Sequence record: NC_054892.1 | Origin: Escherichia phage vB_EcoS_PHB17 | Length of the DNA stretch: 48,939 nt | Direction: 5' to 3' (one strand) | Shown: positions 1 through 48,939 of the stretch, one piece after another | Numbering within the stretch: the stretch's first letter is position 1 | Layout: each line of letters opens with the position of its first letter | Translations under genes and position numbers: made by a program | Notes under the pieces: generated by a model | The model's database searches: none | Told to the model about the DNA's origin: nothing | The model's input: the letters and a program-made list of their open reading frames with translations, nothing else

Positions 1-142
1 GTGAAACCTGGTCTGCTTGAGTCAACTTTTCGCTCGCGTCACGGTGTCTTGTCTGCTTTTGTTCTATCGCGTTCACGTGTTAACCATCCGCAAAAAACGG
101 AAACAAAAAAATACAAATAGAATCCTATAACATACTAAAAAA

Positions 143-194
143 TAAGAGTATTTTATTTATATATATCTAAATATAGTTATTTGTTCACAGTGTT
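143..194. repeat. AT-rich element, copy A
   Basis: TAAGAGT..TTATTTATATATATCTA..TTGTTCACAGTGTT, shared with 30147-30200. Confidence 0.65.
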
Positions 195-199
195 CCATA

Positions 200-310
200 G
201 GTATATGGATACCCCCATATCATTTATGATTATGGTGGGTATCCATGGTTAATAAATGAACTGTTGCGCTCGCCAGGTTACATATACATATAATAGGGGG
301 TATATGGCGC
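200..310. repeat. cluster of direct and inverted GC-rich repeats
   Basis: GGTATATGG at 200 and 299; GGATACCCCCATA (207-219) imperfectly inverted as TATGGTGGGTATCC (231-244). Confidence 0.6.
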
Positions 311-490
311 AAACTCCGCAAATTAGGAACACGATTTGTAAAACACTGAAATGTAAGAAATTAAACGCTGAAACGCGTGCGCAAATTTAAAAAATCGAGT
401 TGTGAACAATCATAGACGATAAAAAACAGTTGACACGACATTAATCCACCAGCATAATGCAGCCGTCCCAACCAATCAGGAGGAAACACG

Positions 491-958
491 ATGCAAGAAC
501 AAACATTTAGCGACAATCTGCGTGGTGCGGCTCGCGCCTTGGCAAGTGGCGAGAAGGATAAAATCGTTATCCCATCCGGCGTAATTGAAATGGTTCTGGC
601 GGGCAAGAGCGCGGCTAAAAATCCAGCAAGCTATATCCGCACGACGATGAACCGAGTGCCGGAGGTGAAAGCTGTCGGCTCAATCAAGATCAAGAAAAGC
701 TATTGTGAGGATGAGGATAGCGATCACTACGGAAGTGACATTTACACACTTACGATTGTAAAAGGCGGTCGCAAAACGGTTTACACAAAGGCAGACGTTG
801 AGCGCATCAAGGCGCAAGCGGTAAGCAAGGCGGTTGAGCGATTCTTAACGCTATCCCCTAGCCTGGCAAACTACACACAAGAAGAATACGCCACTGTTGC
901 AAAAGTAATGGGCGAGATTAACGCGCTCGTTAAGGTTAACTTTGAGGTCGAGGAGTAA
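491..958 (+). CDS. hypothetical early protein (155 aa)
   Basis: ORF with AGGAGG about 8 nt upstream of ATG; first gene after the noncoding hub. Confidence 0.6.
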   Translation: MQEQTFSDNLRGAARALASGEKDKIVIPSGVIEMVLAGKSAAKNPASYIRTTMNRVPEVKAVGSIKIKKSYCEDEDSDHYGSDIYTLTIVKGGRKTVYTKADVERIKAQAVSKAVERFLTLSPSLANYTQEEYATVAKVMGEINALVKVNFEVEE

Positions 959-963
959 TCACA

Positions 964-1209
964 ATGCAATACATGAAAATCAAGCAAATGACAGACGACG
1001 CAATCAAAACCGCCTCCGCAGAGGGGAGGCTATTCAGGCTCGTAAGGTCGAATAAATCAATGCCCCTGAAAGTAAAGCCATTCGAATTGCATAAACCTGG
1101 ATGTAAATGCACAAGCGATGGTGGCGATTATTGGCCTGACTGCATGAATACCATCAACATTGCAAGGGCGGCGATTAAGAAAGGTAATTTATTCCTGGGG
1201 GTGAAGTAA
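964..1209 (+). CDS. hypothetical protein (81 aa)
   Basis: ORF; GAGGAG upstream; tightly packed after previous gene. Confidence 0.5.
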   Translation: MQYMKIKQMTDDAIKTASAEGRLFRLVRSNKSMPLKVKPFELHKPGCKCTSDGGDYWPDCMNTINIARAAIKKGNLFLGVK

Positions 1210-1529
1210 TGCAAAAGTTCAAAGTGGTGTTAGGCGCAATCATGGTTGTTGCTGGCGTCGTCATGCTGACTGGTTGCGACGGCGACACCAGGACGCCGGA
1301 ACATGCACGCATCAAAATGCAGGTTGAAACGGGAGCAGATCACAACCGCGTTAGCGTGCGCAAGTTGACAGAGTTTGCTGACGGCCTGGCGTACAACGAC
1401 AAGCGCGGGATTTACCTTATCACCGATAAGCAAACGGGCAAGGAATACATTGGCGTTTCTGGTGTCGGTATCACCGAAACAGGATCGCACGCTTGCGGAA
1501 AGGGTTGCACACGCCAGGATGAGCGATAG
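1209..1529 (+). CDS. putative lipoprotein (106 aa)
   Basis: N-terminal hydrophobic segment ending in lipobox LTGC followed by Asp at +2 (CDGD); start overlaps previous stop. Confidence 0.6.
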   Translation: MQKFKVVLGAIMVVAGVVMLTGCDGDTRTPEHARIKMQVETGADHNRVSVRKLTEFADGLAYNDKRGIYLITDKQTGKEYIGVSGVGITETGSHACGKGCTRQDER

Positions 1530-1545
1530 CACTTTTTGTTAAAAC
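1526..1545 (+). promoter_or_regulatory. conserved motif copy ATAGCACTTTTTGTTAAAAC
   Basis: Begins on TAG stop of lipoprotein gene; followed by hairpin GGGGTT..AACCCC containing TATAGT. Confidence 0.5.
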
Positions 1546-1600
1546 TCGATCAGGGGGTTGCGATATAGTAACCCCATCGAAACGAAACGAGGATTGCAAA

Positions 1601-1759
1601 ATGGTTACTCTGATTACCTGGGAACACGAAAACAGCCAGCCGGAAGCACGCGAGTTTGAAACGGTTGCTGCTTGCTATCACCTGGCGGCGAATGGCGGTT
1701 TTTACAAGGCGCAGATTGTTAACGAATTTGGAGTTGTTGATTATGAGTTCCACGCCTGA
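1601..1759 (+). CDS. small hypothetical protein (52 aa)
   Basis: ATG 1601 with GAGGA upstream, sits downstream of motif plus hairpin module; below ORF-track size cutoff. Confidence 0.3.
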   Translation: MVTLITWEHENSQPEAREFETVAACYHLAANGGFYKAQIVNEFGVVDYEFHA

Positions 1760-2033
1760 TTTCACCAGCTATACAGCAACGGTTGATTTTGAGGGGTTGA
1801 AATTACCCCTCCCGAACGTGTGCCGATACATAACGCGCGATGAGTTCGGCTTTATCCAGGCCTGGGCGAATAGGCCAACCAAAAACACGGAGCACGGCGG
1901 CTTTGGTGATGGAGAGTTTACGCCGATCACGTTAGGACACCAGCGCGGAGACAATCCCGTTGTTATGCGCAAATATCGCCGCAGCCGTAGTAACTGCCTT
2001 ATCTCAATTTTTGGCATCATTCCGCCACGATAG
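1743..2033 (+). CDS. hypothetical protein (96 aa)
   Basis: In-frame ATG 1743 (MSSTPDF) overlapping stop of the 52-aa ORF; longer track start 1656 lacks RBS. Confidence 0.45.
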   Translation: MSSTPDFTSYTATVDFEGLKLPLPNVCRYITRDEFGFIQAWANRPTKNTEHGGFGDGEFTPITLGHQRGDNPVVMRKYRRSRSNCLISIFGIIPPR

Positions 2034-2049
2034 CACGAATTGCTAAAAC
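2030..2049 (+). promoter_or_regulatory. conserved motif copy ATAGCACGAATTGCTAAAAC
   Basis: Overlaps TAG stop; followed by hairpin CCAGG..CCTGG and CATAAT. Confidence 0.5.
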
Positions 2050-2104
2050 AGCCAGGTGAAAGCCTGGCATAATAGCCCCAACGACAACAAACGAGGAAAG
2101 CACA

Positions 2105-2350
2105 ATGAAAAACGTAACCGTAAAACTCATCAACCACGGCGGCTATGATGGATTGAAACACCTGGAATTCCCAATCGAGGTGCAAGGAAAATTGCATGAG
2201 GCCTTGGGTTACATCGATGTGCCAATGAGTGAGCTTGAGCGTATCGGGTACGACAAAGTAAAAGGCCAGATCGCAGAGGTCAAGGATTGCGCAGAGGGTA
2301 GCGACGATTTGACATTCTTCCAGGGTAGCGAGGCGGTAGTAATCGGCTAA
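2105..2350 (+). CDS. hypothetical protein (81 aa)
   Basis: ORF with GAGGAA upstream; preceded by motif and hairpin. Confidence 0.5.
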   Translation: MKNVTVKLINHGGYDGLKHLEFPIEVQGKLHEALGYIDVPMSELERIGYDKVKGQIAEVKDCAEGSDDLTFFQGSEAVVIG

Positions 2351-2370
2351 ATAGCACGAAATGTTAAAAG
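2351..2370 (+). promoter_or_regulatory. conserved motif copy ATAGCACGAAATGTTAAAAG
   Basis: Directly after TAA stop; hairpin GGGGATT..AATCCCC containing TATAAT. Confidence 0.5.
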
Positions 2371-2426
2371 GGGATTTGCTCTGAGCGGTATAATCCCCAC
2401 ATCGAAACAACACAGAGGAACACAAA

Positions 2427-2597
2427 ATGAAATCTCGCGAATATCGTAACATCAACAATTCCCTGGTCTACTGGCTGGAGAACGGCGAGGTTTTGGTTCG
2501 ACATCCAGAAACAGGAAAAGTGATCCGTTCAGGATATAGCGCGGAGACTTTCTTTGTGATGGTTGGCAACGACACGCTGGAATTGATTGAAGAATGA
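2427..2597 (+). CDS. small hypothetical protein (56 aa)
   Basis: ATG 2427 with AGAGGAA upstream after motif and hairpin; below track cutoff. Confidence 0.35.
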   Translation: MKSREYRNINNSLVYWLENGEVLVRHPETGKVIRSGYSAETFFVMVGNDTLELIEE

Positions 2598-2676
2598 GCG
2601 CATTAACTTTCTTTCATGCCGTCACCTGGGCGGCGTTGTTCACCTGGCTATTCACTCACTACTAACGGAGAGATTC

Positions 2677-3216
2677 ATGATTGAGTTTGAAATTTGGGGC
2701 AAGACCTACCGCCTACCAACGCCAAACAAAGGGGTTGTGATTGTCGATTATGATGGCACGCTTTCGGACGGTGCGCACCGCTTGCACCTGTTGCCAACAA
2801 AGGATCTGCATTTAACTGAATCCTGGAGTGAGTTTAATCGCGCGGCAATTCACGACACGCCAATCAGAGATACGATAGCCGTAATCAATGGCCTTTGGGT
2901 ATCCGGTTTCGCCGTTATCGTGCTAACAGGCCGTAGCGATGAGGTAGAGCGTGAATCTCACGAATGGCTAAACTACCACGGCGTCAAATACGATTACATG
3001 ATCATGCGCCGCGCCACTGATAACCGCAAAGACACGATCATCAAAGAGGAGGTGTTACGCGCGATAGGGCTTGAAAACATCGTGTGCGCCTTTGACGATT
3101 CGCCGTCTGTTATCCCATTTATGCGCAGCCTGGGGATCACAACATACGCGGTCACGCATTACGAGCAACCGCATTCACATTTGCAGAGTCACGGCGTGGA
3201 GGAGTTGCCAGAATGA
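2677..3216 (+). CDS. HAD-superfamily phosphatase / nucleotidase-like protein (179 aa)
   Basis: HAD motif I VIVDYDGTL, motif II VLTGR, C-terminal DDS; GGAG RBS before ATG 2677. Confidence 0.65.
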   Translation: MIEFEIWGKTYRLPTPNKGVVIVDYDGTLSDGAHRLHLLPTKDLHLTESWSEFNRAAIHDTPIRDTIAVINGLWVSGFAVIVLTGRSDEVERESHEWLNYHGVKYDYMIMRRATDNRKDTIIKEEVLRAIGLENIVCAFDDSPSVIPFMRSLGITTYAVTHYEQPHSHLQSHGVEELPE

Positions 3217-3368
3217 TTAGCGCATGGTTTTTGGTGTCGATCACATATTACTGCGGGTTGCAGCCGATTGAATTTACCAGCCACAAGGCTTGCATTGAGG
3301 CGCGGGAGACTATCAAAAAGAACACTCCAGGCAGTTGGGCTAATATTTACGTTTGCGTGAAGAAATAG
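3213..3368 (+). CDS. small hydrophobic protein (51 aa)
   Basis: ATG overlaps stop of phosphatase gene (ATGA); hydrophobic N-terminus. Confidence 0.3.
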   Translation: MISAWFLVSITYYCGLQPIEFTSHKACIEARETIKKNTPGSWANIYVCVKK

Positions 3369-3381
3369 AGGGTTTATCGAA

Positions 3382-3564
3382 ATGATGCAAGACAAGTACG
3401 GCGATCACATTCGCATTTACACCACGGAAAGCAAGCAAAACGTTTTTGTTGATTGCTCCTATGAGGATTCACCGGAAAAACTACAGTTTCGCGCCGTCCT
3501 GGGCTTGCGTGAAGCCAGGGAGCTTGTGCGGCAATTGCAAAAGGCAATGGGAGAGCTTGAGTAA
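3382..3564 (+). CDS. hypothetical protein (60 aa)
   Basis: ORF in operon context. Confidence 0.4.
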   Translation: MMQDKYGDHIRIYTTESKQNVFVDCSYEDSPEKLQFRAVLGLREARELVRQLQKAMGELE

Positions 3565-3637
3565 TGAGCACAACACAAATGATTGTCCTGGCGGCAATCA
3601 TGATCACCAACAGCATTGTAATTTCGTTGCTTATCCA

Positions 3638-3657
3638 ATAGCACGAATTGCTAAAAC
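3638..3657 (+). promoter_or_regulatory. conserved motif copy ATAGCACGAATTGCTAAAAC
   Basis: Exact consensus; followed by hairpin with TATAGT. Confidence 0.5.
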
Positions 3658-3711
3658 ACGAAATCGTGGTTGCGGTATAGTAACCAAATACCAAACAACG
3701 AGGAACTAAGC

Positions 3712-3969
3712 ATGAAAACTTTAGAGCAGATTTTCACCGAAATTGAAAAGCACGGCGTTACCGCCAAAAACAAGATCTTAACCAGTGGCGCAACTCACCT
3801 GGCGCAAGATAGCGACGGCGCTGTTTACGGCTACAAGGGAAAGCCAAAGCACATGCAGGATTTTGAAGAATGGCAATCCGGCGACGGTGAAGATAGCCGC
3901 GCTGTGATTTATTGCGGCGAGTTTGCAGAGCCGGAAAACTGGAAAGTGTGTGTTTGGGAATTACCATAA
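3712..3969 (+). CDS. hypothetical protein (85 aa)
   Basis: ATG 3712 (MKTLEQ) with ACGAGGAA RBS, downstream of motif and hairpin. Confidence 0.5.
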   Translation: MKTLEQIFTEIEKHGVTAKNKILTSGATHLAQDSDGAVYGYKGKPKHMQDFEEWQSGDGEDSRAVIYCGEFAEPENWKVCVWELP

Positions 3970-4032
3970 GACTTTCCGCAAGGCTGTTTTCGAGCGGCCT
4001 TATTGAAAGCAACCAACAAAGGAGAAATGAGA

Positions 4033-4611
4033 ATGGCTAAAATCATCGTACTGAATGCACCGCCAGGAGCGGGAAAGGACACAATCGGAGGGCTGGTTAA
4101 AGATGAGTCGCCAGTGCCTTTGCGCCTGTTGAGCTTCAAAGAGCCAATGTTTGAAATTGCGCTCGCTATCCTGGGGCCTGGTAAGTATCGCGATTTCTTG
4201 ACGGCATACAACGACCGCGAGCAGAAAGAAAAGCCGCATGACTTCCTGAATGGTATGACTTGCCGCGAGTTCATGATCTGGATTAGTGAGGACGTGATGA
4301 AGCCGCGATTTGGTAATGGGTATTTCGGCAAGCGGTTTGCAGAGGAAGCGGAGCGCAACGACATTCCAGTTATTTGCACCGATGGCGGATTCCCTGACGA
4401 AATCATAGAGTTAATACGTGGCGGTCATGAGGTGAAAGTTTGCCGACTACATCGCCAGGGTTACACCTTTCAGGGAGATAGCCGCGATTACATCCGAATC
4501 AGTAGCGCGCGCGACAACGCCAGTGGATGCCGTGAATATGATTACACGTTGACGGATGGCAATCCAATGCAAACGGTGCGTCAAATTATCGCTGACCACC
4601 TGGCGAAATAG
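4033..4611 (+). CDS. P-loop nucleotide kinase (dNMP kinase-like, 192 aa)
   Basis: Walker A NAPPGAGKDT close to N-terminus, resembling phage deoxynucleoside monophosphate kinases; AAAGGAG RBS. Confidence 0.6.
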   Translation: MAKIIVLNAPPGAGKDTIGGLVKDESPVPLRLLSFKEPMFEIALAILGPGKYRDFLTAYNDREQKEKPHDFLNGMTCREFMIWISEDVMKPRFGNGYFGKRFAEEAERNDIPVICTDGGFPDEIIELIRGGHEVKVCRLHRQGYTFQGDSRDYIRISSARDNASGCREYDYTLTDGNPMQTVRQIIADHLAK

Positions 4612-4627
4612 CACGAATTGCTAAAAG
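4608..4627 (+). promoter_or_regulatory. conserved motif copy ATAGCACGAATTGCTAAAAG
   Basis: Overlaps TAG stop of kinase gene; TATAAT at 4646-4651. Confidence 0.5.
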
Positions 4628-4681
4628 CGTGGCGAAAGGCTCCGCTATAATGCACACATACCAACAAAAGAGGAACACAAG

Positions 4682-5083
4682 ATGAAGAAAGAAATCCTGA
4701 AGTTAGGCAAAGGCTCCGTCATGCGCTGCATTAATTCAGATCTGAATTGCTTTAAGGTTGGCGAGAACTACATCACCGGAAAGCGACTGTTTATCGGAAA
4801 TCGCCATATCGGGATCGGTCGATTCATAGTGAACCACCACAAAAACGGCTATTTCGGCATTGAGGATTTGAGCGGCGTTATCGCGCGTTTCGTACTGGTC
4901 AAGGATAGCAAAGGCCGTTATGCGAAACACGACACTAAGCCTAACCCACACAAAGACCGTCGAAACGGCAAGCGCGATGCTCGACGCTTCCGCCGCTACG
5001 CTCGCCAGATGTTGAAGTGTGACAAACCAGGCACTTTGGAGTATAAAGTTATCTCAAATTTGGCGCGTAACGTAGGGAAATGA
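4682..5083 (+). CDS. hypothetical protein (133 aa)
   Basis: ORF with AAGAGGAA RBS after motif and hairpin. Confidence 0.5.
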   Translation: MKKEILKLGKGSVMRCINSDLNCFKVGENYITGKRLFIGNRHIGIGRFIVNHHKNGYFGIEDLSGVIARFVLVKDSKGRYAKHDTKPNPHKDRRNGKRDARRFRRYARQMLKCDKPGTLEYKVISNLARNVGK

Positions 5084-5173
5084 CATGCACGCAAAACCAC
5101 CATTTGATTTTCACAAGGCCGTTTTAATCGGCCTTACCATTCTAACAGTGATGTACAGCATAAGGGGTGTTCT

Positions 5174-5425
5174 ATGGTTCGCAACGCATTAAAACGACTC
5201 ATCAAACCAGTTTACCGCGTGGTTGTGGAAATGAGTGAGAGCGGCGCGGTATACGTCCAGCGTAAAAACATGTTCGGTAATGGCTGGCACTATATCAGCG
5301 ATGTGTTCGGCGCGATTGAGTTTGAAAGCGTCGTTAGCGCCTGGGCTTACATCGAAGTGATGCACGAATACCGAGAATATGAATGCTCTATTCTGATCCG
5401 GTTTGATTGCGAGGGTTTAGAATAA
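5174..5425 (+). CDS. hypothetical protein (83 aa)
   Basis: ORF with AAGGGG upstream. Confidence 0.5.
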   Translation: MVRNALKRLIKPVYRVVVEMSESGAVYVQRKNMFGNGWHYISDVFGAIEFESVVSAWAYIEVMHEYREYECSILIRFDCEGLE

Positions 5426-5607
5426 TGTGGAACTGGAAAAAGCTGTTACTGACCGTTTTTCTTGCCCTGCTTGGTTCAACGCTGATTGAAGGTTTTACTA
5501 ACTTCCTGGGTGCGTTGGTTATGGCAATCGCCTATTCGATCCCGTCCTACTATGACGGCAAGAAAGCCGGAGGCCGTGAAGTGTTCGAGCTAATCAAGCG
5601 CAAATAG
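5425..5607 (+). CDS. small membrane protein (60 aa)
   Basis: ATG 5425 overlapping previous stop; two hydrophobic helices; stop TAG is part of motif copy. Confidence 0.45.
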   Translation: MWNWKKLLLTVFLALLGSTLIEGFTNFLGALVMAIAYSIPSYYDGKKAGGREVFELIKRK

Positions 5608-5623
5608 CACGAATTGCTAAAAC
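5604..5623 (+). promoter_or_regulatory. conserved motif copy ATAGCACGAATTGCTAAAAC
   Basis: Overlaps TAG stop; hairpin AGGAGCA..TGCTCCT containing TTATAG. Confidence 0.5.
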
Positions 5624-5688
5624 TAAATCAGGAGCATTTGTTATAGTGCTCCTCGTTGAGTTAAGCAACCAATCAAGGAGAAAAGGAA

Positions 5689-5970
5689 ATGGCAAGCATC
5701 CGTAAACACCTGGTCAACGCATTTGAGAATTTCGCAATCAGCATGGGCTGGGAGGATAGCGCAAAGCATAAACGCGGTATTCGTCATTGTGGCTATAAGA
5801 ATTCCCGCCAGTGGGCACGAATGATGGCTGAGATTTACGAGGAGCCGTTAAGCGTTGGCGGCTGGAATAGCGCAATCATCGAAATGATCGAGGAGGCGGC
5901 GCGTACCGATACCCCGCTAACGCAACACGACTACGACGCATTTGTAGAGGAGGAAATTTCATGCTGGTAA
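5689..5970 (+). CDS. hypothetical protein (93 aa)
   Basis: ORF with AAGGAG RBS after motif and hairpin. Confidence 0.5.
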   Translation: MASIRKHLVNAFENFAISMGWEDSAKHKRGIRHCGYKNSRQWARMMAEIYEEPLSVGGWNSAIIEMIEEAARTDTPLTQHDYDAFVEEEISCW

Positions 5971-6176
5971 GTGAAATGCCGAAAACGGTTAAGATTCGCA
6001 CTGATTACAACGGCTCGCCGTGGATTCAGGCGAACAAGGTTTACGAGGCAACGTTAGAGGAAACTGGTAACTTTGCCGGATGTTATAAAGCAATGGGCGA
6101 GCTTAAATCGCCTTTCTATACGCGGCTTGAACATTCCGTTCATATCGGCGGTCAAGATTGGGAGATTGTAGAATGA
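5961..6176 (+). CDS. hypothetical protein (71 aa)
   Basis: ORF with GAGGAGG RBS, overlaps previous gene. Confidence 0.5.
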   Translation: MLVSEMPKTVKIRTDYNGSPWIQANKVYEATLEETGNFAGCYKAMGELKSPFYTRLEHSVHIGGQDWEIVE

Positions 6177-6913
6177 AATACGTAAAACCTACCACTAACG
6201 GCGTTGATTTCACGGCTGGCAAACTTTACGAAGTGATCAAAGAGATTTCAGGCGCTCGCGTTATCGTTAAAAACGACGAAGGGGAGGAGGTTATTGTAAG
6301 GATTGACGGAAAAGAATCAGTGCGCCTTAATTGGCCTGGAAAGTTCAACCTGGTTGAATTCCCCACTATTTCGGAAGCCGTTAAACATGTAACGGCGTCA
6401 GTGTTGAGAACTGAGTGCAATCCGGGCGGAACCATCTATAACGCAGTGAGAGAAAGTGATCACTTAAAGGCGGCTCGCCAAATCGCTGATAACGCGGCAA
6501 AGCTGGCGGCTCAAGTTGCATACCCGAAAAACGGTTATTTCCTCAATAGCAAAGGCCAGTTGGAGCAGTGGCAGAATGGGGAGCTTGTTGTGACAATCGG
6601 CAACGTTGATTCTACGGCGGCAAAAGGTGAGGGTTGGCGCGTTCACAATGCAGGTATGCAAATCACTAGCGGAAACTTTAAACCGAGAGAGCTAACCGTT
6701 GTCCTGAATGGTAAGCAGTACACCGAAAGCCAGATCGCAAAGCTGGAAAAGGAAGCGGAACAACACAAGGCTGATTGCATCAAGGCGGAGGCTGTTATTG
6801 ATCAGCTTTATGACATGTTTCCGCAAGTGCGAAATGCAGAGCAACTAATTGCAGCCGTCAAGAGTGCGAAAATCTTCTCTGATGCGTTTCTTGAACTGCA
6901 AAAAGTCAAATAG
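6173..6913 (+). CDS. hypothetical protein (246 aa)
   Basis: ATG 6173 overlapping previous stop; long ORF ending in TAG of motif copy. Confidence 0.55.
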   Translation: MKYVKPTTNGVDFTAGKLYEVIKEISGARVIVKNDEGEEVIVRIDGKESVRLNWPGKFNLVEFPTISEAVKHVTASVLRTECNPGGTIYNAVRESDHLKAARQIADNAAKLAAQVAYPKNGYFLNSKGQLEQWQNGELVVTIGNVDSTAAKGEGWRVHNAGMQITSGNFKPRELTVVLNGKQYTESQIAKLEKEAEQHKADCIKAEAVIDQLYDMFPQVRNAEQLIAAVKSAKIFSDAFLELQKVK

Positions 6914-6929
6914 CACGAATTGCTAAAAC
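6910..6929 (+). promoter_or_regulatory. conserved motif copy ATAGCACGAATTGCTAAAAC
   Basis: Overlaps TAG stop; hairpin GAGGACA..TGTCCTC. Confidence 0.5.
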
Positions 6930-6989
6930 TTCCGCGAGGACATTTGTTAAAGTGTCCTCATTGAAGCGAAGCACACAAAGGAGCTTAAA

Positions 6990-7202
6990 ATGAAAATTCG
7001 AATCACCAAAGTTGACATTGACCGCAACGACGGAAGTATTACCCTGGAGCAATGCGGGTTTAAAGTTGGTGACATTGTGGAGGTTGACGGATTCTTTCGC
7101 GATGGTTCTTACTGCGTGTTAGCAATCCGCAACACAGAAGAAATCCGAATCGGTGATAACATCGGCGTAAACCATGACGAATGCGAGGTAGTAGAAGAAT
7201 GA
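6990..7202 (+). CDS. hypothetical protein (70 aa)
   Basis: ORF with AAAGGAG RBS. Confidence 0.5.
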   Translation: MKIRITKVDIDRNDGSITLEQCGFKVGDIVEVDGFFRDGSYCVLAIRNTEEIRIGDNIGVNHDECEVVEE

Positions 7203-7435
7203 TCACGATTAACCTTTCACGCGAGCAAGCAGAAATTTTTATGAGCACAGTTGGCGAATTCGCCACGATTAACGGTGTTGTAGCTGAAATCTCAAGCCAG
7301 ATTGAAAATCAGATTTTCCCGCGCACAACTGATGCGGCAGGGCTGGCTGTGTGGAAGCACGAAAGCGGATTGAATGATCGACTGATTGAGCAGTGGAAGC
7401 GCAAACACGAAACGGCGGAGGAGGTGGGGTTATGA
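7199..7435 (+). CDS. hypothetical protein (78 aa)
   Basis: ATG 7199 overlapping previous stop (ATGA). Confidence 0.45.
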   Translation: MITINLSREQAEIFMSTVGEFATINGVVAEISSQIENQIFPRTTDAAGLAVWKHESGLNDRLIEQWKRKHETAEEVGL

Positions 7436-7755
7436 TTTGGATTCATCGCTTTGAAATGTCAAGCGGTCACGGAAAGCGCCAGGTAACGAAAGTTTATGAT
7501 CGAGATGATGTGGCGCTTGAGAATCAAATGCTTTTGGGCGGAGAGCTTGAGGAGTACGAATCTGTTGCACTAATCCAGGCAATCAACGATCTGGTTTTAG
7601 ATGAGGTTTCTTGTCTAATTGACGACATGAGCACTCCAGGTTTAGGATCGCCGCGAGAACTTGAGGCGGGTTCGCCGGAGTGGGATTGTTGGAAGGTTAA
7701 AACGCTCAACAACATTCGAAACATCCTTTATGGAAAATTTGAAAAAATAGCATAG
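7432..7755 (+). CDS. hypothetical acidic protein (107 aa)
   Basis: ATG 7432 after GGAGGAGG; D/E-rich. Confidence 0.5.
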   Translation: MIWIHRFEMSSGHGKRQVTKVYDRDDVALENQMLLGGELEEYESVALIQAINDLVLDEVSCLIDDMSTPGLGSPRELEAGSPEWDCWKVKTLNNIRNILYGKFEKIA

Positions 7756-7759
7756 TGTG

Positions 7760-7795
7760 AAAGCGCCTCAAACGCATTCTAAGAGGCGCTAAATT
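7760..7795 (+). terminator. terminator-like hairpin
   Basis: GCGCCTC..GAGGCGC stem with 13-nt loop and weak T tract. Confidence 0.35.
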
Positions 7796-7940
7796 TAGCA
7801 AGGTGATTGCATGGATAACTACGAAAAACCGTCGCAGTGGTGCGCACGTAAGCAAAATGAAGCATTAGAGACTGGCGACCAACAAGCCGCTTTAAATTAC
7901 TTTCAGATGTATCAACTATGGGTTAGCAGAGGGCTTTAAA

Positions 7941-8171
7941 ATGTTTGGACTGAATGAAGCGCATTGGAATGTTGTTAAGCGTGCGGCGCGTGGCTTGAAT
8001 GATGCGATCAGTGAGCTACCGAAAGAGCAGCGCAAAAACGAGAAGGTTGTAATTGACGTGATCACCAAACATCACAAACCTGTTGAGCTTTTGATTGATC
8101 GCTACAAGTTTGTTTGGACTGCTGGTTATCTGGCGGGGCGTGTTGGTTCGAAAAGTGCGGATTACGAATAA
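7941..8171 (+). CDS. hypothetical protein (76 aa)
   Basis: ORF after small 42-aa ORF (7811-7939). Confidence 0.45.
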   Translation: MFGLNEAHWNVVKRAARGLNDAISELPKEQRKNEKVVIDVITKHHKPVELLIDRYKFVWTAGYLAGRVGSKSADYE

Positions 8172-8175
8172 GCTG

Positions 8176-8204
8176 TTGACTATAGCCGCGCTGATTGGTA
8201 ACAT
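8176..8204 (+). promoter_or_regulatory. candidate sigma70-like promoter TTGACT-N17-TAACAT
   Basis: Hexamers in intergenic region 8172-8335. Confidence 0.3.
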
Positions 8205-8335
8205 TCACCACGTAAACAAAAGAGCGGCCTAGCAGCCGAACGAGTAGCGCGATAGCTACACGACAACGTCGGCGTGCATGGTGTTTTCGCCCTATAAGAC
8301 GCGTCGCCATTTTTACCCATTCAGGAGTAAACGCA

Positions 8336-8494
8336 ATGACAAAAGAAGTCGCAAAGGTAACAATCATCATTGAGCGAAACGGCGTAAAAACCAAATTCAA
8401 AAAGCGCTTCAAGAAAGGCGATGCCGCATTAGGCCGTGTTGGTGACTTCATGATCAAGTTGCAGGAAGATAAACCGGATGAAGTGGAAAGTTAA
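8336..8494 (+). CDS. small basic protein (52 aa)
   Basis: ATG 8336 with CAGGAG RBS; below track cutoff. Confidence 0.3.
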   Translation: MTKEVAKVTIIIERNGVKTKFKKRFKKGDAALGRVGDFMIKLQEDKPDEVES

Positions 8495-8662
8495 ATTAAC
8501 GATCCGTCGCATGGGGCGCAATTGCTCCTCATGCCGTCAAGAATTCGAATGCGAGGTTGAAGCGCAAAACACTGTTGACGCGATTCAATGCGCTAAAGTT
8601 CTATCAGGTGCAGATCCAGAAACGCACCAGTTTTCAATAAACTTTGTAAGAGGTATTTAATC

Positions 8663-8893
8663 ATGATGATGTTTGGTTTTGGTTTTGTGGCTGCAATTGT
8701 TGTGCTGATCCTGTTAAGCCGTTTCGCTCTAAACTACGCGGTTAAAAAAGGCTGGTACGCCTCCGCGATCTGGAATGAAAAAGAGAAGGTTTGGAAGGTT
8801 CGCGGTCGATACCTTAGCATTGCAGGTAAGATTTTCGACGGCATTCAAAATAAACGGGCTGGTGAACCTGGTTCCGTCAAGTATCTGGATTAA
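8663..8893 (+). CDS. small membrane protein (76 aa)
   Basis: N-terminal transmembrane helix; AAGAGG RBS; followed by strong terminator. Confidence 0.45.
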   Translation: MMMFGFGFVAAIVVLILLSRFALNYAVKKGWYASAIWNEKEKVWKVRGRYLSIAGKIFDGIQNKRAGEPGSVKYLD

Positions 8894-8897
8894 CAAC

Positions 8898-8923
8898 TAA
8901 CCCCGCGTTTGCGGGGTTTTTTA
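8898..8923 (+). terminator. rho-independent terminator
   Basis: CCCCGC-GTTT-GCGGGG stem followed by TTTTTT. Confidence 0.8.
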
Positions 8924-8965
8924 TTGCCTGTTATAATCGGACTCCAACAAAGGAGGGCAATTATC

Positions 8966-9487
8966 ATGGCTAAAAACGTCGAACCTGCTGTAAAGGCATT
9001 GAATTTTAAAGAGCTATACAATAAGAAATATGGCGACATTGCGCGATTGAGCAACGCGCACACACTTACGCCGGAGCAAGTTTTTGATCTGGCGGTTCGC
9101 TATTTTGAATGGGCGGAAAAAAATCACATTGAAGCGGCGGAAACTGCATCCTTTCAGGGCGATGTATACGAATCAAAAATCCATAAGCCGCGAATCTTTA
9201 CCCTTAACGGCTTGCGCCTGTTTTGCGGATTCTCTGAGGCCGTTACTCTGAAATGGCGCAGGGAGCCAGGATTCAGCGAAGTGATGGAATTCATCGACAC
9301 GGTAATCAATGAGCAGAAATTCCAGCTTGCGGCGAATAACCTTGTAAACGCCTCGTTTATCGCCAAAGATATTGGCGTTGATAAGCCAGCAAGCATTAAC
9401 GTTGAAGCAAACGCAAACGCCAGCGTTGACGCAGTGACGGCGGAAGAAGTAAAAGACGCGGTGCGGGATATCTTAGGAGAAATCTGA
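8966..9487 (+). CDS. putative terminase small subunit (173 aa)
   Basis: ATG 8966 after AAGGAGG; sits immediately upstream of terminase large subunit; assigned by position only. Confidence 0.5.
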   Translation: MAKNVEPAVKALNFKELYNKKYGDIARLSNAHTLTPEQVFDLAVRYFEWAEKNHIEAAETASFQGDVYESKIHKPRIFTLNGLRLFCGFSEAVTLKWRREPGFSEVMEFIDTVINEQKFQLAANNLVNASFIAKDIGVDKPASINVEANANASVDAVTAEEVKDAVRDILGEI

Positions 9488-9489
9488 TC

Positions 9490-11058
9490 ATGCTTATTTG
9501 GGAAGATTTGACAGCGGCGCAGAAACGCGCCATTAAAGAAATGAGCGAGCTTTCATTTGAAAAGATGATCCGCATATGGTTTCAACTCCTGCAAGGCCAG
9601 AAGTTTTTAAGCAACTGGCATTTCAGCTACCTATGCAGTGAGGTAGAGAAAATCATTTCCGGCGAATCGCAAAACGTGATCTTTAACATCACGCCAGGTT
9701 CGGGTAAAACGGAAATCTTTTCGATCCATATGTCGCCGTATGCGTCAATCAAAAGCAAAAAGGTGCGCAACCTTAATCTTTCGTTTAGTGATGGCCTGGT
9801 GCAACAGAACAGCAACAGGATCAAGGAGATTGTTGGATCTCCAGAGTGGCAAGAGTTATGGCCTGGCAAGCTGGCGAAAGCCAGCGCCAAAGATCTGATT
9901 GTGCAGGACGAAAACGGGAAAGTTAAGTTGCAGGTGAATTCCCGTTCAATTGGTGGACAGGTTACGGGCTTGCGTGGCGGCTATATGGATGATGGTTTTA
10001 CGGGGATGTTGGTACTTGACGATCCAGACAAACCAGATGATATGTTTTCGAAGGTGCGCCGTGAAGCAATGCAAATGCGCCTAAAAAACACCGTGCGATC
10101 ACGTCGAATGAAAGACACAACGCCAATCGTAATGGTTCAGCAGCGGCTACACGTCAATGATTCTACTTACTTCATGACAAGCGGCGGCATGGGCGGCATT
10201 CAGTTTAAAGTTGTGAGCATTCCGGCGCTAGTTACGAAAGAATACCGCGAAACGCTTCCTGAGTGGTTAATTCCTGAATTTGATCGTGATGTGCTGACAA
10301 GCGAGCCTGTTTATATTGACGGCGTGGCGCATTACTCTTTTTGGCCTGCAAAGGAGAGCGCAAAAGACCTTTTAGCGCTACGCGAGGCCGACCCATACAC
10401 TTTTGCATCACAGTATCAGCAGCATCCTATAGCGTTAGGCGGCAACGTGTTTAAAGTGGATTGGTTCCAGTATTACGGCGACGGCGAGAAATGCACGCTA
10501 CCAAAACCGGAACGCTTTGAGTACACATTTATTACGGCGGATACAGCGCAAAAAGTAGGCGAGCTAAACGACTACACTGTTTTCTGTTATTGGGGCATGT
10601 ACAAAAACCGCGTTTACTTCATTGATGGCGTGCGCGGCAAATGGGAAGCGCCAGACCTTGAAACAAACTTTGTGGCTTTCGTTAATCAGTGCTGGAAGCG
10701 CAACAAAGAATGCGGCTCCTTGCGTAGAATCCACGTCGAGGATAAAGCGAGCGGAACGGGCTTGATTCAGGGGGCAAAGAAAAAGATCCCTATTGATATA
10801 AATCCCGTTCAGCGCAACACGGACAAAGTAACACGCGCGATGGATGCAGCACCAGTTATGAGGGCGGGGCGCGTTGCATTGCCTGAAAACCATCCAATGC
10901 TTGCGGAGCTACTCGCAGAGGTGGCTGCGTTCACGTTCGATGATTCTCATCCAAACGACGATATCGTTGATAACATCGTTGATGCGGTCAACGTGGAAAT
11001 GAACCTCGCAGACGATCCGGTTGCACGCATGAAAAAACTGGCTGGATTGAAGAAATAG
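9490..11058 (+). CDS. terminase large subunit (522 aa)
   Basis: ATPase P-loop TPGSGKTE in N-terminal half, acidic nuclease-type C-terminal half; first of packaging/head genes. Confidence 0.85.
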   Translation: MLIWEDLTAAQKRAIKEMSELSFEKMIRIWFQLLQGQKFLSNWHFSYLCSEVEKIISGESQNVIFNITPGSGKTEIFSIHMSPYASIKSKKVRNLNLSFSDGLVQQNSNRIKEIVGSPEWQELWPGKLAKASAKDLIVQDENGKVKLQVNSRSIGGQVTGLRGGYMDDGFTGMLVLDDPDKPDDMFSKVRREAMQMRLKNTVRSRRMKDTTPIVMVQQRLHVNDSTYFMTSGGMGGIQFKVVSIPALVTKEYRETLPEWLIPEFDRDVLTSEPVYIDGVAHYSFWPAKESAKDLLALREADPYTFASQYQQHPIALGGNVFKVDWFQYYGDGEKCTLPKPERFEYTFITADTAQKVGELNDYTVFCYWGMYKNRVYFIDGVRGKWEAPDLETNFVAFVNQCWKRNKECGSLRRIHVEDKASGTGLIQGAKKKIPIDINPVQRNTDKVTRAMDAAPVMRAGRVALPENHPMLAELLAEVAAFTFDDSHPNDDIVDNIVDAVNVEMNLADDPVARMKKLAGLKK

Positions 11059-11076
11059 CACTAATTGCTAAAAAAC
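11055..11076 (+). promoter_or_regulatory. conserved motif copy ATAGCACTAATTGCTAAAAAAC
   Basis: Overlaps TAG stop of terminase large subunit; followed by TGATATAAT and terminator hairpin. Confidence 0.5.
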
Positions 11077-11085
11077 TGATATAAT

Positions 11086-11113
11086 CAGGGCTGGACTTTT
11101 CCAGCCCTTTTTA
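11086..11113 (+). terminator. rho-independent terminator-like hairpin
   Basis: AGGGCTGG-ACTTTT-CCAGCCCT then TTTTT, between terminase and portal genes. Confidence 0.6.
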
Positions 11114-11129
11114 TTATGGAGATCAGGTT

Positions 11130-12410
11130 ATGACTGAAAAAAACAAACTTGTTAAGGCCGATGGCTACAATGAAACATTCGGTTGCGGGAAACGCGTTGA
11201 GCAACCTTTCTACATGCAAGGTATTGCAAAAACCACGCTTGCGACTTTTTACGAGCAAGACGGGTTAGCAAAGAAAATCGTTGATGTGATCCCGGAAGAT
11301 ATGGTTACGCCAGGGTTTAGGGTTGAGGGGATCGCAGATGAGGCAGCTTTCCGTTCCCTATGGGATGAGAAGCGACTCAACGCAAAAATCATCGACGCTC
11401 TTTGCTGGTCACGTTTGTTCGGCGGCGCTGCAATCGTTGCGGTTGTGCAAGATGGGCGCATGTTGAAATCACCAGTTAAGGAGGGAGCCGTTTTAGAGGA
11501 TATTCGTGTTTATGATCGCTATCAGGTTCGAGTAGAAAAGCGTGAGACAAACGCGCGGAGCGTGCGTTATGGGGAGCCTGTTTTGTACACGATTTCACCA
11601 GGGAACGACATTCCAGAATATCAGGTGCATTACACGCGAATTTGCATCATTGATGGTGAGCGTCTACCTAACGAGCAGCGAAAAAACAATGATGGTTGGG
11701 GCGGTTCAGTCCTCAACAAGCGACTGATTGAAGCCATTCACGATTACAACTATTGTGAAGAACTGGCGAGCCAGCTTTTACGACGCAAACAGCAAGCAGT
11801 GTGGAAAGCGCGAGGCCTGGCGGATTTATGCGACGACGACGAAGGGGTTGCAGCAGCGCGGTTGCGTTTGGCGCAGGTTGACGACGAAAGCGGCGTAGGA
11901 AAGGCAATTGGTATTGACGCCAATGATGAGGAATACGAGGTTCTAAACTCTGATGTTGCGGGTGTTCCTGAATTCCTGCAAAGCAAGTTTGATCGCATCG
12001 TCGCCTTAACTGGTATTCATGAGATCGTACTGAAAAACAAGAATACTGGCGGCGTAAGCGCAAGCCAAAACACCGCGCTTGAAACTTATCACAAACTTAT
12101 TGATCGCAAACGTGGAGAGGACTACAAACCAGTTTTAGAATTCATCCTCCCTTTCCTGGTGAGTGAATCAGAATGGTCTATCACGTTCGAGCCGCTTTCC
12201 GTTCCGAGCGACAAGGATCAGGCGGAAGTATTAAACAAAAACGTTGATTCTGTCACTAAGCTGGTGCAGGATCAGCTAATCGACACGGAAGAAGCGCGCG
12301 ACACGTTGCGCTCTATGGGTTCGATTATCAAGATCAAAGACACTGATAACATCAAGCTACCGAAACCGGAAGAAACGGAACCGGAGCCAGGAACGGAGAA
12401 TAATCAATGA
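11130..12410 (+). CDS. portal protein (426 aa)
   Basis: Size and position directly after terminase large subunit; acidic C-terminus. Confidence 0.75.
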   Translation: MTEKNKLVKADGYNETFGCGKRVEQPFYMQGIAKTTLATFYEQDGLAKKIVDVIPEDMVTPGFRVEGIADEAAFRSLWDEKRLNAKIIDALCWSRLFGGAAIVAVVQDGRMLKSPVKEGAVLEDIRVYDRYQVRVEKRETNARSVRYGEPVLYTISPGNDIPEYQVHYTRICIIDGERLPNEQRKNNDGWGGSVLNKRLIEAIHDYNYCEELASQLLRRKQQAVWKARGLADLCDDDEGVAAARLRLAQVDDESGVGKAIGIDANDEEYEVLNSDVAGVPEFLQSKFDRIVALTGIHEIVLKNKNTGGVSASQNTALETYHKLIDRKRGEDYKPVLEFILPFLVSESEWSITFEPLSVPSDKDQAEVLNKNVDSVTKLVQDQLIDTEEARDTLRSMGSIIKIKDTDNIKLPKPEETEPEPGTENNQ

Positions 12411-13156
12411 AGGTAAACGGCATTGTTAAGCAATGGCGATTTCCAGAAGCGAGCGAGCGGGATTTATCCCGCTCCATCAAGCGAGCGGTGCGCGATCTGG
12501 TTGTGCTTATGCGCAGCAAAACGCGTGCAATGAAGTTTGACGCAACAGATCAGGAAATCACCACGGCAGAAGATGAGATCAGGGAATTCGCAAAGAATCT
12601 GGCGTTGTCTCTGATTGGTCTACTTCCACAACTTGCGGCTACGGTCTACAAGTTCAACTCAAAGCAATTCGTTAACGTTGCGAAATCTACGGGCGGCGCG
12701 GCTAATCCTTCCGTTATTTTGCTGATCGCAATCGGAGCCAATCAGGGAGAAAGCTGGTATCAAAAGCTATATGGCGAATGGCACACAATGAGCGCTGATT
12801 CATTCGATAAGCTATTCACTAACATCATTCAGGATTGGGCGAGTAATATCCGGCAAGCCAACTTTACCGGAAAGAATGCGGAGCAGGTTAACGAGCTTTC
12901 AGAGCAGCGATTCGCGGTCTATTCGTCCTGGTCTGGCAACCGTGCAACCGGAATTATAGGATCGTGGAATAGTCGCCTGATGCGCCAGCGACTTTATGAT
13001 GCTGGGGTGAATTCTTATTTCTGGCATGGTATGCTTGATGAGCGCGAGCGCTTAAAGCATTTGCGTTGGGAAGGAAAAGAGATTGATTTGAATGAAATTC
13101 ATCCCTTCCCTGGTGAGGAATACGGTTGCCGTTGTTGGGCGATCCCTAAATGGTAG
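12407..13156 (+). CDS. minor head / head morphogenesis protein (249 aa)
   Basis: Position after portal, start overlapping portal stop; conserved C-terminal region. Confidence 0.6.
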   Translation: MKVNGIVKQWRFPEASERDLSRSIKRAVRDLVVLMRSKTRAMKFDATDQEITTAEDEIREFAKNLALSLIGLLPQLAATVYKFNSKQFVNVAKSTGGAANPSVILLIAIGANQGESWYQKLYGEWHTMSADSFDKLFTNIIQDWASNIRQANFTGKNAEQVNELSEQRFAVYSSWSGNRATGIIGSWNSRLMRQRLYDAGVNSYFWHGMLDERERLKHLRWEGKEIDLNEIHPFPGEEYGCRCWAIPKW

Positions 13157-13169
13157 AGGAGCAAACAAA

Positions 13170-14282
13170 ATGAAAAAGGTTCAACGCTTTGATAGCGTTC
13201 AGGTAAAGGCAAAAATTGATGAGCATGGTTTTTTGGTAGACCGTCCTATTGTTGCCCGTATTGGGTTGCAGGTTTACAAGACGCCTTTTGGCGAGCGTCG
13301 AGAATTCCGCCCCGCCTCCGAGGTGTTCAAGGCTGATTCGCTTGAAACGTTTTCAGGCAAGCCGATCACTATCGGTCACGTCACAGTGACGCCGGAGAAT
13401 GCAAAAGAGGTTGTTGTTGGCGCGTGCGCTGGTGCTGGCGTGCAAAATGGGATCGGGGTAGAGGTTCCATTAAGCATTTACGACAAGCGAGCCATTCAGA
13501 GCGCTAAGAAAAAGCAAACCGCCGAATTGTCAGTAGGCTACACGTCTGTAGATATTGACAAGCCAGGTTGGGGCAACAATGCAACTGGTGAATACTTCTT
13601 TGATGAAGATATGCCGGAAGGATGGAAAGCGGATAGCGCGGATTGGGTGCGATTTGATGCGGTTCAGACAAATATTAGCGTTAACCATATCGCTTTGGTA
13701 TTCAAAGGCCGCGCAGGTATCGCAAAATTGAATCTTGATAGTGAGCAGGAATTCCCGTATGATAATTGCGAACAATCTAAAAAAGAGGATACTGTAATGA
13801 CTGTAAAAATTAAACTTGACGGCGCGGTTGAATTCGACGTTCCGAAAGAGGTTGCAACCTTCATCGACACCGTGAAAGCAGACGCAGAAGCGGCAAAAGC
13901 AAAAGCCGATGGCCTGGAAGCAGAGCGCGACGCGCTGCAAACCAAAGTTGATGGCATTCCGGCAGAAATCGAAAAAGCCGTTAAACAGGCGAAAGCAGAC
14001 GCAGAAGCACATGCGGAGCTTGTAAAAGTTGCCGAGGAAGTTGGTGTTAAAACCGATGGCCTGGACGCCAAAGCGATCAAAGTTGCTTACGTAAAAGAGG
14101 TTACTGGCGCTGACATTTCCGCGAAAGCAGACGCATACATTGATGTTGCATTTGATCTGGCGAAAGATTCTGATAAAATGGCGGCTCAACGTATCGCGAC
14201 CAAAGGCGATGCGGCAAAAGAAAAGCAGGACGGCGAAACGGCTCTAAACCCAAACGCACGCCTGGCTAAACTCAACAAGTAA
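13170..14282 (+). CDS. putative scaffolding / prohead protease-like protein (370 aa)
   Basis: ATG 13170 after AGAGGAG; C-terminal half is Ala/Lys/Glu-rich coiled-coil-like; lies between head morphogenesis and capsid genes. Confidence 0.5.
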   Translation: MKKVQRFDSVQVKAKIDEHGFLVDRPIVARIGLQVYKTPFGERREFRPASEVFKADSLETFSGKPITIGHVTVTPENAKEVVVGACAGAGVQNGIGVEVPLSIYDKRAIQSAKKKQTAELSVGYTSVDIDKPGWGNNATGEYFFDEDMPEGWKADSADWVRFDAVQTNISVNHIALVFKGRAGIAKLNLDSEQEFPYDNCEQSKKEDTVMTVKIKLDGAVEFDVPKEVATFIDTVKADAEAAKAKADGLEAERDALQTKVDGIPAEIEKAVKQAKADAEAHAELVKVAEEVGVKTDGLDAKAIKVAYVKEVTGADISAKADAYIDVAFDLAKDSDKMAAQRIATKGDAAKEKQDGETALNPNARLAKLNK

Positions 14283-14294
14283 GGAGAAACAAAA

Positions 14295-14771
14295 ATGGCT
14301 ATTCCGGCATACTATCAGAAAAACATGGCACGCGCTTTACCTGGCCAGGTTTCCGACACTTCCGCCTACAACATTGACGGCGCTTGTGTTCTGGACGGCG
14401 ACGTTAATATCCTGGTTGGCGTTGCGGTTCAGCATGGCGGCGTTGACGCCATTGGTAACAAGAAAGTCAAGCCAATGGCGTCTGAGGGTAAGGCTTACGG
14501 TGTGGCGATTCGCTCCCACTTCCAGACCACTTCCGCAAGCGGTCGCATGATGTACGAGGCTGGCGGCGGCATCAACGTTATGACCGAAGGTCGCGTTTGG
14601 ATGGTTGCAAAAGATGAAACCGCACCAGCTTACAAAACAGCGATCAAGCTGGCTGATGACGGAGAGGTTGATACCAATAGCGGCACAATCGAAACCAATT
14701 GGGTTGCAACTGGTGACTTCACCGAGTTCCAGGATCTCAAGCTGGTTGAGGTGAAGTTGTTCGGCGCTTAA
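14295..14771 (+). CDS. capsid-associated structural protein, paralog 1 (158 aa)
   Basis: AAGGAG RBS; clear similarity to the next ORF (YNIDG, VNV-T-G-VW blocks); followed by terminator. Confidence 0.5.
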   Translation: MAIPAYYQKNMARALPGQVSDTSAYNIDGACVLDGDVNILVGVAVQHGGVDAIGNKKVKPMASEGKAYGVAIRSHFQTTSASGRMMYEAGGGINVMTEGRVWMVAKDETAPAYKTAIKLADDGEVDTNSGTIETNWVATGDFTEFQDLKLVEVKLFGA

Positions 14772-14785
14772 TGCCACGTTACAAT

Positions 14786-14811
14786 AAGGCACTCTACTGA
14801 GTGCCTTTTTT
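14786..14811 (+). terminator. rho-independent terminator
   Basis: AAGGCACTC-TACT-GAGTGCCTT then T tract; between the two paralogous structural genes. Confidence 0.75.
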
Positions 14812-14832
14812 ATTTGCACAGGAGAAAATGTT

Positions 14833-15336
14833 ATGAGTGATTACGGCGTATTATGGGGAGCAACCAAGCCAGGGTGTTTGATTGATTCCACGAGATACAA
14901 CATCGACGGCACAGGGGTTTGCAAGTCGGATTCAATCCTGATTGGTAAGGCTGTATGTTTTGCCGGATTCGACGGCGTTTACAAAATGTTATCAGATGAT
15001 TTTGGCGACACTGCCGAAGCCGTTGCGGTTGGCGTCGCATTGAGAACTAACGACTGTTTAACCATTGATGAACATATGGGCTACATGGCGTACCGATCAG
15101 GCGATTCCGTGAACGTTGTCACTCGCGGCAATGTTTGGGCTTTATCTGAGGAGATCGTTTCCCGTCCAGAATTCGGTTACAAGGTTTCGGTCTTGAGCGA
15201 TGGTTTTATCAGCGACGCCGGAGAGTTCGTTGTTGATGGTTGGGAGTTCACTGGTGACTTCATCAAGTACGACAACCAATTTAACCTGGTGGGCGTTAGC
15301 TTGAAGCGTCCTGGTCGGCTCGTAGCCGCTCAATAA
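14833..15336 (+). CDS. capsid-associated structural protein, paralog 2 (167 aa)
   Basis: AGGAGA RBS; paralog of 14295-14771. Confidence 0.5.
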   Translation: MSDYGVLWGATKPGCLIDSTRYNIDGTGVCKSDSILIGKAVCFAGFDGVYKMLSDDFGDTAEAVAVGVALRTNDCLTIDEHMGYMAYRSGDSVNVVTRGNVWALSEEIVSRPEFGYKVSVLSDGFISDAGEFVVDGWEFTGDFIKYDNQFNLVGVSLKRPGRLVAAQ

Positions 15337-15354
15337 CACAAAAACCTGTTGCAC

Positions 15355-15373
15355 GTTTAACAAAAAGTGCTAT
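15355..15373 (-). promoter_or_regulatory. conserved motif copy, reverse orientation
   Basis: TTAACAAAAAGTGCTAT on plus strand between paralog 2 and major capsid genes. Confidence 0.4.
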
Positions 15374-15419
15374 CATTGGGCTGTTGATTGAAAACAGCCA
15401 CTTTTAAGGAGAATTAGCA

Positions 15420-16391
15420 ATGACTGATAAAACCAAAAAGTACGATGAATTTGATGCTTCCATTGTTTCCGCCCACCTGCAAGCGCAGGGTGTGAAAGCT
15501 GACGCATCCGATATGGGTATTTGGACGGCGCAGGAGCTACACAAAATCCGCTCTACCGCATACGACAAAGAATACCCTGTAGGCTCCGCGCTTCGCGTGT
15601 TCCCTGTTACTAATGAACTTAGCGACACGGATAAAACTTTTGAATACCAGACCTTTGATAAAGTTGGTTACGCAAAAATTATCGCTGACTATACCGACGA
15701 CCTGCCAACTGTAGACGCGCTTATGTCTACTGAGTTTGGTAAAGTGTTCCGCCTTGGTAATGCGTTCCTGATTTCCATTGACGAAATCAAAGCAGGTCAA
15801 CGAACTGGTAAGAGCCTGAGCAACCGCAAAGCAAACGCAGCGCAGAGCGCACACGATCACCTTGTTAATCACTTGGTGTTCAAAGGTTCCAAGCCGCACA
15901 AAATTGTGTCAGTGTTTGACCATCCGAACATCACCAAAGTTGTTGCGGCGGAAAAATGGTATGACGCAGGAACCAAAACCAAACGCGCGGAACAGGCTTA
16001 CAACGATCTGACTGATGCGCTGGAAGTGCTGGAAACCCAAACTGACGGGCAGCACCGAGCAACTCACATTCTGATCCCGCCGTCCGTCCGTAAAGTTCTT
16101 ATGGTTCGTATGCCTGAAACCACCGAAAGCTATCTTGATTATTTCATGAAGCAGAACGGCGGTATTACCATTGAAGCAATCGCGGAACTGGAAGATTACG
16201 ACGGTAACGGCAACAAGGGCGTACTGGTCTATGAAAAAGACCCGATGAATATGTCTATTGAAATTCCAGAAGCGTTTAACATGCTTCCGGCGCAGCCTAA
16301 AGACCTGCATTTCAAAGTGCCTTGCACCTCAAAATGCACTGGCCTGACAATTTATCGCCCATTAACTATTGTGTTAATCACTGGCGTGTAA
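15420..16391 (+). CDS. major capsid protein (323 aa)
   Basis: AAGGAG RBS; size and position in head module; followed by terminator. Confidence 0.75.
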   Translation: MTDKTKKYDEFDASIVSAHLQAQGVKADASDMGIWTAQELHKIRSTAYDKEYPVGSALRVFPVTNELSDTDKTFEYQTFDKVGYAKIIADYTDDLPTVDALMSTEFGKVFRLGNAFLISIDEIKAGQRTGKSLSNRKANAAQSAHDHLVNHLVFKGSKPHKIVSVFDHPNITKVVAAEKWYDAGTKTKRAEQAYNDLTDALEVLETQTDGQHRATHILIPPSVRKVLMVRMPETTESYLDYFMKQNGGITIEAIAELEDYDGNGNKGVLVYEKDPMNMSIEIPEAFNMLPAQPKDLHFKVPCTSKCTGLTIYRPLTIVLITGV

Positions 16392-16398
16392 TAATATT

Positions 16399-16424
16399 GG
16401 GGAATCCTTCTGGGTTCCCCTTTT
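16399..16424 (+). terminator. rho-independent terminator-like hairpin
   Basis: GGGGAATCC..GGGTTCCCC stem (1 mismatch) plus TTTT after major capsid gene. Confidence 0.55.
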
Positions 16425-16442
16425 ACTTATGGAGATTAAAAA

Positions 16443-16715
16443 ATGGCTAAAGAAAAAATTGTTGTGCTTTCCAATGTTGGCGTTTGCTCTATTCACTTCA
16501 AAGGTGATCGCTATCTGCCAGGTGATGAAATGGAAATTGCAGAAAAAGACCTTGCCAACAAAGGCATTGAATCGCTAATTCATCGCGGCGACCTGGTAAT
16601 CAAAGACGATTCCACCGCAACCAATGAAATCAAAGATCGCGTAGAGAAGCAGCGCAAGAAAGACCCCAAAGAGGGCAAGAGCCGAAAAGAATTAGAGGAC
16701 GGCGGCGAGTTTTAA
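16443..16715 (+). CDS. hypothetical structural protein (90 aa)
   Basis: ORF between capsid and connector genes. Confidence 0.4.
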   Translation: MAKEKIVVLSNVGVCSIHFKGDRYLPGDEMEIAEKDLANKGIESLIHRGDLVIKDDSTATNEIKDRVEKQRKKDPKEGKSRKELEDGGEF

Positions 16716-16719
16716 ACCC

Positions 16720-16742
16720 TGGGGCGCTAATAGCGCCCTTTG
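16720..16742 (+). terminator. weak terminator-like hairpin
   Basis: GGGCGCT-AATA-AGCGCCC with only 3 T. Confidence 0.35.
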
Positions 16743-16763
16743 TCATATCTGGAGGAAGTGAAA

Positions 16764-17165
16764 ATGATTGATGATGTAATCCAGCAAATCCAGCGCCTAG
16801 CGCCACCGATGAAACAGATTGATCCCGACTTGCTTGTTGTGTGGATTGAACTGGCGGAGGAATTCGTTTGCGAGAAGCGATTTAAAGACGCTTACCCCAA
16901 AGCTGTTGCGCTCTATACGTTGCACTTAATGACGCTTGACGGAGCAATGAAACAGGAAGGTGAAAGCATTGATTCTTACTCTTTCCGTGTTGCGTCATTC
17001 TCCCTGAGCGGTGAGTTTTCGCAGACATTTGATCGCGTATCTTCCGACACATCCGGCAAAGATATCAGGCAGACGCCGTGGGGGAAAATGTTTGAAACCT
17101 TGAACCGGAAGAAAGGCGGCGGTTTTGGCCTTGTTTCTGGTTTGCGTAGCCGGAGGAACTGCTAA
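16764..17165 (+). CDS. putative head-tail connector protein (133 aa)
   Basis: ATG 16764 after GGAGG; position between capsid and tail genes. Confidence 0.5.
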
Positions 17166-17536
17166 TGAATTATGCAAATATTGCGCGAATGGCTACAAAC
17201 GGGATCGCATTTTTCAGTGATAAAGATGGCGAGTTTAAGCTAATAACGCAGCGCGGAGGCGTTGATATCGTTGGCGGCGTCGAGGTTGAAAAGCCGGAAA
17301 TATCAACGACAATCAAAGGGCTTGTGCGTTCACCGCGCACGCGCGAGGTTGACGGAGAAACAATCCGCGTTACTGATAAATTGGGCGTTTTCAACAATGA
17401 AGTTGAGATCCTAAACGGGCAGCATATAGAGATTGACGGCGAGCGCTACGTTATCGTTGAGGCTAGACCAATCAGGCAAACAAGCACAACGGTTGCATAC
17501 CGTCCGATAATGCGGAGGATTGCGGTTCATGGCTAA
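17165..17536 (+). CDS. putative head-tail joining protein (123 aa)
   Basis: Overlapping start; position. Confidence 0.45.
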   Translation: MNYANIARMATNGIAFFSDKDGEFKLITQRGGVDIVGGVEVEKPEISTTIKGLVRSPRTREVDGETIRVTDKLGVFNNEVEILNGQHIEIDGERYVIVEARPIRQTSTTVAYRPIMRRIAVHG

Positions 17537-17969
17537 CTACAAGATCCGGCAATTTGAGGAAACAGTTGATAAATGGATAGAGGCCGCTGGTGACGGCATG
17601 GTTGATTGCATAGAGATATTTGGGGGTAAGGTTCAAACCGCGCTAGTTAATGGCTCACCAGTCGATACAGGCCGATTTAAAGGCAACTGGCAAGTCACAG
17701 CAAACAAAGTGCCTTTGTATGCACTCAATCAGTACGACAAAGACGGGAGCAAAACCATTGCAGAGGGTAAACGGGCGCTTTATGCCATTATGCGTGGAGG
17801 CGGCGCGGTTCGCTCTATTCACTTTTCAAACATGCTTATTTACGCAAATTCTCTTGAGTACGGGCATTCTAAGCAAGCTACCGCTGGCGTTGTGGGTATC
17901 GTTGCAGTAAGATTGCGATCATTCATGGCGGAAGCAATAAAAGAGTCGAGGATAAAAAATGCACTATGA
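17529..17969 (+). CDS. putative tail completion protein (146 aa)
   Basis: ATG 17529 after GGAGGA; position. Confidence 0.5.
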   Translation: MANYKIRQFEETVDKWIEAAGDGMVDCIEIFGGKVQTALVNGSPVDTGRFKGNWQVTANKVPLYALNQYDKDGSKTIAEGKRALYAIMRGGGAVRSIHFSNMLIYANSLEYGHSKQATAGVVGIVAVRLRSFMAEAIKESRIKNAL

Positions 17970-18360
17970 GCTAATGTTAGCGGCGCGTAAGGCGCTGGCG
18001 GAGCAGTACGAGCGGCGTTACCCAATAGCTTACGAAAACGTTGAATTTGTACCTCCCGCCGATGGTTCTCAATGGCTGGCGTTTCACTATAAAGAAGTCG
18101 ATACAGCTTACCTTTCCCTTGATCGCAAATGCCGATCATTTATCGGGATGGTTCAGGTAAACATTGTGTTTGCTCCTGGTTCCGGCACTGACAAGGCGCG
18201 GCGACTGGCAAAAGATATTGCTGATTTCTTTGAAGATGGTAAAATGCTAGACGTTGGTTATATATTCGAGGGCGGAGAAGTTCGACCAATTCAAAAGAGT
18301 GAAACAGGCTGGCTTGTTCCGGTTCGTTTCAGTGTTAGAGTAGAAGAAAAGAGGATCTAA
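17959..18360 (+). CDS. putative tail terminator protein (133 aa)
   Basis: Position immediately upstream of major tail protein. Confidence 0.45.
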   Translation: MHYELMLAARKALAEQYERRYPIAYENVEFVPPADGSQWLAFHYKEVDTAYLSLDRKCRSFIGMVQVNIVFAPGSGTDKARRLAKDIADFFEDGKMLDVGYIFEGGEVRPIQKSETGWLVPVRFSVRVEEKRI

Positions 18361-18362
18361 TT

Positions 18363-19022
18363 ATGCACCTTCCTAACGGTTCACAAATTTTTATTGAAAG
18401 CACGCGAGCGGCAGAAAAAGAAGTAACTGCCATTACCAATGCAAAGGAACCAGTTGCAAGCATTTCAGACACCGAAGGTCTGGCAAAGGGCGATATTGTG
18501 ATCGTTGTTGCTTCCACCTGGGGAAAGATGCTTGATCGCGTTCTACGAATCAAAGATGTACAGGAAAACCAGAGCGTAACTCTTGATGGTATCGACACAA
18601 CAGATACTAACGTTTTTCCGGCTGGCGCAACTGCAAGCATTGCGAAAATCACCGCGTGGACTGAGATCCCATGTGTTCAGGATCTTTCGCAGGACGGCGG
18701 CGAACAACAGTTTTACACTTACCAGTGTTTGTCCGACGATCAGGAGCAGCAGATCCCGACCTACAAGAGCGCTGTTTCTATGACTTACACTTTTGCGCAC
18801 GAATACGACAACGCAATTTACCCGCTGTTGCGTAAAGCCGATGAATCAGGCGAAGTAACCGCGTTGCGTATGTACGTACCGAAAGCAAAAGAAATGCGCA
18901 TGTGGGCTGGTGTTCTCTCTTTCAACGAGATCCCACAAACCGCAGTTAACGAGATGGAAACCGTTTCCATCTCTTGCTCCCTTAAAGGGCGCTTTACTTT
19001 CCTTCCTGCAACGCAGGGTTAA
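18363..19022 (+). CDS. major tail protein (219 aa)
   Basis: AAGAGG RBS; followed by the strongest terminator in the window then the chaperone genes. Confidence 0.7.
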   Translation: MHLPNGSQIFIESTRAAEKEVTAITNAKEPVASISDTEGLAKGDIVIVVASTWGKMLDRVLRIKDVQENQSVTLDGIDTTDTNVFPAGATASIAKITAWTEIPCVQDLSQDGGEQQFYTYQCLSDDQEQQIPTYKSAVSMTYTFAHEYDNAIYPLLRKADESGEVTALRMYVPKAKEMRMWAGVLSFNEIPQTAVNEMETVSISCSLKGRFTFLPATQG

Positions 19023-19024
19023 CC

Positions 19025-19050
19025 AAAAGGGGCATTGCGCCCCTTTTTTT
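19025..19050 (+). terminator. rho-independent terminator
   Basis: GGGGC-ATTGC-GCCCC flanked by A4 and T7, after major tail protein gene. Confidence 0.85.
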
Positions 19051-19089
19051 ATTGCTGTAGAATCATCCTACCAAAACAAACCAAATCGC

Positions 19090-19108
19090 TTTTAACAAAA
19101 AGTGCTAT
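19090..19108 (-). promoter_or_regulatory. conserved motif copy, reverse orientation
   Basis: TTTTAACAAAAAGTGCTAT on plus strand between major tail terminator and chaperone gene. Confidence 0.4.
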
Positions 19109-19124
19109 TCATGGAGAAATCAAA

Positions 19125-19442
19125 ATGTCTAAATTCAAACTCACCCTTGCCCCGCTTCCAAACTTCAAACTTCCGGTTAAATTTGTAATGCCAGATGGTA
19201 ACGAAGGTTCGATCCTGTTTACGGTTCGCCACCTGAAAGCAAAAGAAGTGCAAGCGATGTATGAATCCGAAAGCGTAGTTACTGATTCTGAATTTATCAT
19301 GAAACTGGCTACTGGTTGGGATCTGGAGGAAGAATTTAACGAGGAGAATGCAAAAACCCTTGTTGAGCTTTACCCTGGTGCGGCGCTTGCCCTGACTGGT
19401 TCCTATCTTTCAGCGCTGGCAGGTCAACGCGTAAAAAACTAA
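19125..19442 (+). CDS. tail assembly chaperone (G-like, 105 aa)
   Basis: ATG 19125 after GGAGAAA; ends with slippery A AAA AAC directly before stop. Confidence 0.75.
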   Translation: MSKFKLTLAPLPNFKLPVKFVMPDGNEGSILFTVRHLKAKEVQAMYESESVVTDSEFIMKLATGWDLEEEFNEENAKTLVELYPGAALALTGSYLSALAGQRVKN

Positions 19443-19756
19443 AACGGGCGGTTTATCTGTTTTACCAGAAGCCGCCCACAGATGCAGAGCTTGAGGCCGT
19501 AGGTTTAACCCGCGCTGATTACGAAGGTGAGGAGCCTCCTGAGATTATCTTTGATGAAAGCATGATGCAATCATGGGATATATTTTGCGCTATGCAAACT
19601 CAATGGCGATCCGCTGGTGCTGGTGCTTACGGCTTTGATTACAATGTTTTGCCTATGTTGTTCAAAATCTATAAAATAGAAGATGAAGAAATGGCATTGA
19701 ATGACTTGCGAATCATGGAAAGCAAAGCGCTTGAAATGATGCACGCGAGCAAATAA
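19125..19756 (+). CDS. tail assembly chaperone G-T fusion made by -1 programmed frameshift
   Basis: Heptamer A AAA AAC at 19433-19439; the -1 frame is open from 19367 to 19756. Confidence 0.6.
19433..19439 (+). other. -1 ribosomal frameshift slippery heptamer AAAAAAC
   Basis: X XXY YYZ in zero frame of chaperone gene, 1 codon before its stop. Confidence 0.65.
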
Positions 19757-19757
19757 C

Positions 19758-19781
19758 AAAGCGCCTACGGGCGCTTTTTTC
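19758..19781 (+). terminator. rho-independent terminator-like hairpin
   Basis: GCGCC-TACG-GGCGC plus T6 between frameshifted chaperone and tape measure genes. Confidence 0.7.
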
Positions 19782-19798
19782 ATATCGGAGGAATAGTT

Positions 19799-22489
19799 AT
19801 GGCGGAACAATACGCGGGAATTTCGTTAGGCGTTGACGTTTCACAAGTCAATAACGCCGTAAAATCCTTGCAGCAGTTCAAACAGGCAAACCACGACGCA
19901 GCAAAAAGCGTTGAGGGCTTTGTTGATCAGGAACAAGTTGCAAAGCAGCGCTCGAAAGAGCTTGCACAAGAGTTGGCAAAACAGCGCAAGGAATTTCAAA
20001 ACATCCAAAACGCGATTGACCCAACGGCGGCTAAAATGGATCGCTTGCGCCAGGCGTCCAAGCAATTAGATAGCCTTTGGAAAAAAGGCATTGTGCCTGA
20101 TAAAGATTTCTTTCAGTTGGGGGAAATCCTTGAGGCTCAAGAATCAAAGCTGCAACGAAACAGAAAGGCGCTAACAGAGGAAGGGCGCGCGGCGCTTGAG
20201 GAGTCAAAGCAGAAAGCCAGGGCAGCAGCAGAGGCGCAAAAATTCATTGCGGCTCTTGAGGCGCAAGCGGCGGCGGCTGGAAAGACTCAAGCCGAACTAA
20301 CGGAAATGAAAGCGGCTCAATTGGGCGTAAGCGCACAGGCAGCGCCATTTATCGCGCAGATGCGAGCGCAGGAAAAGGAAGTTGAAAAGTTAGGAATCTC
20401 AATGGGGCAGTATCGCCAGGCTATGCGAATGCTTCCGGCGCAGATCACAGACGTTGCAACTTCACTTGCTGGCGGTATGCCGATTTGGTTAGTGGCAATC
20501 CAGCAGGGTGGACAGATTAAGGATTCTTTTGGCGGTCTTGTTCCGATGTTCAAGGCGCTTGCAACATTCATCACGCCTTTCAATGTTGGTCTTGCGGCGC
20601 TGGTTGGTACGTTGGGTTATCTGACTTACAACGCGTACAGTTCTAAAAAGGCACTCGATGAGGTATCAAAAACCGTTCAGGATGCAACGGGGCTTTCCGG
20701 CGAGTTCGCGGAAAAGATTTCGTTAGGTGTTCAGGCGTTAGCAGACGCGAGCGGCAAGAGCGCAGATGAGATCGCAAAGGCTTACATTTCCACGAAAGAC
20801 GGCGCACAGGAAGCGATTGAAAAGCTGGTTAACGTTGGCTTTAGCTATGACGAAGCGCGGGAGAAGGTGGAGCAATATAAAAATGCTTCCAGCTTTGTGA
20901 CGCTAAACAATGAGATTGCTGATCATATGAACAAGGTGCTTGAATTGGGTGATTCCTGGTTTGAGGTGCTCAAGAAGAAAAAAGAGTACATTTCACCTAC
21001 TGGCGGCGGCGGTGGCTCCCTGGCTGACAAAGAGTTAGGCCACGTAAACAAGGCTCTTGTTTTTGCGAAACAGACGCACGCCGACATTGCAAAGATCGTG
21101 AAAGACAGCAACGTTGATTTTGCAAAGCGTGCTGGCGAGATTGACAAAACAAACCTTTCCCTAAACCGCTTGCGTGCAGCACAGGAAGCACTAAACAAAG
21201 CGATTGAGGATGAAAAATATGTTGCTCAATCTTCAGACAAGGAGCTAAAGAAAAAGGCGGCTGAAAACGTAGCGTTGCGCCGGAAAGAGCTTGAGGAGTT
21301 ACAGAAACTTGAGCAGAAGAAAGGCAAGACCAAAACGCAGGGCGGGATCACGAAAAGCCCAACAGAACAGCTTGATAAAGAGTTGTACGTTTTGAAAGCG
21401 CAGTTAGAAACGCTGAAAGAGCATCGCACTGTTAACGATGTGATTTCGCGCCAGCGCCAAGCGTTGTGGAGTGTTGAAAAGCAGATCCAGATCTTGCAGG
21501 AAGCGCAAAGCAAACGCGGCCTAACCGCAGCAGAGAAAAAGCTATTGGCGGAACAGCAAAGCGTGCTGGAGTTGTCAAAGCAAAAAGCGGAGTTGGGCGA
21601 TCAAATTTTGATTCAGGAGCGCAAAAACAAACTTGAGCAAAATTCAGTCGATTTTATCCGCGAGACTACCGCAGCGATTGAGGAGCTAAACCTGAAACAA
21701 CAGGGCATGACGGATCAGCAAATTCAGCGCGAGCTTGAGTTGCAAAAAATCCGGTCTGATTACCTTGCGAAAGGCGGAAGCGTTGATGATACAGCGTTGC
21801 AGGACATGATCGCGAAACGCAAGGAGTATTTCGAAATGGAGGATCAGTTACAAGGCAACTGGCTTGCTGGAGCTAAAAAGGCGTTTGCCGATTACGGGCA
21901 GGAAGCAACCAACATGTACGCCAATGTTAACGAAGTCGCTACGGCTGGCCTGAATGGTTTATCGTCGTTAATGACTGACTTCCTGACTACCGGAAAAGCC
22001 AGCTTTAAAGATTTTGCAAGTAGCATCATTAAAATGATTGTTCAGATGATCGCTAAGATGGCAATCTTTAACGCTATTTCCGGCGCGATGGGTGGCAAAA
22101 CATTCTCGTTTTCTGGACTGGCTAAAGGTTATGCTGGAGGGGGTTACACTGGTGATGGCGGAAAGTATGATCCGGCTGGCGTGGTTCACAAAGGTGAATT
22201 TGTATTCACCAAAGAGGCAACACAGAGGATCGGAGCCAAAAACCTTTACCGCTTGATGCGTGGCTACGCTAACGGCGGCAGTGTTGGCGGTTCGGCTCAA
22301 ACGAGAGGCGCGTCGGTTGGCAGTGTTGGATCTCAATTCAATTTCGGTGATATCATGGTTGACGTGAACAACGGCAACGACCCGCGAGGAATGGAAACAG
22401 GGATCAAGATGATTTTCACTGAAATGATTCAACGGGCGTGCTCGCAGGGCGGCGAGGTATATAACTTTGTTAATAGTAAGAGGGGGTAA
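19799..22489 (+). CDS. tail tape measure protein (896 aa)
   Basis: Long coiled-coil-rich ORF after the chaperone pair; Gly-rich C-terminal region. Confidence 0.85.
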   Translation: MAEQYAGISLGVDVSQVNNAVKSLQQFKQANHDAAKSVEGFVDQEQVAKQRSKELAQELAKQRKEFQNIQNAIDPTAAKMDRLRQASKQLDSLWKKGIVPDKDFFQLGEILEAQESKLQRNRKALTEEGRAALEESKQKARAAAEAQKFIAALEAQAAAAGKTQAELTEMKAAQLGVSAQAAPFIAQMRAQEKEVEKLGISMGQYRQAMRMLPAQITDVATSLAGGMPIWLVAIQQGGQIKDSFGGLVPMFKALATFITPFNVGLAALVGTLGYLTYNAYSSKKALDEVSKTVQDATGLSGEFAEKISLGVQALADASGKSADEIAKAYISTKDGAQEAIEKLVNVGFSYDEAREKVEQYKNASSFVTLNNEIADHMNKVLELGDSWFEVLKKKKEYISPTGGGGGSLADKELGHVNKALVFAKQTHADIAKIVKDSNVDFAKRAGEIDKTNLSLNRLRAAQEALNKAIEDEKYVAQSSDKELKKKAAENVALRRKELEELQKLEQKKGKTKTQGGITKSPTEQLDKELYVLKAQLETLKEHRTVNDVISRQRQALWSVEKQIQILQEAQSKRGLTAAEKKLLAEQQSVLELSKQKAELGDQILIQERKNKLEQNSVDFIRETTAAIEELNLKQQGMTDQQIQRELELQKIRSDYLAKGGSVDDTALQDMIAKRKEYFEMEDQLQGNWLAGAKKAFADYGQEATNMYANVNEVATAGLNGLSSLMTDFLTTGKASFKDFASSIIKMIVQMIAKMAIFNAISGAMGGKTFSFSGLAKGYAGGGYTGDGGKYDPAGVVHKGEFVFTKEATQRIGAKNLYRLMRGYANGGSVGGSAQTRGASVGSVGSQFNFGDIMVDVNNGNDPRGMETGIKMIFTEMIQRACSQGGEVYNFVNSKRG

Positions 22490-22491
22490 TA

Positions 22492-22845
22492 ATGGCGGCG
22501 CTTGATGAATTTACATGGTGTACTCAAATTCAAAGTAGCGGCGGCGCAATGACCACGACGAACAACGACAGGGAGGTTGTTTTCGGAAATGGTTACACGC
22601 AAGTTGCATCGTCTGGATTCAATACGGTGCGGCGTGAGTTCTCTATTGCTTACGTTGGACTTGATTACAAAGAAGTGATCGCGTTCATGAATAGCCATAG
22701 GCTCAAGCCGTTTTTGTGGATTACGCCGGACGGCTCACCAGGGCTTTTCCGTGTTAAGTCTGGAAGCGTCGCAGCAACGCCGCTTTCGTCAACCGTTCAG
22801 GAAGTCAAAGCGACTTTCACGGAGCAATTCACCAGCATGAAGTAA
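22492..22845 (+). CDS. minor tail protein (lambda M-like, 117 aa)
   Basis: Size and position after tape measure. Confidence 0.7.
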   Translation: MAALDEFTWCTQIQSSGGAMTTTNNDREVVFGNGYTQVASSGFNTVRREFSIAYVGLDYKEVIAFMNSHRLKPFLWITPDGSPGLFRVKSGSVAATPLSSTVQEVKATFTEQFTSMK

Positions 22846-22847
22846 TC

Positions 22848-22873
22848 AAAGCCGCCTTTGTGCGGCTTTTTTA
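22848..22873 (+). terminator. rho-independent terminator
   Basis: AGCCGC-CTTTGT-GCGGCT plus T6. Confidence 0.8.
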
Positions 22874-22912
22874 TTGGTGCTATAATGCGCACTCAAAAGA
22901 GGAGAAAACGAC

Positions 22913-23668
22913 ATGGCTATAAACTTGAATAAGGATTTCGCCAACTGCTTACAAAGCCTTTACCCTGGCGAGATCATCACACTTGTTGAGGTTGACGGCA
23001 CAAAGTTTGGTGCAAACGTCTACCGATTCCATGCAGAGAATTTGCAGTATACGGCGGAAGAATTAATGATCGCTAAAGAAACTGGCGTTCTACCGTCGAA
23101 AGACATTACTTTCCAGGGTGAGGTATACGGGGCGCGGCCTTTCGGCATTACCGGAATCAGCTTCACCAGTAACGGCAAAGCAGATAAACCACAGTTGACG
23201 CTTTCTAATCTTGATAGCCAGGTTAGCGCGATGATTCGCACATACAATGGCATGATGCAAGCAAAGGTGACAATATGGATCACTTCCGCAGATCTGATGC
23301 AGCCAGACGGAAGCGTTGCCGATGGAGCTTATCGAAAACTGGTTTACTACATTGAGCGCCCGAATTACTGCAATCAGTCAATCGCTCGATTCGATCTCAC
23401 ATCTCCTTATGATATGGATGGAATCATGATCCCGCCGCGCATATCGCAGAGTGTTTGTTATTGGGCGCAACGTGGCTGGTATCGTTCCGGCAAAGGATGC
23501 GCGTATAATGGATCGCGAATGTTCGACAAAGACAACAACCCCGTAACCGATCCAGCGCAGGATTATTGCGCAGGAACAGCGACGTCTTGCAAGTTGCGTT
23601 TTGGTGCGGAGAATGAAATTGATTTCGGCGGTTGCGCCGTTGCTTCACTGTTGAGGAAAAACCAATGA
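22913..23668 (+). CDS. minor tail protein (lambda L-like, 251 aa)
   Basis: Size and position; Cys-rich C-terminus. Confidence 0.7.
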   Translation: MAINLNKDFANCLQSLYPGEIITLVEVDGTKFGANVYRFHAENLQYTAEELMIAKETGVLPSKDITFQGEVYGARPFGITGISFTSNGKADKPQLTLSNLDSQVSAMIRTYNGMMQAKVTIWITSADLMQPDGSVADGAYRKLVYYIERPNYCNQSIARFDLTSPYDMDGIMIPPRISQSVCYWAQRGWYRSGKGCAYNGSRMFDKDNNPVTDPAQDYCAGTATSCKLRFGAENEIDFGGCAVASLLRKNQ

Positions 23669-24390
23669 TTAACGCAAAAATAAAACTTGAAATTATGCGG
23701 CACGCTCAAGACGTTTACCCCCATGAATGTTGCGGCGTGGTTACTCAAAAAAGCAGAGTGCAAAAATACCACAGGATCGATAATGTTCACGCAGACCCTG
23801 AAAATCATTTTGAAATGGATGCGTCAGAATACGCACAGGCGCTTTATAGCGGGGAGCTAATCGCGGTAGTGCATTCACACACTGGCGACGGTGCAACGAC
23901 GCTACCGAGCGCCCACGACACTTGCATTTGTGATGAAATGGGGGTTACGTGGATTATCGTTTCTCTACCAGAGGGAGATATGCGTTTTGTTGAACCGGAA
24001 TCAAGGCCGCTGACTGGTCGCCCCTGGTCGCTTGGTTCATATGATTGTTGGGGTTTGGTTATGGCCTGGCATAAAGAACAAGGCGTGATCCTGAATGATT
24101 TCCGTAAACCTTACGAGTGGTGGAAGCCGGAACACGGCGAGAACCTCTATCAAGATAATTATTTGAAAGAGGGTTTTATCCCTACTGGCAATGAGCCGCA
24201 ACCTGGCGATATGGTGATCATGCAGTTGCAAGCGCCAGTGTGGAACCATGCAGGAATTTACCTGGGTAACAATCAGATATTGCACCACGCATACGGAAAG
24301 TTATCACGCACGGATATTTATTCCGGATGGTATCAAGAGCACACAGTTATGATTTGCAGACATAAGGATCTCAAATATGGAAACAGTTAA
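23665..24390 (+). CDS. tail assembly protein (lambda K-like; JAB/MPN plus NlpC/P60 domains, 241 aa)
   Basis: HECCGVV ... HSHTGDGATTLPSAHD metalloprotease motif, then Cys-His hydrolase region. Confidence 0.8.
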   Translation: MINAKIKLEIMRHAQDVYPHECCGVVTQKSRVQKYHRIDNVHADPENHFEMDASEYAQALYSGELIAVVHSHTGDGATTLPSAHDTCICDEMGVTWIIVSLPEGDMRFVEPESRPLTGRPWSLGSYDCWGLVMAWHKEQGVILNDFRKPYEWWKPEHGENLYQDNYLKEGFIPTGNEPQPGDMVIMQLQAPVWNHAGIYLGNNQILHHAYGKLSRTDIYSGWYQEHTVMICRHKDLKYGNS

Positions 24391-24976
24391 AAAAATCAAA
24401 CTTTCCGGCTCCCTTGGGCGTCGCTTTGGCGTTTTCCATCACTACGCTGTTGATAGTTTTCCAGAGGCAATCCGAGCGCTATCAAGCCAGGTTGAAGGAT
24501 TCAAAGACTACATGCAAAGCGAAGTGGGATCGCGTATGAAGTACGCAATCTTTGTTGATGGCGTCAACGTTGGCGAGCATAATGATAAAGCATGGCAATG
24601 CGGCAAAGAGATTAGGATTTTACCGATCCCGACAGGCTCAAAATCTGGCGGCTTGTTCCAGGTTGTTTTGGGTGCTGCAATTATGGCTACCGCTTTCTTT
24701 ACTGGCGGCGCATCACTGGCGGCGATGGGCGCGTTTTCCTCCTCCGCTTTCATGATGGGCGGCGCAATGGTATTGGGTGGAGCTATGCAAATGATTTCAC
24801 CGCAGCAAGGAGGCTCAATGATGGAAATGCAGAGCGCAGAAAACAAACCATCATACGCTTTCGGCGGCGCAGTCAATACAACGGCAGCAGGTTATCCGAT
24901 CCCGCTCCCGTTTGGCCTGAGAACAAACGGCGGTGCTGTATGGAGCGCCGGAAGTTATGCAGAGGACAAAGTTTAA
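24377..24976 (+). CDS. tail assembly protein (lambda I-like, 199 aa)
   Basis: Position after K-like gene; Gly/Ala-rich hydrophobic C-terminal half. Confidence 0.7.
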   Translation: METVKKIKLSGSLGRRFGVFHHYAVDSFPEAIRALSSQVEGFKDYMQSEVGSRMKYAIFVDGVNVGEHNDKAWQCGKEIRILPIPTGSKSGGLFQVVLGAAIMATAFFTGGASLAAMGAFSSSAFMMGGAMVLGGAMQMISPQQGGSMMEMQSAENKPSYAFGGAVNTTAAGYPIPLPFGLRTNGGAVWSAGSYAEDKV

Positions 24977-24981
24977 TTCTT

Positions 24982-25006
24982 ACCCCGCCTTGCGCGGGGT
25001 TTTTTA
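24982..25006 (+). terminator. rho-independent terminator
   Basis: CCCCGC-CTTGC-GCGGGG plus T6. Confidence 0.8.
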
Positions 25007-25054
25007 CGTCCGTATAATGGGTGAACCGATAAACAGCACAAAAGGTTAAAACAC

Positions 25055-28000
25055 ATGACAAAAAATGTGATAAGCGGCAGTAAGGGCGGCTCCTCAAAAC
25101 CTTACACACCAAAGGAAATGGAAGATAACCTAATCTCCATTAACAAAATCAAAGTTTTGTTGGCTGTTTCAGATGGTGAGTGCGATCCTAATTTCTCACT
25201 GAAAGATCTGTATTTGAATGATGTTCCGGTGATGAATGAGGATGGTTCATTGAACTATCAAGGCGTGACCGCAGAGTTTCGACCAGGCACGCAAGATCAG
25301 CCATATATCCAGGGTTTCACAGACACAGCAAGCGAAATAACCGTTGCGCGTGACATTACCACTACAACGCCTTTTGTAATTCCAGTTACAAACCGCAACC
25401 TTTCTGCAATCAGAATTAAAATGCTGATGCCGCAGGGCGTTAAGGTTGAGAGTAACGGCGACCGCGTAGGCGTTGAAGTAAAATACAAAGTTGAAATGGC
25501 TGTTGATGGCGGAAGCTATAAAGAAGTTTTAGCCGACACATTCACAGGCAAAACAACAAGCGGATATGATCGCAGTCGTCGAATTGACTTACCAGAATTC
25601 AACGATCAAGTTTTGTTGCGCGTTAGTCGTGTAACGCCTGACAGCACAACTGATCGCGTTGTTGATGGAATCAGGATTCAGAGCTATGCGGAAGTAATCG
25701 ACGCGAAGTTTCGTTATCCGCTGACTGGTTTAGTTTACGTTGAATTTGATTCCGAGCTATTCCCGAATCAGATCCCTAACATTTCTATCAAGAAGAAATG
25801 GAAGATAATCAACGTTCCGAGCAACTACGATCCAGAATCGCGCACGTATAGCGGCACATGGAATGGCACATGGAAAAAGGCATGGACAAACAACCCTGCT
25901 TTCATTCTGTATGATTTGATCACCAATCAGCGCTATGGACTAGATCAAAGGGAGTTGGGAATTCCACTGGACAAGTGGAGCATTTACGAGGCCGCGCAGT
26001 ATTGCGATCAGATGGTTCCAGATGGAAAGGGCGGAACGGAACCGCGCTACCTTTGCGACGTTGTTATTCAGAGCCAGATTGAAGCCTATCAGCTTGTTCG
26101 CGACATTTGCTCTATATTCCGTGGCATGACGTTTTGGAACGGCGAAAGCCTTTCGATTGTGGTTGATAGACCGCGCGAGCCGTCTTACATCTTCACAAAC
26201 GACAACGTTGTTAATGGTGATTTTAGCTACACTTTCGCCAGCGAAAAGACGATGTACACGCAATGCAACGTGACATTCGACGATGAGCAAAACATGTACC
26301 AACAGGACGTTGAGGGCGTTTTTGATGTAGAGGCTTCATTACGTTTCGGGCATAACCCAACGAGCATTACAGCCATTGGATGCACTCGACGCAGCGAGGC
26401 AAACCGCCGTGGGCGCTGGATTCTGAAAACCAACTTGCGCAGCACAACGGTTAACTTTGCAACTGGTCTGGAGGGCATGATCCCATCTATCGGGGATGTG
26501 ATCGCGATTGCGGATAACTTCTGGAGCAGCAACTTAACGCTGAATTTATCAGGTCGTTTAATGGAGGTTTCCGGTTTACAGGTTTTCGTTCCGTTTAAGG
26601 TTGATGCACGCGCTGGTGATTTCATCGTGGTTAACAAGCCAGATGGCAAGCCAGTAAAGCGCACCATATCAAGGGTTAGTGCAGACGGTAAAACGTTAGA
26701 GTTAAACGTTGGGTTTGGTTTTGACGTTCAGCCTGACACCGTGTTTGCTATCGACCGCACTGATATTGCATTGCAACAGTATGTTGTAACAACCATCACC
26801 AGGGGCGATAACGAGGAGGAATTCACCTACTCTATAACGGCTGTTGAATACGATCCGAACAAGTACGATGAAATTGATTATGGCGTGAACATTGACGACC
26901 GCCCAACAAGCATTGTGCAACCTGACGTTATGGCAGCACCGGAAAACGTTGTTGTGTCGTCATACTCGCGAATCGTGCAGGGCTTGAGCGTTGAAACGAT
27001 GCACATTAGTTGGGATAAAGTGCCTTACGCATCGCTGTATGAGGTGCAATGGCGCAAGGATAATGGCAACTGGCATAACGTACCGCAGACAGCCAACAAG
27101 GAAACAGAGGTTGAAGGTATTTATGCGGGGGTTTATCACGTTCGCGTGCGTTCAGTTTCGGCGGCTGGTTCGGCTTCTCCCTGGTCTGCGATTGTCACCG
27201 CTTCTCTGACTGGTAAAGTTGGCGAGCCTGGCAAACCGATAAACCTTACGGCGTCAGATAATGAGGTTTTCGGAATTCGTATTAAATGGGGTATGCCAGA
27301 AGGTGCAACCGATACGGCTTACGTTGAATTGCAGCAAGCGCCTAATGCTGGTGATTTACCAGCAGAAGATCAAGCGTCGCTGTTGTCTTTGATTCCGTAC
27401 CCACAGCACGAATATTGGCACAGCATTTTGCCAGCAGGTTTTATCAACTGGTATCGTGTGCGATCTGTTGACAAAATCGGCAACGTTTCCGGCTGGACTG
27501 ACTTTGTGCGCGGAATGGCTTCAACTGAGCTTGATGATATTTTAGGCGATATTTTAGACGATATCTGGAATTCACCAGGCGGCGAGGCAATCAAGGAAAG
27601 CGCGATTGATAACGCGAACAAGATCAAGGATCAGGCGCAAAGCATCATTCATAACGCGCTCGCAAATGATGCGGATATTAAATGGACGCGCAAAGAGAAC
27701 GGCAAGCGTAAAGCGGAATATGGTCACGCACTGGAGTTAATCGCCAATGAAACAGAGGCGCGAGTAACAGCCATTGAGGAACTAAAGGCAAGCATTGGTG
27801 ACGATATTCAAGGACAGATCACAACCATCAAGGAAGCGGTTGCAAATGAGGAGGAGGCGCGAGTAAAAGCAGTTCAAAACCTTGATGCGAAATTTACGAA
27901 AGAGGTTGAAGGTGTTAGGACTGAAACCGCCGCCAGTATCGGCAGGGTTGACCAGGCGATCACGAATGAAGCAGAGGCAAGGGCGCAAGCCGTTAGCTCA

Positions 28001-28615
28001 CTTGATTCTAAATTCACTGGACAAATCAACGGCGTTAAGCAAGATTTGACGTCTAACATTAGCCGAGTGGATCAGGCAATTGCGAATGAGGCTAGCGCGA
28101 GGGCTTCCGCTGACACGGCGTTAAGCACGCGAGTTGGCAACGCAGAAAGCGCGATTTCACAAAAACTTGATTCATGGATCACTGCGAGCGGAGCGGGTGC
28201 GCAATATGCGTTGAAATTGGGATTGACTTACCAGGGCAAACAGTACGATGCGGGAATGGTGCTATCACTGACCGGAAGCGGGAGCGCTGTAAAATCACAA
28301 GTGCTTTTCGATGCGGCGCGGTTCGGCATTCTAACCAAAGTCGGCGGGGCTTACTCATTGCCTTTCGTGGTTGAAAACAACCAAGTATTCATTAACAGTT
28401 TGTTGGTGAAAAACGGCTCAATCACTAACGCTATGATTGGTAACGAGATCAAATCAAACAACTATGTTGCAGGGCAAACCGGATGGAGGCTGGATAAAAA
28501 CGGCAACCTGGAAATCAACGGCAAGACCGGAACCGGACGCTTGACCATCAACAACAACCTGATCCAGATTTATGACGCAAACAACAGATTGCGCGTAAGA
28601 ATGGGATTGTGGTAA
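25055..28615 (+). CDS. tail tip / central fiber protein (lambda J-like, 1186 aa)
   Basis: Very long ORF closing the M-L-K-I-J set; C-terminal coiled-coil repeats. Confidence 0.85.
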   Translation: MTKNVISGSKGGSSKPYTPKEMEDNLISINKIKVLLAVSDGECDPNFSLKDLYLNDVPVMNEDGSLNYQGVTAEFRPGTQDQPYIQGFTDTASEITVARDITTTTPFVIPVTNRNLSAIRIKMLMPQGVKVESNGDRVGVEVKYKVEMAVDGGSYKEVLADTFTGKTTSGYDRSRRIDLPEFNDQVLLRVSRVTPDSTTDRVVDGIRIQSYAEVIDAKFRYPLTGLVYVEFDSELFPNQIPNISIKKKWKIINVPSNYDPESRTYSGTWNGTWKKAWTNNPAFILYDLITNQRYGLDQRELGIPLDKWSIYEAAQYCDQMVPDGKGGTEPRYLCDVVIQSQIEAYQLVRDICSIFRGMTFWNGESLSIVVDRPREPSYIFTNDNVVNGDFSYTFASEKTMYTQCNVTFDDEQNMYQQDVEGVFDVEASLRFGHNPTSITAIGCTRRSEANRRGRWILKTNLRSTTVNFATGLEGMIPSIGDVIAIADNFWSSNLTLNLSGRLMEVSGLQVFVPFKVDARAGDFIVVNKPDGKPVKRTISRVSADGKTLELNVGFGFDVQPDTVFAIDRTDIALQQYVVTTITRGDNEEEFTYSITAVEYDPNKYDEIDYGVNIDDRPTSIVQPDVMAAPENVVVSSYSRIVQGLSVETMHISWDKVPYASLYEVQWRKDNGNWHNVPQTANKETEVEGIYAGVYHVRVRSVSAAGSASPWSAIVTASLTGKVGEPGKPINLTASDNEVFGIRIKWGMPEGATDTAYVELQQAPNAGDLPAEDQASLLSLIPYPQHEYWHSILPAGFINWYRVRSVDKIGNVSGWTDFVRGMASTELDDILGDILDDIWNSPGGEAIKESAIDNANKIKDQAQSIIHNALANDADIKWTRKENGKRKAEYGHALELIANETEARVTAIEELKASIGDDIQGQITTIKEAVANEEEARVKAVQNLDAKFTKEVEGVRTETAASIGRVDQAITNEAEARAQAVSSLDSKFTGQINGVKQDLTSNISRVDQAIANEASARASADTALSTRVGNAESAISQKLDSWITASGAGAQYALKLGLTYQGKQYDAGMVLSLTGSGSAVKSQVLFDAARFGILTKVGGAYSLPFVVENNQVFINSLLVKNGSITNAMIGNEIKSNNYVAGQTGWRLDKNGNLEINGKTGTGRLTINNNLIQIYDANNRLRVRMGLW

Positions 28616-28617
28616 TT

Positions 28618-28648
28618 AAAAAGGCTCCCTATTGGGAGCCTTTCTTTT
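28618..28648. terminator. bidirectional rho-independent terminator
   Basis: AAAGGCTCCC-TATT-GGGAGCCTTT with A and T tracts; between convergent J-like gene and minus-strand operon. Confidence 0.8.
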
Positions 28649-28973
28649 ATTCAACAATAAAGTCTTTCTGTTGATATCGTCCAGGTTGACGCGCCAGCAT
28701 GTTCATTTCCAAGCCGCCTTTAACAAACTTCATTGTTATATCGTACTTGTTTTTATCCTTAAAGCACATCACAGCAACGTTTTTCTTTACGTGGCGAGTG
28801 AAATAAAAGTGAGAGGATTCCAGAATATCAATCTTCTTGTTTTCGCAATCAAGTTTGAATCTTGTCTCACCAGTCAGAGAGAGTCGCGCAGCCGGAACGG
28901 GAAAACCGATTTGCATATTAAGAGCAAGCGCGTTTGAGGCAAAGATCATTAAAGCAAGTGCAAACCATTTCAT
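28647..28973 (-). CDS. small secreted protein with signal peptide (108 aa)
   Basis: Internal start MKWFALALMIFASNALA with perfect AAGGAG RBS; the longer track ORF extends upstream without RBS. Confidence 0.55.
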   Translation of the reverse strand: MKWFALALMIFASNALALNMQIGFPVPAARLSLTGETRFKLDCENKKIDILESSHFYFTRHVKKNVAVMCFKDKNKYDITMKFVKGGLEMNMLARQPGRYQQKDFIVE

Positions 28974-28983
28974 AATATTCTCC

Positions 28984-29634
28984 TTAGTTGTAACCCTGAA
29001 ATTTAGCCAGTGGCAAACGGAAGTTACCGCGCCCGTTAAACACTTCCGTGAATTTCTTTTGATACTTTGACACATAACCAAACTGGATTTGCGATCCCGT
29101 CCACTTAACACAAAGACCTGAATAACCAACAACAGTTCCGTCGTCCGAAAGGTTGCCAGGGCATTGATTCCAAAGGAAAAACGGATTAAAGCCAGGAGCA
29201 AGACTGTACACGTTAGCATTCAGATCGTAATTCTGAGCAATATCAACATATTTCAGAATTCGCGGCATTGTGGAGGCGCTTTTTGCTGACCATATCATTT
29301 TCCCTGTAGAGTCGAAAACATCAAGAAAGCCAGTCTCAATAGATTTGTTTCTTGTCGTCCTGATAACTCTAAAAGTTCCAGGCTTAAACATGCTTGCACC
29401 AGGGAAACACCACGCATTATTAGTGGTTAACTGAATCCAATATAGGCAATCAACGCGCTTACTCCAGTTAAAGGCGGTGAAACCCAATTCGCTTAAATTT
29501 CCGAATGGTGTGGTTTGGTTATACGCTCCAACCTCAACAATCCCAGGGGTATCAACCGCATCAAAAAGCGTATGCACCTGATCGGAGTTAATAATTGTTG
29601 AGCCGTCATTGTTTAACACTTCAAAACCAGACAT
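28984..29634 (-). CDS. hypothetical protein, possible receptor-binding / tail accessory (216 aa)
   Basis: ORF with GAGGTG RBS; convergent with the J-like gene. Confidence 0.45.
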   Translation of the reverse strand: MSGFEVLNNDGSTIINSDQVHTLFDAVDTPGIVEVGAYNQTTPFGNLSELGFTAFNWSKRVDCLYWIQLTTNNAWCFPGASMFKPGTFRVIRTTRNKSIETGFLDVFDSTGKMIWSAKSASTMPRILKYVDIAQNYDLNANVYSLAPGFNPFFLWNQCPGNLSDDGTVVGYSGLCVKWTGSQIQFGYVSKYQKKFTEVFNGRGNFRLPLAKFQGYN

Positions 29635-29643
29635 TAGATCACC

Positions 29644-29955
29644 TCAAATAAATTGATAAACCTCAATTGTTAATTTCTCCGCGTACAATGTATTTCCAGT
29701 CGGAAGGTAAATAACATCAACGCCGTTTGTTTTTGTCTTTGCATAAAACTGAATAAAACCCAATCCACCGGAGGAATCAGTTGCAGTTATCGCAGCAAAT
29801 GAATTGTTTCCGTTTATACCGTTCACGGCGAATGACGACACGTTTTGCCCTTTCGGAAATGTGATCGTGTACTTCCCGACAAATTTTACCGTGTAATCAC
29901 CGAGATCGACAATCAAGTTGCCTGACGCATCCCAGGCTTGCAAACCCGCTGGCAT
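29644..29955 (-). CDS. hypothetical protein, possible tail accessory (103 aa)
   Basis: ORF with AGGAGG RBS; first gene of the minus operon, downstream of a motif copy. Confidence 0.45.
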   Translation of the reverse strand: MPAGLQAWDASGNLIVDLGDYTVKFVGKYTITFPKGQNVSSFAVNGINGNNSFAAITATDSSGGLGFIQFYAKTKTNGVDVIYLPTGNTLYAEKLTIEVYQFI

Positions 29956-30013
29956 GTTATCGCCTCCTATCTGTTAATCAATGCCGTAACTATAACACCA
30001 AACGGCGCGGCGG

Positions 30014-30031
30014 TTTAGCAAAAAGTGCTAT
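30014..30031 (-). promoter_or_regulatory. conserved motif copy upstream of minus-strand operon
   Basis: Reverse complement ATAGCACTTTTTGCTAAA; TATAGT about 22 nt downstream on minus strand, then AGGAGG and ATG. Confidence 0.5.
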
Positions 30032-30146
30032 TTGTTTTCTTTTGTTCCAGCGTGTTCATGAATTTGCGGAGGCGTAAATTTAGCTCAAAAAATCGCCATC
30101 CAGCGAGCAATAAGCATACAGTAAATATTACTATACACATGAAAAT

Positions 30147-30200
30147 TAAGAGTTTATTTATTTATATATATCTATTTGTTTTCTTTTGTTCACAATGTTT
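30147..30200. repeat. AT-rich element, copy B
   Basis: TAAGAGTTTATTTATTTATATATATCTATTTG..TTGTTCACAATGTT; roughly 80 percent identical to copy A by eye. Confidence 0.65.
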
Positions 30201-30402
30201 CATATTCTTTTGGTTGGTTGCGGTGATTTCTATCATTGTCATGGTCACTTTACTGGTATGTGTGTCTATCTATAGGATGCGGCGTAAATCAGTGAACAAG
30301 GTAAACACAAAAACAACAAAGCCAAAATCAAGCACTTAGATTGCATTTTTGTTGTCTTCAACCATTAAAAACGCAAGGGAACAAAAAATAACAAGATATC
30401 TA

Positions 30403-30430
30403 TTGACTAAATACACAAATTGGCTAGAAT
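30403..30430 (+). promoter_or_regulatory. sigma70-like promoter TTGACT-N16-TAGAAT
   Basis: Hexamers with 16-nt spacer about 30 nt upstream of exonuclease start. Confidence 0.5.
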
Positions 30431-30458
30431 TCTGTTAAAACAACACGGAGAGCATGAA

Positions 30459-31517
30459 ATGACTGATTTTAAAGTTTTCACCAGCGCGGAATTGAGTAAC
30501 GACGAATATCACGATCCTAAAGGTTGGGCGGCGGAGTATGTAAGCGGCTCAAGCCTAGCAGAAATCCACGCAGGTTGCCCGGCTGCATGGCGATTCCGTC
30601 AACGCGAGGAAAACGCAAAGCCTCTTATTTTCGGCACGCAGTCACACACCAACTTTGAAAGCGCGGAGCTATTCGCAAAAACTTACCGCCGTGCTCCAGA
30701 TCCGGAAGATTACAAAGACCTGATCACAAGTCAGACGGCATTAGCAAGCAAGTTGAAATCATTCGGCCTGAAAGGTACGACGGGGAAAACTTATCCAGAA
30801 CTAATCAAAATGATGGTTGATTGCGGTGAAGATCTTAATGTGCTTTGGCTGATTGAAATGATCGCAGAGTCACAAGCCAGGGCCGATGGCGTGGAACTAG
30901 TAGAGGCTAAAGATTACGACGCTTGCGTTACGATGCGTAAAGTGCTGGAAAGCATACCGGAACACAACGCTTGCATGAACAGCCCAACAGCACAACGCGA
31001 GCTTTCAATTTTCGGCGTGATTAATGGCGTCAAAGTTAAAGTGCGATTGGATCACGTTGATGTGTGCAAGCACGTAACCGCAACGCTTATCACTGGTTAC
31101 GACGAAAAAGGCCAGCCGATTTGTGAGGATATCATTTATCCAGAGGCAATCGTAATCACTGACTATAAGACGACACAAAGCGCGAACCCTCTTGAGTTCC
31201 CGCGCTTGGCATTCAATCACGGCTATTACTTGAAAATGGCGTTGCAGCACGATCTATTCAAGAAAGCGTATCCAGAAGAAACGCGGCCTGTAGTTGTCAG
31301 ACTGTTGGCGCAGGAGAAGAAAGAGCCGTTTTTACCACTGGCTTTCCGCATGAGTAGCGAGCAATTGAAGATCGGGCGGTTGCAGTACATGAGCGTAATC
31401 AACACCTTTGCAGTGTGTAACGAGCATGACGTTTGGCCTTCATACGCAAACGGAGCGCCAGAGATTGAGCTTGATACGCCTGATTGGGTGCGCAAGCAAT
31501 TCAAAGGCTTTTTGTAA
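30459..31517 (+). CDS. PD-(D/E)xK family recombination exonuclease (352 aa)
   Basis: ATG 30459 after GGAGAG; ITDYKT nuclease motif; paired with Erf and SSB genes. Confidence 0.7.
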   Translation: MTDFKVFTSAELSNDEYHDPKGWAAEYVSGSSLAEIHAGCPAAWRFRQREENAKPLIFGTQSHTNFESAELFAKTYRRAPDPEDYKDLITSQTALASKLKSFGLKGTTGKTYPELIKMMVDCGEDLNVLWLIEMIAESQARADGVELVEAKDYDACVTMRKVLESIPEHNACMNSPTAQRELSIFGVINGVKVKVRLDHVDVCKHVTATLITGYDEKGQPICEDIIYPEAIVITDYKTTQSANPLEFPRLAFNHGYYLKMALQHDLFKKAYPEETRPVVVRLLAQEKKEPFLPLAFRMSSEQLKIGRLQYMSVINTFAVCNEHDVWPSYANGAPEIELDTPDWVRKQFKGFL

Positions 31518-31536
31518 ACAGCACAAATAGCTAAAC
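31518..31536 (+). promoter_or_regulatory. conserved motif variant ACAGCACAAATAGCTAAAC
   Basis: Directly after TAA stop of exonuclease; hairpin ACGGGG..CCCCGT containing TGATATAAT. Confidence 0.45.
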
Positions 31537-31591
31537 AAATGAAATACGGGGTGATATAATTCATCCCGTAAGTTAACCAGAGGAATCTAAT

Positions 31592-32245
31592 ATGAAACTG
31601 TCAGAAAAGTTTGATGAAGTATTACCAGCATTGCATAAAGCACGTAGCCAATTTGTTAAGGTCAAGAAAGATCGACAAAACAGCCACCTTAAAAACAAAT
31701 ATGCAACGCTCGATTCCGTTCTTGACGCTGTTACGCCAGCACTAACGGAAAACAAATTAATGATCATGCAGGATTCCGAGAAGGTGGATAATGCTTTACG
31801 AGTTGAAACAACCGTCATACACATTTCTGGTCAGTGGGCTAAATTTTACTTTGATATTCCAATTGTCAAAAACGACCCTCAAGGCGTAGGCTCCGCATTC
31901 ACTTACGGGCGACGCTACGCATTAGCCGCCGCGTTTGGTTTGAGCCAGGCAGACGACGACGCACAAATTGCAGTTAAAACGGCGCAGGATTGGAAAAAAG
32001 ATCTTGATAAGTGCGATAACGTTACTGACTTGCAGGATGTGTTTAAAACAGCGTACAAGGCCAGTGACGCAGCAAGCCGCGTAATCATCAAAGAGCATTA
32101 CGACACGCGCAAAGCATCGCTAGAAATTGGCACGGCGCGAGGGTTTAGCCCCGCAACACCAAAGCAAAACGTTGCTAAATCTGAAAAGGTTGAACCGGAA
32201 CCGAAAAAAGCGGTAGAATCGCAGTCAATCACCAACTTTGAATAA
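31592..32245 (+). CDS. erf: Erf-like single-strand annealing protein (217 aa)
   Basis: [14 protein letters not shown] and [12 protein letters not shown] blocks typical of Erf family. Confidence 0.75.
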
Positions 32246-32285
32246 TTAACCAGGGGCGGAAACTCCCCGTTTAGAGGATCATGAA

Positions 32286-32705
32286 ATGCCGCATATTATT
32301 ACTGGCGAGTTACGCAAAGAGCCTTACACAAAAGAGGGGCAAAACAATTCCGGCGCATACAAAATGTACATCGTCGAACTATCAGAAAGCATCAAAGACC
32401 GCCAGACAAACGAGCGAGTTTATACCAATTACAGCGCCACATTCTTTGCATCAAGCGATGCAATGCGCGGTTGGTACGATGAGGCGTTACAGGCCGGAAA
32501 GGTGATTAGCGTTTCATCTGAGGCGCTCAAAATCAATCAGCGTGAGCATAACGGGCAAACCTATATCACGTTACAGATGGAGCAACCGCGTTTAGTGTTC
32601 AGTCAGCGCGGAGCCGGATCGCCGCATAAATCAGGCCAACAACAAAGCCAGCCGCAGCGCCAGCCGTCACCACAACAGAATTTCGACGACGATATTCCTT
32701 TCTGA
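32286..32705 (+). CDS. ssb: single-stranded DNA-binding protein (139 aa)
   Basis: Q/P-rich tail ending DDDIPF. Confidence 0.8.
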   Translation: MPHIITGELRKEPYTKEGQNNSGAYKMYIVELSESIKDRQTNERVYTNYSATFFASSDAMRGWYDEALQAGKVISVSSEALKINQREHNGQTYITLQMEQPRLVFSQRGAGSPHKSGQQQSQPQRQPSPQQNFDDDIPF

Positions 32706-32715
32706 TTGGCAGGAA

Positions 32716-32748
32716 AAAGAAAACCCCGCATTGCGGGGTTTTTTATTA
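32716..32748. terminator. bidirectional rho-independent terminator
   Basis: AAAACCCCGC-ATT-GCGGGGTTTTTT between convergent SSB and tail fiber genes. Confidence 0.8.
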
Positions 32749-34899
32749 CTTATTGACAAGTTGAGAAACAATGGCTTTTAACTCCTCAACTTCTTTCTCA
32801 AGGTTTGCGATCCTTTCCTTGTTCGCTTCGTCACGCGCACGCAATGCCTTAATCGCTGCAAGACCATCCAAAAGCATTGGCGTCTGGTCAAGGTGATAAT
32901 AATCTCCGACTTTCCAGACGTATTCTTTATCGATCTTCATAATCTGCTGACTAATGACGCCGCGACGGGCGCTACGATCAGGCGCGTCATCCTTGAATCT
33001 GAACAGCTTAAACTCCATTCGATTCACGTTATCTAACGCACCCTCAAGGTTAAGGTTACCTTTAATGTCCTTCAGGGTCTCATCTGATACAGCCGATGTT
33101 GTCACCTTAACCCAATCTCGCCACGTTGTAGACAGATCATCGCCAGCGCGTGAGTAAAGTTCGTTTGTGACCTTGTTCCAACAAAGCTGCCCGGTATAGT
33201 TACCAGAAACGCGATCAGGGCCTCGACCGAAAGAAGTTAAGATCCCGAAACCGCTAAAAGGAATTCCGTCGGCGGTTGTTGTTGCGTTAGTAAAAGTCCT
33301 AAACTCCGTATTTCTTCGGGAGTTGGCGTTCAACTGACCAGCGGCGCTAGTGAAGTAAGCAACGTTAACCATCATTTCACCGCTAATCTGAGCAAACGGA
33401 ATTCTTATTTGCCCGGCTTTGTTGCCATCCCTTCTTCTTGCAATAAGAGATGGAACAGCACCAGACTGCGGGCCGAGTTCGAACATCGCCCTTGAGAATA
33501 AATCGGTCTCCGCCCTATCGGTATTATCAATAATAAAGGCGGGATATCCACCATGTTCAGCAACAAAATCACCTCCCTTCGCCCTGACGTTGCCATCATT
33601 AATATTAAGATCGCCGCCGCCATAAATAAGAGTCCCGGCGCTAATAGTCATCTTTCCTTTAGCGATCGTCGAACTTCCTTCCGCTACGTAGATCCTTGCG
33701 TCATAGTCATTCCCAGTCCCAGATGAATGGAAGTCGATAAAAGCAGGCGTTTTTGTCGTCACGCTTCCAAGTTCAACTCCAGTATCGCCAGTGTTTTGGC
33801 TTCCTACCTGAAGGCCGCCAGTTAAAATATATTGTGAACCAGTCCAGCTATTGGAAGTATTTAATAACGGGATAGTGCCGCCAGACGTTCCGATATTATA
33901 AGTTGATGCGCTGCCAAGACCTAAATTTGTGCGTGACAATGCCTTATCAGCAACGTCTGAAAGGTTATTCTCTTTCTGCATCAACTTGCTTGTTTCGAAA
34001 GAATCCGCCAAGCGTTGAGCTCGATCAGCTTCGTTTTTCGCAGTAGTCGCAGAACCAGCGGCGGCAGTTGCAGAACCAGCGGCGGCAGTCTTAGACGCAT
34101 CAGCGGATTGCGCAGATTGCGCGGCCTGATTCTTTGACGTGTTTGCGGCTGTTTCGCTCGCCTTTGCTTTTGTCTCGCTGGTCTTAGAGTTAGTCTCGCT
34201 TGTCTTTGCGGCTGTTGCAGATGCGGCGGCGGCTGTCTGGCTTGCCCTTGCTGCATTCTCTGACGCTTTCGAGTTTGTTTCACTGGTTTTCGCGGCTGTC
34301 TGGCTTGCCTTTGCTGCATTCTCTGACGCTTTGGAGTTTGTTTCACTGGTCTTTGCGGCGGCTTGTGATGCAGCGGCGGCGATCTGGCTTGCGCTTGCTG
34401 AATCCTGGCTAACCTTCGAGGCGTCCTGGCTTTTCTTCGCTTCCGTTTGGCTTGTCTTTGCTGCAACCTCTGACGCTTTGGCGTTGGTGGCGGCTGTTTC
34501 AGCTTTGGCGGCATTTTGCTTTGTTGATTCGTCCAGCGCTTCCAGTTTTTTCCAGTCGAACGTTTTAAGGAATTCAACAAATTCCTCATACATCGTTTCT
34601 TTCCCCTGGTAGTATCGCAGCGTTTCAGCAACATCTTGTGCCAGGCCATCAACGGTGATTGAGTCATGCAGCAGGATCACATAATCAGTGCGATCAATAA
34701 CAGCACCTCCCGTAGCGGTTGCACGGATTGACGTGTCGCTAATCACTTCTGAAATTGTTGCGTATGTTGCTGGGCTTGTTGCAAACACGATTGTTGCACC
34801 TGAGCGAATCAGGGTTAACTGATCGCGCCACGATGTGTTATAGCCTGTAATGTAGCCTTGAGCGTCCATTGACGCTTGCCCCTTACGATAAATAGACAT
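32746..34899 (-). CDS. tail fiber protein with C-terminal intramolecular chaperone domain (717 aa)
   Basis: 21-aa Ala/Lys/Thr/Ser repeats, Gly-rich middle, C-terminal self-cleaving chaperone-like domain; AGGAG RBS. Confidence 0.75.
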   Translation of the reverse strand: MSIYRKGQASMDAQGYITGYNTSWRDQLTLIRSGATIVFATSPATYATISEVISDTSIRATATGGAVIDRTDYVILLHDSITVDGLAQDVAETLRYYQGKETMYEEFVEFLKTFDWKKLEALDESTKQNAAKAETAATNAKASEVAAKTSQTEAKKSQDASKVSQDSASASQIAAAASQAAAKTSETNSKASENAAKASQTAAKTSETNSKASENAARASQTAAAASATAAKTSETNSKTSETKAKASETAANTSKNQAAQSAQSADASKTAAAGSATAAAGSATTAKNEADRAQRLADSFETSKLMQKENNLSDVADKALSRTNLGLGSASTYNIGTSGGTIPLLNTSNSWTGSQYILTGGLQVGSQNTGDTGVELGSVTTKTPAFIDFHSSGTGNDYDARIYVAEGSSTIAKGKMTISAGTLIYGGGDLNINDGNVRAKGGDFVAEHGGYPAFIIDNTDRAETDLFSRAMFELGPQSGAVPSLIARRRDGNKAGQIRIPFAQISGEMMVNVAYFTSAAGQLNANSRRNTEFRTFTNATTTADGIPFSGFGILTSFGRGPDRVSGNYTGQLCWNKVTNELYSRAGDDLSTTWRDWVKVTTSAVSDETLKDIKGNLNLEGALDNVNRMEFKLFRFKDDAPDRSARRGVISQQIMKIDKEYVWKVGDYYHLDQTPMLLDGLAAIKALRARDEANKERIANLEKEVEELKAIVSQLVNK
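34140..34360. repeat. 63-bp tandem repeats (about 3.5 copies) inside tail fiber gene
   Basis: Near-identical units starting at 34231 and 34294 with diverged flanking copies; encode 21-aa repeat AAKTSETNSKASENAAKASQT. Confidence 0.75.
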
Positions 34900-34914
34900 T
34901 TGTAAATCTCCTAT

Positions 34915-34935
34915 ATAGCACGAATTGTTAATGAC
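34915..34935 (+). promoter_or_regulatory. conserved motif copy ATAGCACGAATTGTTAATGAC
   Basis: Plus-oriented copy 16 nt from start of minus-strand tail fiber gene; second partial copy at 34946-34960. Confidence 0.4.
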
Positions 34936-34962
34936 AAGGCCGATAATAGCACTATTGCGCCC

Positions 34963-34988
34963 ATAAAAAAACCCCGCCGGAGCGGGGC
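34963..34988 (-). terminator. rho-independent terminator (minus strand)
   Basis: CCCCGC-TCCG-GCGGGG plus T8 on minus strand after primase-like gene. Confidence 0.7.
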
Positions 34989-35002
34989 AAAGTCAGTGGC
35001 AA

Positions 35003-35950
35003 CTAAAGGAAAGTTTCAGGCTTATACAGCTTTCTTTCTATCCCTTGTTTGAAATTATCGTTAATCGGGATCATCACGTCAAGTTCTCTTTCTTCGGCGG
35101 CAATCAACACATCCTGATCGGTAGACTTGCACACTACGCGCATTTTTCTGTTTCCTTTATACCTGTACGCCACGATCTCAAGATTGTACTGTGAGAAACA
35201 ACACCAAACCTCTTGCCCCGTCGAAAGGTGGATATGTTGAGCATCAACCCAATCAACGCACAAATAGATCGTGTTTTCAGTTTTGCCAGTCACCGCAACT
35301 GAGCCGCGCGTGTAATCCTTCGCATAAAAACTTTGCTTGCCGTTCTCATCAATGAAAAGGATGTTACACATTTCATCATCAAGTTCATCGTCATGCACCA
35401 GGTAGCACGGTATGGCGTGAATAAGCGATTCTCCGCCATTCTCAAGCGTTTTAACGCCTACGGAATACATTTCATCACCAGGAAGTGCTATCCCTTCAAA
35501 AACGCTTAGAGGCGTCTTACTGCGTAATTCCGTGCGCTCCATTACAGAGGCGCAATTCTCATGCGGAGCCTGAGATCCGAAAGTGTAACCGGATGCACGG
35601 CTTGCACGCTTATTGGCCTTTATCCGGTACTCTTGCGGAACCTTTCCGAGAAAGCGACCCAGGATGTTAATTACTTCGCTGTATGGCTCTCCTGTTAGCT
35701 TCATCATCCAGCCCACGCCGGAATCGTTACCACAGCCGTTGCACACCGCGCCGCCGTCGCCGTCCTGACTCAATTTGTCAGTCCACCTAAAACGGTCTTT
35801 ACCTCCGCAATTAGGGCAGGGCTGGTGCTTTTTGTTGAAAACATCCGAGCTTAAACCGCATATTGACTGCAACGCATCGCGCCACAACCCTTTCATATAC
35901 GGTAAAACCTCCTCTTTCTGAAACATCATGTTTTCGTTAATGTCGCTCAT
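35003..35950 (-). CDS. DNA primase-like protein with zinc ribbon (315 aa)
   Basis: CPNCGGKDRFRW ... CNGCGN zinc-ribbon motif near N-terminus. Confidence 0.6.
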   Translation of the reverse strand: MSDINENMMFQKEEVLPYMKGLWRDALQSICGLSSDVFNKKHQPCPNCGGKDRFRWTDKLSQDGDGGAVCNGCGNDSGVGWMMKLTGEPYSEVINILGRFLGKVPQEYRIKANKRASRASGYTFGSQAPHENCASVMERTELRSKTPLSVFEGIALPGDEMYSVGVKTLENGGESLIHAIPCYLVHDDELDDEMCNILFIDENGKQSFYAKDYTRGSVAVTGKTENTIYLCVDWVDAQHIHLSTGQEVWCCFSQYNLEIVAYRYKGNRKMRVVCKSTDQDVLIAAEERELDVMIPINDNFKQGIERKLYKPETFL

Positions 35951-35959
35951 AATTCACCC

Positions 35960-36000
35960 ATAAAAAAATCGCGTAGCCGGATGATACCAGATACGCGATC
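35960..36000 (-). terminator. terminator-like hairpin (minus strand)
   Basis: ATCGCGTA..TACGCGAT stem with long loop and T7 on minus strand after HTH gene. Confidence 0.4.
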
Positions 36001-36006
36001 AGTGTT

Positions 36007-36450
36007 TTAGCTATTTGTGCTGTTTTCAAAGTCGGACGCACGAACAACGCGGAGCATTTCGCGCTTTTCACACTTGAGTGTAAGCGGTTTTCCGTTGCTA
36101 TCAAATTTCAGATCTGGGCGGCAGAATGAAGCGCGATAACCCTTGCAGCCTTGCCGCTTGTAATCTTGATGCACCTTTTGAGCGCCTTGCGCTGAAATCA
36201 TTCCGCGTTTCTTCCATTGCTGGATCGTCTGAAACGACACTTTAAGGCGGCGTGCCATTTCTGATTGAGTGCCATAATATTCTAACAGGATGTCAAGCCG
36301 CGCACGCAATCCGGCCTTTACTTCATCTTTCAGCACGTAGTAACCTGTTTTGCGGCGGCGTGGCTTTTTGTCTTTTCCGCGTCGAGTTCCGTTATTACCA
36401 TTGATTGTGCGTTTATCTACTTCACCAGTTGAAACAGCGATTCTTTTCAT
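36007..36450 (-). CDS. helix-turn-helix DNA-binding protein (147 aa)
   Basis: HTH segment QSEMARRLKVSFQTIQQWKKRG; basic N-terminal region; start at MKRIAVS. Confidence 0.6.
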   Translation of the reverse strand: MKRIAVSTGEVDKRTINGNNGTRRGKDKKPRRRKTGYYVLKDEVKAGLRARLDILLEYYGTQSEMARRLKVSFQTIQQWKKRGMISAQGAQKVHQDYKRQGCKGYRASFCRPDLKFDSNGKPLTLKCEKREMLRVVRASDFENSTNS

Positions 36451-36463
36451 AGTAAATTCCCCA

Positions 36464-36483
36464 ATAGCACTTTTTGTTAAAAT
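36464..36483 (+). promoter_or_regulatory. conserved motif copy ATAGCACTTTTTGTTAAAAT
   Basis: In divergent region between HTH gene and helicase; TGTAGTATAGC downstream. Confidence 0.5.
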
Positions 36484-36539
36484 CACTTATGTTTAGGCTT
36501 GTAGTATAGCGTCAAACGAAACAACGTTAAAGGTTTAAA

Positions 36540-38540
36540 ATGGCAATACCAAACATTAAAAAACAATTATCAGCGTTAGGCGATGAGGTTATAAAGGCTA
36601 TTCAAGATCGCTTTACCGTTGGCGAAATTAGCCCTTACCCGTATCAGTGCGTTGCGTATTCCGAGATCGCAAAGCGCATGAAAAATTACGAGCATCCTTT
36701 CTTTGTCAAGGCGTCCGTATCTGCTGGTAAAACAATCATCTTTGCGATGGTTGCGGCGCAGTGTAAAAAAATGGGCTTGAAAATGATGGTTTTGGCTCGC
36801 CAGGCTGAAATTGTGGATCAGGATTCAGAGGAGATCACAAATTTTGGTGTTCCAAACTCCATCTATTGCGCCGGACTCAACACGAAAAGCGCGTATTTTC
36901 CAATTGTCGTGGGTTCGGAGGGAACCGTTGCAAACGGCTTGTTTAAAGCGTTAGGTGACTATGTTCCGCATGTAATCGGTATTGATGAATGTCACCAGGT
37001 GGATTGGGAAGATTTAGCCGATTCGATAGAGAACGAGGAAACTTTCGAGCAAATGACCACAAAGAAAGGCGTTCGCGTTCTGAATGGTGACGGCTCCCAG
37101 GTTTTCAACAAAGACGGCGAACCAATGGAGGGAACCGGACGCAGCCAATACACAATAATCATTCGTGAAATGCAGCGCCGTTGCAAAGAGGCTTACGGGC
37201 ATGAATTGCGCATATTCGGAATGACTGGATCGGAATTTCGCGGCGTCGTTCCAATCCTGGTTGAAGATAAAAAACAAAAAGGTTTCTGGCGTGAGCAGGT
37301 AACGAACATTGATACAAATTACCTGATCGAGTTCGGTTCGGTTGTTCCCACTAACTTTGGCAACGTTGATGGTTTGGGTTATGACCTTTCAGAGTTCACG
37401 GCGTCCAGTGAGGATGGCGTTGCAGACTTTGATCAGAAAACTTTGCGCAAGATGGAAGAGAAGATCCACAATGACGCAACAATGACGCAAAAAATAATGT
37501 CACGCGTGCATGAGATCTGCAAAGACCGCAACGGCGTTTTAGTAACTTGTGCAGGTGAGCGCCATTGCAAAGAAGCGGCGGCGGCTTTGCCACCTGGTAC
37601 ACCGTACCGCATCATCACTGGTAAGACTGGCGAGAAACAGCGTAAAGAGTGGTTGCGCGAGGCATACGATGGAAAAGTAAAATACATCTTCCAGGTTATG
37701 GCCTTAACAACTGGCGTTAACGTTCCGTTTTGGGATACGTCTGTAATCCTTCGCAAAATCGGATCGCTTACCTTGCTGATTCAGCTTTTAGGGCGCGGTA
37801 TGCGACTGTTGAAGAAATGGCACATTGAACAAGGTTTTGTTAAAAACGATCACCTTGTTTTAGATTTTGCTGGCTGCATGGATGAGTTAGGGCAACTTTA
37901 CTTCGATCCGATACTTGAGCAAGCGCAATTCCAGCGCCGCCACGACAACGGAAAAGATCCTAAATTCTGCCCGATTTGCGGAACGGAAAATTCATTCTAT
38001 GCACGCCGTTGCATAAGGGTTGATGAAAACGGAAATCGTTGTGAGCACTTTTGGAAATTCAGAGTTTGTGAGGATCAGATTGACCCAAGAACAAAGAAAG
38101 TGATTGTTAAAGGTTGCGGAACCAAAAACGACGTTGTAGCGCGAATTTGCCGCCATTGTGACGTATCACTAATTGATCCAAACGAGAAATTGAGCGGAAA
38201 GCACTACACAAAAAACGACTGGTGCAACGTGAAATCGTTCCGTGTTGATATGACGAAAAACCAGAAAGGGATCGTATTCTGCTATGAGCTTGAGGCGCAC
38301 GGAGAAACGTTCAAAGCATACGAGCGCTTTTTCCCTGAGTCTGACGCACAGATCTGTAAAACGCTTTGGCGTCAAACAGCGCTTAAACACATTCCAGATC
38401 GCAGAATCGCGGGGATGGTTGCCAGCTATCGCAATGCGCGTAAAATCATGAGCATGGCACATCACATTTTACCGCCTGTTAAGGTTACGCACCGCAAAAA
38501 CGCAAAAGGCGAGGATATAATTTATCATCGGGAGTTCTAA
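36540..38540 (+). CDS. SF2 ATP-dependent helicase (666 aa)
   Basis: Walker A SVSAGKT, DECH box, C-terminal Cys clusters. Confidence 0.8.
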   Translation: MAIPNIKKQLSALGDEVIKAIQDRFTVGEISPYPYQCVAYSEIAKRMKNYEHPFFVKASVSAGKTIIFAMVAAQCKKMGLKMMVLARQAEIVDQDSEEITNFGVPNSIYCAGLNTKSAYFPIVVGSEGTVANGLFKALGDYVPHVIGIDECHQVDWEDLADSIENEETFEQMTTKKGVRVLNGDGSQVFNKDGEPMEGTGRSQYTIIIREMQRRCKEAYGHELRIFGMTGSEFRGVVPILVEDKKQKGFWREQVTNIDTNYLIEFGSVVPTNFGNVDGLGYDLSEFTASSEDGVADFDQKTLRKMEEKIHNDATMTQKIMSRVHEICKDRNGVLVTCAGERHCKEAAAALPPGTPYRIITGKTGEKQRKEWLREAYDGKVKYIFQVMALTTGVNVPFWDTSVILRKIGSLTLLIQLLGRGMRLLKKWHIEQGFVKNDHLVLDFAGCMDELGQLYFDPILEQAQFQRRHDNGKDPKFCPICGTENSFYARRCIRVDENGNRCEHFWKFRVCEDQIDPRTKKVIVKGCGTKNDVVARICRHCDVSLIDPNEKLSGKHYTKNDWCNVKSFRVDMTKNQKGIVFCYELEAHGETFKAYERFFPESDAQICKTLWRQTALKHIPDRRIAGMVASYRNARKIMSMAHHILPPVKVTHRKNAKGEDIIYHREF

Positions 38541-38542
38541 TT

Positions 38543-38962
38543 ATGGTTACTGACAAGGGCGATTATCTGGAGTATTACGAGCGCGATCCGAGCGACACGC
38601 GAAAGGAAGATTCTCACCAGGTTGATTGTGTGGCGTGGTTGCGCCACTTTTATCCCTGGCTTTTATTCTGGCATACAGTAAACGAGGGGCAAAAGACGAT
38701 CACCAGCGCATTGAGGGATGAGCAAGCAGGATTGAGAAAGGGCGTTAGTGATTTCGTTATCCTGATTGGTATTAACAGCCGTTACCCATTCGCGGCTATT
38801 GAACTAAAGCGCGTAAACAAGTCTGGTAAAGGCAAGGCGTCACCAGTCAGCGACGAACAAAAGGGATTTTTACGCGATGTTCGCCAGCGTGGAGGATTCG
38901 CGGCGGTGGCTTACGGATTCGAGCAATTCAAATTAGCGATTGCAGATCTTTTGCATAAATAG
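38543..38962 (+). CDS. VRR-NUC domain nuclease (139 aa)
   Basis: DFVIL ... ELK PD-(D/E)xK-type motif; GGGAG RBS. Confidence 0.6.
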   Translation: MVTDKGDYLEYYERDPSDTRKEDSHQVDCVAWLRHFYPWLLFWHTVNEGQKTITSALRDEQAGLRKGVSDFVILIGINSRYPFAAIELKRVNKSGKGKASPVSDEQKGFLRDVRQRGGFAAVAYGFEQFKLAIADLLHK

Positions 38963-38978
38963 CACGAATTGCTAAAAC
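38959..38978 (+). promoter_or_regulatory. conserved motif copy ATAGCACGAATTGCTAAAAC
   Basis: Overlaps TAG stop of VRR-NUC gene; hairpin GGCGCA..TGCGCC then CATAAT. Confidence 0.5.
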
Positions 38979-39148
38979 AGGCGCAACGGAATGCGCCATA
39001 ATGCACACATCGAAACAAACAAGGAATTAATCATGAAATACATTTTTAATATGGCGGCAAGCGTTGTATTGGGAGCGGCGGTTACTGCTTTCTTTTTGTG
39101 GGTTATCTCCCTGGCTGGCAACTTTAACGGATTTTGAGGATCAGAAAA

Positions 39149-39895
39149 ATGGCTAAAGACGTTTTAGATAATTCAACTATTGACGGCGTGGCAGAAGTTG
39201 ACGAAATGGATTTTCACGAATTGCAATATGGTAAGTATTCAGATATTGCATTGCGTTCTGGCGGTCACTATCAACCAGTAAGAGAAAACACTTATTTCAA
39301 GGTTAGCGGCAACCGTTATGCTGGAAGTAATACGCCGGACGTTGTGCGGGATTTGTGGGCGACTCCTAGCGAGGTTGTGGAATACATGGAAAGCCGTTTC
39401 GGGAAATATGATCTTGATGCGGCGGCAAGCGACGAAAACAAAGTATGTGATAAATTCTACAGCAAGGAAACGAACTGTTTAAAACGCTGGTGGGGTAGCA
39501 AAAAGCACGTATGGTTAAACCCGCCTTACTCTAACCCCGATCCGTTTGTACTCAAAGCCATTGAGCAAATGGAGCATGACAACCAGATTGATATTTTATT
39601 ACCTGCTGATAACTCAACAGCATGGTTTAAAGACGCGCAAAAGAATGCGGCGGAAATCATCTGGATTACTGGCGACACATGGAAAGGCGAGGACGGGCGC
39701 GAATACAGCCGAACAGGACGATTAGCCTTTATTTCTGGCTTGACTGGCGAACCAGTGCAGGGAAACAATAAAGGTAGCGTGATTTTCGTCATGAGAACAC
39801 TTAAAGAAGGTGAGCAACAGAAAACTCATTATGTTGCCATTACTGAAATCTGTCCATCTGTTAAAAATCGCCGCGCAAAGGCAAGGAGTATTTAA
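39149..39895 (+). CDS. dam: DNA N6-adenine methyltransferase (phage Dam family, 248 aa)
   Basis: DLWATP, DLDAAA and NPPYS motifs; ATG 39149 after GAGGA. Confidence 0.8.
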   Translation: MAKDVLDNSTIDGVAEVDEMDFHELQYGKYSDIALRSGGHYQPVRENTYFKVSGNRYAGSNTPDVVRDLWATPSEVVEYMESRFGKYDLDAAASDENKVCDKFYSKETNCLKRWWGSKKHVWLNPPYSNPDPFVLKAIEQMEHDNQIDILLPADNSTAWFKDAQKNAAEIIWITGDTWKGEDGREYSRTGRLAFISGLTGEPVQGNNKGSVIFVMRTLKEGEQQKTHYVAITEICPSVKNRRAKARSI

Positions 39896-40125
39896 TGTTA
39901 TCAGAAAATAATCAATGGGATCTTTTTGTTGGCATGGTTTGCGGTCTGCTGGCAAAGCATGAATATAACGGAAATGTTTATGAAATGGCTACCAGCCTGG
40001 ATATGACTTTTGAGGAGGTCAAGCAAAAGCCGATTCATTTGTGGATTGAGCACCTTGAGGCCGAATTGATGGAATACAAAAACAGCCGCGAGGGGCGCTA
40101 TAACTTCAACTCAAATTTCCACTAA
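39895..40125 (+). CDS. hypothetical protein (76 aa)
   Basis: ORF overlapping Dam stop. Confidence 0.45.
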   Translation: MLSENNQWDLFVGMVCGLLAKHEYNGNVYEMATSLDMTFEEVKQKPIHLWIEHLEAELMEYKNSREGRYNFNSNFH

Positions 40126-40145
40126 ATAGCACTAATTGCTAAAAC
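40126..40145 (+). promoter_or_regulatory. conserved motif copy ATAGCACTAATTGCTAAAAC
   Basis: Directly after TAA stop; hairpin CCCGC..GCGGG. Confidence 0.5.
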
Positions 40146-40200
40146 CCGCTCCGGCGGGTTTGTTATTATGCACTCATCGAAACGAAACAAGGAAAACAGA

Positions 40201-40377
40201 ATGATTATTTACAGCAAATCAGCATTTGACGCCGCGCAATCAATCGCACGCGATGCGGTCGAGGGAAAATCTGAAAATGGTTTTGAATTTGATTGGTCTG
40301 CTGCAATGGTTATGCTTCGCGTTGCATACGGTCATTATCCTTTAGATTTCGCGGAGAAATATTATCGTGAAGGTTGA
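40201..40377 (+). CDS. hypothetical protein (58 aa)
   Basis: ATG 40201 with AAGGAA RBS after motif and hairpin. Confidence 0.4.
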   Translation: MIIYSKSAFDAAQSIARDAVEGKSENGFEFDWSAAMVMLRVAYGHYPLDFAEKYYREG

Positions 40378-40615
40378 AACAGGACGCCAGGCAGTTTGGC
40401 AACACGCAAAGGAATGCGGGTTAGATGAGAAAATAGCACTAATTGCTAAATACTTCGACATCAAGGATGTTAGTATTATTGGCAACGGCAAGATGTCATA
40501 TATTGACGAAAGGCCGCGAAAGGTTCACAGGGTTCCCGCCGTTCCATCAATCCAGTTTTTCAGGGATGAAAAGGCAAAGGCGGAGGCCGCAAAGAAAGCA
40601 CAAAAAAGAAGGTAG
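40367..40615 (+). CDS. hypothetical basic protein (82 aa, GTG start)
   Basis: ORF with alternative start; a motif copy is translated in frame as IALIAKY. Confidence 0.3.
   Translation: MKVETGRQAVWQHAKECGLDEKIALIAKYFDIKDVSIIGNGKMSYIDERPRKVHRVPAVPSIQFFRDEKAKAEAAKKAQKRR
40433..40452 (+). promoter_or_regulatory. conserved motif copy inside a predicted ORF
   Basis: ATAGCACTAATTGCTAAATAC lies within ORF 40367-40615. Confidence 0.4.
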
Positions 40616-40711
40616 GTTGATTGTATGCGTGGTTATTTTGCTGTATGCTTTGCGCCGATTGTCGGATGGCTGGCAATGTATTACCTGATTATGATGTAAG
40701 AGGATCTCAAA

Positions 40712-41830
40712 ATGGCTTTACAAAAAATTACCGATGAGCAGTTTATTGAAGCACGCAAAGAAGGAAAAACCTACAAGCAGATCGCGGAGGAGTTCGGATT
40801 GAATGTTCGCAGCGTTGAGCGCCGCGCGGCTCGCCTGGCTCGCTCCGGTGAAACTGAAATTAAAGGCGTTCCAGGTTATGCGGTTGTGCGCGAATCTGTA
40901 CTAACCCGCGCCAATGGTGAGGAAGTCATGCGTTGGACTATCACCAACAAAGATAAGGAACAATTAGAGGCGCTGATGCAAGCCGCTATGGAGGCTTTCG
41001 CGGAGGAAGTGCCACGACTGGAAGCGCAACCGGAAACGCGTGTTGATTACTCTGAAAGCCTGGCGCTATATCCAATCTTTGATATGCACTTAGGGGCAAT
41101 GGCGCACAAGCATGAATGCGGCGAAAATTGGGATACAGCAACAGCGGAACGAGTGATGAATAATTTCTTTGATTACTCAATCGCCCATGCGCCAAATAGT
41201 GAAAAAGCGGTGCTCCTGATTGGTGGCGATATGCTCCACAGTGACGGCCTGGAAGCGGTGACACCTGCAAGCGGTCACGTTCTGGATCAGGATAGCCGGT
41301 ACGCAAAACTTGTTTATGTTGCAATCCGAGCGACGCGCCGCGCAATCAGTATTATGCTTACAAAGCATAAAGATGTTGAAGTGCAGATCATTGAAGGTAA
41401 TCACGACCAATCAGGAATGATCTGGCTTCGTGCAGCAATGGCGGCTGCATATGAAAACGAGCCTCGCGTAAATGTTGATGTTTCGCCGCGCGTAGTGCAT
41501 CACACGCAATATGGTAAAACCTTCCTCGCATATCATCACGGGCACACAGTGCGCAAGCCGGAAACGCTGTTAATGATGTGTGCGGCAGACTGGCGGGAGG
41601 ATTTCGGAAAATCTAAAATGATGTATGCGCATGTAGGGCATTATCATCACCAGACTGTAACCGAAACCAGTTTAGGTATCGTTGAGGTGCATAGCACTAT
41701 GGCAGCAAAAGACGCTTACGCGGCGCGTGGTGGCTGGCGTTCTCGCCGTCGAGCGGCGGTTATTATTTACGACAAAGAGCATGGCGAAATTGGGCGCTTT
41801 ATGCACTATCCTGAAATGATGGAGAAATAA
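40712..41830 (+). CDS. HTH domain fused to calcineurin-like metallophosphoesterase (372 aa)
   Basis: N-terminal HTH (KTYKQIAEEFGLNVRSVERR); phosphoesterase motifs DMHLG, GGDMLHSD, EGNHD, HHGH. Confidence 0.65.
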   Translation: MALQKITDEQFIEARKEGKTYKQIAEEFGLNVRSVERRAARLARSGETEIKGVPGYAVVRESVLTRANGEEVMRWTITNKDKEQLEALMQAAMEAFAEEVPRLEAQPETRVDYSESLALYPIFDMHLGAMAHKHECGENWDTATAERVMNNFFDYSIAHAPNSEKAVLLIGGDMLHSDGLEAVTPASGHVLDQDSRYAKLVYVAIRATRRAISIMLTKHKDVEVQIIEGNHDQSGMIWLRAAMAAAYENEPRVNVDVSPRVVHHTQYGKTFLAYHHGHTVRKPETLLMMCAADWREDFGKSKMMYAHVGHYHHQTVTETSLGIVEVHSTMAAKDAYAARGGWRSRRRAAVIIYDKEHGEIGRFMHYPEMMEK

Positions 41831-41832
41831 AT

Positions 41833-42003
41833 ATGAAAGTACGATGCACACGGAACACCTCAACCGCATTACCGTTTATTGTTGGCGCTGTTTATCGTGC
41901 TGTTAAACTTTACGGTGATTTGTACGAGATCCGAGATGGTCAAGGAAGCGCAATCCAGGCACCATTAAACGGGTATTACCTGACCTTTTCACCGATTGAA
42001 TAA
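41833..42003 (+). CDS. small hypothetical protein (56 aa)
   Basis: ATG 41833 after GGAGAAA; below track cutoff. Confidence 0.3.
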   Translation: MKVRCTRNTSTALPFIVGAVYRAVKLYGDLYEIRDGQGSAIQAPLNGYYLTFSPIE

Positions 42004-42026
42004 ATAGAAAAATCATCACCTTACAA

Positions 42027-42054
42027 GGGGCTGGCATTTGCTAGTCCCTTTTTT
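42027..42054 (+). terminator. rho-independent terminator-like hairpin
   Basis: GGGGCTGGC-ATTT-GCTAGTCCC (2 G-U pairs) plus T6, before lysis cassette. Confidence 0.6.
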
Positions 42055-42130
42055 GTTGTTCCGTTTTTGTTCGAGGCTGGTTAGTATATATTCACTTATC
42101 TATTGACTTTTTAACTTTGAGGATCTAATC

Positions 42131-42346
42131 ATGAAAGAATTTGTTAACGCTGCAACTATGGGAACTGGCGGTTCATCACTAACGGGCGCTGCAACTGGTC
42201 AAATCACAGTAGCGGTTATCAGCCTTGTTCTCATGGCGGCTTTTGGATTATGGGGCGCTTATCTTCGCTGGAAGGATAGCAAGGCATTTCAAGAGGCGTT
42301 AGATCGCGGAGACATTCAAAAGGCTATAGAGATTAGAGGTAAGTAA
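42131..42346 (+). CDS. holin (71 aa)
   Basis: Small protein with transmembrane segment and charged C-terminus, directly upstream of endolysin. Confidence 0.7.
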   Translation: MKEFVNAATMGTGGSSLTGAATGQITVAVISLVLMAAFGLWGAYLRWKDSKAFQEALDRGDIQKAIEIRGK

Positions 42347-42841
42347 ATGACGATAAAAACAAGGATAACGGCGGGGGCGTTTGGTGTAGCCCTCGCTTTG
42401 ACTTCCCCACTCCTGGAGGAGATAGAGGGGATCAAGTATAAGCCGTACAAAGACATTGCTGGAATCTGGACGGTTTGCGCTGGCATTACCGGAAAGGATG
42501 TTATTTTAGGCAAGACGTACACGCAGCGAGAATGCGATCAGCTACTGCAAAAGCACATCAAGATCGCAAAGGATGAGGTTGATAAACGCGTGAAGGTTGA
42601 CATTCCAGACACCATGCGAGCGGCTCTATACTCATTCACCTACAACGCCGGAACCGGAGCGTTTCGCAAGTCAACAATGCTTAAACTGATTAACCAGGGG
42701 CGGCTATATGAGGCGTGCGATCAGCTATGGAACTGGACATATTTCACCAACCCGAAAACAGGCCGCAAAGAGAAATCTAAAGGTTTGCAAAATCGGCGTG
42801 CGGTAGAATTCAAATATTGCGTTAAGGATCTGAAACGATGA
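42347..42841 (+). CDS. endolysin, lysozyme-type with SAR-like N-terminus (164 aa)
   Basis: [25 protein letters not shown] lysozyme core (Glu/Asp/Thr catalytic pattern) preceded by weakly hydrophobic N-terminal segment. Confidence 0.85.
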
Positions 42842-43224
42842 AACGATTAGCGGCAATCATGATGGTTATGGCTCTTTCCGGTTGTTCAGCGTCAAGCGCT
42901 CTGACTGGTTTGATTGGCAGTAAGCCGGAAGTAACAGCCCAAGCCGGAGCGGAAAACATAAAGCAAACCGTGGGCGTGACAGCAAAGCAGGACACCAGCA
43001 GCAAGCAGGAAACCAGCTTTGAAAAGTCTAACGTTGGAAAGGTTGACACCTCAAACAAAAAGAAGGTGAGCGCCTCCAGCATTCAAGCTGAAACAATCAC
43101 GGCGGAAAGGATAGAGATCAGGAATACAGATAGCGGGTTAGATTGGAAGGTTAGCGCGTTATTCTTTGCTGTAATTTCTATCGTGCTGTTTCTCATCGGA
43201 TACAAAAGCAAGAAAGGAGCCTAA
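42838..43224 (+). CDS. unimolecular spanin (128 aa)
   Basis: Lipobox ALSGC at N-terminus plus C-terminal transmembrane helix, the arrangement known from phage T1. Confidence 0.8.
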
Positions 43225-43238
43225 CGGCTCCTTTTTTA
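43213..43238. terminator. rho-independent terminator at end of lysis cassette
   Basis: AGGAGCC-TAAC-GGCTCCT plus T6; spanin stop codon sits in the loop. Confidence 0.7.
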
Positions 43239-43436
43239 TTCCTCCATCAATCTGACGTTAACCAAAACCACGCCGTCAACATCACATAGATTATGCTCTT
43301 TGTCTCCAAACGCTTTCATATCGGCACGCAGAACGGTTAACAGGGCATAAATCAAATCATCATGCGAGATTGAATTTACGGCGCAATGCTTCAATATCTT
43401 GTCGATTAGTTTTTGAGCAGAATAATTCTTCATCAC
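43236..43436 (-). CDS. hypothetical protein (66 aa)
   Basis: ORF overlapping 3' end of next ORF by 77 nt in another frame. Confidence 0.3.
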   Translation of the reverse strand: MMKNYSAQKLIDKILKHCAVNSISHDDLIYALLTVLRADMKAFGDKEHNLCDVDGVVLVNVRLMEE

Positions 43437-43752
43437 TTAGTTCATCCATATGAAACAGATCGTAAATGTATTTGTTTCTCTCACCTTCCAGGTTGTACAA
43501 CTCAAACCGGAAAGGGCGCTTGTGCGAGCCGTAGCACGTCACCACGCCTTTATCTAATCCAAGATAGCCCAACGTACACATTCGAGGAATAAACTCAAGA
43601 GAAACGCTTGAGGCGAATTTTCGAGGCGTCATATTGGCGGCTCTTGCGAGACGCTCACATTCCCTATGCTGAAACACAAACTTTGCTAAATGCTGGCGGT
43701 TAAACCAGCTATAACTTTCACAAAATTTATACAGATCTAAGAGGAACATCAT
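43360..43752 (-). CDS. hypothetical protein (130 aa)
   Basis: ORF whose ATG directly follows stop of upstream gene. Confidence 0.45.
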   Translation of the reverse strand: MMFLLDLYKFCESYSWFNRQHLAKFVFQHRECERLARAANMTPRKFASSVSLEFIPRMCTLGYLGLDKGVVTCYGSHKRPFRFELYNLEGERNKYIYDLFHMDELSDEELFCSKTNRQDIEALRRKFNLA

Positions 43753-43756
43753 TCAA

Positions 43757-45337
43757 TCACCCCAGCAATGATGGATTCACAAACACGCGCCCATTGATAA
43801 CGCAAACATAATTTCGTTCTTCCAGCATTGGGAGTAAGTTTTCCTCAATGCGTTTCATGATTCCGGCTTGCCCCAGGAACGGCTTAACCTTGCGTGCGCT
43901 TTCGTAAATTGCGCGAACCGTTAAGATCCCTTTGTTTGCTTTACCGTGGCGAGTGATGATATCAATCAGCTTTGACATTTCCGCATCGTCACCAGCGTGA
44001 CCGGAGGCATTCGCCGCGCTAATGTAAGTTTTGCTCAATTCCTGGAACATGATCAAAGCCTCTTGCATCGTTTCAACTTCAATTTCACGCGCCTTTTGTG
44101 GTGAACCGTTCTCATTGAACCAGTTACGGATTACATGCAGAACGGATGCAATGCGGATCACTTGCTTATCCATTTTACCCAGCGCACCGCGTAGCATCGT
44201 GTGTGAGTATTTTCCGCCGTCTGCTAAATCCGGCTCCATTTCCTGACGTGCGCGATTTAGGCAACGCATAGCCGCTTTGCTGATCTTCAATGAAACATCC
44301 ATTTCCGACATGATGTTATGAACAAGTTGGTAATATTGCGCTTTCAGTGTCGGATCAACAGGTTCAAACGTTGAATCACCTTCATCATCAATAAAGGTTC
44401 GACGGCCTAAAAATGATTCCTCGCGAACAAGTAAGAAACGCTCACTAACACCTATACCGCGTGAACCAGCCTCCATGATACCATTTATTGTTTCATCCTG
44501 AGCGATCACACTCATGCAACCAAGCGCCTTAAAACTCATGTTGTTTTCAGCGTTTGCACGCGCGATAGAAACGTGTCCAGCATCCCAGGCTTTAAGAACC
44601 AACTCACTGTTAGTTTTTCGCTCGCTGTTGGCGTAGGTCAAACCCAAAAGGCTGTTAATACTCGTTGCCTCATCCGAGATTACCGCAAAGTTTCCTTGAC
44701 GGTTGTTAATCTTTGCCAAACCTTCTGGCGTGGTATCAGACACCGGAAACACAACGTCGCACAGCTTTTGCAACTTCTCCTCTAACTCCTCTTTTTCTTC
44801 GTAAAGAGCGGCCATATCAGAACCGGATCGCTCGCTTTTCATTTCTTTAGCAAGGCCAGCCAGTTTAGCCAGAATCTTTTTGCGCTCTTTCTTGCGTTGT
44901 TCGTTGATTCGCTCAACTTCGCAAACCATCGGAGCAATCGCCAGACTATTGATCGCAGATTTACCAGTTGACGGCGGCTGGCTCGTTACAACGTAAAGCG
45001 CGGTTGGCTGGTCGGTTCCATGATAATCAACAGTAAAGCGTCCGAGCATTGCAGCAGAAATGCAGCCTACAAAGTGCATATAGGCAGACGAAACAGGGAA
45101 TTGCACAGAGTTTGCAATGTTGCGTGACAGCTTGCCAACAACATCAACGTCATTCCCCAAAGAGATCACAGGGTAGCGGTCATTGCCTGAGTTAACATCT
45201 TGAACATCGCTCCAGAAACTTGATGATTGGCGGTAGCCGTTTGCGTTGATTGCCACACGCAGAGGTGAAACGCCCAGGCTTTCAGCGGTATCAATAATGT
45301 CTTTCGGTGATAAGCGTTTTTGTTCAAAATCGTACAT
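43757..45337 (-). CDS. P-loop NTPase of unknown function (527 aa)
   Basis: Walker A QPPSTGKS and Walker B AVISDEAT; start MYDFEQ with AAAGGAG RBS. Confidence 0.6.
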   Translation of the reverse strand: MYDFEQKRLSPKDIIDTAESLGVSPLRVAINANGYRQSSSFWSDVQDVNSGNDRYPVISLGNDVDVVGKLSRNIANSVQFPVSSAYMHFVGCISAAMLGRFTVDYHGTDQPTALYVVTSQPPSTGKSAINSLAIAPMVCEVERINEQRKKERKKILAKLAGLAKEMKSERSGSDMAALYEEKEELEEKLQKLCDVVFPVSDTTPEGLAKINNRQGNFAVISDEATSINSLLGLTYANSERKTNSELVLKAWDAGHVSIARANAENNMSFKALGCMSVIAQDETINGIMEAGSRGIGVSERFLLVREESFLGRRTFIDDEGDSTFEPVDPTLKAQYYQLVHNIMSEMDVSLKISKAAMRCLNRARQEMEPDLADGGKYSHTMLRGALGKMDKQVIRIASVLHVIRNWFNENGSPQKAREIEVETMQEALIMFQELSKTYISAANASGHAGDDAEMSKLIDIITRHGKANKGILTVRAIYESARKVKPFLGQAGIMKRIEENLLPMLEERNYVCVINGRVFVNPSLLG

Positions 45338-45391
45338 CTGAAATTCTCCTTTCTTGTTGCCGCTAAGTATAACGGCAACAATACTACCCTG

Positions 45392-45410
45392 TTTTAACAA
45401 AAAGTGCTAT
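45392..45410 (-). promoter_or_regulatory. conserved motif copy, minus strand
   Basis: Overlaps TAG stop of 45407-45652; hairpin GTTGCCG..CGGCAAC with TATACT, then AAAGGAG and ATG 45337. Confidence 0.5.
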
Positions 45411-45652
45411 TTGATGATCTCAACTTTGGCTAATAACTTGCTTCCGTCATGGCTCCAGCACTCCAGCTTTTCGCGGTCAAATGTCATTGATCGGTGGAAG
45501 CTATGACCAATCAGCAGATGATCCGGCTTTTCCCTGATTCGATAAACAGTATCACCAACAAGCAGGGATGAGATCACACTATAGGTCACTTTATAAGCAT
45601 GTTTGCGCATCACTTCTGGAATGTGGCGCTTGTAATCTACACCCTTAATCAT
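45407..45652 (-). CDS. hypothetical protein (81 aa)
   Basis: ORF; stop TAG lies inside motif copy. Confidence 0.45.
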   Translation of the reverse strand: MIKGVDYKRHIPEVMRKHAYKVTYSVISSLLVGDTVYRIREKPDHLLIGHSFHRSMTFDREKLECWSHDGSKLLAKVEIIK

Positions 45653-46011
45653 GAATATTTCGCCTCAAACAGATAGACACCAGCGGCAGAAAATCCGACT
45701 TCCTCGCGGTAAAGCGTCCAGCGGTCGCCGTCCTCATCGAACACGTAACCAGCCACGCCGCCAAGCACGCGCCCTTGTTCGATCTGGTAGCGCTTTCCGG
45801 CCTTGAAAGTTTTCTTAACAGGGTTGCTATGGTCTACCCACTTGCAAAGAATGGTTTTGGTTTTGATTTCGCGGTAATCGCGAATGTCTGCATTTTTCCA
45901 CCTTGAGCCTTTCGCCATTTCGCGAACCTGGAATTGCGACTCAAAAGAAAGATCAGTAACGTGACGGGAGTGCATGAGTTTGTTGTCAGAGTTACGAATT
46001 ACTTTAGCCAT
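45649..46011 (-). CDS. hypothetical protein (120 aa)
   Basis: ORF with AAGGAG RBS. Confidence 0.5.
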   Translation of the reverse strand: MAKVIRNSDNKLMHSRHVTDLSFESQFQVREMAKGSRWKNADIRDYREIKTKTILCKWVDHSNPVKKTFKAGKRYQIEQGRVLGGVAGYVFDEDGDRWTLYREEVGFSAAGVYLFEAKYS

Positions 46012-46115
46012 TTGCTTTGCTCCTTTCGTTTAAAGTTTGGTGACGGTGCGATCTTCGTCGGTGGCCTTAACATATTGCATGATTACGCGTTCTCTCTTTC
46101 GAGTAGTGGATCATG

Positions 46116-46874
46116 TTACGTATCACGGTTAGGAATCCTGACACTTCGATCAAGCCCCAGCGTTGCCCCTCTCCAGATGCAATCCTTGCCGCTCCCGTCT
46201 ATGTTTGTATTATGCCCGCGCGGAGTCAGTGATCGCAATTGCTTTGTCCTGGCAGACTTGCCGCCGAGGTATTTCCACGCCCAAAAGAAACCGATATTGA
46301 TCGGGCCTGGTACTTTTTCCGGCATGACAAAACCGTTGCCACACCATATGCAAGTTTTCTTTGTGTACCCGTCGAAAGCTGGCATTTTCGGATGGTACGG
46401 CGTTTCATCTTCTCGCATGTATCCGCCATACTCAAACGGGTTGAAATAATGGTTCGGCTTTCTCCATTTGGTTGACAACAGCCCTACAGGGTTTTCGACC
46501 ATCCAGGGGCAACCATAGCGATTGCCTAACGCCTCCACCAGCTTTGCATTGTTCACGGCTAAATCAACGGCGTCCTCGTTGCGATCATGCTTGCGCCCGC
46601 TGTGAGCAAGTTCGGTGCATGACGGGAAAGCGAAAATAATATCAGGCTTTCCGATAATGAGTTGCTGATTCCCTGATAGGTAAGCAACAGCACCAGCAGG
46701 ATCAAACGAATCATCAATCCAGGCGTTTACATAGTGCAGGTTTTCATGTTGCATCTTGATTTCATATTCGCCGTGGTCGGCTGAATCAGCGTTGAAACAG
46801 AAAACAGTGTGACCAGCTTTAGCCCAATCCAAGCCCATAATGCCGGAGCCGTCAAACAGTGACCAGATAACCAT
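46116..46874 (-). CDS. DNA cytosine-C5 methyltransferase-like protein (252 aa)
   Basis: Motif I-like SLFDGSGIMGLDWAKAG, motif VI-like ENPVGL, but FPSC in place of canonical PCQ. Confidence 0.5.
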   Translation of the reverse strand: MVIWSLFDGSGIMGLDWAKAGHTVFCFNADSADHGEYEIKMQHENLHYVNAWIDDSFDPAGAVAYLSGNQQLIIGKPDIIFAFPSCTELAHSGRKHDRNEDAVDLAVNNAKLVEALGNRYGCPWMVENPVGLLSTKWRKPNHYFNPFEYGGYMREDETPYHPKMPAFDGYTKKTCIWCGNGFVMPEKVPGPINIGFFWAWKYLGGKSARTKQLRSLTPRGHNTNIDGSGKDCIWRGATLGLDRSVRIPNRDT

Positions 46875-46883
46875 AATTACCCC

Positions 46884-47108
46884 TTAAAATGGAAAGCAAC
46901 GCTTGCATGATGGATCGAAATTGCAACCGCAATCGTTGATGATTGTTGTCGGATCAGCAAAAATAGCGCCGGATTCTTGATCCATATCCATCGCACCTAA
47001 CGCATCCTCAAGGCTGATTAATTTATACGCAACCTCTAACGCGGCCTCTTTGTTCAATCCAGCCGATTCCGCCTCATGCAGACGCGCAAAAAATTCATCT
47101 TGAACCAT
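46884..47108 (-). CDS. hypothetical protein (74 aa)
   Basis: Start MVQDEFF with GAGGA RBS. Confidence 0.4.
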   Translation of the reverse strand: MVQDEFFARLHEAESAGLNKEAALEVAYKLISLEDALGAMDMDQESGAIFADPTTIINDCGCNFDPSCKRCFPF

Positions 47109-47120
47109 TCTTAAATCCTC

Positions 47121-47150
47121 AAAAAGTGGGCGGCGCAAAATCCGCCCTTA
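47121..47150 (-). terminator. rho-independent terminator (minus strand)
   Basis: GGGCGG..CCGCCC stem with T5 on minus strand after 47165-47386. Confidence 0.65.
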
Positions 47151-47164
47151 AACCGTTCAGACCA

Positions 47165-47386
47165 TCAAGCCCATTTCAAAATCAGGAAAGCCAGATCATC
47201 AACCATCGCGTAAACGTCGCTTTCGGTAAACAGGCGAATACGACCGCCAGGATGCTCGCCAACCGCATAACCAGATTTTACCTTGCTGATTGTCAGTTGG
47301 TGGAAGCCGGAAGCGCGATCCATTTTCAGAACTACTTTCCCGTTGCTCTTGACGATGTTCATGATGGATTCGGTTTTCAGTTTCAT
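47165..47386 (-). CDS. hypothetical protein (73 aa)
   Basis: ORF downstream of motif, hairpin and extended -10. Confidence 0.45.
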   Translation of the reverse strand: MKLKTESIMNIVKSNGKVVLKMDRASGFHQLTISKVKSGYAVGEHPGGRIRLFTESDVYAMVDDLAFLILKWA

Positions 47387-47442
47387 TGCTTTGTTCCTTC
47401 GTTAGTTGGTATGCGCCCATTATACAAGGAGCGAAAAACTTG

Positions 47443-47461
47443 TTTTAGCAAAAAGTGCTAT
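47443..47461 (-). promoter_or_regulatory. conserved motif copy, minus strand
   Basis: Followed on minus strand by TGTATAATG about 22 nt after TTGCTA, then RBS and ATG 47386. Confidence 0.55.
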
Positions 47462-47559
47462 TTAATTGAAATATGAATGACGATTTGCGCGTTTGCCGTC
47501 ACCGCCGTAATGATCATTTGAAACGGCAATCATCCAGGCGTTAGAAAAAATAATCAGTC

Positions 47560-47715
47560 TCATAATTTTACCCCGATAAACGTATAGTGAATAAGATCGC
47601 ACGCTCTAATCTTTGTTGACTTGCGCCATGTTGCTTTATCATTGAACCAGCGCAAAGCGTTTAAGCCTTGGGCGCGGTAAATTGCGACCGTTTCAACATT
47701 GATGTAGTGAATCAT
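47560..47715 (-). CDS. small hypothetical protein (51 aa)
   Basis: ATGA overlap with stop of upstream gene; weak RBS. Confidence 0.25.
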   Translation of the reverse strand: MIHYINVETVAIYRAQGLNALRWFNDKATWRKSTKIRACDLIHYTFIGVKL

Positions 47716-47948
47716 TTCGGTAACTTGATTTCGTTGTACTCGAAAAACTCGATCACATAGGGGCATTCTTTCGGCGCTTCCTGGCCTAACATCACCTCGC
47801 AACGCCCGTTGAACAGGTTGCAGGTTGAGCACAACCAGCCTCCGCATTGCTCCGCTACAATGTGATATCCGTTACACTTGCCGCCGCCGAACCGATGAGG
47901 GAAATCATAGGACGGACAAGTGCAAGTGACCTGAAAGCGCCGCGCCAT
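47712..47948 (-). CDS. Cys-rich small protein, possible zinc binding (78 aa)
   Basis: CTC ... CNGYH ... C ... C pattern; GGAGG RBS. Confidence 0.45.
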   Translation of the reverse strand: MARRFQVTCTCPSYDFPHRFGGGKCNGYHIVAEQCGGWLCSTCNLFNGRCEVMLGQEAPKECPYVIEFFEYNEIKLPK

Positions 47949-48161
47949 TTAATCAACCTCCTTAAAATGGAATTCATCAATGCCAGCGCCACGAATAACG
48001 CCAGGATACCGGAACAGCCAAAGCGATTGCCCGTTATCATCAAACACATGCGGATCGTTAGACCAGCGACCATGCAGTTTATATTCCTTCCCTTCCGTAA
48101 AGTTCCAGACGTTTACAAAAGAGCTTACCGCTTTAGTGCAAACCAGTTTTTGAGCTTTCAT
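47949..48161 (-). CDS. hypothetical protein (70 aa)
   Basis: ORF with GGAGA RBS. Confidence 0.45.
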   Translation of the reverse strand: MKAQKLVCTKAVSSFVNVWNFTEGKEYKLHGRWSNDPHVFDDNGQSLWLFRYPGVIRGAGIDEFHFKEVD

Positions 48162-48370
48162 TAGATGATCTCCATTACAGTTTTTGAGTCACCAGCCAGG
48201 CAGAAGTAAAACTCATTGACGCGTGCAACGTTCCAGGTAAGGCCGGAGTGATAGCAAACCATATCCTCAAGGTCGATTGTGATTTCAGTACCTTTCTTGA
48301 AAATACCTTTCGTGAGTTCGCTGTTACGGCTGATAACTTTAACGTCGATTTGAGTTTCCATTTGCTTCAT
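48161..48370 (-). CDS. hypothetical protein (69 aa)
   Basis: Start MKQMETQ downstream of motif and hairpin. Confidence 0.4.
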   Translation of the reverse strand: MKQMETQIDVKVISRNSELTKGIFKKGTEITIDLEDMVCYHSGLTWNVARVNEFYFCLAGDSKTVMEII

Positions 48371-48420
48371 CTCTCTGATTGGTTTCGATGGGGTTATTAT
48401 GCCAACTAACCCCGATCCTG

Positions 48421-48439
48421 TTTTAACAAAAAGTGCTGT
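48421..48439 (-). promoter_or_regulatory. conserved motif variant (ACAGCAC), minus strand
   Basis: Directly after TAA stop of 48441-48716; hairpin GGGGTTAG..AACCCC with CATAAT. Confidence 0.5.
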
Positions 48440-48440
48440 T

Positions 48441-48716
48441 TTACTTTTTAATTTCGCTGGCGATGAATGCAATCACTTCGCGTAAGTGTTTCTCATCCTT
48501 GATTGTCGCTGGCAACTCCTCTTTGATTTCGTCTGCCAGGTAGATATTGCCGTGCCAGGTGAAAAAGCCGTCATTGTTGATCAGGTATGAGCACATCCAT
48601 TCGCAATCATTATCCGCTTCCCAAATGCAAAGCTGATCACCGTTACCGAAATCATCAACGCTTAACTCAATTCCACGTTTGCCAGCAAAATTAGTTGTCG
48701 TCTTAGATACCATCAT
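48441..48716 (-). CDS. hypothetical protein (91 aa)
   Basis: Start MMVSK with GAGGAAAA RBS; first gene of the minus-strand early operon. Confidence 0.45.
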   Translation of the reverse strand: MMVSKTTTNFAGKRGIELSVDDFGNGDQLCIWEADNDCEWMCSYLINNDGFFTWHGNIYLADEIKEELPATIKDEKHLREVIAFIASEIKK

Positions 48717-48773
48717 TTCCGTTTTCCTCAATTCTTTTCGATGAAGTAACTATACCAAATCCGATCCGATCCG

Positions 48774-48792
48774 TTTTAGCAAAAAGTGCTAT
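48774..48792 (-). promoter_or_regulatory. conserved motif copy, minus strand
   Basis: Upstream of first gene of minus early operon (ATG 48716). Confidence 0.5.
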
Positions 48793-48827
48793 TGATGGAT
48801 TGAGTGCGTTTTAACCACTTTCCAGCA

Positions 48828-48892
48828 CTGTTGCAGAATCTGAAATGATAGCCGCTTATTGTTGCACATCATGCAAGATAGTGATTGTTGCA
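48828..48892. repeat. three spaced copies of (A/C)TGTTGCA
   Basis: Copies at 48828-48835, 48858-48866, 48884-48892, spaced 26-30 bp; a TGTTGCG at 262-268 lies across the window junction. Confidence 0.55.
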
Positions 48893-48939
48893 GTTAGTGA
48901 AACAATCCTAGGTGATTATTACTGATTGTGAGGGGAATC

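What the first reader, a model, noticed from the sequence alone, without database searches (positions are those of the whole stretch)
3213..40699. Many very small hydrophobic ORFs placed directly behind motif or hairpin modules
Several 24-60-aa ORFs with a single hydrophobic helix and a usable RBS sit at operon entry points or overlap neighbouring stops (3213-3368, 3564-3641, 5425-5607, 39033-39137, 40625-40699). Standard ORF callers miss them. Small membrane peptides in phage early regions often act on host membrane proteins.
Basis: inference. Interest (0 to 1): 0.3.

Follow-up and report, generated by a model that had tools for sequence, protein, structure and literature searches.

The report
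Small membrane-protein genes in T1-like phage
The tiny ORFs in this T1-like coliphage (vB_EcoS_PHB17) are conserved genes rather than chance ORFs, though one (B) rests on a single relative; four of the five listed encode 24-60-residue membrane peptides of unknown function, and two of them plus one extra are missing from the deposited annotation, including one found in about 180 related phage records and in phage T1 itself.

Summary
The window is the complete genome of Escherichia phage vB_EcoS_PHB17 (Drexlerviridae). All five ORFs exist exactly as described. Sequence alone does not separate them from chance: about 3 hydrophobic small ORFs with an SD are expected in six frames, and 4-5 are seen.

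Comparative data settle the question.
- 40625-40699 (24 aa) is the most notable. Its family (M..P..MY..M, 21-31 aa) lies just upstream of the Mre11-like exonuclease gene in 45 loci and about 180 phage records. It is not annotated in T1, W011D, PaulSarasin, KLB26 or PMBT35 (nor on record for PHB17), but its 29-30-aa versions are annotated elsewhere.
- 39033-39137 (34 aa) belongs to a family found in 156 phage records. It is always the first cistron behind the repeated intergenic module, in at least three genome positions.

- 3213-3368 is not a membrane peptide (phrog_5579, predicted small alpha/beta fold).
- 5425-5607 has two hydrophobic segments.
- Only one ORF sits behind a module.
- Three of the five are already annotated in GenBank.

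Function is untested. The most likely reading is inner-membrane microproteins expressed by translational coupling.

The parts
3213..3368 (+). ORF A, 51 aa. Real gene (PHB17 gp10, phrog_5579, T1 ST69 family) but not a membrane peptide. Start overlaps the polynucleotide-kinase stop (ATGA).
   Evidence: phrog_5579, E 4.3e-9, full length; 16 aa variants including T1; median dN/dS 0.07; shifted frames 0.93 and 1.86; AF2 beta-beta-alpha-beta, pLDDT 76.6
3564..3641 (+). ORF B, 25 aa, one TM-length helix. Start overlaps the upstream stop (TAATG); its TAG stop is the first triplet of the next intergenic module. Not on record as annotated. Only one homologue found (W011D).
   Evidence: W011D L001 1199-1282, 62% aa; one pair, pN/pS 0.39, CI 0.18-0.74
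5085..5192 (+). Family with conserved PPFDFHxA...Y..R..LW..H. Not on record for PHB17; annotated in PaulSarasin (bas09_0078), PMBT35 (XCD29900) and T1 (ST67). Starts 1 nt after the upstream stop and overlaps the next gene by 19 nt.
   Evidence: 15 variants; median dN/dS 0.28
5425..5607 (+). ORF C, 60 aa. Two hydrophobic segments joined by a polar turn (E-x-GFTN), then a conserved basic tail (Y-x-DGKK-x-G-x-R). Probably a helical hairpin with both ends in the cytoplasm. PHB17 gp16. Start overlaps the upstream stop (TAATG) and the stop lies in the next module.
   Evidence: KLB26 MVRO074 note 'transmembrane and signal peptide'; 30 variants; median dN/dS 0.45
38957..39032 (+). Intergenic module in front of D: AAATAGCACGAATTGCTAAAAC, GC hairpin (ggcgca-acggaa-tgcgcc), CATAAT, spacer, AAGGA. 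The TAG is the stop of the VRR-NUC gene.
39033..39137 (+). ORF D, 34 aa, one TM helix, conserved C-terminal WVIxLAxxFxGF. First cistron behind the module. Its stop (TGA) overlaps the SD of the Dam methyltransferase gene (39149-39895). GenBank gp62 uses the unsupported upstream ATG at 38991.
   Evidence: median dN/dS 0.21; shifted frames 1.19 and 1.43; 156 phage records
40625..40699 (+). ORF E, 24 aa, essentially a bare TM helix (MRGYFAVCFAPIVGWLAMYYLIMM). It fills the gap between the 82-aa gene (40367-40615) and the Mre11/SbcD-like exonuclease gene (40712-41830). Its stop abuts the exonuclease SD (TAAGAGGA). Not annotated in W011D, PaulSarasin, KLB26, PMBT35 or T1, and not on record for PHB17.
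   Evidence: 45 loci, 32 nt variants; median dN/dS 0.35; shifted frames 0.57 and 1.50; pooled 0.55, CI 0.39-0.73

Best explanation
These are real small protein-coding genes of a T1-like lytic phage, embedded in its early and middle operons.

B, X, D and E each encode one membrane-spanning helix. C encodes a two-helix hairpin. A is a small soluble alpha/beta protein that does not belong with the rest.

Expression is by translational coupling or close spacing to the neighbouring cistrons. A, B and C start inside the upstream stop. E ends on the SD of the exonuclease gene. D ends on the SD of dam.

D is the first cistron of a unit headed by the repeated intergenic module.

The peptides most likely insert into the host inner membrane with the N-terminus in the cytoplasm, since each has a basic residue at positions 2-6. 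They most likely act there as accessory host-takeover or exclusion factors by binding membrane proteins or perturbing the membrane.

Shown here: existence, conservation, purifying selection in frame, hydrophobic character, operon geometry, annotation status. Inferred: translation, membrane insertion, topology. Speculative: any specific target.

My estimates that each is a translated gene are about 0.9 for X, C, D, E and A, and about 0.6 for B. I put membrane insertion of B, X, C, D and E, given translation, at about 0.8. I put action on host membrane or envelope functions at about 0.4.
For: Homologues with diverged sequence and intact frames: E in 45 loci with 32 distinct nucleotide versions, always next to the exonuclease gene, in Tempevirinae and Tunavirinae including T1, plus 37 and 142 phage records. 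D has 7 variants in loci and 156 phage records. X has 15, C 30, A 16 and B 2 variants.

Median dN/dS in frame, against the two shifted frames: A 0.07 (0.93, 1.86); B 0.24 (0.89, 0.90); X 0.28 (0.63, 1.59); C 0.45 (0.90, 1.17); D 0.21 (1.19, 1.43); E 0.35 (0.57, 1.50). Bootstrap upper limits of pooled pN/pS are all below 1.

E keeps M1, P10/11, Y19 and M23, and stays hydrophobic, at only 17-48% identity between most variants.

E stays intact when an HNH-type gene is inserted between it and the exonuclease gene (L038/L039).

Hydropathy: best 19-residue windows are 1.87-2.55 for B, X, C, D and E. T at codon position 2 is 0.38-0.56, against 0.25 T genome-wide.

SD sites and stop-start overlaps.

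The D start is supported by module geometry, with 70 nt from motif to ATG as at eight other modules, and by the homologues' N-termini.

No Rfam family, no tRNA and no better-than-shuffle RNA fold lies over E.
Against: There is no direct evidence of translation or membrane location.

Counted by sequence alone, hydrophobic small ORFs with an SD are no more frequent than chance.

B rests on a single homologue.

E is broken in two of about 47 Drexlerviridae loci: a stop at codon 3 in L045 and a frameshift in L046. So it is dispensable, at least in those records.

Constraint on E and C is only moderate (pooled pN/pS 0.55 and 0.69).

No peptide matches a family of known function.
Confidence: 0.72

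Rival explanations
1. Coupling or leader ORFs. E (before the exonuclease gene) and D (before dam) would be translated only to deliver ribosomes to, or tune, the downstream cistron. The peptide itself would have no function.
For: E's stop directly abuts the exonuclease SD in all clades, with a gap of 1-24 nt to the start. D's TGA overlaps the dam SD, and its homologues are followed at once by the next start (TAAATG, TAAaATG). Constraint on E is only moderate.
Against: Peptide features are conserved where nucleotides have diverged: M1, P10/11, Y19, M23 and uniform hydrophobicity in E, and WVIxLAxxFxGF in D. dN/dS is lowest in the ORF frame. E stays intact when an HNH-type gene separates it from the exonuclease gene. 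D sits in front of three different downstream genes. No SD-sequestering or other stable RNA structure is present (z-scores -0.43 to +2.17).
Confidence: 0.13
2. Membrane-damaging peptides, like type I toxins or lysis modulators. The bare hydrophobic helices (especially E and B) would depolarise or permeabilise the inner membrane to shut off the host or set lysis timing, rather than bind a specific host protein.
For: Size and composition (23-25 aa, almost entirely apolar, one N-terminal basic residue) resemble small hydrophobic toxins; this resemblance is from my own knowledge. E lies at the head of the block exonuclease-(SH3)-holin-endolysin-spanin, which is persistent in 508 of 522 Drexlerviridae (PMC13164509).
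Against: No match to any Pfam or NCBIfam model, which include type I toxin and holin families. E is separated from the holin gene (42131-42346) by the exonuclease and SH3 genes and a terminator-like hairpin at 42025-42050. E has no charged C-terminal tail.
Confidence: 0.12
3. Chance ORFs in spacer or regulatory DNA that are not translated. Their apparent conservation would reflect only DNA similarity between close relatives.
For: The count of hydrophobic small ORFs with an SD equals the chance expectation. At 82-85% nucleotide identity many clearly non-coding ORFs also give tblastn hits in W011D and PMBT35. B has only one homologue, at 79% nucleotide identity.
Against: For A, X, C, D and E the families extend to 20-50% amino-acid identity with the frame, start and stop preserved. 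The frame-specific dN/dS signal is absent from shifted frames. Several members were called independently by annotators of other phages.
Confidence: 0.04

Closest known systems
Annotated 'hypothetical protein' homologues of E: Klebsiella phage K50PH164C1 LOCUS38 (CAK6597150, 29 aa) and Escherichia phage WaterSpirit CDS0042 (30 aa)
   Same: Same family and same position directly upstream of the DNA-repair exonuclease gene, with the same core MWRL..P.P.II....MY..VM.
   Different: Those versions carry an extra N-terminal MRIII, which brings them to 90-93 nt, and they were called. The 23-24-aa versions are not annotated in W011D, PaulSarasin, KLB26, PMBT35 or T1, and PHB17's is not on record. No function is assigned anywhere.
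Phage T1 ST67 (36 aa) and ST69 (49 aa), hypothetical proteins
   Same: ST67 is a member of the X family (…PPSFQE…LKGVLWLLS). ST69 is a member of the A family (phrog_5579).
   Different: Only 30-45% identical. X is not on record for PHB17 even though T1 has its homologue. Function is unknown in both.
Bacterial small inner-membrane proteins that bind larger membrane proteins (AcrZ, MgtS, MgrB, CydX class; reviewed in PMC12648545)
   Same: Size (under 50 aa), a single TM helix, frequent omission from annotation, and expression from short tightly packed cistrons.
   Different: No sequence relationship. These ORFs are phage-encoded and no partner is known. The resemblance is by type only.
Phage inner-membrane exclusion and takeover proteins (T4 Imm, HK97 gp15), from my own knowledge
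   Same: Small phage-encoded membrane proteins expressed outside the lysis cassette that act on host membrane functions.
   Different: Those are 80 aa or longer, usually with two TM segments and defined phenotypes. Nothing here was tested, and no homology was detected.
Holins and pinholins of Drexlerviridae (window 42131-42346)
   Same: Small hydrophobic phage membrane proteins. E lies about 1.4 kb upstream on the same strand.
   Different: E has a single helix with no charged C-terminal domain, is not adjacent to the endolysin gene, and matches no holin model.

Membership tests
Bona fide protein-coding small gene (comparative criteria) | ORF with the same start, stop and frame kept in sequence-diverged genomes | tested here: met
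   E: 45 loci with 32 nucleotide versions. X: 15. C: 30. D: 7, plus 156 phage records. A: 16. B: only 2, which is weak. Exceptions for E are L045 (nonsense) and L046 (frameshift).
Bona fide protein-coding small gene (comparative criteria) | Purifying selection specific to the proposed frame | tested here: met
   Median in-frame dN/dS is 0.07-0.45 (E 0.35), against 0.57-1.86 in shifted frames. The bootstrap 95% upper limit of pooled pN/pS is below 1 for all six. B rests on one pair.
Bona fide protein-coding small gene (comparative criteria) | Translation initiation signal (SD at 4-12 nt, or a start overlapping the upstream stop) | tested here: met
   X has only a weak purine-rich site (GGGAA) but starts 1 nt after the upstream stop.
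Bona fide protein-coding small gene (comparative criteria) | Direct evidence of translation (ribosome footprints, peptide detection) | not testable with these tools
   No expression data are available. Literature searches found none for Drexlerviridae.
Membrane microprotein (single-pass or hairpin) | Apolar stretch long enough to span a bilayer (about 19 residues, mean Kyte-Doolittle above about 1.6) | tested here: met
   Best 19-residue windows: B 2.55, D 2.24, E 1.94, X 1.91, C 1.87. C has two segments. This is not met for A (1.21; AF2 models residues 5-10 as a beta-strand).
phrog_5579 (phage protein family of unknown function) | Full-length match to the family profile | tested here: met
   A matches at E 4.3e-9, residues 4-51 on profile positions 3-52 of 52. 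B, X, D and E match no PHROG. C has only weak hits (E about 0.01).
Curated small-toxin, holin and small-membrane-protein families (Pfam-A, NCBIfam) | Sequence match to a family model | tested here: not met
   None of the six window ORFs matches at E <= 1 in Pfam. The same six ORFs plus three further E variants have no match at E <= 10 in NCBIfam.
Holin | Gene adjacent to the endolysin gene in the lysis cassette, with a charged C-terminal cytoplasmic tail | tested here: not met
   E is separated from the holin (42131-42346) and endolysin genes by the exonuclease and SH3 genes. E ends in ...LIMM with no charged tail.
Regulatory leader peptide or coupling uORF | Downstream SD masked by an RNA structure that upstream translation opens, with a peptide sequence free to vary | tested here: not met
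   RNA folds of E plus the exonuclease start region in four clades are no more stable than shuffles (z -0.43 to +2.17). Peptide motifs are conserved. Simple termination-reinitiation coupling is not excluded.
   Met for D only. Its ATG is 70 nt after the motif, and all 7 D homologues examined are also first behind a module, in at least three genome positions. It is not met for A, B, C, X or E; B and C end at a module.

The most novel reading that the evidence does not exclude
The E family would be a functional partner of the gene block it precedes. It is a 21-31-aa bare transmembrane helix with conserved Pro and Met-Tyr. It is kept immediately upstream of the HTH-phosphoesterase ('DNA repair exonuclease') gene in the Tempevirinae and Tunavirinae sampled here, including T1. 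It could act as a membrane tether or regulator of the nuclease, or as a timing element for the exonuclease-holin-endolysin-spanin block. That would make it a family-wide core gene of the classic phage T1 that has been overlooked for decades.
Probability: 0.12. Interest if true: 0.55.

Novelty: new member of a known kind. Interest (0 to 1): 0.3.

Why it matters
Roughly half of T1-type phage proteins, predominantly small ORFs, have no known function (PMC13164509). These results show that annotation still omits conserved genes below about 30 codons, even in the T1 reference genome. One of them, E, lies next to a block the literature treats as core to the family. Adding B, X and E, and correcting the D start, would improve pangenome and 'core gene' analyses. 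It would also give a short list of six peptides cheap enough to synthesise or express for toxicity, exclusion and anti-defence screens. The work adds no new principle: small phage membrane proteins of unknown function are common.

Tried and rejected
1. Sequence-only enrichment test. Hydrophobic small ORFs with an SD are at chance level, so this cannot support the finding.

2. Census by tblastn against the closest whole genomes (W011D, PMBT35). It does not discriminate, because at 82-85% DNA identity non-coding ORFs also 'hit'.

3. Searches for more homologues of B. tblastn against the phage collection found nothing, probably because of the low-complexity filter. A distant DNA search found only W011D.

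4. The large protein database refuses queries under 40 aa. Searches with C and A returned only near-identical proteins.

5. Anchoring loci on the dNMP kinase or on the 133-aa protein alignment gave only 6 and 2 loci. The PNK and exonuclease anchors worked.

6. Pfam and NCBIfam gave no matches, and PHROGs matched only A.

7. RNA-element explanation for E. No Rfam hit, no tRNA, and folds no better than shuffles.

8. Stop-codon read-through fusing E to the exonuclease. The two are in frame in this window (87 nt apart), but the spacing between the E stop and the exonuclease start varies from 1 to 24 nt among relatives, so this was rejected.

9. Fold search with the A model. It found only uncharacterised small phage proteins, none at E <= 0.001.

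10. Literature searches for PHB17, for Drexlerviridae small membrane proteins, and for ribosome profiling found nothing on these ORFs.

Full report
IDENTITY OF THE WINDOW. The 48,939-bp window is a complete phage genome. It is contig IMGVR_UViG_2974745880. By exact-protein look-up it is Escherichia phage vB_EcoS_PHB17. Its closest deposited relatives are Drexlerviridae, roughly 82-85% identical in nucleotide sequence over the aligned stretches. W011D and PaulSarasin are Tempevirinae of the genus Changchunvirus. Salmonella phage PMBT35 and Klebsiella phage KLB26 are not placed in a subfamily in their records. Most genes are on the + strand, tightly packed, and grouped into short units.

THE OBSERVATION. 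All five ORFs exist with the stated coordinates. I label them as follows.
- A: 3213-3368, 51 aa.
- B: 3564-3641, 25 aa.
- C: 5425-5607, 60 aa.
- D: 39033-39137, 34 aa.
- E: 40625-40699, 24 aa.

Each has an SD or a start fused to the upstream stop: A ATGA, B and C TAATG, X TGAcATG.

Hydropathy supports one bilayer-length helix in B, D, E and X. Best 19-residue Kyte-Doolittle means are 2.55, 2.24, 1.94 and 1.91. C has two apolar segments (1.87; residues 7-21 and 27-43). A has none (1.21, and T at codon position 2 only 0.27).

IS IT MORE THAN CHANCE? Counting alone says no. Across the six frames there are 278 ATG ORFs of 20-60 aa. Of these, 7.6% reach the hydropathy threshold and 14% have an SD, so about three are expected to have both. 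Four are found by that rule, and five if D's short start is used. A census against the two closest whole genomes is also uninformative. At this DNA identity, plainly non-coding ORFs are 'conserved' as well. The question had to be settled with more distant relatives.

COMPARATIVE EVIDENCE. I collected 80 IMG/VR loci anchored on the exonuclease gene and 80 anchored on the polynucleotide-kinase gene, plus GenBank regions. All six ORFs have homologues whose sequences have diverged while frame, start and stop are kept.

Median Nei-Gojobori dN/dS in the proposed frame, with the two shifted frames of the same alignments in brackets:
- A: 0.07 (0.93, 1.86)
- B: 0.24 (0.89, 0.90)
- X: 0.28 (0.63, 1.59)
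- C: 0.45 (0.90, 1.17)
- D: 0.21 (1.19, 1.43)
- E: 0.35 (0.57, 1.50)

Bootstrapping over codons keeps pooled pN/pS below 1 for every family. B rests on a single pair and is the least secure.

ORF E. This is the most informative case. A 21-31-aa ORF occupies the gap directly upstream of the Mre11/SbcD-like 'DNA repair exonuclease' gene in 45 of the loci examined, in 32 distinct nucleotide versions.
- The members align without internal gaps. M1 and Y19 are invariant, M23 nearly so, a proline sits at position 10 or 11, and the composition is uniformly apolar. Identity to the window peptide is only 17-48% for all but the closest variant.
- The family includes phage T1 itself: MKLYFAVVLTPLISFSVMYFIIM at NC_005833 40740-40811, between ST17 and ST16.
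- tblastn with two variants finds full-length matches in 37 and 142 phage records.
- The ORF is not annotated in T1, W011D, PaulSarasin, KLB26 or PMBT35, and PHB17's is not on record.
- Where an extra MRIII start lengthens it to 90-93 nt it has been called as 'hypothetical protein', in K50PH164C1 LOCUS38 and WaterSpirit CDS0042. In phage tonijn the exonuclease CDS start was stretched across it.
- In L038 and L039 an HNH-type gene lies between E and the exonuclease gene, and E is still intact.
- It is broken in two loci, by a nonsense codon in L045 and a frameshift in L046.
- It is absent from Pantoea phage AAS23 (L089) and from the mEp021-like temperate phages whose exonuclease is about 64% identical.
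- Its stop abuts the exonuclease SD (TAAGAGGA). The RNA there folds no better than shuffled sequence, and no Rfam family matches. So conservation is not explained by an RNA element, and coupling, if any, is simple termination-reinitiation.

ORF D. Homologues share the C-terminal motif WVIxLAxxFxGF and occur in 156 phage records, mostly Klebsiella and Escherichia Drexlerviridae.
- In the window, D is the first cistron behind a copy of the repeated intergenic module. The module is AAATAGCACGAATTGCTAAAAC, then a GC hairpin, then a TATAAT-like hexamer, then an SD.
- D's ATG lies 70 nt after the motif. At eight other modules the distance is 70-81 nt.
- Every D homologue I inspected is likewise first behind such a module, but in different places. 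In the window it precedes dam. In L082, L089 and L174 it lies between the exonuclease and SH3 genes. In L146-L148 it lies in the early region.
- About one gene in seven follows a module, so three independent placements are unlikely by chance (about 0.003, a rough estimate).
- Four observations support the 34-aa start over the 48-aa start in GenBank gp62: the module geometry, the SD, the homologues' N-termini, and a 34-aa member in the protein cluster.
- The slot between the VRR-NUC and dam genes is variable. It holds no gene in W011D and PaulSarasin, and two or three other genes in KLB26 and PMBT35. Several of those begin with a hydrophobic signal-like or membrane segment.

ORFS A, B, C AND X.
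- A is PHB17 gp10, a member of phrog_5579 (E 4.3e-9) and of the T1 ST69 family. AlphaFold2 on a shallow alignment gives a beta-beta-alpha-beta fold (pLDDT 76.6) in which the apolar N-terminus is a strand. Structural neighbours are uncharacterised small phage proteins. It should be removed from the membrane-peptide list.
- C is gp16. Its family alignment shows a basic N-terminus, helix 1, a polar turn, a Gly-rich helix 2 and a conserved basic tail, so it is probably a hairpin. KLB26's annotators already noted a transmembrane domain.
- X has conserved PPFDFHxA, Y24, R27 and W31. It is annotated in PaulSarasin, PMBT35 and T1 (ST67), but is not on record for PHB17.
- B has one homologue, in W011D directly after the kinase gene. 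There the annotators called an opposite-strand ORF instead. B and C both end in the TAG that opens the next module, so they are the last cistrons of their units, not the first.

MECHANISM. Shown here: these are conserved, selected coding sequences placed for coupled translation within early and middle operons, and five of the six encode bilayer-length apolar segments. Inferred: they are translated and inserted into the inner membrane with the N-terminus inside, since each has a basic residue near that end. Speculative: what they do there. They match no curated family and no literature on them was found. I favour accessory roles at the host membrane, such as modulating host membrane proteins or excluding other phages. 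The two main rivals are that E and D matter only as coupling ORFs, and that the bare helices act as membrane-perturbing peptides. Peptide-level conservation, persistence of E when uncoupled by an inserted gene, and the varied downstream partners of D argue against the first. Nothing tested here decides the second.

VERDICT. The interpretation that these are small membrane-protein genes holds for four of the five ORFs. The finding is ordinary in kind: small phage membrane proteins of unknown function are common, and three of the five are already annotated. It does have one useful by-product. E is a widely conserved micro-gene that is not annotated in the phage T1 reference record, and D behaves as a module-led micro-gene cassette.

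Noticed in passing
window + strand motif starts 2034, 2355, 3642, 4612, 5608, 6914, 11059, 38963, 40130; - strand 48788, 47457, possibly 36019: A repeated intergenic module. It consists of AAATAGCAC(G/T)AATTGCTAAAAC, in which TAGCA-N5-TGCTA is a perfect palindrome and the TAG is usually the upstream gene's stop. This is followed by a GC hairpin of variable sequence, a TATAAT-like hexamer, an SD, and an ATG 70-81 nt after the motif. In the three modules I counted, the hexamer lies 22-23 nt after TTGCTA, too far for a canonical sigma-70 promoter, and the consensus scan does not call the modules. Read on the minus strand, the hairpin plus GTTTTAGCAA looks terminator-like. The same module occurs in T1, where GenBank labels the hairpins as rho-independent terminators.
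   Followed up: partly
window 38957-39137; L082 5115-5319; L089 6232-6448; L146 1512-1716; L174 about 5560-5740: The 34-aa D-family gene is always the first cistron directly behind the intergenic module, in at least three different genome positions. This suggests that module plus micro-gene moves as a cassette, or that the first position is selected.
   Followed up: partly
L001 1199-1282 (+) against annotated CDS 1210-1335 (-) = W011D gp26, MK778457 13841-13966: W011D's annotated opposite-strand 'hypothetical protein' lies over the homologue of ORF B and is probably a mis-call.
   Followed up: no
L180 (phage tonijn NC_049818) 403-869: The exonuclease CDS is annotated with a start about 84 nt too far upstream. 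It runs across the E homologue in another frame.
   Followed up: no
L008 1790-1903 (W011D gp61); L006 1958-2068 (KLB26 MVRO040); L005 2691-2801 (PMBT35); window 39895-40125: Relatives carry a further 36-37-aa single-helix gene right after dam. The window lacks it, and the N-terminus of its following gene (39895-40125) differs from the relatives' version.
   Followed up: partly
L038 and L039 3444-4004; L045 3914-3988; L046 3899-3990: In L038 and L039 an HNH-type gene is inserted between E and the exonuclease gene, and E stays intact. In one record E has a stop at codon 3, and in another it has a frameshift.
   Followed up: partly
window 40712-41830: The 'DNA repair exonuclease' protein has a sub-threshold N-terminal helix-turn-helix match (Sigma70_r4_2, 24.3 bits against a cut-off of 25.7). 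No Pfam nuclease or phosphoesterase domain reached E <= 0.01.
   Followed up: no
window 1601-1759, 2427-2597, 7811-7939, 8336-8494: Four further small (42-56 aa), non-hydrophobic ATG ORFs with an SD lie in gaps on the coding strand. They are intact in W011D and/or PMBT35. I did not check whether PHB17 annotates them.
   Followed up: no
window 47182-47268 (-): A 28-aa hydrophobic ATG ORF with an SD (MRLASILAVVFACLPKATFTRWLMIWLS). It lies in a region where two overlapping 73-aa minus-strand ORFs compete (47165-47386 and 47199-47420). The gene model there is unresolved.
   Followed up: no
window 41833-42003: A 56-aa DUF7244 protein (E 3.9e-26), the standalone SH3-like component of the Drexlerviridae lysis region described in PMC13164509. 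KLB26's annotation note gives its homologue a transmembrane domain; I saw no bilayer-length apolar stretch in the sequence.
   Followed up: partly

Follow-up and report, generated by a model that had tools for sequence, protein, structure and literature searches.

Intrinsic terminators overlapping putative sigma-70 promoters at four late-gene junctions of a T1-like phage

T1-like phages encode neither an RNA polymerase nor a sigma factor (PMC11447400), and the late region of T1 has been described as a series of "transcriptons", terminator-flanked modules each with an RpoD-dependent promoter (Roberts, Martin & Kropinski 2004, as summarised in PMC11447400). A re-analysis of TLS accepted only three sigma-70 promoters genome-wide and found the transcriptons not confirmable (PMC11447400). 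The window analysed here is the complete 48.9-kb genome of a T1-like (Drexlerviridae) phage, and the question that it raises is whether one short sequence can end a late transcript and begin the next, the initial annotation having proposed that four late terminators stop incoming transcription and restart it for the following structural gene. The overlap of promoter and terminator is supported by sequence statistics and by relatives, whereas the restart of the same polymerase is a step that we infer. The four cassettes probably act as intrinsic terminators in RNA form and as host sigma-70 promoters in duplex DNA form. A search of the accessible literature found no mapped transcript 5' or 3' ends for T1-like phages, and public records hold no promoter annotation at the four junctions, which is an absence of annotation and not evidence of absence.

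Anatomy and statistics of the four junctions

All four sites lie on the plus strand. The site 1 terminator (8899..8924, hairpin 8899-8918) follows the last small gene of the left arm (stop 8893), with stem AACCCCGC/GCGGGGTT, loop GTTT and a T-run at 8917-8922; it is overlapped by a promoter-like element (8909..8937) with TTGCGG at 8909-8914, TATAAT at 8932-8937 and an extended -10 TG at 8929-8930, and the predicted start (~8944) precedes a Shine-Dalgarno sequence (aaggaggg) and the ATG of the small terminase, TerS (8966). Site 2 immediately follows the gene of the major tail protein (18363-19022): its terminator (19025..19050, hairpin 19025-19047) has stem AAAAGGGGC/GCCCCTTTT, loop ATTGC and seven T, and the promoter-like element (19035..19063) pairs TTGCGC at 19035-19040 with TAGAAT at 19058-19063, upstream of a predicted start at ~19070 and the ATG of the tape-measure chaperone (19125). 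At site 3, after an M-like minor tail gene (22492-22845), the terminator (22848..22872, hairpin 22848-22869; stem AAAGCCGC/GCGGCTTT, loop CTTTGT) overlaps an element at 22858..22886, with TTGTGC at 22858-22863, TATAAT at 22881-22886 and an extended -10 TG at 22878-22879; the predicted start is ~22893 and an L-like minor tail gene begins at 22913. Site 4 follows an I-like tail assembly gene (24377-24976) and combines a terminator (24982..25006, hairpin 24982-25000; stem ACCCCGC/GCGGGGT, loop CTTGC, six T) with an element (24990..25018) made of TTGCGC at 24990-24995 and TATAAT at 25013-25018, the latter followed by a G at -6, which site 3 also carries; the predicted start is ~25025 and the J-like central tail fibre gene starts at 25055.

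The hairpins begin 3-6 nt past the stop codons at 8893, 19022, 22845 and 24976 and are co-oriented with the genes that they follow. Their stems of 7-9 bp with 5-6 GC pairs, loops of 4-6 nt, RNA folding energies of -14.7, -14.0, -11.9 and -13.3 kcal/mol (sites 1-4) and 6-7 consecutive T directly 3' of each hairpin make them canonical intrinsic terminators in composition; that they terminate, and that the overlapping promoters fire, we infer. Direct reading and a pattern search reproduced exactly the four TTG/-10 coordinate pairs of the initial annotation and the distance of 17 bp that it had reported (4/4 sites), within the 17 ± 1 bp expected of a sigma-70 spacer. Its placement of the -35-like hexamer inside the hairpin also holds, each TTG lying in the terminator loop, with the G at site 1 opening the 3' arm.

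The -10 hexamers (TATAAT at sites 1, 3 and 4, TAGAAT at site 2) all conform to TAnnnT close to TATAAT; they stand 28-62 nt before the ATG codons at 8966, 19125, 22913 and 25055, on the same strand and with a Shine-Dalgarno sequence between. The -35-like hexamers each match TTGACA at 3/6 positions, the TTG alone, below a threshold of at least 4/6 at all four sites; their remaining bases belong to the GC stem. The four sites are missing from a consensus promoter scan because only the TTG matches. A simple sigma-70 position weight matrix ranked site 3 third, site 1 fourth, site 4 14th and site 2 59th of ~98,000 positions genome-wide.

The arrangement is non-random. The pattern TTG-N20-TA[TG]AAT occurs four times on both strands of the window, and all four matches are the sites described here; 100 dinucleotide-preserving shuffles gave a mean of 0.98 and a maximum of 3 matches, none reaching four, in line with the view of the initial annotation that the repeated geometry argues against chance. 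TATAAT on the plus strand occurs ten times in total, three of them at sites 1, 3 and 4. From TTG to -10 the four sites align without gaps, and since their stems differ they are not recent copies of each other.

Conservation among T1-like phages

The initial annotation had named loss of the 17-bp spacing in close relatives as evidence against its reading; sites 2-4 retain this distance, also in T1 and the TLS group. The TTG, the 17 bp and a TAnAAT or TAATAT hexamer recur at these sites in T1, the TLS group and ~10 other lineages. In T1 the elements of sites 2-4 read TTGCAC-17-TAAAAT, TTGCGC-17-TAGAAT and TTGCGC-17-TATAAT, with predicted starts at ~18812, ~22834 and ~25013, and site 1 has TGgTAAAAT. 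Among distinct relative sequences, spacing is exactly 17 bp in 16/16 at site 2, 15/21 at site 3 and 15/18 at site 4. At sites 2-4 the stem and the T-run (6-9) differ in length and the spacer in sequence, but the sum stays at 17: at site 4 the 3' arm, T-run and remainder divide as 4+6+7, 3+7+7, 3+8+6, 3+9+5 or 3+6+8, and as all five partitions give 17 bp, the length changes are compensated. Across 11 lineages site 4 aligns without gaps, with TTGCGCGG, the T-run and TA-AAT invariant and the 3' half of the spacer variable.

The -10 of relatives varies mainly at its third position (TATAAT, TACAAT, TAGAAT, TAAAAT), the least constrained in sigma-70 promoters; site 2 shows TAGAAT, TAAAAT, TATAAT, TACAAT or TAATAT, the last also deviating at the fourth position. 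Exceptions are found at site 3, with 15 bp in three related lineages (L006/9/10), 19 bp in L014 and 13-16 bp in L028, and at site 1, where the TTG is confined to the clade of the window (L029/30/39/40; 4/31 distinct sequences). Most relatives have TGnTATAAT or TGgTAAAAT at site 1, 20-22 nt past the hairpin, so that the putative promoter lies 8 nt further downstream than in the window, and a TGn extended -10 is present in 27/30 distinct sequences without TTG.

By sequence, where one element goes the others go too: L016 has neither TTG nor -10 at site 3, and at sites 3-4 of Rtp (Braunvirinae) there is just a plain terminator, which lacks the TTG and leaves no space for a promoter. Rtp has terminators at the same junctions, with TTCG-type loops, and a putative promoter after those preceding TerS and following the major tail protein gene, but there the two elements do not overlap (DR-19-TATATT behind the major tail protein gene, or a TGgTATAAT that lies 20 nt downstream). 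Together with the extended -10 form at site 1, this arrangement after the major tail protein gene indicates a promoter slot that is conserved with differing implementations. In TLS, terminators with TTG in the loop are only the equivalents of the four sites and one bidirectional terminator (Table S1, PMC11447400).

Alternative readings and the DR repeat

An unlikely alternative, although the best of those considered, is that a -10-only or extended -10 promoter follows each terminator, the loop TTG being a feature of the hairpin that makes no contact with sigma region 4, so that nothing is embedded. The site 1 relatives just described fit this, as do the extended -10 motifs at sites 1 and 3 of the window, the -35 match of just 3/6, and two further terminators (32718 and 42025) with TTG in or beside the loop and no -10 at all. 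Sites 2 and 4, however, lack TGn and would have to be -10-only, and what they keep instead is the TTG at 17 bp. In nearly all lineages the loop TTG is unchanged and keeps its distance of exactly 17 bp to the -10; relative to the stem it shifts (loops GTTT, ATTGC, CTTTGT, CTTGC, CGTTGC and TTG), and the T-run ranges from 6 to 9. Terminators of the window without a downstream -10 have CTTT, TACT, TTCT or TACG loops, and promoterless Rtp terminators TTCG, ATTA or CTAGT; one such late-region control, before the tape measure gene (19758..19783, plus strand, loop TACG), has neither TTG nor -10, its Shine-Dalgarno sequence and ATG following directly after the T-run.

T1-like phages also carry a 21-nt direct repeat, DR, with sequence aaATAGCACnnnTTGnTAAAA (PMC11447400). 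It occupies the same genomes and intergenic regions as the four sites, likewise co-oriented with transcription, and both the DR and the loop TTG look like suppliers of the upstream half of a promoter, since 19/22 DRs in the window have a -10-like hexamer 18-20 nt downstream. This class of hexamer occurs at a fixed distance after DRs genome-wide, before genes on both strands, and often sits in a hairpin loop. A check of DR positions in the window found none upstream of the -10 at any of the four sites; without a DR 18-20 nt upstream they are not DR-type promoters, the loop TTG standing in place of the repeat.

At sites 2 and 4 the DR instead lies downstream of the -10, in the predicted leaders: an inverted copy at 19090..19110 (minus strand), just upstream of the Shine-Dalgarno sequence, and the copy AAACAGCACAAAAGGTTAAAA at 25031..25051 (plus strand, ~+7 to +27), equivalent to TLS DR8. 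We consider it quite improbable that the promoters, though real, answer to a DR-recognising factor as a regulated late switch and not a constitutive restart, the terminator overlap merely saving space. Besides these leader copies, of which that at site 4 is nearly invariant in 11 lineages, such control would suit the DR that begins within the -10 at site 1 of T1 and a gene for an HTH regulator on the minus strand (36007-36486); as the DR lies 18-20 nt upstream of the -10 elsewhere, one protein could activate from ~-42 and repress from ~+10. Sites 1 and 3 of the window, however, have no DR, and no DR-binding protein is known, the TLS authors listing DR function as unknown (PMC11447400); DR control is, moreover, compatible with the promoter-terminator reading and not exclusive of it. 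Two points also count against that reading: near-consensus sigma-70 promoters before late genes leave early/late timing unexplained, and the DR copies in the two leaders suggest further regulation.

Highly improbable is an action of TAnAAT on RNA or on elongating polymerase, as an AU-rich processing site beside the 3' hairpin or as a sigma-dependent read-through pause. AU-rich single-stranded segments beside hairpins are typical RNase E contexts, and the hexamer would fall 10-13 nt after the U-run in read-through RNA; yet fixed positions 1, 2 and 6 with a free position 3, at a constant 17 bp from TTG, are the signature of sigma-70 recognition, the hexamer is accompanied by TGn and by G at -6, and the same class recurs at fixed distance after the DR for genes on both strands. 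Chance co-occurrence of T-rich loops with AT-rich intergenic hexamers, to which hexamers chosen by eye and a weak -35 match might have lent some credit, is effectively refuted by the shuffles, with all four matches on terminators, by the deeply conserved and compensated spacing in relatives and by the alignment of site 4.

Partition of the late region and re-initiation

In the reading that we prefer, each site would be a compact intergenic cassette of ~40 bp whose role in RNA differs from that in DNA. Once transcribed, the GC-rich inverted repeat and U-run would end transcripts of the upstream block and give them a 3' hairpin; in duplex DNA, the same bases would form a promoter for host sigma-70 RNA polymerase, with the -35 TTG in the hairpin loop and a 17-bp spacer in which 5-8 variable bases follow the 3' arm and T-run and lead up to TAnAAT. 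Because the predicted starts lie downstream of the hairpin and U-run, the new RNA would not contain the terminator, and its leader of 20-55 nt would carry the Shine-Dalgarno sequence. The late region would thus be split into separately dosed modules: the small genes, a block running from TerS-TerL to the major tail protein, the chaperones with the tape measure and M, then L-K-I, and J.

This partition agrees with the transcriptons of T1, whose boundary terminators fall at the corresponding junctions: ahead of TerS, behind the genes of the major tail protein and the M-like protein, and ahead of J. The annotated T1 terminators at 8322, 18770, 22793 and 24972 have matching flanking genes, and an RpoD-type promoter right after the boundary terminator is recognisable by sequence only, the T1 records annotating none at these junctions. 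The cassettes are a real but fairly ordinary, partly described way to split late genes, their novelty being modest because the T1 late region had already been described as terminator-flanked modules with RpoD promoters.

Release of the RNA in the T-run may take place ~20-25 bp upstream of the new start, so that a polymerase retained on the DNA might already occupy the promoter and need little searching to re-initiate. In vitro, E. coli RNA polymerase has been shown to stay on the DNA after termination and to start again at promoters close by (Kang et al. 2020, PMC6978380; Harden et al. 2020, PMC6978322), and efficiency is expected to depend on the terminator-promoter distance (Kang et al. 2020, PMC6978380). 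A sense-oriented promoter near a terminator is common to those experiments and the phage sites, but the former used artificial templates with separated elements; as terminator and putative promoter overlap at the four sites, this distance is effectively zero.

Other terminators in the window have a -10 hexamer abutting the 5' side of the hairpin. At the TerL/portal junction (11080..11108, plus strand), TGaTATAAT (hexamer 11080-11085), preceded by a DR at 11053-11073, abuts a hairpin at 11087-11108, so that a start at ~11092 would fall within the 5' arm; TATAAT and hairpin are retained in T1 and most lineages, with TAAACT or TACAAT in Rtp-like phages. A plus-strand candidate at 14757..14807 consists of TTGTTC, 17 bp and TACAAT (14780-14785) directly before a terminator hairpin (14786-14807), the hexamer being TATAAT, TAATAT or TAAAAT in several lineages and missing in others. 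Another, after the major capsid gene (16369..16420, plus strand), has TTGTGT, 17 bp, TAATAT (16392-16397), 1 nt and a terminator hairpin (16399-16420), and a TAATAT-like hexamer stays beside the hairpin even where the capsid C-terminus differs.

It is rather doubtful, though conceivable, that T1-like phages as a rule nest sigma-70 promoters in RNA hairpins, with termination and re-initiation coupled through polymerase recycling. Three registers would then exist: the -35 TTG in a terminator loop, as at the four sites; the -10 in a hairpin loop 18-20 nt after a DR, which would cover most early and middle promoters and also a hairpin resembling a terminator that follows the DR at 36005-36025 (minus strand); and the -10 directly against a terminator's 5' arm, as at the TerL/portal junction, the terminator at 14786 and the capsid-gene terminator. 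Since all registers place the predicted start within the 5' arm or past it, incoming transcripts would acquire a 3' hairpin or stop and new ones escape. At true terminators the RNA would be released with the polymerase already on the next promoter, and the coupling of the two steps would have evolved in nature.

With the -35 TTG in the loop at sites 2-4, promoter and terminator functions should be separable by point mutations. This would make the available model phage T1 convenient as a natural system for studying re-initiation at an overlapping promoter in vivo; bifunctional cassettes of ~40 bp may also find use as compact parts in synthetic biology. Together with the DR-linked -10 hexamers, the cassettes would supply the promoters apparently missing from the TLS re-annotation, with its three sigma-70-like promoters genome-wide. 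For a phage family without a polymerase or sigma factor of its own, they offer a concrete, testable map of late-gene partitioning and protein ratios, as for an abundant major tail protein against scarce chaperones, tape measure and tip proteins.

Anatomy and statistics of four late terminators

The complete genome of 48,939 bp (IMG/VR UViG_2974745880) is that of a T1-like siphophage of the family Drexlerviridae, and its closest relatives in GenBank are BananaBelafonte, PaulSarasin and W011D (82-85% identity over the query, window 8000-20000). Four plus-strand sites had been described in the initial annotation as intrinsic terminators in which a -35-like hexamer, lying in the loop or 3' arm of the hairpin, is followed 17 bp later by a -10 hexamer; each bears a GC stem-loop with a stable RNA fold and a T-run, and direct reading of the sequence reproduced the coordinates of all four pairs. 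On the basis of flanking genes assigned from PHROGs and the T1 annotation, site 1 (8899-8918) precedes the small terminase (8966-9487), site 2 (19025-19047) separates the major tail protein (18363-19022) from the tape-measure chaperone (19125-19442), site 3 (22848-22869) the M-like (22492-22845) from the L-like minor tail protein (22913-23668), and site 4 (24982-25000) the I-like tail assembly protein (24377-24976) from the J-like central fibre (25055-28615). The hairpins begin 3-6 nt past a stop codon and consist of stems of 7-9 bp (5-6 GC pairs) and loops of 4-6 nt, followed by 6-7 T, with RNA dG values between -11.9 and -14.7 kcal/mol. The TTG of the -35-like hexamer falls within the loop at sites 2-4; at site 1 the 3' arm starts with the G of this TTG.

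The repeated geometry, which had been held to argue against chance, was indeed not reproduced by randomization: both strands together hold four matches to TTG-N20-TA[T/G]AAT, all of them at these sites, vs. a mean of 0.98 in 100 dinucleotide-preserving shuffles, none of which reached four. On the plus strand of the window TATAAT occurs 10 times in total, three of them at these sites. Because the agreement of the -35-like hexamers with TTGACA is limited to TTG, a consensus promoter scan of the window (cut-off at least 4/6 in the -35) listed none of the four sites, an absence that is a threshold effect and no refutation. Among approximately 98,000 positions scored with a simple PWM, whose ranks are indicative only, site 3 ranked 3rd, site 1 4th, site 4 14th and site 2 59th. 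No Rfam family matched the window.

The four sites can be aligned with one another with zero gaps between TTG and -10. Their stems are unlike and the polarity of site 2 is opposite, so they are not recent copies, and recent duplication does not account for the geometry. A role of the TTG in a stable CUUG tetraloop was likewise discarded, since the loops measure 4-6 nt and are not of the G(CUUG)C type, and since the distance of the TTG from the -10 is constant although its position with respect to the stem is not. The TTATTG found 3' of the T-run was rejected as an alternative -35, being only 3-7 bp from the -10.

Conservation of the overlap among related phages

We compared the sites with 145 related IMG/VR loci around three anchor proteins and with T1 and Rtp from GenBank. 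Retention of the 17-bp spacing in relatives had been set beforehand as the test of the finding, which survives, the spacing being kept at most equivalents of sites 2-4. At site 4, TTGCGC-17 bp-TATAAT/TACAAT was present in 15 of 18 distinct sequences. TTGCGCGG, the T-run and T-A-x-A-A-T proved invariant across 11 aligned lineages, with zero gaps between them; variation and indels were found in the spacer's 3' half and in the flanks on either side. The 17 bp were composed of 3' arm, T-run and remainder as 4+6+7, 3+7+7, 3+8+6, 3+9+5 or 3+6+8, and changes in length were therefore compensated. Exactly 17 bp were found at site 3 in 15 of 21 distinct sequences, the exceptions being one clade with a degenerate T-run and a spacing of 15 bp, one sequence with 19 bp (two extra T), one locus (L028) that reads as 16 bp, and one lineage that has lost the TTG as well as the -10. 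All 16 distinct sequences at site 2 are readable as TTG-17 bp followed by TAGAAT, TAAAAT, TATAAT, TACAAT or TAATAT. Variation in the -10 mostly concerned the third position, where constraint in sigma-70 promoters is weakest; an additional change in the fourth is confined to the TAATAT of site 2. The annotated terminators of T1 read TTGCAC-17-TAAAAT (18770), TTGCGC-17-TAGAAT (22793) and TTGCGC-17-TATAAT (24972). In two relatives (L006 and L007) the site-4 promoter is missing, its place between the genes of the I-like and J-like proteins being taken by an insertion of ~500 bp.

Other terminators served as negative examples. The one at 19758, an internal negative control, showed no promoter-like element in any lineage sampled, and the bidirectional terminator AAAACCCCGC-ATT-GCGGGGTTTT between convergent genes (32718-32744) has a TTG in its loop and no -10 at 17 bp downstream. 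In the terminator table of phage TLS, a loop TTG occurs only in the four equivalent terminators and in one bidirectional terminator (PMC11447400).

The embedded -35 has its limits. Of 31 distinct sequences at site 1, only 4 have the TTG (the clade of the window and L039/40), while the other lineages, T1 included, have loops of the TTCG-, AAAT- or GCAC-type without it; here the -10 (TATAAT, TAAAAT or TACAAT) lies 20-22 nt past the hairpin, and a TGn extended -10 was present in 27/30 sequences without TTG. Rtp, which is more distant, has plain terminators at sites 3 and 4, with loops devoid of TTG and a T-run leading directly into the ribosome-binding site; after its major-tail-protein terminator comes a promoter of another type, in which the 21-nt direct repeat (DR) of T1-like phages precedes TATATT by 19 nt, and after its pre-TerS terminator TGgTATAAT. 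TTG and -10 were gained or lost jointly across relatives, a pattern that speaks for the TTG as a component of the promoter rather than a feature of the hairpin. We therefore read the conserved feature as a slot for a restart promoter directly after certain terminators, and the overlapped form, with the -35 in the loop, as a compact solution adopted at sites 2-4 of T1, the TLS group and the sampled relatives except Rtp.

Other promoter-like elements associated with hairpins

At three further late terminators (hairpins at 11087, 14786 and 16399) a -10-like hexamer ends 0-1 nt 5' of the hairpin: TGaTATAAT at 11080, at the TerL/portal junction (11080-11108), TTGTTC-17-TACAAT with its -10 at 14780 (14757-14807), and TTGTGT-17-TAATAT with its -10 at 16392 (16369-16420). 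Since transcription would then start inside the 5' arm, at a predicted ~11092, ~14792 and ~16404, the transcript would escape termination. The TerL/portal -10 and hairpin are conserved as far as T1, and in Rtp-like phages as TAAACT/TACAAT; the abutting -10s at 14780 and 16392 are conserved in some lineages only. In 324 unique, phylogenetically non-independent terminator contexts of the compared loci, strong -10-like hexamers were concentrated 2-6 nt upstream of the hairpin (73) and, downstream of it, at 13-17 nt (75) and 20-23 nt (47), and were rare elsewhere. In L033, L054, L057, L058 and L063, additional genes, some of them with HNH-type sequences, have been inserted precisely at the TerL/portal junction, and a cassette of DR, TATAAT and hairpin is kept or duplicated beyond the insert.

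The DR itself, AAATAGCAC-N4-TGCTAAAA, occurs in 22 copies in the window vs. 0.28 expected (for example 1524, 2028, 2349, 3636, 4606, 5602, 6908, 31516, 36462, 38957, 40124 and 40431 on the plus strand, and 30033, 36025, 45412, 47463, 48441 and 48794 on the minus strand); it has been described in TLS (PMC11447400). A -10-like hexamer (TATAAT, TATAGT and CATAAT among others) lies 18-20 nt, mostly 19, downstream of 19 of the 22 copies, and is followed by a leader of ~30 nt, a Shine-Dalgarno sequence and ATG. DR plus -10 appears to be the principal promoter type in this phage, whereas only three sigma-70 promoters were counted by the authors of the TLS study. The DR would span ~-52 to -32, with a dyad (TAGCA-N5-TGCTA) centred near -42, and its TTGCTA would have to lie 5 bp further downstream to serve as a normal -35. 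The dyad of the terminator hairpins was ruled out as a DR-like activator site, as it is centred at ~-35.5 instead of -41.5 and has no sequence in common with the DR.

Most DR-linked promoters contain a stable hairpin (RNA dG down to -18.5 kcal/mol) with the -10 in or at its loop, e.g., at 1545-1587, 5623-5665, 6929-6971 and 31537-31578 (plus strand) and at 45348-45391 and 48378-48420 (minus strand), with sequences such as GGAGCAtttgtTATAGTGCTCC and ACGGGGTGA-TATAAT-TCATCCCGT. Compared with shuffles, the mean z-score over 18 promoters was -2.6, with 11 below -2.4. The same arrangement, with different stem sequences, was found in T1 (locus L146, 343, 863 and 2530), Rtp-like phages and other genera; no description of it was found in the accessible literature. 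A recurring leader motif, CATCGAAAC(A/G)AA or ATACCAAC, stands a few nt past the -10, around the predicted transcript start (1570-1585, 2400-2412, 38990-39005 and 40170-40185, plus strand; 48395-48380, minus strand). Downstream of the minus-strand DR at 36005-36025, TATCAT occurs at 18 nt within the loop of a hairpin of -18.3 kcal/mol (~35964-36025), followed by TTTTTT and the primase-side gene start at 35950; the hairpin resembles a terminator whose loop contains the -10 of the promoter that follows. Between the minus-strand terminator 34988-34971 and the next start codon (~34900-34970), a mini-palindrome of DR half-sites, AATAGTGCTATT, and an inverted DR-like copy, TTAACAATTCGTGCTATAT, just ahead of the Shine-Dalgarno sequence were observed, a placement resembling that of the inverted DR at 19090-19110.

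The minus-strand gene 36007-36486, homologue of T1 gp23 and Rtp52, encodes a helix-turn-helix protein (phrog_2856 'transcriptional regulator', 6e-77; Cro/HTH Pfam matches weak and below threshold) and is the obvious candidate for a DR-binding factor. Abutting -10s and DR hairpins, examined less rigorously than the four sites, together suggest that T1-like phages may quite generally place their promoters within hairpins.

Previous knowledge and proposed function

The concept has already been published, in outline, for T1, whose late modules flanked by terminators, each with an RpoD promoter, were named transcriptons (Roberts 2004, summarised in PMC11447400), and the present phage is a further member; novelty is modest for this reason. 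The TLS authors, applying stricter criteria, accepted three sigma-70 promoters and could not confirm the transcriptons (PMC11447400). The T1 records (RefSeq and re-annotated GenBank) carry no promoter annotation at these junctions, and neither do the records sampled among 331 (site 4) and 207 (site 3) matching phages, some of which annotate the terminators alone. Literature searches found no transcription start site, transcriptome or transcript-end map of T1-like phages and, for 'transcriptons', the TLS paper and one unrelated use of the word. The exact overlap, in which a loop TTG keeps a compensated distance of 17 bp, and the conservation of this overlap across the family seem to be undocumented in the accessible literature.

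Anatomy, statistics and conservation of the four sites were read directly, and the statistics together with the deep, compensated conservation support their interpretation as terminators with restart promoters. The duplex DNA at each site would act as a sigma-70 promoter, with predicted starts at ~8944, ~19070, ~22893 and ~25025 (in T1, at ~18812, ~22834 and ~25013 for sites 2-4), beyond the hairpin and U-run, so that the new transcripts would lack the terminator and carry leaders of 20-55 nt with a Shine-Dalgarno sequence. T1-like phages have neither an RNA polymerase nor a sigma factor of their own (PMC11447400), and the host holoenzyme is therefore the expected reader. Upstream transcripts would end at the site, retaining a protective 3' hairpin.

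Once it has released its transcript at an intrinsic terminator, E. coli RNA polymerase often stays DNA-bound and is able to start again from promoters close by (PMC6978380, PMC6978322, PMC11347151), with an efficiency expected to vary with the terminator-promoter distance (PMC6978380). RNA release in the T-run is more tentatively placed ~20-25 bp upstream of the new start, and the overlap could therefore couple termination to restart. Terminators and restart promoters would split the late region into separately dosed modules, the weakest -10 (TAGAAT/TAATAT) preceding the low-copy chaperone and tape-measure genes, directly after the abundant major tail protein. The interest of this arrangement is moderate, and would be greater if termination and re-initiation prove physically coupled.

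Follow-up and report, generated by a model that had tools for sequence, protein, structure and literature searches.

The closest described systems to the locus examined here are the capsids of phage T1 (PDB 9KZJ) and phage FCWL1 (9KMG, 9KMH; capsid, portal vertex). [quoted passage not shown] From these counts we compute a gp49:gp48 ratio of 360:60, or 6:1, per icosahedrally averaged head. The fold of both proteins is a beta-tulip, as in TW1 gp56 and lambda gpD (PMC11945409). The extended N-terminus of gp49 is inserted through the shell to the inner capsid surface, whereas gp48 is found on the outside only; the C-terminal Ig-like domain of gp48, which is not resolved in the structure, protrudes and may help adsorption (PMC11945409). 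Around each T1 hexon there are four homotrimers and two heterotrimers (PMC11945409, Figure 2 legend), and the FCWL1 portal-vertex entry holds five gp29 chains, from which geometry we infer that the heterotrimers occupy the 60 penton-adjacent sites.

More distant phages use a simpler arrangement. Decoration proteins of the XM1 type form trimers on the three-fold and quasi-three-fold axes of T=7 HK97-fold capsids, and XM1 itself has a single decoration protein, gp53, which forms homotrimers (PMC10457771). With respect to gene expression, a modular "transcripton" picture of the T1 late region has been put forward (2004, as cited in PMC11447400). For pairs of the T1 type, the protein family, the fold, the capsid location and the annotation of a terminator are thus already known.

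A Pair of Paralogous Genes Upstream of the Major Capsid Protein

We analyzed a window of 48,939 nucleotides, the whole stretch of DNA from Escherichia phage vB_EcoS_PHB17 (NC_054892.1; hereafter PHB17), with a focus on two adjacent open reading frames, named A and B, and the genes around them. The PHB17 sequence is also identical to the IMG/VR contig IMGVR_UViG_2974745880_000001. PHB17 is a T1-like siphophage of the Drexlerviridae, subfamily Tempevirinae; by megablast the region belongs to the Drexlerviridae (T1-like), with the Tempevirinae phages W011D and PaulSarasin as nearest relatives (86-89% identity, 87% coverage), the coverage reaching only 87% because the B gene fails to align at the nucleotide level. 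The genes that frame the analysis are as follows.

13170-14282, + strand: prohead protease/scaffold gene (DUF2213), immediately 5' of A (Pfam DUF2213; phrog_530 head maturation protease, E 6e-110)
14295-14771, + strand: gene A, predicted major cement (decoration) protein, 158 aa, T1 gp49 ortholog by Pfam, PDB sequences and neighbor-joining (NJ) tree
14833-15336, + strand: gene B, predicted minor paralog of the cement protein, 167 aa, corresponding to the N-terminal beta-tulip domain of T1 gp48 by Pfam, PDB sequences, AlphaFold2 (AF2)/Foldseek and NJ tree
15420-16391, + strand: MCP gene, HK97 fold (Pfam Major_capside PF09950, 186.9 bits; phrog_264 major head protein)

The protease start at 13170 was placed after the 370-aa relatives (370-371 aa among the relatives), the longest open reading frame beginning at 13092. 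Both A and B lie on the plus strand with exactly the ends that the first-pass annotation had given them. In PHB17 the head genes run from the large terminase (9490-11058) through the portal, a Mu-F-like head morphogenesis protein, the DUF2213 protease, which bears a coiled-coil scaffold tail, A, B and the MCP to a DUF7444 protein. The synteny that marks the T1-type pair (protease/scaffold, A, B, MCP) is therefore present in PHB17, and the same protease-A-B-MCP order occurs in 21 of 23 Drexlerviridae loci, namely those having a B gene.

The two proteins had been called homologous from shared sequence blocks, and pairwise alignment bears this out far beyond chance (31% identity and 49% positives over 146 residues, BLASTP E 5e-18). 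The blocks themselves hold for the most part: YNIDG and TGDF occur in both proteins, but the block described as beginning with VNV is found in that form only in B (VNVVTRGNVW), A reading INVMTEGRVW with I in place of V.

Both Proteins Belong to Capsid Cement Families

The first-pass annotation regarded the function as not assignable from sequence and offered a decoration or cement protein as a guess from position. The guess is supported, and the reservation is out of date, as function can now be assigned by homology to structures of 2025. Both proteins exceed the gathering threshold (27 bits in each case) of two related families, PF22758 Phage_cement (E217 gp24/Pam3 gp6), in which A scores 99.4 bits over profile positions 1-143 of 146 and B 60.4 bits over positions 5-135, and PF23982 XM1_gp53_minor_capsid, in which B scores 92.3 bits over positions 1-153 of 154 and A 66.8 bits. 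Both also match chains of the solved T1 and FCWL1 heads, and the T1 homologs sit on the mature capsid (PMC11945409). A aligns over its full length with the 158-aa "decoration protein / cement protein II" chain of 9KZJ, 9KMG and 9KMH (E 3.9e-45); B matches the same chain (gp49) at E 3.3e-13 and T1 gp48 (9kzj_H, the 255-aa "BIG2 domain-containing protein / decoration protein gp29") at E 2.1e-9. In addition, an 18.5-kDa virion band, P7, among the T1/TLS structural proteins resolved by SDS-PAGE has been assigned to the A homolog (PMC11447400).

T1 has the same gene order (158-aa gene, 255-aa gene, MCP), and on these sequence comparisons we therefore identify A as the ortholog of T1 gp49 and B as the gp48 counterpart. 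In a neighbor-joining tree, A and B sequences form separate groups beside their T1 counterparts and single-copy proteins join A, which places the duplication early within the Drexlerviridae; T1 gp48 branches near the root. Similarly, the two groups differ in their N-termini across the family: 15-17 residues precede an invariant PG in A proteins (16 in PHB17 A) and 12-13 in B proteins according to the homolog alignment, so that B is about four residues shorter at this end, the exception being the A-type protein gp07 of Rogunavirus AHP42 with about seven residues before PG.

AF2, given an alignment of 24 A and B homologs, yields a confident model of B (mean pLDDT 86.6, pTM 0.83). The top Foldseek matches of this model in the PDB are the cement chains of FCWL1 (9kmg) and T1 (9kzj), on which it superposes with TM 0.77-0.82 and an rmsd of 2.0 A. 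The next matches are decoration proteins of Pam3, XM1, Borrelia phage BB1 and E217, and the phi29 gp8.5 head-fibre base. The beta-tulip fold is thus predicted for B through its model and for A through 55% identity to the solved gp49 chain. These assignments correct the annotation of many T1-like GenBank records, in which genes for major and minor capsid cement proteins are labeled hypothetical, "zonula occludens toxin" or "scaffolding protein."

A Conserved Terminator-Like Hairpin Separates A From B

A rho-independent terminator had been proposed between the two open reading frames, and as a sequence feature it is real.

14786-14815, + strand: intrinsic (rho-independent) terminator-like hairpin, supported by terminator scan, folding and conservation

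The stem (14786-14807), AAGGCACTC-TACT-GAGTGCCTT, has 9 bp with five GC pairs and a 4-nt loop and is followed by the T-run tail TTTTTTATTT, starting 15 nt past the A stop codon inside a 61-nt spacer. It has the features of an intrinsic terminator, a GC-rich stem-loop with a U-tract that is co-oriented and intergenic. The hairpin folds at approximately -15 kcal/mol, and folding of the whole 61-nt spacer gives z = -2.0 relative to shuffled sequence. In a scan of 11 kb the hairpin ranks among the top four terminator-like sites; overall, matches of this kind in the region are slightly above shuffled sequence in number (18 vs 14 +/- 4).

Conservation extends well beyond PHB17. In all 23 related loci (Tempevirinae, T1, a Webervirus and a Rogunavirus) a hairpin and T-run lie directly 3' of A, and 22 of these pass strict criteria, compared with 0.8% of background 78-nt windows from the same loci. 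The stems vary widely (GGCACTC/GAGTGCC, GGCGCTC/GAGCGCC, GGCTCC/GGAGCC, GGCCGGA/TCCGGCC, AGGGGC/GCCCCT, AACCCGC/GCGGGTT and, in T1, GGGGACTATCC/GGATAGTCC), with at least eight different inner stems among 13 distinct sequences, and the T-run is kept throughout. Because loop lengths differ, the MAFFT alignment of the hairpins is out of register, and the inner pairs were therefore counted from the loop outward. Counted in this way, each of the six inner pairs occurs as three to four canonical pair types with zero mismatches, a pattern of compensatory change in which canonical pairing is partly by construction, the inventory having come from a hairpin finder, and for which the 0.8% background control covers the presence of the hairpin and not its pairing. 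The terminator is conserved in position and structure, not in sequence. A T-run right after a hairpin is a hallmark of intrinsic termination and is unneeded by a simple stabilizer. The GenBank records of Webervirus KpV522 and Rogunavirus AHP42 annotate the hairpin after A as a rho-independent terminator.

Transcription and Translation Signals Around B

A simple promoter scan gave no promoter-like match on the plus strand between 14180 and 15654, a range that includes the candidate promoter of the MCP gene, likewise unlisted, whose -35 element agrees with the consensus at three of six positions in PHB17. This promoter was recognized through conservation across phages and not by the scan. The signals downstream of B are the following.

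15349-15376, + strand: conserved sigma-70-like candidate promoter for the MCP gene, TTGCAC-16 nt-TGc-TATCAT (alignment of 12 loci, block nearly invariant)
15379-15399, + strand: hairpin GGCTGTT-GATTGAA-AACAGCC directly after the -10 element of this promoter, then ACTTTT (in related loci, sequence varying)
16399-16420: candidate terminator 3' of the MCP gene (terminator scan)

The T1 version of the promoter block reads TTGACG-16-TATTAT, and the GenBank record of KpV522 marks the corresponding element as a promoter; the promoter annotated 5' of the MCP gene in AHP42 does not align with this block. In PHB17 the promoter spacer holds one copy of a multi-copy 18-nt repeat. The counterpart of the hairpin at 15379-15399 has a full T-run in T1 and L017, and the element may terminate read-through from B or form a 5' structure. 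A role as a 5' mRNA stabilizer was dropped as its primary reading, given the full T-run in these two phages and a predicted start site inside the left arm.

The Shine-Dalgarno sequences of the three genes also differ. That of A is TAAGGAG (approximately 14281-14287), which is found in 14 of 16 loci, T1 having TAAGGGG and KpV522 CAAGGAG. In PHB17, B has the shorter AGGAG, only about 5 nt from the T-run of the hairpin, and a shorter sequence (AGGAG, GGAG, GGGAG or TGGGG) precedes B in 13 of 14 loci, the B gene of L017 having TAAGGAG. Most MCP genes have TAAGGAG or AAGGAG.

B Is Variable in Form and Under Purifying Selection

PHB17 B ends about 10 residues past the beta-tulip domain, and a Pfam search found no Big_2 (Ig-like) domain in it; T1 gp48, W011D gp3 (269 aa) and the L016 protein (263 aa) have one. 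Comparison of 23 loci shows four states at the B position.

Short form, 143-168 aa: several relatives and PHB17
Long form, 255-269 aa: T1, W011D, L016 and others
No B gene: Webervirus KpV522
Collagen-repeat protein and a second small open reading frame in place of B: Rogunavirus AHP42

Since short forms occur in many relatives, the C-terminal Ig-like domain is a variable and not a defining feature of the T1-type pair family, and PHB17 B, lacking Big_2, cannot supply the adhesive protrusion proposed for T1 gp48. Weberviruses have A alone, so B is dispensable for the basic capsid architecture. The number of places that tblastn reports per record is an unreliable count of phages without B, T1 giving one place despite having both genes.

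B is the fastest-diverging of the three head genes: across relatives, identity to PHB17 is 76-98% for the MCP, 55-85% for A and 35-84% for B. The best matches of PHB17 B among GenBank phages are at most 58% identical (P-K7R, 57% by tblastn; W011D, 58% by pairwise alignment), and this divergent short-form B is new here. Synonymous divergence between PHB17 and W011D is strongly mosaic (dS 0.35 for the MCP, 0.75 for A and 2.65 for B), indicating that B, and partly A, has been exchanged by recombination. In six close pairs, omega is 0.11-0.27 for B and 0.06-0.28 for A; B is under purifying selection and is a functional gene.

A Read-Through Model for the Minor Cement Protein

Taken together, the locus is best explained as a T1-like gp49/gp48 cement pair in which B is probably expressed by terminator read-through, an overall reading to which we assign a probability of roughly 0.85. 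By analogy with T1, A and B would be small beta-tulip proteins that trimerize over the three-fold and quasi-three-fold capsomer junctions of a T=7 head, with the MCP as their binding partner. A would form homotrimers at 80 sites and, at the other 60, would supply two subunits and B one, for a need of approximately 360 A to 60 B per virion. The same sites for heterotrimers in PHB17 are an extrapolation from T1, as B is without Big_2 and shares only some 30-35% identity with gp48. A short B without an outward Ig-like domain would have a purely structural role, adapting the trimer at its sites, rather than an adhesive one.

The layout of signals suggests how such a ratio could be kept. A appears to be the last gene of its transcription unit, preceded by a 7-nt Shine-Dalgarno sequence and followed by a canonical intrinsic terminator, and B would lie stranded between two units, in the 0.6-kb gap from that terminator to the separate MCP promoter, with a shorter Shine-Dalgarno sequence and no recognizable promoter of its own. 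B would then be made only from read-through and translated less efficiently. Given the terminator after A, the lack of a promoter of its own and the separate MCP promoter, B probably depends on read-through, which fits the 1:6 stoichiometry, and the terminator probably helps to keep B scarce. The first-pass annotation had suggested higher expression of the first copy; this would be consistent with the 360:60 composition of T1, the conserved terminator and the stronger Shine-Dalgarno sequence of A. Virion location, stoichiometry, termination efficiency and promoter activity are likewise predicted for PHB17 from its relatives and its signals. Our literature search found no transcriptome, transcription start site or terminator mapping, or transcript or protein abundance data for Drexlerviridae, and no publication that explicitly links this layout to the 6:1 cement stoichiometry or describes B as a gene stranded between modules. 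What is new here is to connect the 6:1 ratio explicitly with the layout, in which a terminator and a weak Shine-Dalgarno sequence precede B and a promoter follows it, and we consider this connection moderately probable. It would offer a simple account of a 6:1 ratio of paralogs in a phage without an RNA polymerase of its own.

Alternatively, the hairpin might not attenuate transcription at all but stabilize the 3' end of the mRNA, mark a site of processing or bind a protein, in which case only translation or assembly geometry would set the A:B ratio. The shorter Shine-Dalgarno sequence of B across most loci means that translation alone could explain part of the ratio; gp48 occupies defined sites in T1 (PMC11945409), and capsid geometry alone could set its site-specific incorporation whatever the expression ratio; and terminator-like matches in the region barely exceed those in shuffles. 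Yet every homologous hairpin runs directly into a T-run, lies 14-45 nt 5' of B with no promoter between, and was independently labeled a rho-independent terminator by the annotators of two other phages. The roles are also compatible, as a terminator hairpin stabilizes the upstream message as well. We thus regard a hairpin without any attenuating function as unlikely, and attenuation by the terminator remains the preferred reading.

Two other explanations concern the proteins themselves. B could be a duplicate that is redundant or in decay and serves no role of its own, its Ig domain lost and the gene heading for loss as in the weberviruses; its position as the most divergent head gene, the missing Big_2 domain and the absence of B from weberviruses could be read in this way. 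However, the B reading frame is intact in 21 of the 21 loci carrying it, its omega is comparable to that of A, short forms are widespread and fall within a coherent B clade apart from A, and the predicted structure is confident, which makes decay a very unlikely explanation. Less probable still, to the point of being nearly negligible, is that B is a scaffolding protein and A toxin-like, neither being part of the mature capsid. This follows labels in GenBank, where homologs of B (W011D, P-K7R) are named "scaffolding protein" and homologs of A "putative zonula occludens toxin," but neither protein has a Pfam match to Zot or scaffold families, both matching cement and minor-capsid families only, and B is predicted to fold into the same beta-tulip as the solved chains. 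The scaffold proper is encoded by the upstream protease gene, in its coiled-coil C-terminal part, and for T1 the explanation is refuted by 9KZJ, in which both homologs are on the mature head (PMC11945409).

A Possible Accessory Decoration Slot

The cement pair with read-through expression of B may also be one instance of a broader arrangement. The interval from the terminator to the MCP promoter (approximately 0.05-0.9 kb) may be a conserved, transcriptionally attenuated "accessory decoration slot" in Drexlerviridae, with content that would be expressed by read-through at about one-sixth the level of the cement protein and swapped by recombination. This view is new here and tentative, and we give it somewhat less than even odds. 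The slot may hold a bare beta-tulip paralog (PHB17), an Ig-like paralog (T1, W011D), collagen-repeat proteins (Rogunavirus AHP42) or nothing (Webervirus). If true, gene position and not a dedicated regulator would set the stoichiometry of a minor capsid subunit (60 copies per T1 virion). The layout also offers a natural place to insert foreign domains for low-copy display on T1-like capsids.

Comparison With Known Capsid Systems

Lambda gpD and TW1 gp56 belong to the same functional class as the PHB17 proteins, trimeric beta-tulip clamps at three-fold junctions that stabilize the expanded head, a comparison drawn by the authors of the T1 and XM1 structures (PMC11945409, PMC10457771). The resemblance to gpD is one of fold class and function only: the N-terminus of gp49 reaches the inner capsid surface and that of gpD does not (PMC11945409), there is no Pfam match to the gpD family, and gpD is absent from the top 50 Foldseek PDB matches of B. 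Decoration proteins of Pam3 (8hdt), XM1 (7kmx) and E217 (8frs) are structural matches to the B model with a Foldseek probability of 1.00. XM1 has one gp53, whereas PHB17 has two diverged paralogs, and the paralogs of T1 form a 2:1 heterotrimer at 60 sites.

The T1 and FCWL1 pairs are the closest in kind. They differ from the PHB17 pair in that T1 gp48 has 255 aa with Big_2 and PHB17 B has 167 aa without it, and in that A shares moderate identity with its T1 counterpart (55%) but B little (approximately 30-35%). PHB17 fits the transcripton pattern, as it is cited for T1, with a terminator after A, a promoter before the MCP gene and a terminator at 16399-16420 after it. A is homologous to gp49 over its full length and B to residues 1-150 of gp48, with a beta-tulip fold in common and with a long N-terminus in A and a short one in B. 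Like T1 and FCWL1, PHB17 has the gene order protease, A, terminator hairpin, B, promoter and MCP.

Nested Scaffold Gene and Protease Start Codon

Within the protease gene, an internal in-frame ATG at 13797 (plus strand), preceded by a GAGGA Shine-Dalgarno sequence at 13785-13789, opens a nested scaffold gene whose product, a coiled-coil protein of 162 aa, matches phrog_36941 from end to end. The arrangement resembles that of lambda C/Nu3. Upstream of the nested gene lies the top sigma-70 match of the region, TTGATA-17-TATGAT at 13735-13763; relatives keep its -10 element as TATnnT, and the residue encoded there changes among D, H, S and T.

13735-14282, plus strand: nested scaffold gene with its upstream sigma-70 match

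If this promoter is active, it would yield a short transcript carrying the scaffold and major cement protein genes, with its 3' end at the 14786 terminator.

The longest protease ORF, with its start at 13092 (plus strand), shares 65 nt with the gene before it. In most relatives the protease is annotated or encoded as 369-371 aa, corresponding to a start at 13170 (MKKVQRF...), and in the related loci L014 and L016 it is 396 aa long. The start at 13170 is likelier than that at 13092.

Possible Transcription Units of the Structural Module

The structural module contains four more strong hairpins followed by a T-run on the plus strand, and these suggest that the late region is divided into several short transcription units.

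Hairpins with T-runs in the structural module
11087-11108, plus strand: 3' of the terminase gene
16399-16420, plus strand: 3' of the major capsid protein (MCP) gene
19025-19047, plus strand: 3' of gene 18363-19022
19758-19777, plus strand: 5' of the 896-aa gene 19799-22489, probably the tape measure gene

Another hairpin begins 3 nt past the -10 element of the MCP promoter.

15379-15399, plus strand: hairpin GGCTGTT-GATTGAA-AACAGCC

Its position is kept in relatives and its sequence differs; in T1 and locus L017 the counterpart is followed by a full T-run. Because its left arm contains the predicted transcription start site, the hairpin might stop read-through from the minor cement paralog gene, with transcripts from the MCP promoter escaping.

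Across Drexlerviridae, what lies between the terminator of the cement gene and the MCP promoter differs among phages. In Escherichia phage AHP42 (L024, NC_024793) the interval, 2575-3459, holds a 124-aa ORF and a collagen triple-helix repeat protein (Pfam Collagen, E 1e-9) that is labeled "DNA polymerase" in the record, and in Klebsiella phage KpV522 (L023) the interval, 2460-2569, is gene-free. Wrong labels are common in GenBank for homologs of the two cement proteins, including "putative zonula occludens toxin", "scaffolding protein" and "peptidase".

GenBank records with misannotated homologs of 14295-15336: MK778457, MN153797, OM317910, PP503414

A Repeated 18-nt Element

The 18-nt element TTTARCAAnnnGTGCTAT, which is an imperfect palindrome (TAGCA-N5-TGCTA), occurs at 22 sites in the window at up to two mismatches, against 0.2 expected.

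Examples among the 22 copies
1526-1543, 2030-2047, 11055-11072, 36464-36481, minus strand: 18-nt repeat
15356-15373, 19091-19108, 45393-45410, plus strand: 18-nt repeat

Start codons lie 10-45 nt downstream of several copies, and the MCP promoter has one copy as its spacer and -10 region. The repeat could be an operator for a phage regulator or the core of a phage-specific promoter. It matches the 21-nt direct repeat of phage TLS, which is reported to occur 21 times in that phage and for which the authors of the TLS study propose a role as a stoperator, enhancer or UP-element (PMC11447400).

Follow-up and report, generated by a model that had tools for sequence, protein, structure and literature searches.

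The window (the whole stretch of 48,939 nucleotides that was analysed) is the genome of a T1-like phage (Drexlerviridae). The motif repeated in it can be identified, by its sequence, as the 20-bp promoter box of T1-like phages, ATAGCAC-N5-TG(C/T)TAAAAC, and in sequence and geometry this box reads as a class II marbox. On balance, it is probable that the phage uses host activators of the Rob/MarA/SoxS type through the marbox-like box, and that the three copies lying reversed next to structural genes are true boxes tied to late promoters.

The repeated box and its match to the marbox

The repeat itself was already known; its match to the marbox and its fixed 18-bp spacing are new. It is the same element as the 21-nt direct repeat of TLS and T1 (consensus aaATAGCACnnnTTGnTAAAA), which has also been noted in Rtp and Rogue1 and which occurs in about 18–21 copies per genome, ~76 nt 5' of start codons (PMC11447400). 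Its role was an open question in the 2024 paper. The TLS paper does not treat the reversed repeat DR7, the 18-bp spacing to the -10 or the marbox match (PMC11447400). The earlier note had missed the known T1-family repeat, the host-marbox match and the location of the capsid copy within the putative capsid promoter.

Thirteen matches to the motif with at most 3 mismatches were found in the window versus 0.33 expected, and a 20-bp matrix gave 24 boxes of at least 18 bits, the next best site reaching ~10 bits. The three reversed copies reported in the earlier note are present and far beyond chance, with 27.7 bits at the capsid gene, 30.3 bits at the tail chaperone gene and 18.2 bits at the fibre gene, and the adjoining genes were named correctly. 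On the plus strand 15357-15373 and 19092-19108 both read TTAACAAAAAGTGCTAT, and 34915-34931 carries ATAGCACGAATTGTTAA (fibre-gene strand, TTAACAATTCGTGCTAT).

The box, ATAGCAC-N5-TGYTAAAAC, agrees with both published marbox consensus sequences. The ChIP-seq marbox gcannwwntgnnaaa had 19 exact matches in the window versus 1.3 expected, and the consensus AYNGCACNNWNNRYYAAAY had 24 matches with at most 1 mismatch versus 1.1 expected. Across four genera, 71 boxes were compared; apart from position 19, each defined marbox position (A1, G4-C7, W10, R13 and Y14-A18, with Y2 at 97%) was kept in at least 93% of them. Of 305,850 E. coli positions ranked with the phage-box matrix, the best was the micF marbox (16.0 bits) and the second the mar marbox (15.8 bits), well ahead of the third at 11.3 bits. 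The crystal structures of Rob and MarA contain these two DNAs. The box is identical to micF at 16 of 20 positions and to mar at 15-16 of 20.

The geometry is also that of micF, which is laid out as box, 18 bp, TAGAAT, 7 bp and start. A -10 hexamer was located exactly 18 bp 3' of the box in 56 of the 71 boxes, without a -35, and at 17 bp in 8 and 19 bp in 3. About 18 of the 24 window copies have the box in place of the -35, 17-19 bp (mostly exactly 18) 5' of the -10, so placed that the box spans roughly -51 to -32 with its centre at ~-41. Promoters of the micF type share the forward orientation, the 18 bp to the -10, the centre near -41 and the lack of a -35. Since this spacing is found without a -35, the co-oriented copies resemble class II promoters of the Rob/MarA/SoxS type.

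Several observations count against a host activator. The phage boxes (~30 bits) are far more uniform than host marboxes, and ~20 near-identical, much less degenerate copies are packed into a 49-kb genome; position 19 is A, not Y; the weaker known targets fumC, inaA, sodA and fpr scored only -4 to +1 with the phage matrix; and a 5-bp dyad, TAGCA/TGCTA, lies inside the box.

Canonical modules and candidate readers of the box

The claim that the motif in early regions is co-oriented with the downstream gene is true of the canonical copies of the non-structural regions, all of which point this way. Seven forward modules occupy 1526..6929 (boxes at 1526, 2030, 2351, 3638, 4608, 5604 and 6910), each with the -10 exactly 18 bp 3' of the box, followed by a CATCGAAAC-like sequence, a ribosome-binding site and ATG. 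Boxes 38959, 40126 and 40433 (38959..40452, plus strand) also have the -10 at 18 bp, and the modules at 30012..30031 (minus strand, TATAGT) and 31518..31537 (plus strand, TATAAT) have it at 17 bp. Four more canonical modules lie on the minus strand in 45391..48792 (box 5' ends 45410, 47461, 48439 and 48792). A weak intragenic box at 39502 (plus strand) is without a -10. The box at 36004..36023 (minus strand) covers the stop codon of the regulator gene, has its -10, TATCAT, in the loop of the next terminator, 5' of the primase gene, and is syntenic with TLS DR10/T57. The helicase promoter box (36464..36483, plus strand; -10 TAGTAT at 36502-07) is syntenic with TLS DR11, and its TLS counterpart is the published promoter P57 (PMC11447400). 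This box is reversed relative to the divergent minus-strand regulator gene, 13 nt from its ATG (36450), and the putative -10 of the regulator gene, TATACT, overlaps the helicase -10 by 5 bp.

At the co-oriented boxes, host activators that act as monomers, namely Rob, MarA and SoxS (in Klebsiella also RamA), would bind as they do at micF and bring in sigma70 RNA polymerase, and so fire the early and middle promoters of the phage. Rob is the candidate because it senses signals directly, without prior induction. A tblastn search of the window found no MarA homologue, and the fold of the phage regulator is that of Cro rather than that of AraC; the phage appears to encode no MarA-type candidate of its own. 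No report of rob, marA or soxS as T1 host factors is known to us, which counts against host activators.

The phage regulator, a 147-aa Cro-like protein with a single helix-turn-helix (36007..36450, minus strand), is the other candidate reader. A dimer of it might bind the TAGCA-N5-TGCTA dyad, whose half-sites are 10 bp apart, activate middle promoters from ~-41 and repress from inside or downstream of late promoters and at its own promoter, the likeness to the marbox being coincidence or mimicry. Lambda cI, which activates PRM from ~-42 when bound at OR2, a 17-bp partly symmetric site from which it touches the polymerase, is the model for such a scheme. The scheme would provide a classical immediate-early to middle cascade with autoregulation, in keeping with the fold and with the box 13 nt from the regulator ATG. 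The regulator is a core gene of the family (829 records vs 870 with the capsid gene), and the promoter that drives it, of consensus sigma70 type, is the P57 of the TLS paper (PMC11447400). The phage box is, however, asymmetric at key positions: the invariant G4 is paired, at position 14, with C in 41 boxes but with T in 29; C7, likewise invariant, never has G as its partner; and nothing mirrors the AAAAC flank. The recognition helices of the window, T1, TLS and KLPN1 (SFQTIQQ, SNQTVQG, NLKTVWG and SIQVVQQ) differ, whereas the boxes are identical. Two full modules also occur in a T4-like phage, and the rank of micF and mar as the best E. coli matches, with the spacing equal to that of micF, would be left unexplained. 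We regard the regulator as a rather unlikely reader of the box, but as the main rival to the host activators.

A third reading, in which the box is read by polymerase only, as an UP-like element or an unusual -35, or is a "stoperator", was suggested by the TLS authors (PMC11447400). The right side of the box is A/T-rich and the box sits 5' of position -35, but the invariant G and C residues (GCAC, G13) are unlike an UP element and TTGCTA, 22 bp from the -10, is too far away for a -35. A stoperator needs a phage repressor and keeps no fixed distance to the -10, and these phages are virulent. Of the explanations considered, this one has the slightest chance. The earlier note's suggestion that the site works independently of orientation found no support as far as canonical function is concerned, because the box is asymmetric and is fixed in orientation as well as in its distance from the -10. 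Such a box is a candidate asymmetric protein-binding site.

Settings of the reversed copies

The capsid copy (ATAGCACTTTTTGTTAAACG, 15354..15373, minus strand) lies 5' of the major capsid gene (15420) and is probably part of the capsid promoter itself. The putative sigma70 promoter (15349..15376, plus strand) consists of a -35, TTGCAC (15349-54), a 16-bp spacer and a TG-extended -10, TGCTATCAT (15368-76), with a predicted start near 15383. The box takes up this spacer and runs into the -10, covering its first half; its core lies at about -13 to -27. TTGNNN-16 bp-TGnTATNNT is kept in 13 Drexlerviridae phages, although the T of TG is A in six of them. The box was found at the syntenic position in T1, pSf-2, TLS, SP-126, Sazh, PaulSarasin, grams, Samwise, IsaakIselin and LF82-19. 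KLPN1 has a degenerate form of it there, and JulesPiccard and PSKM lack it at this position. In TLS it is DR7 (negative strand, 15044-15024; PMC11447400). The copy has been retained across two subfamilies despite diverged flanks. A generic sigma70 scan did not flag the capsid promoter, because its -35 matches at only 3 of 6 positions. The predicted start falls within the 5' arm of a hairpin, GGCTGTT-N7-AACAGCC then ACTTTT (15379..15399, plus strand; -10.9 kcal/mol, z = -2.3), which is predicted to be a weak terminator for upstream transcripts; the syntenic TLS hairpin is annotated as terminator T35 (PMC11447400).

The chaperone copy (ATAGCACTTTTTGTTAAAAG, 19089..19108, minus strand), 5' of the tail assembly chaperone gene (19125, PF08748), is a complete inverted promoter module. 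A minus-strand -10, TAGGAT (19065..19070), with TGG 5' of it, lies exactly 18 bp from the box, which predicts a minus-strand start near 19058. The box is also present in T1 and PaulSarasin, where the -10 at 18 bp reads TAAGAT and TAGAGT, respectively; the hexamers of the three phages vary but retain T-12, A-11, T-7 and the spacing. The antisense transcript would end at ~35 nt in the terminator after the major tail gene (19025..19047, -14.5 kcal/mol), which can fold in minus-strand RNA too, with UUUU directly after it. A putative chaperone promoter faces the other way (19035..19063, plus strand), with a -35, TTGCGC, in the terminator loop (19035-40), a 17-bp spacer and a -10, TAGAAT (19058-63), back-to-back with the minus-strand -10, so that the box lies at about +20 to +39. 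TTGC(G/A)(C/T)-17 bp-TA(G/A)A(A/T)T is kept in seven phages, including those without the box. The box with ~30 bp is absent from TLS, Sazh, Samwise and IsaakIselin.

The fibre copy (ATAGCACGAATTGTTAATGA, 34915..34934, plus strand) is reversed relative to the tail fibre gene (34899-32746, minus strand), and its second half is degenerate, with AAT for AAA. Relative to the putative fibre promoter it would lie at about +3 to +22, and 15 nt separate it from the ATG. T1 carries ATAGCACGAATTGCTAAGCA at the syntenic position, 3' of TTGCAA-17-TAAAAT, and the 17-bp core is common to the window and T1 despite different flanks; no copy was found at the syntenic place in TLS. Since the chaperone and fibre copies are missing from TLS-like genera, they are dispensable, a point against the preferred reading. 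The second partial copy claimed at 34946-34960 did not stand up, as only the 7-nt half ATAGCAC plus TATTG is present (-10.4 bits). This half-site (34943..34952, minus strand), TGCTATTAT on the gene strand, probably represents the extended -10 of the fibre promoter, directly 3' of the terminator that follows the primase gene (34964..34987, minus strand), which was read directly from the sequence.

A usable opposite-strand -10 was not found at the capsid copy or at the fibre copy. Antisense transcription, one of the meanings proposed for the reversed copies, is thus predicted at the chaperone copy only.

Reversed copies and late transcription

The reversed copies are heterogeneous, occupying three different non-canonical settings, each tied to a putative sigma70-type late promoter. 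With host activators as the readers of the box, the activator of the early promoters would also modulate late promoters, most likely by holding them down. At the capsid gene the box covers the spacer together with half of the -10 hexamer of the putative promoter; at the chaperone gene an activator-dependent minus-strand promoter, whose only output would be the ~35-nt terminated RNA, would compete with the abutting chaperone promoter; and at the fibre gene a weak box would lie just 3' of the start. The early/late regulatory difference proposed before is plausible in this form, the canonical copies being in an activating position and the reversed ones inside or just 3' of sigma70-type late promoters. 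MarA acts from within a core promoter at flgBP2, whose marbox lies at -16 to -30 (PMC12781870), and the capsid copy is comparable in that it lies inside the spacer and next to the -10. The flgBP2 promoter is, however, sigma28-dependent and activated, whereas the capsid promoter is of the sigma70 type with an extended -10. With the TG and the first bases of that -10 covered by the capsid box, occlusion there is no less likely than activation. Against repression, MarA bound within a core promoter can activate (PMC12781870), and some relief must occur if a host protein that needs no induction represses late promoters. The generic sigma70 scan, in which the late region was not enriched and the putative late promoters were missed, also counts against this reading.

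The reversed copies could also act as RNA. Transcribed into the 5' leaders of chaperone and fibre mRNAs, they might pair with the forward-box ends of many early transcripts and delay translation or trigger cleavage of late mRNA. Forward boxes overlap upstream stop codons and would be transcribed by read-through, and the 19092 copy, 16 nt from the ATG within the putative leader, shares a 19-nt stretch without mismatch with several forward copies. The capsid copy, however, lies 5' of its own putative start, complementarity stops at the box edges, no Rfam family matched, and the fixed 18-bp spacing to the -10 suggests a role at the DNA level. Pairing of this kind is very unlikely.

Alternatively, the reversed copies may be functionless: recombination would have left them behind as remnants, inverted or decayed, of mobile promoter cassettes, and they would persist because they are harmless. 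The chaperone copy behaves as a ~30-bp insertion present in some genera and not others, the fibre copy is weak and missing in TLS, boxes sit at gene boundaries with stop codons within them, and modules move between phages, even into the T4-like phage. Decay would not readily explain why the capsid copy is kept across two subfamilies, why the chaperone -10 stays exactly 18 bp from the box in three phages although its sequence differs among them, or why the fibre core is the same in the window and T1, and we consider it improbable that the reversed copies are functionless remnants. T4-type promoter-early stem-loop cassettes are short, apparently mobile inverted-repeat promoter modules next to small early genes and are not known to carry an activator box; the likeness of the phage modules to them is in genome organisation only.

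The box reversed relative to the regulator gene is a fourth copy of this orientation. Reversal next to structural genes holds for the three copies but is not a rule for late genes, as two forward late-gene copies indicate. One forward box (11055..11074, plus strand) lies at the end of the large terminase gene, 5' of the portal gene, and is followed 4 bp on by TATAAT (11079-84) and then by a terminator (11087-11108). The other, a weak one (25033..25052, plus strand; 18.6 bits), lies between TATAAT (25013-18) and the ATG of the gpJ-like tail gene (25055) and is syntenic with the TLS repeat DR8.

Box copies and the canonical promoter module

The three copies of the 20-bp box that the earlier note had placed in reverse orientation beside structural genes were all found when the sequence was read directly, and the genes named there agree with the annotation: the major capsid gene (start 15420, preceded by a cement/decoration gene at 14833-15336), the tail assembly chaperone gene (start 19125) and, on the minus strand, the tail fibre gene (34899 to 32746). 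In the window, the 17-mer had 13 matches at ≤3 mismatches against 0.33 expected. The scores of a 20-bp matrix derived from 16 canonical copies were bimodal, with 24 sites in the window at 18 bits or more and the next best at ~10 bits. The capsid copy (15354-15373), the chaperone copy (19089-19108) and the fibre copy (34915-34934) scored 27.7, 30.3 and 18.2 bits, respectively. A second, partial copy described at 34946 consists of the heptamer ATAGCAC alone and has a matrix score of −10.4 bits. The copies in the non-structural region are co-oriented with the downstream gene, as had been observed. The copy at 36464 is likewise reversed relative to the adjacent divergent regulator gene, the ATG of which is 13 nt away, and late genes have forward copies beside them too, at 11055 ahead of the portal gene and at 25033 ahead of the gpJ-like gene.

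A 6-kb stretch of the window matched T1-like siphophages (Drexlerviridae), most closely Escherichia phage PaulSarasin (~84% identity). The boxes belong to a 21-nt direct repeat of this family with the consensus aaATAGCACnnnTTGnTAAAA and many intergenic copies; 21, 20 and 17 boxes were counted in T1, TLS and KLPN1, compared with 24 in the window. Repeats similar to that of TLS occur in T1, Rtp and Rogue1, according to a 2024 study of TLS with an author of the T1 genome study among its co-authors, which suggested stoperators, enhancer sites or UP elements as roles and listed the function as an open question (PMC11447400). Our literature search found no transcriptome of T1 or other Drexlerviridae.

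Toward the gene, the canonical module consists of ATAGCAC-N5-TG(C/T)TAAAAC, 18 bp, a −10 hexamer (often after TGn), ~7 bp, a CATCGAAAC-like element, a ribosome-binding site and ATG. Among 71 boxes with a nearby −10 pooled from the window, T1, TLS and Klebsiella phage KLPN1, the spacing between box and −10 was 18 bp in 56, 17 bp in 8 and 19 bp in 3, and only 0.8% of the hexamers in the window score as high as the module −10 elements. The fixed spacing and the rarity of such hexamers indicate that the box is a fixed-position upstream promoter element, at ~−51 to −32 relative to the predicted starts. The box is asymmetric, with fixed orientation and spacing, and the idea of a site working independently of orientation finds no support for the canonical function. 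No TTGACA-like −35 hexamer was found at 16-18 bp in the canonical modules. TTGCTA inside the box was ruled out as a −35 because it lies 22 bp from the −10. A sigma54 promoter (GG/GC elements, TGGCAC-N5-TTGC) was also ruled out, as the box has AG instead of GG and its GC is two bases too close. An Rfam scan of the whole window gave no family match.

Several further features of the modules were observed. The box contains the stop codon of the preceding gene, either as TAG within ATAGCAC or as TAA within GCTAA, at 1527-1529, 2031-2033, 4609-4611, 5605-5607, 6911-6913, 11056-11058 and 38960-38962, and on the minus strand at 45407-45409 and 36007-36009, so that these genes, including the large terminase gene, end exactly at the beginning of the next promoter. 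A conserved CATCGAAAC(G/A)AA follows the −10 by ~7 nt, where the transcripts are predicted to begin (e.g., 1576-1587, 2382-2393, 39008-39019 and 40176-40187 in the window, and also in T1, TLS, KLPN1 and GuL6), and may act as a leader element or provide the start-site context. Inverted repeats without a U-tract, e.g., GGGGTT...AACCCC and GGAGCA...TGCTCC, bracket or precede the −10 in many canonical modules (1556-1577, 5634-5655, 6940-6963 and others); possible roles are stabilising the 3' ends of transcripts from upstream or influencing the opening of the promoter. The box at 40433-40452 has a −10 at 18 bp, is far from or inside the annotated gene start and has a conserved counterpart in T1 (at 40308), implying a long leader. 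The box at 39502-39521 is weak, has no −10 and is inside or far from the annotated gene start. Two complete T1-type modules (box, −10, CACACATCGAAACGAA) were detected in Buttiauxella phage GuL6, an unrelated T4-like myovirus of 178 kb, at 19466-19485 and 20004-20023, flanking small genes 173-172, which suggests that promoter cassettes move between phage families. About 20 'Campylobacter phage' records (host Campylobacter jejuni) are T1-like, with the capsid gene, the regulator gene and promoter modules, and their host label looks doubtful.

Resemblance to the host marbox and candidate readers

The box resembles the marbox, the host site for MarA, SoxS and Rob. The published MarA/SoxS/Rob consensus, AYNGCACNNWNNRYYAAAYN, matched 24 sites in the window at ≤1 mismatch against 1.1 expected, and the marbox consensus derived from ChIP-seq, gcannwwntgnnaaa, had 19 exact matches against 1.3 expected. 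Both searches picked the same sites, and the fibre copy is one base off the latter consensus (AAT). Each defined marbox position other than 19 is satisfied in at least 93% of the 71 boxes; position 19 alone deviates, being A in 55 of them. When the phage matrix was run over 153 kb of E. coli K-12 sequence surrounding known targets (305,850 positions), the top match was ACAGCACTGAATGTCAAAAC upstream of micF (16.0 bits) and the second was ATGCCACGTTTTGCTAAATC upstream of marRAB (15.8 bits), followed by a third at 11.3 bits. The micF and mar marboxes are the DNAs of the Rob-micF and MarA-mar crystal structures. The weaker known marboxes of fumC, inaA, sodA and fpr scored only −4 to +1 bits, so this test of resemblance to host sites depends on mar and micF.

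At a class II Mar/Sox/Rob promoter, a forward marbox covers the −35 position, centred near −41, and a recognisable −35 is lacking. Every feature of this class that can be tested in sequence is present in the canonical phage modules. The layout of micF is the same as that of the phage module: box, 18 bp, TAGAAT, 7 bp and the annotated start. A marbox also lies in the spacer of the rob promoter, where it serves repression; it is not used as evidence here. Literature searches with the motif string and with marbox plus phage found no link between the marbox and the T1-type repeat beyond the TLS paper.

With MarA as the tblastn query, no homologue was found in the window below E = 4. By this search and among the annotated regulators, the phage has no AraC/MarA-type activator with two helix-turn-helix motifs; the only annotated regulator has a Cro fold. 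This regulator (147 aa, minus strand, 36007-36450) is equivalent to T1 gene 23 and TLS gp57 and is a core gene of Drexlerviridae, present in 829 records. Its domain matches, all weak, were to Cro, YdaS and NinH, and its AlphaFold model (pLDDT 85) resembles Cro proteins in Foldseek, which ruled out an AraC fold. Residues 12-31 form an invariant basic N-terminal motif, DKR..NGNNG..RRG.D..R, which is predicted to be disordered and is better conserved than the recognition helix of the helix-turn-helix.

The main alternative to a host reader is that a dimer of the phage regulator reads the box on the 5-bp dyad TAGCA/TGCTA. In the 71 boxes, positions 2-6/12-16 are indeed symmetric in 58-100%, whereas symmetry falls to 0-21% at the pairs 1/17, 7/11 and 8/10 and in the flanks. 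Even within the dyad, G4 is invariant, yet its symmetric partner is C in 41 and T in 29 boxes, which is exactly the "Y" of the marbox. C7 has no complementary partner in any of the boxes, and the AAAAC flank has no mirror image. Moreover, the recognition helix of the regulator varies (SFQTIQQ in the window, SNQTVQG in T1, NLKTVWG in TLS and SIQVVQQ in KLPN1) although the boxes are identical. The asymmetry of the box and the variation of this helix against identical boxes favour a conserved host protein, which has a somewhat better than even chance of being the reader.

The large family of T1-like phages comprises coliphages and phages of Klebsiella, and several of its members are in use for therapy and for screens of defence systems. 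The match to the marbox makes the function of the repeat, listed as open, experimentally approachable. Should a host activator indeed read the box, these phages would offer a clear example of a virulent phage that relies on a stress-response activator of its host at most promoters, and phage gene expression would be linked to a regulon that also controls TolC and porins, the receptors for some such phages. The late-promoter copies that depart from the canonical layout would then have a rationale as well. A broader scheme, which we regard as speculative and rather improbable, is that early and middle transcription would proceed via ~20 class II marboxes of high affinity in each genome, with host Rob, MarA or SoxS as the reader, and that the boxes in or beside late promoters would tie the late genes to the availability of the activator. 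Replicating genomes could, for example, titrate the activator, which would act as a copy-number timer and couple phage development to the stress and efflux state of the host.

Boxes at the late genes

The boxes at late genes, whichever way they point, are located within or immediately downstream of putative sigma70-type promoters that are themselves nested with terminators. Such sites are 11055, 15354, 19089, 25033 and 34915, as well as 36464 relative to the regulator promoter, which was published as P57 in TLS (PMC11447400). Canonical and non-canonical copies differ in where they lie with respect to the −10, more than in how they are oriented to the gene. The regulatory difference between early and late genes proposed in the earlier note finds support in outline, in that the late boxes are in or just beyond these predicted promoters. 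A generic sigma70 and terminator scan of 8000-27999 gave 25 promoter-like sites against 22.3, which is not an enrichment; it missed the putative late promoters, which thus depend on conservation only. A class I role, in which a reverse marbox lies upstream of the −35 (~−53 to −85), was rejected for the reversed copies. The ATG is only 16 nt (chaperone), 15 nt (fibre) and 46 nt (capsid) beyond the box, too close for a −35, a −10 and a leader to fit in between. Some genera can do without two of the three reversed copies.

An alignment of 13 Drexlerviridae phages revealed a conserved plus-strand pattern in the capsid intergenic region, TTGNNN, 16 bp, TGnTATNNT, in which the T of TG is A in 6 of the 13. 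Conservation points to a capsid promoter with the −35 TTGCAC at 15349-54 and the −10 TGCTATCAT at 15368-76 on the plus strand; the reversed box occupies its spacer and contributes the TG and TAT of the −10. The box is intact in Tempevirinae, Tunavirinae and LF82-19, degenerate in Webervirus KLPN1 (12.7 bits) and absent in the Braunvirinae phage JulesPiccard, where the promoter is retained as TTGCGT-16-TGTTATAAT. DR7 of TLS, a negative-strand repeat at 15044-15024 beside terminator T35 (PMC11447400), is the syntenic counterpart of the capsid copy. No usable minus-strand −10 was found 17-19 bp from the capsid box in any phage compared, which rules out an antisense promoter here. A hairpin at 15379-15399 (−10.9 kcal/mol), annotated as a terminator at the syntenic position in TLS (PMC11447400), has the predicted capsid start, near 15383, in its 5' arm. 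It would halt transcripts arriving from upstream, while those started at the capsid promoter would escape it. A protein on the box (core ~−13 to −27) would overlap the extended −10, and the simplest expectation is occlusion of the capsid promoter, with activation as the alternative. MarA activates flgBP2 by DNA distortion from a core-promoter marbox between the −35 and −10, at −16 to −30 (PMC12781870), compared with ~−13 to −27 for the core at the putative capsid promoter, so that the effect there could go either way.

The chaperone copy is part of a complete module that points backwards, made up of box, 18-bp spacer and −10. The minus-strand −10 is TGG-TAGGAT in the window, TAAGAT in T1 and TAGAGT in PaulSarasin; although these elements differ, all three keep T-12, A-11, T-7 and a distance of exactly 18 bp to the box, which speaks for selection acting on promoter function. 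Antisense transcription, another possibility raised earlier, is accordingly predicted at this copy and not at the capsid copy. Tlsvirus and Henuseptimavirus lack the chaperone box and ~30 bp with it. Conservation also suggests a plus-strand promoter nested in the major-tail terminator and kept in 7/7 phages, with the −35 TTGC(G/A)(C/T) in the terminator loop (19035-40), 17 bp and TA(G/A)A(A/T)T at 19058-63. As the two −10s are back to back (19058-63 and 19065-70), both promoters could not be occupied at once. A minus-strand transcript would enter the terminator hairpin and then UUUU, ~35 nt in total. We infer that the chaperone copy is an activator-dependent decoy promoter competing with the chaperone promoter.

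The order on the gene strand at the fibre copy is the primase terminator, a TGCTATTAT extended −10, the reversed box, a ribosome-binding site and ATG. This −10 is what had been taken for a partial copy, and the box would lie at ~+3 to +22 of the predicted start. The T1 site has TTGCAA-17-TAAAAT followed by the box at ~−3 to +17, whereas TLS has the promoter TTGCAT-17-CATAAT without a box. The second half of the fibre box is weak (AAT or AAG); a 17-bp core is common to the window and T1, and the flanks differ.

Nested terminators and overlapping promoters

Terminators and promoters were found nested at 11079-11108, 15368-15399, 19025-19063, 22848-22884, 24982-25018 and 35975-36003, with a −35 in the terminator loop, a −10 in the terminator loop or the predicted start in the 5' arm of the hairpin. 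Perfect −10 elements (TGCTATAAT, TATAAT) directly follow terminators. This nesting fits the 'transcripton' idea proposed for T1, and such designs are useful for annotating Drexlerviridae. The −10 of the helicase gene and the divergent −10 of the regulator/primase overlap by 5 bp on opposite strands (~36502-36508). The overlapping pairs are TAGTAT/TATACT in the window, TATTAT/TATAAT in T1 and TATGAT/TATCAT in TLS, and they represent a conserved bidirectional pair that is syntenic in T1, TLS and KLPN1.

Follow-up and report, generated by a model that had tools for sequence, protein, structure and literature searches.

A stretch of 314 nt without a conventional gene separates a predicted tail chaperone gene, G, from the tape measure protein gene of Escherichia phage vB_EcoS_PHB17, and the question that this locus raises is whether the stretch encodes protein and, if so, by which route ribosomes reach it. 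The window, i.e. the whole stretch of DNA that was analysed, is 48,939 nt long (sequence record NC_054892.1). The window phage is a T1/Tls-like siphovirus of the Drexlerviridae, subfamily Tempevirinae; the best DNA match of the region 18363-20500 is Escherichia phage vB_EcoS_W011D (85.7% identity), and 229 phage records match this region. The IMG/VR contig UViG_2974745880 is identical to the window. The G/GT frameshift belongs to the textbook knowledge on long-tailed phages, and an earlier note on this DNA, made from its letters, had proposed such a shift at the end of G. We suggest that the locus is very probably the form that the siphovirus G/GT programmed -1 ribosomal frameshift takes in the T1 family.

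Gene order and reading frames

Two open reading frames, G and T, separate the major tail protein gene from the tape measure gene. The elements of the locus are:

18363-19022, plus strand: open reading frame for the predicted major tail (tube) protein, the upstream neighbour (Pfam Phage_tail_3, PF08813, E 6e-67)
19113-19116, plus strand: putative Shine-Dalgarno sequence GGAG serving G and GT, 8 nt before the ATG at 19125
19125-19442 including the stop, plus strand: G, predicted tail assembly (tape measure) chaperone, 105 aa, frame 0 (Phage_TAC_4)
19433-19439, plus strand: slippery heptamer A_AAA_AAC in the X_XXY_YYZ register, found in relatives and identical in T1
19440-19442, plus strand: frame-0 stop TAA adjoining the heptamer, invariant in position, TAA or TGA in relatives
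19439-19756, plus strand: T extension in the -1 frame, 105 codons plus stop (DUF1799; PHROG 17368)
19787-19791, plus strand: putative Shine-Dalgarno sequence GGAGG of the tape measure gene
19799-22489, plus strand: predicted tape measure protein gene, the downstream neighbour (Pfam TMP_2, Tape_meas_lam_C)

Ribosome binding sites equivalent to the GGAG at 19113-19116 are annotated in the records of Citrobacter phage Sazh and of T1. In frame 0, G ends with the codons GTA (19431), AAA (19434), AAC (19437) and TAA (19440), and both the coordinates and the register that the earlier note had given for this end and for the heptamer are right. In the -1 frame, a TGA at 19364-19366 is followed by open sequence up to the TAA at 19754-19756, in agreement with the earlier note; the extension of about 105 residues read from this frame comprises 105 codons that start with CTA at 19439, and the fused GT, join(19125..19439,19439..19756), has 210 aa. 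From 19367 to 19561 the -1 frame contains no ATG, GTG or TTG, i.e. there is none in the first 41 codons of T, and the first possible start in this frame is the ATG ATG at 19562.

The motif AAAAAAC is not enriched in the window (17 copies observed versus 26 expected from shuffles), and by our own estimate an in-register X_XXY_YYZ motif would arise by chance in a 25-codon overlap with a frequency of about 10%. Judged from the letters, the heptamer taken alone is no more than chance, and it is the comparative evidence that is decisive.

Conservation of the site and of the extension

The comparison set consists of 35 related IMG/VR loci with G proteins that are 59-94% identical. The heptamer together with the directly adjoining stop is unchanged in 34 of the 35, the exception being a locus (L037) in which G is disrupted. 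The codon before the heptamer varies from GTA to GCA among the relatives with its final A retained and, with more distant phages included, the first base of the heptamer is invariant across GTA, GCA and GAA codons. The stop varies from TAA to TGA, a change that in the -1 frame converts CTA to CTG, i.e. Leu to Leu. At the same spot, Ralstonia phage YO158_1 has G_GGA_AAC with an adjoining TGA and Pectobacterium phage Abuela has A_AAG with an adjoining TAA; Rogunavirus (GCA AAG GTC TAA) and Webervirus (GCA AAA GTT TAA) have one sense codon between motif and stop.

Synonymous variation, defined as the pairwise synonymous difference over 33 distinct fused coding sequences, is 0.00 at V103, K104, N105 and K107, compared to 0.39 gene-wide and about 0.6 just upstream, and codons 103-111 form the segment with the lowest value (0.19) in these sequences. 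In the same 33 sequences invariance is complete or almost complete across residues 106-119 (LKRAVYL.YQKPPT), and it is exactly at the heptamer that the -1 frame starts to be conserved as protein. Upstream of the heptamer this frame is open for 28-169 nt depending on the relative, suggesting that its openness from 19367 onwards is incidental; because the upstream part measures only 28 nt in one relative (L035), the shift would be confined to the last nine codons of G.

The two halves of the predicted fusion match known protein families, as judged against the gathering thresholds (curated cut-offs) of Pfam. G matches Phage_TAC_4 (PF08748) with 117.6 bits (cut-off 21.1), residues 1-105 aligning to positions 1-124 of the profile, and the T part matches DUF1799 (PF08809) with 45.2 bits (cut-off 26), residues 127-206 of the fusion aligning to positions 2-80. 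On PHROG 17368, which has 213 positions, G occupies positions 1-107 (E 7e-41) and T positions 108-210 (E 8e-57); G and T are thus contiguous, which argues that the family is defined by fused proteins. With the T extension as a query, tblastn matched 1,134 phage records, with alignments that start at residue 1-2 even at 38-50% identity. In total, these comparisons argue that the -1 extension is real coding sequence and a true protein domain.

An AlphaFold model of the 210-aa fusion, built on a 16-sequence alignment, is confident (mean pLDDT 86.5, pTM 0.77), and in it one long helix, residues 84-114, spans the junction. The top structural match of this model in BFVD is a 210-aa 'Tape measure chaperone' of Klebsiella phage Solomon (TM 0.88, E 1.7e-25), and further matches in BFVD are the fused chaperones of phages Scapp, Shivani, Seurat, Loki and K1H. 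A Foldseek search of the model against the PDB gave no significant match, the HK97 gp10-type chaperone 2ob9_B being a weak match at rank 15 (E 1.4, target-normalised TM 0.37); a PDB sequence search with GT gave no match, and no family was found in NCBIfam.

Proposed slippage, its alternatives and its candidate modulators

We suggest that most ribosomes would translate G (19125-19439) and terminate at the TAA at 19440 to give the 105-aa chaperone and that a small minority would slip one base back on A_AAA_AAC. In this tandem slip, tRNA-Lys would exchange one AAA for another and tRNA-Asn would exchange AAC for AAA; the slipped ribosomes would then read CTA AAA CGG and onwards in the -1 frame up to the TAA at 19754. 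The product would be a GT protein of 210 aa in which the G domain is joined to the DUF1799 'T' domain with the junction ...QRVKN-LKRAVY.... The earlier note had placed the junction at ...QRVK|KLKR; this does not hold under tandem slippage, in which Asn105 is kept (...QRVKN|LKRAVY), and would hold only if the slip preceded A-site decoding. As trypsin would cut the junction to VK/NLK/R, a mass-spectrometry test needs another protease, and the predicted junction peptide for Glu-C is LYPGAALALTGSYLSALAGQRVKNLKRAVYLFYQKPPTD. In the literature searched, we found no direct evidence of the GT protein in the window phage or in any other T1-like phage.

A variant of this model, which we regard as possible and on balance unlikely, is a single slip of the peptidyl-tRNA-Asn in the P site, from AAC to AAA, while the TAA, which is slow to decode, occupies the A site (a 'shifty stop'). 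It would fit with a stop that adjoins the motif in all relatives, even in the forms G_GGA_AAC TGA and A_AAG TAA, and with the poor tolerance of bacterial ribosomes for AAC-to-AAA re-pairing in the A site, to which the weakness of AAAAAAC has been ascribed (PMC4066793); a nearby stop codon is important for -1 frameshifting in pea enation mosaic virus, and 'shifty stops' have been described (PMC5009743). However, in Rogunavirus and Webervirus a sense codon intervenes between motif and stop, and the first base of the heptamer, which is needed only for the tandem slip, is nevertheless invariant through GTA, GCA and GAA. This invariance favors the full heptamer model. Both routes would give the same peptide ...VKN-LKR... 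and are inseparable by sequence data. Alternatively, the fusion could be made at the level of the transcript by RNA polymerase slippage on the A6 with addition of one A, which we consider very improbable. The site does hold six consecutive A and an extra A would yield ...VKKLKR..., i.e. the junction given in the earlier note, but slippage of this type is unlikely for a 6-nt run; known bacterial transcript-slippage sites need runs of about 9 or more. Moreover, the conserved unit is more than a run, namely the full in-register heptamer with its C, and relatives have G_GGA_AAC or A_AAG at the same place without a long homopolymer.

Still less probable is that T is a separate gene with its own internal start and without any frameshift. 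A separate T coding sequence is annotated in the records of W011D, MezzoGao, TR2 and BECP10, many relatives have a TTG 50 nt past the G stop, and the window has the ATG ATG at 19562. Unlike these relatives, the window lacks the alternative TTG, which is CTT here, and it has no other start in the -1 frame before 19562, a position that is not preceded by a Shine-Dalgarno sequence; the 41 codons before this position are conserved as protein from the first codon past the heptamer, both PHROG 680/17368 and tblastn matches starting at residue 1-2 extend over them, and the starts that annotators have chosen disagree with each other. Homopolymer runs are error-prone in some sequencing chemistries, and the split could in principle be an artefact or a pseudogene in which the A6 was miscalled or mutated from an A7 in a single GT gene. 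The probability of this reading is negligible in our view, given that the exact A6, C and stop are present in 34 independent genomes or metagenome contigs as well as in T1, Tls, TR2 and two Dhillonvirus phages and that the position of the G stop is invariant.

For the preferred ribosomal frameshift, the efficiency of the heptamer becomes a central issue. The description of A_AAA_AAC as a classic slippery site in the earlier note is apt for eukaryotic systems; in E. coli it is a low-efficiency motif (PMC4066793). In E. coli reporters, AAAAAAC gave 0.163% frameshifting without a stimulator, 0.189% with the IS911 stimulators and 0.739% with the IS3 pseudoknot, and AAAAAAG gave 0.29%, 4.3% and 39%, respectively (PMC4066793). 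Values of the order found for AAAAAAC lie near background when no strong stimulator is present. A heptamer of such low intrinsic strength in E. coli makes a low GT:G ratio probable, in the range of about 1% to a few percent. Lambda needs a low GT:G ratio, about 1:30 (PMC5009743), which makes a weak site plausible here, and the ratio in the window phage may be lower still. It may be tuned by the adjoining stop, by the conserved CUAAAA spacer and by a hairpin 6 nt downstream:

19446-19477, plus strand: candidate stimulatory stem-loop, 6 nt past the heptamer (-19.3 kcal/mol, z -1.85)

Of 28 distinct sequences, 25 retain the stem core GGCGG/CCGCC, wobble positions included, with 88% of cells paired. 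Across the same 28 sequences compensatory changes were found at 0 pairs, and the pair count is no better than in shuffles. In one subclade (L007, L010 and L011) the hairpin is broken by synonymous changes with the heptamer retained, and in TR2 and BECP10 the hairpin is absent with the shift site still present. Strong hairpins that differ from this one lie equally far from the motif in Dhillonvirus and in the Ralstonia phage. We therefore treat the hairpin at 19446-19477 as a candidate stimulator only. The CUAAAA spacer after the heptamer shows almost no synonymous change in the 33 coding sequences. An upstream Shine-Dalgarno-like stimulator (AGG at 19421-19423) was considered and rejected: its codons differ from relative to relative, synonymous variation peaks there, with values of 0.73-0.75 for GCN GGN at -18 to -13, and no conserved Shine-Dalgarno-like element was found about 10 nt upstream of the heptamer in the 33 fused coding sequences. 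An Rfam scan of 18900-19900 returned only sub-threshold terminator-like matches.

Related systems and the surroundings of G/GT

The match to the G/GT arrangement of siphoviruses that the earlier note had drawn is borne out by gene order, -1 frame, missing start, conserved heptamer and annotated orthologues, all of which agree. In T1 (AY216660) a 'tape measure chaperone, frameshift product' is annotated as a two-piece join (AAP50000.2) next to G (AAP49960.1), and the same two-piece join is annotated for tfmA/tfmS of Tls (AY308796) and for CPT_Sazh_046/047 of Citrobacter phage Sazh. The window, T1, Tls and Sazh have in common the gene order, the Pfam families, the heptamer in the context GCA/GTA AAA AAC TAA, the GGCGG...CCGCC stem and the terminator between T and the tape measure gene. 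The T1 site reads GCA AAA AAC TAA AAA GGG CGG..., with heptamer, stop and stem as in the window. Identity of the window G to proteins of the T1 and Tls types is no more than 59-73%. W011D, the best DNA match of the window, has no annotated join, and the KLB26 record has a misc_feature noting 'unable to determine'. For the T1-like phage Skenny, a G/GT-like frameshift is mentioned in the genome announcement (PMC6763657).

The lambda G/GT system (Levin, Hendrix and Casjens 1993; Xu, Hendrix and Duda 2004, 2013 and 2014, as cited in PMC5009743) has the same position between the major tail and tape measure genes, a T that likewise lies in the -1 frame and lacks a start, a slippery heptamer towards the 3' end of G and a minor fusion with presumably the same role. 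By analogy, G and the G part of GT would coat the tape measure protein, the T part would recruit the major tail protein, and neither G nor GT would be found in the final virion. The two systems differ in that the lambda heptamer, G_GGA_AAG, lies five codons before the G stop whereas that of the window adjoins the stop, and in that the T gene of lambda overlaps the tape measure gene H, no terminator lying between the two. They also differ in their Pfam families, which are Phage_TAC_2 (PF06894) and Phage_tail_T (PF06223) in lambda and Phage_TAC_4 and DUF1799 in the window. The G and T proteins of lambda itself match PF06894 and PF06223, whereas those of the window gave no Pfam match to these two families at E up to 0.01; in BLASTP the window proteins gave E 0.09 with lambda G and no alignment with lambda T. 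As judged by these searches, the window G and T are not sequence-level members of the lambda G/T families.

Two further E. coli systems help to place the site. IS1 insA-insB' uses the same A_AAA_AAC in the same host group and is a proven natural -1 site of low efficiency, with reduced synonymous variability and no established stimulator (PMC4066793); it differs from the window in that the product is a transposase and in its unrelated flanking context. The dnaX site of E. coli, A_AAA_AAG, is like that of the window an A-rich heptamer with a hairpin a few nt downstream. However, the dnaX heptamer ends in G, for which frameshifting with a strong stimulator is 39% as opposed to 0.74% for C, and dnaX has an upstream Shine-Dalgarno sequence whereas the window has no conserved one and its hairpin is only a candidate. 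Also, the dnaX shift shortens the protein whereas the shift in the window would lengthen it.

The DNA around and within G/GT contains several other conserved elements:

19025-19054, plus strand: terminator-like hairpin after the tail tube gene (stem 19025-19047 with 9 pairs, 5 of them G-C, then a T-run)
19056-19066, plus strand: conserved TGTAGAATCAT box with a -10-like TAGAAT at 19058-19063 (CTGTA(G/A)AATCA in relatives and T1)
19090-19108, plus strand: 19-mer TTTTAACAAAAAGTGCTAT, one member of a dispersed repeat, with its end 17 nt upstream of the G start
19640-19690, plus strand: nucleotide block within T, nearly invariant across clades, with a promoter-like TTGCCT-17-TAAAAT at 19649-19677
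19758-19783, plus strand: intrinsic-terminator-like hairpin between T and the tape measure gene (stem 19758-19777, then a T-run)

The G/GT cistron is thus bracketed by two terminator-like hairpins, 19025-19047 and 19758-19777. The first is conserved in relatives and labelled as a terminator in the Sazh record. The second, which the earlier note had pointed out as a terminator-like hairpin after T, is indeed present; its stem starts one base past the T stop and has 8 pairs, 5 of them G-C, with the loop TACG. In the relatives it occurs with three stem sequences (the AAAGCGCC, GAGCGCC and AGCCGCC types), each followed by a T-run, and a rho-independent terminator is annotated at the equivalent of 19758-19783 in T1 and Sazh. 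In the window, this element has the properties of a rho-independent terminator, i.e. a G+C-rich stem-loop followed by a T-run, an intergenic position and a conserved structure. It is reasonable to suggest, as the earlier note did, that this hairpin may attenuate readthrough into the tape measure gene. No promoter-like element is present between the second hairpin and the start of the tape measure gene.

Upstream of G, the TGTAGAATCAT box could possibly be a promoter for G/GT, as its -10-like hexamer suggests; the box in the form TGTARAATMAY is not enriched in the window. The 19-mer TTTTAACAAAAAGTGCTAT occurs in 11 copies in the window versus 0.04 expected and lies upstream of G in 16 loci compared, T1 included. 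As a sigma-70 promoter by itself it was rejected on the spacing seen in the sequence. Its core, TTTAACAA, may resemble the rrn boxA. A literature search for the 19-mer found no paper.

Combining these elements, we tentatively put forward a broader scheme that we consider doubtful as a whole: (i) the weak heptamer that always adjoins the G stop, the CUAAAA spacer and the hairpin might form a composite 'stop-adjacent' -1 signal in which competition with termination sets G:GT, (ii) G/GT might be a separately dosed unit, insulated by two terminators and lying downstream of a promoter-like box of its own and of one 19-nt repeat copy, and (iii) the promoter-like block in T could feed the tape measure gene or yield a short transcript.

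The assignment of a G/GT frameshift to this locus is correct and well supported, but it is already known, being annotated in T1, Tls and Sazh. The locus is correctly modelled as G plus join(19125..19439,19439..19756) for the 210-aa GT; in numerous public Drexlerviridae records T is annotated apart from G with an arbitrary start, or both G and T carry the name 'tail length tape measure protein'. For the biology of these phages there is nothing new in kind. This lineage relies on a host-weak heptamer that always adjoins the stop, and related lineages swap other shifty motifs in; the family may for this reason be a convenient natural series for understanding how frameshift efficiency is set.

A dispersed 19-mer and its composite unit

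The window carries a dispersed repeat, the 19-mer TTTTAACAAAAAGTGCTAT, which occurs in 11 copies with three or fewer mismatches versus 0.04 expected.

Copies of the 19-mer in the window
1526-1544, minus strand, second module upstream
11055-11073, minus strand
15355-15373, plus strand
19090-19108, plus strand, ending 17 nt before the start of G, the tail assembly chaperone gene
30013-30031, plus strand
36464-36482, minus strand, second module upstream
40126-40144, minus strand, second module upstream
45392-45410, plus strand
47443-47461, plus strand
48421-48439, plus strand, second module upstream
48774-48792, plus strand, second module upstream

Most copies are intergenic, several have a -10-like hexamer on the same strand approximately 20 nt upstream, and the copy upstream of G is kept in 16 fetched loci, including that of T1. 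The TTTAACAA core may resemble the boxA of rrn operons. A search of the accessible literature with the 19-mer sequence found no paper quoting it. We suggest that the 19-mer may act as an operator or as a leader element.

A second module, GTTTCGTTTCGATG(G/A)GG..TA(C/T)TAT, lies approximately 20 nt ahead of the 19-mer in at least five copies, marked in the list, and the two together form a composite unit of approximately 60 nt. Possibly, this unit is a promoter specific to the phage; how it is oriented with respect to the genes is ambiguous in the divergent early regions.

The G/T locus in related phages

Homologous pairs of G and T, the latter being the -1 frame extension of the chaperone, carry differing shifty motifs at the same position, at most two codons from the G stop, as seen by comparing L041 (MezzoGao), L044 (BECP10), L046 (Ralstonia phage YO158_1), L047 (Abuela), L042 and L045 (Dhillonvirus) and L043 (TR2). 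These pairs are a natural series in which the motif is replaced at a fixed site. The sole relative with an interrupted G is L037 (IMGVR_UViG_2706796530_000001, about 1501-1808), in which a stop follows after 57 codons and a search for an in-register heptamer found none; this interruption could stem from faulty assembly, or the copy could be defective.

Public annotation of the locus is inconsistent, as in L001 (W011D), L003 (KLB26), L041, L043, L044, L045 and the RefSeq copies: T is missed, is given as a separate CDS with an arbitrary start, or is recorded as a misc_feature carrying the remark "unable to determine intron boundaries", and in L045 (Teewinot) a small ORF is called on the opposite strand at the T locus. 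In RefSeq, both G and T are named "tail length tape measure protein".

A conserved block in T and terminator-like hairpins of the late operon

Inside T, the nucleotides of the block AATGTTTTGCCTATGTTGTTCAAAATCTATAAAATAGAAGATGAAGAA (19640-19690) are almost unchanged across clades although the flanking codons differ, and synonymous variation falls here to 0.11, the minimum for the gene. Among its codons is ATA, a rare choice for Ile (10 of 246 Ile codons), and it also contains a promoter-like TTGCCT-17-TAAAAT; if the block were a promoter, the terminator at 19758 would follow the start after only some 75-100 nt. In the subclade L007/L010/L011, both the conservation of the block and the frameshift-proximal hairpin are missing.

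Whereas T1-like phages have only the terminator of approximately 40 nt between T and the tape measure gene, Dhillonvirus has a non-coding gap of approximately 385 nt, which in Sodalis phage SO-1 (L042, 922-1305) is annotated as the repeat "region A" with direct, inverted and palindromic repeats and which is also present in Teewinot.

The five strongest terminator-like hairpins between 15 and 26 kb each lie within a few bases 3' of the stop codon of a structural gene on the plus strand.

Terminator-like hairpins after structural-gene stops
16399-16420, plus strand
19025-19047, plus strand
19758-19777, plus strand
22848-22869, plus strand
24982-25000, plus strand

The T1 record has terminators annotated at equivalent places after the T1 tail genes. 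Partial terminators seem to punctuate the late operon, and in that way they may set the dosage of the downstream genes.
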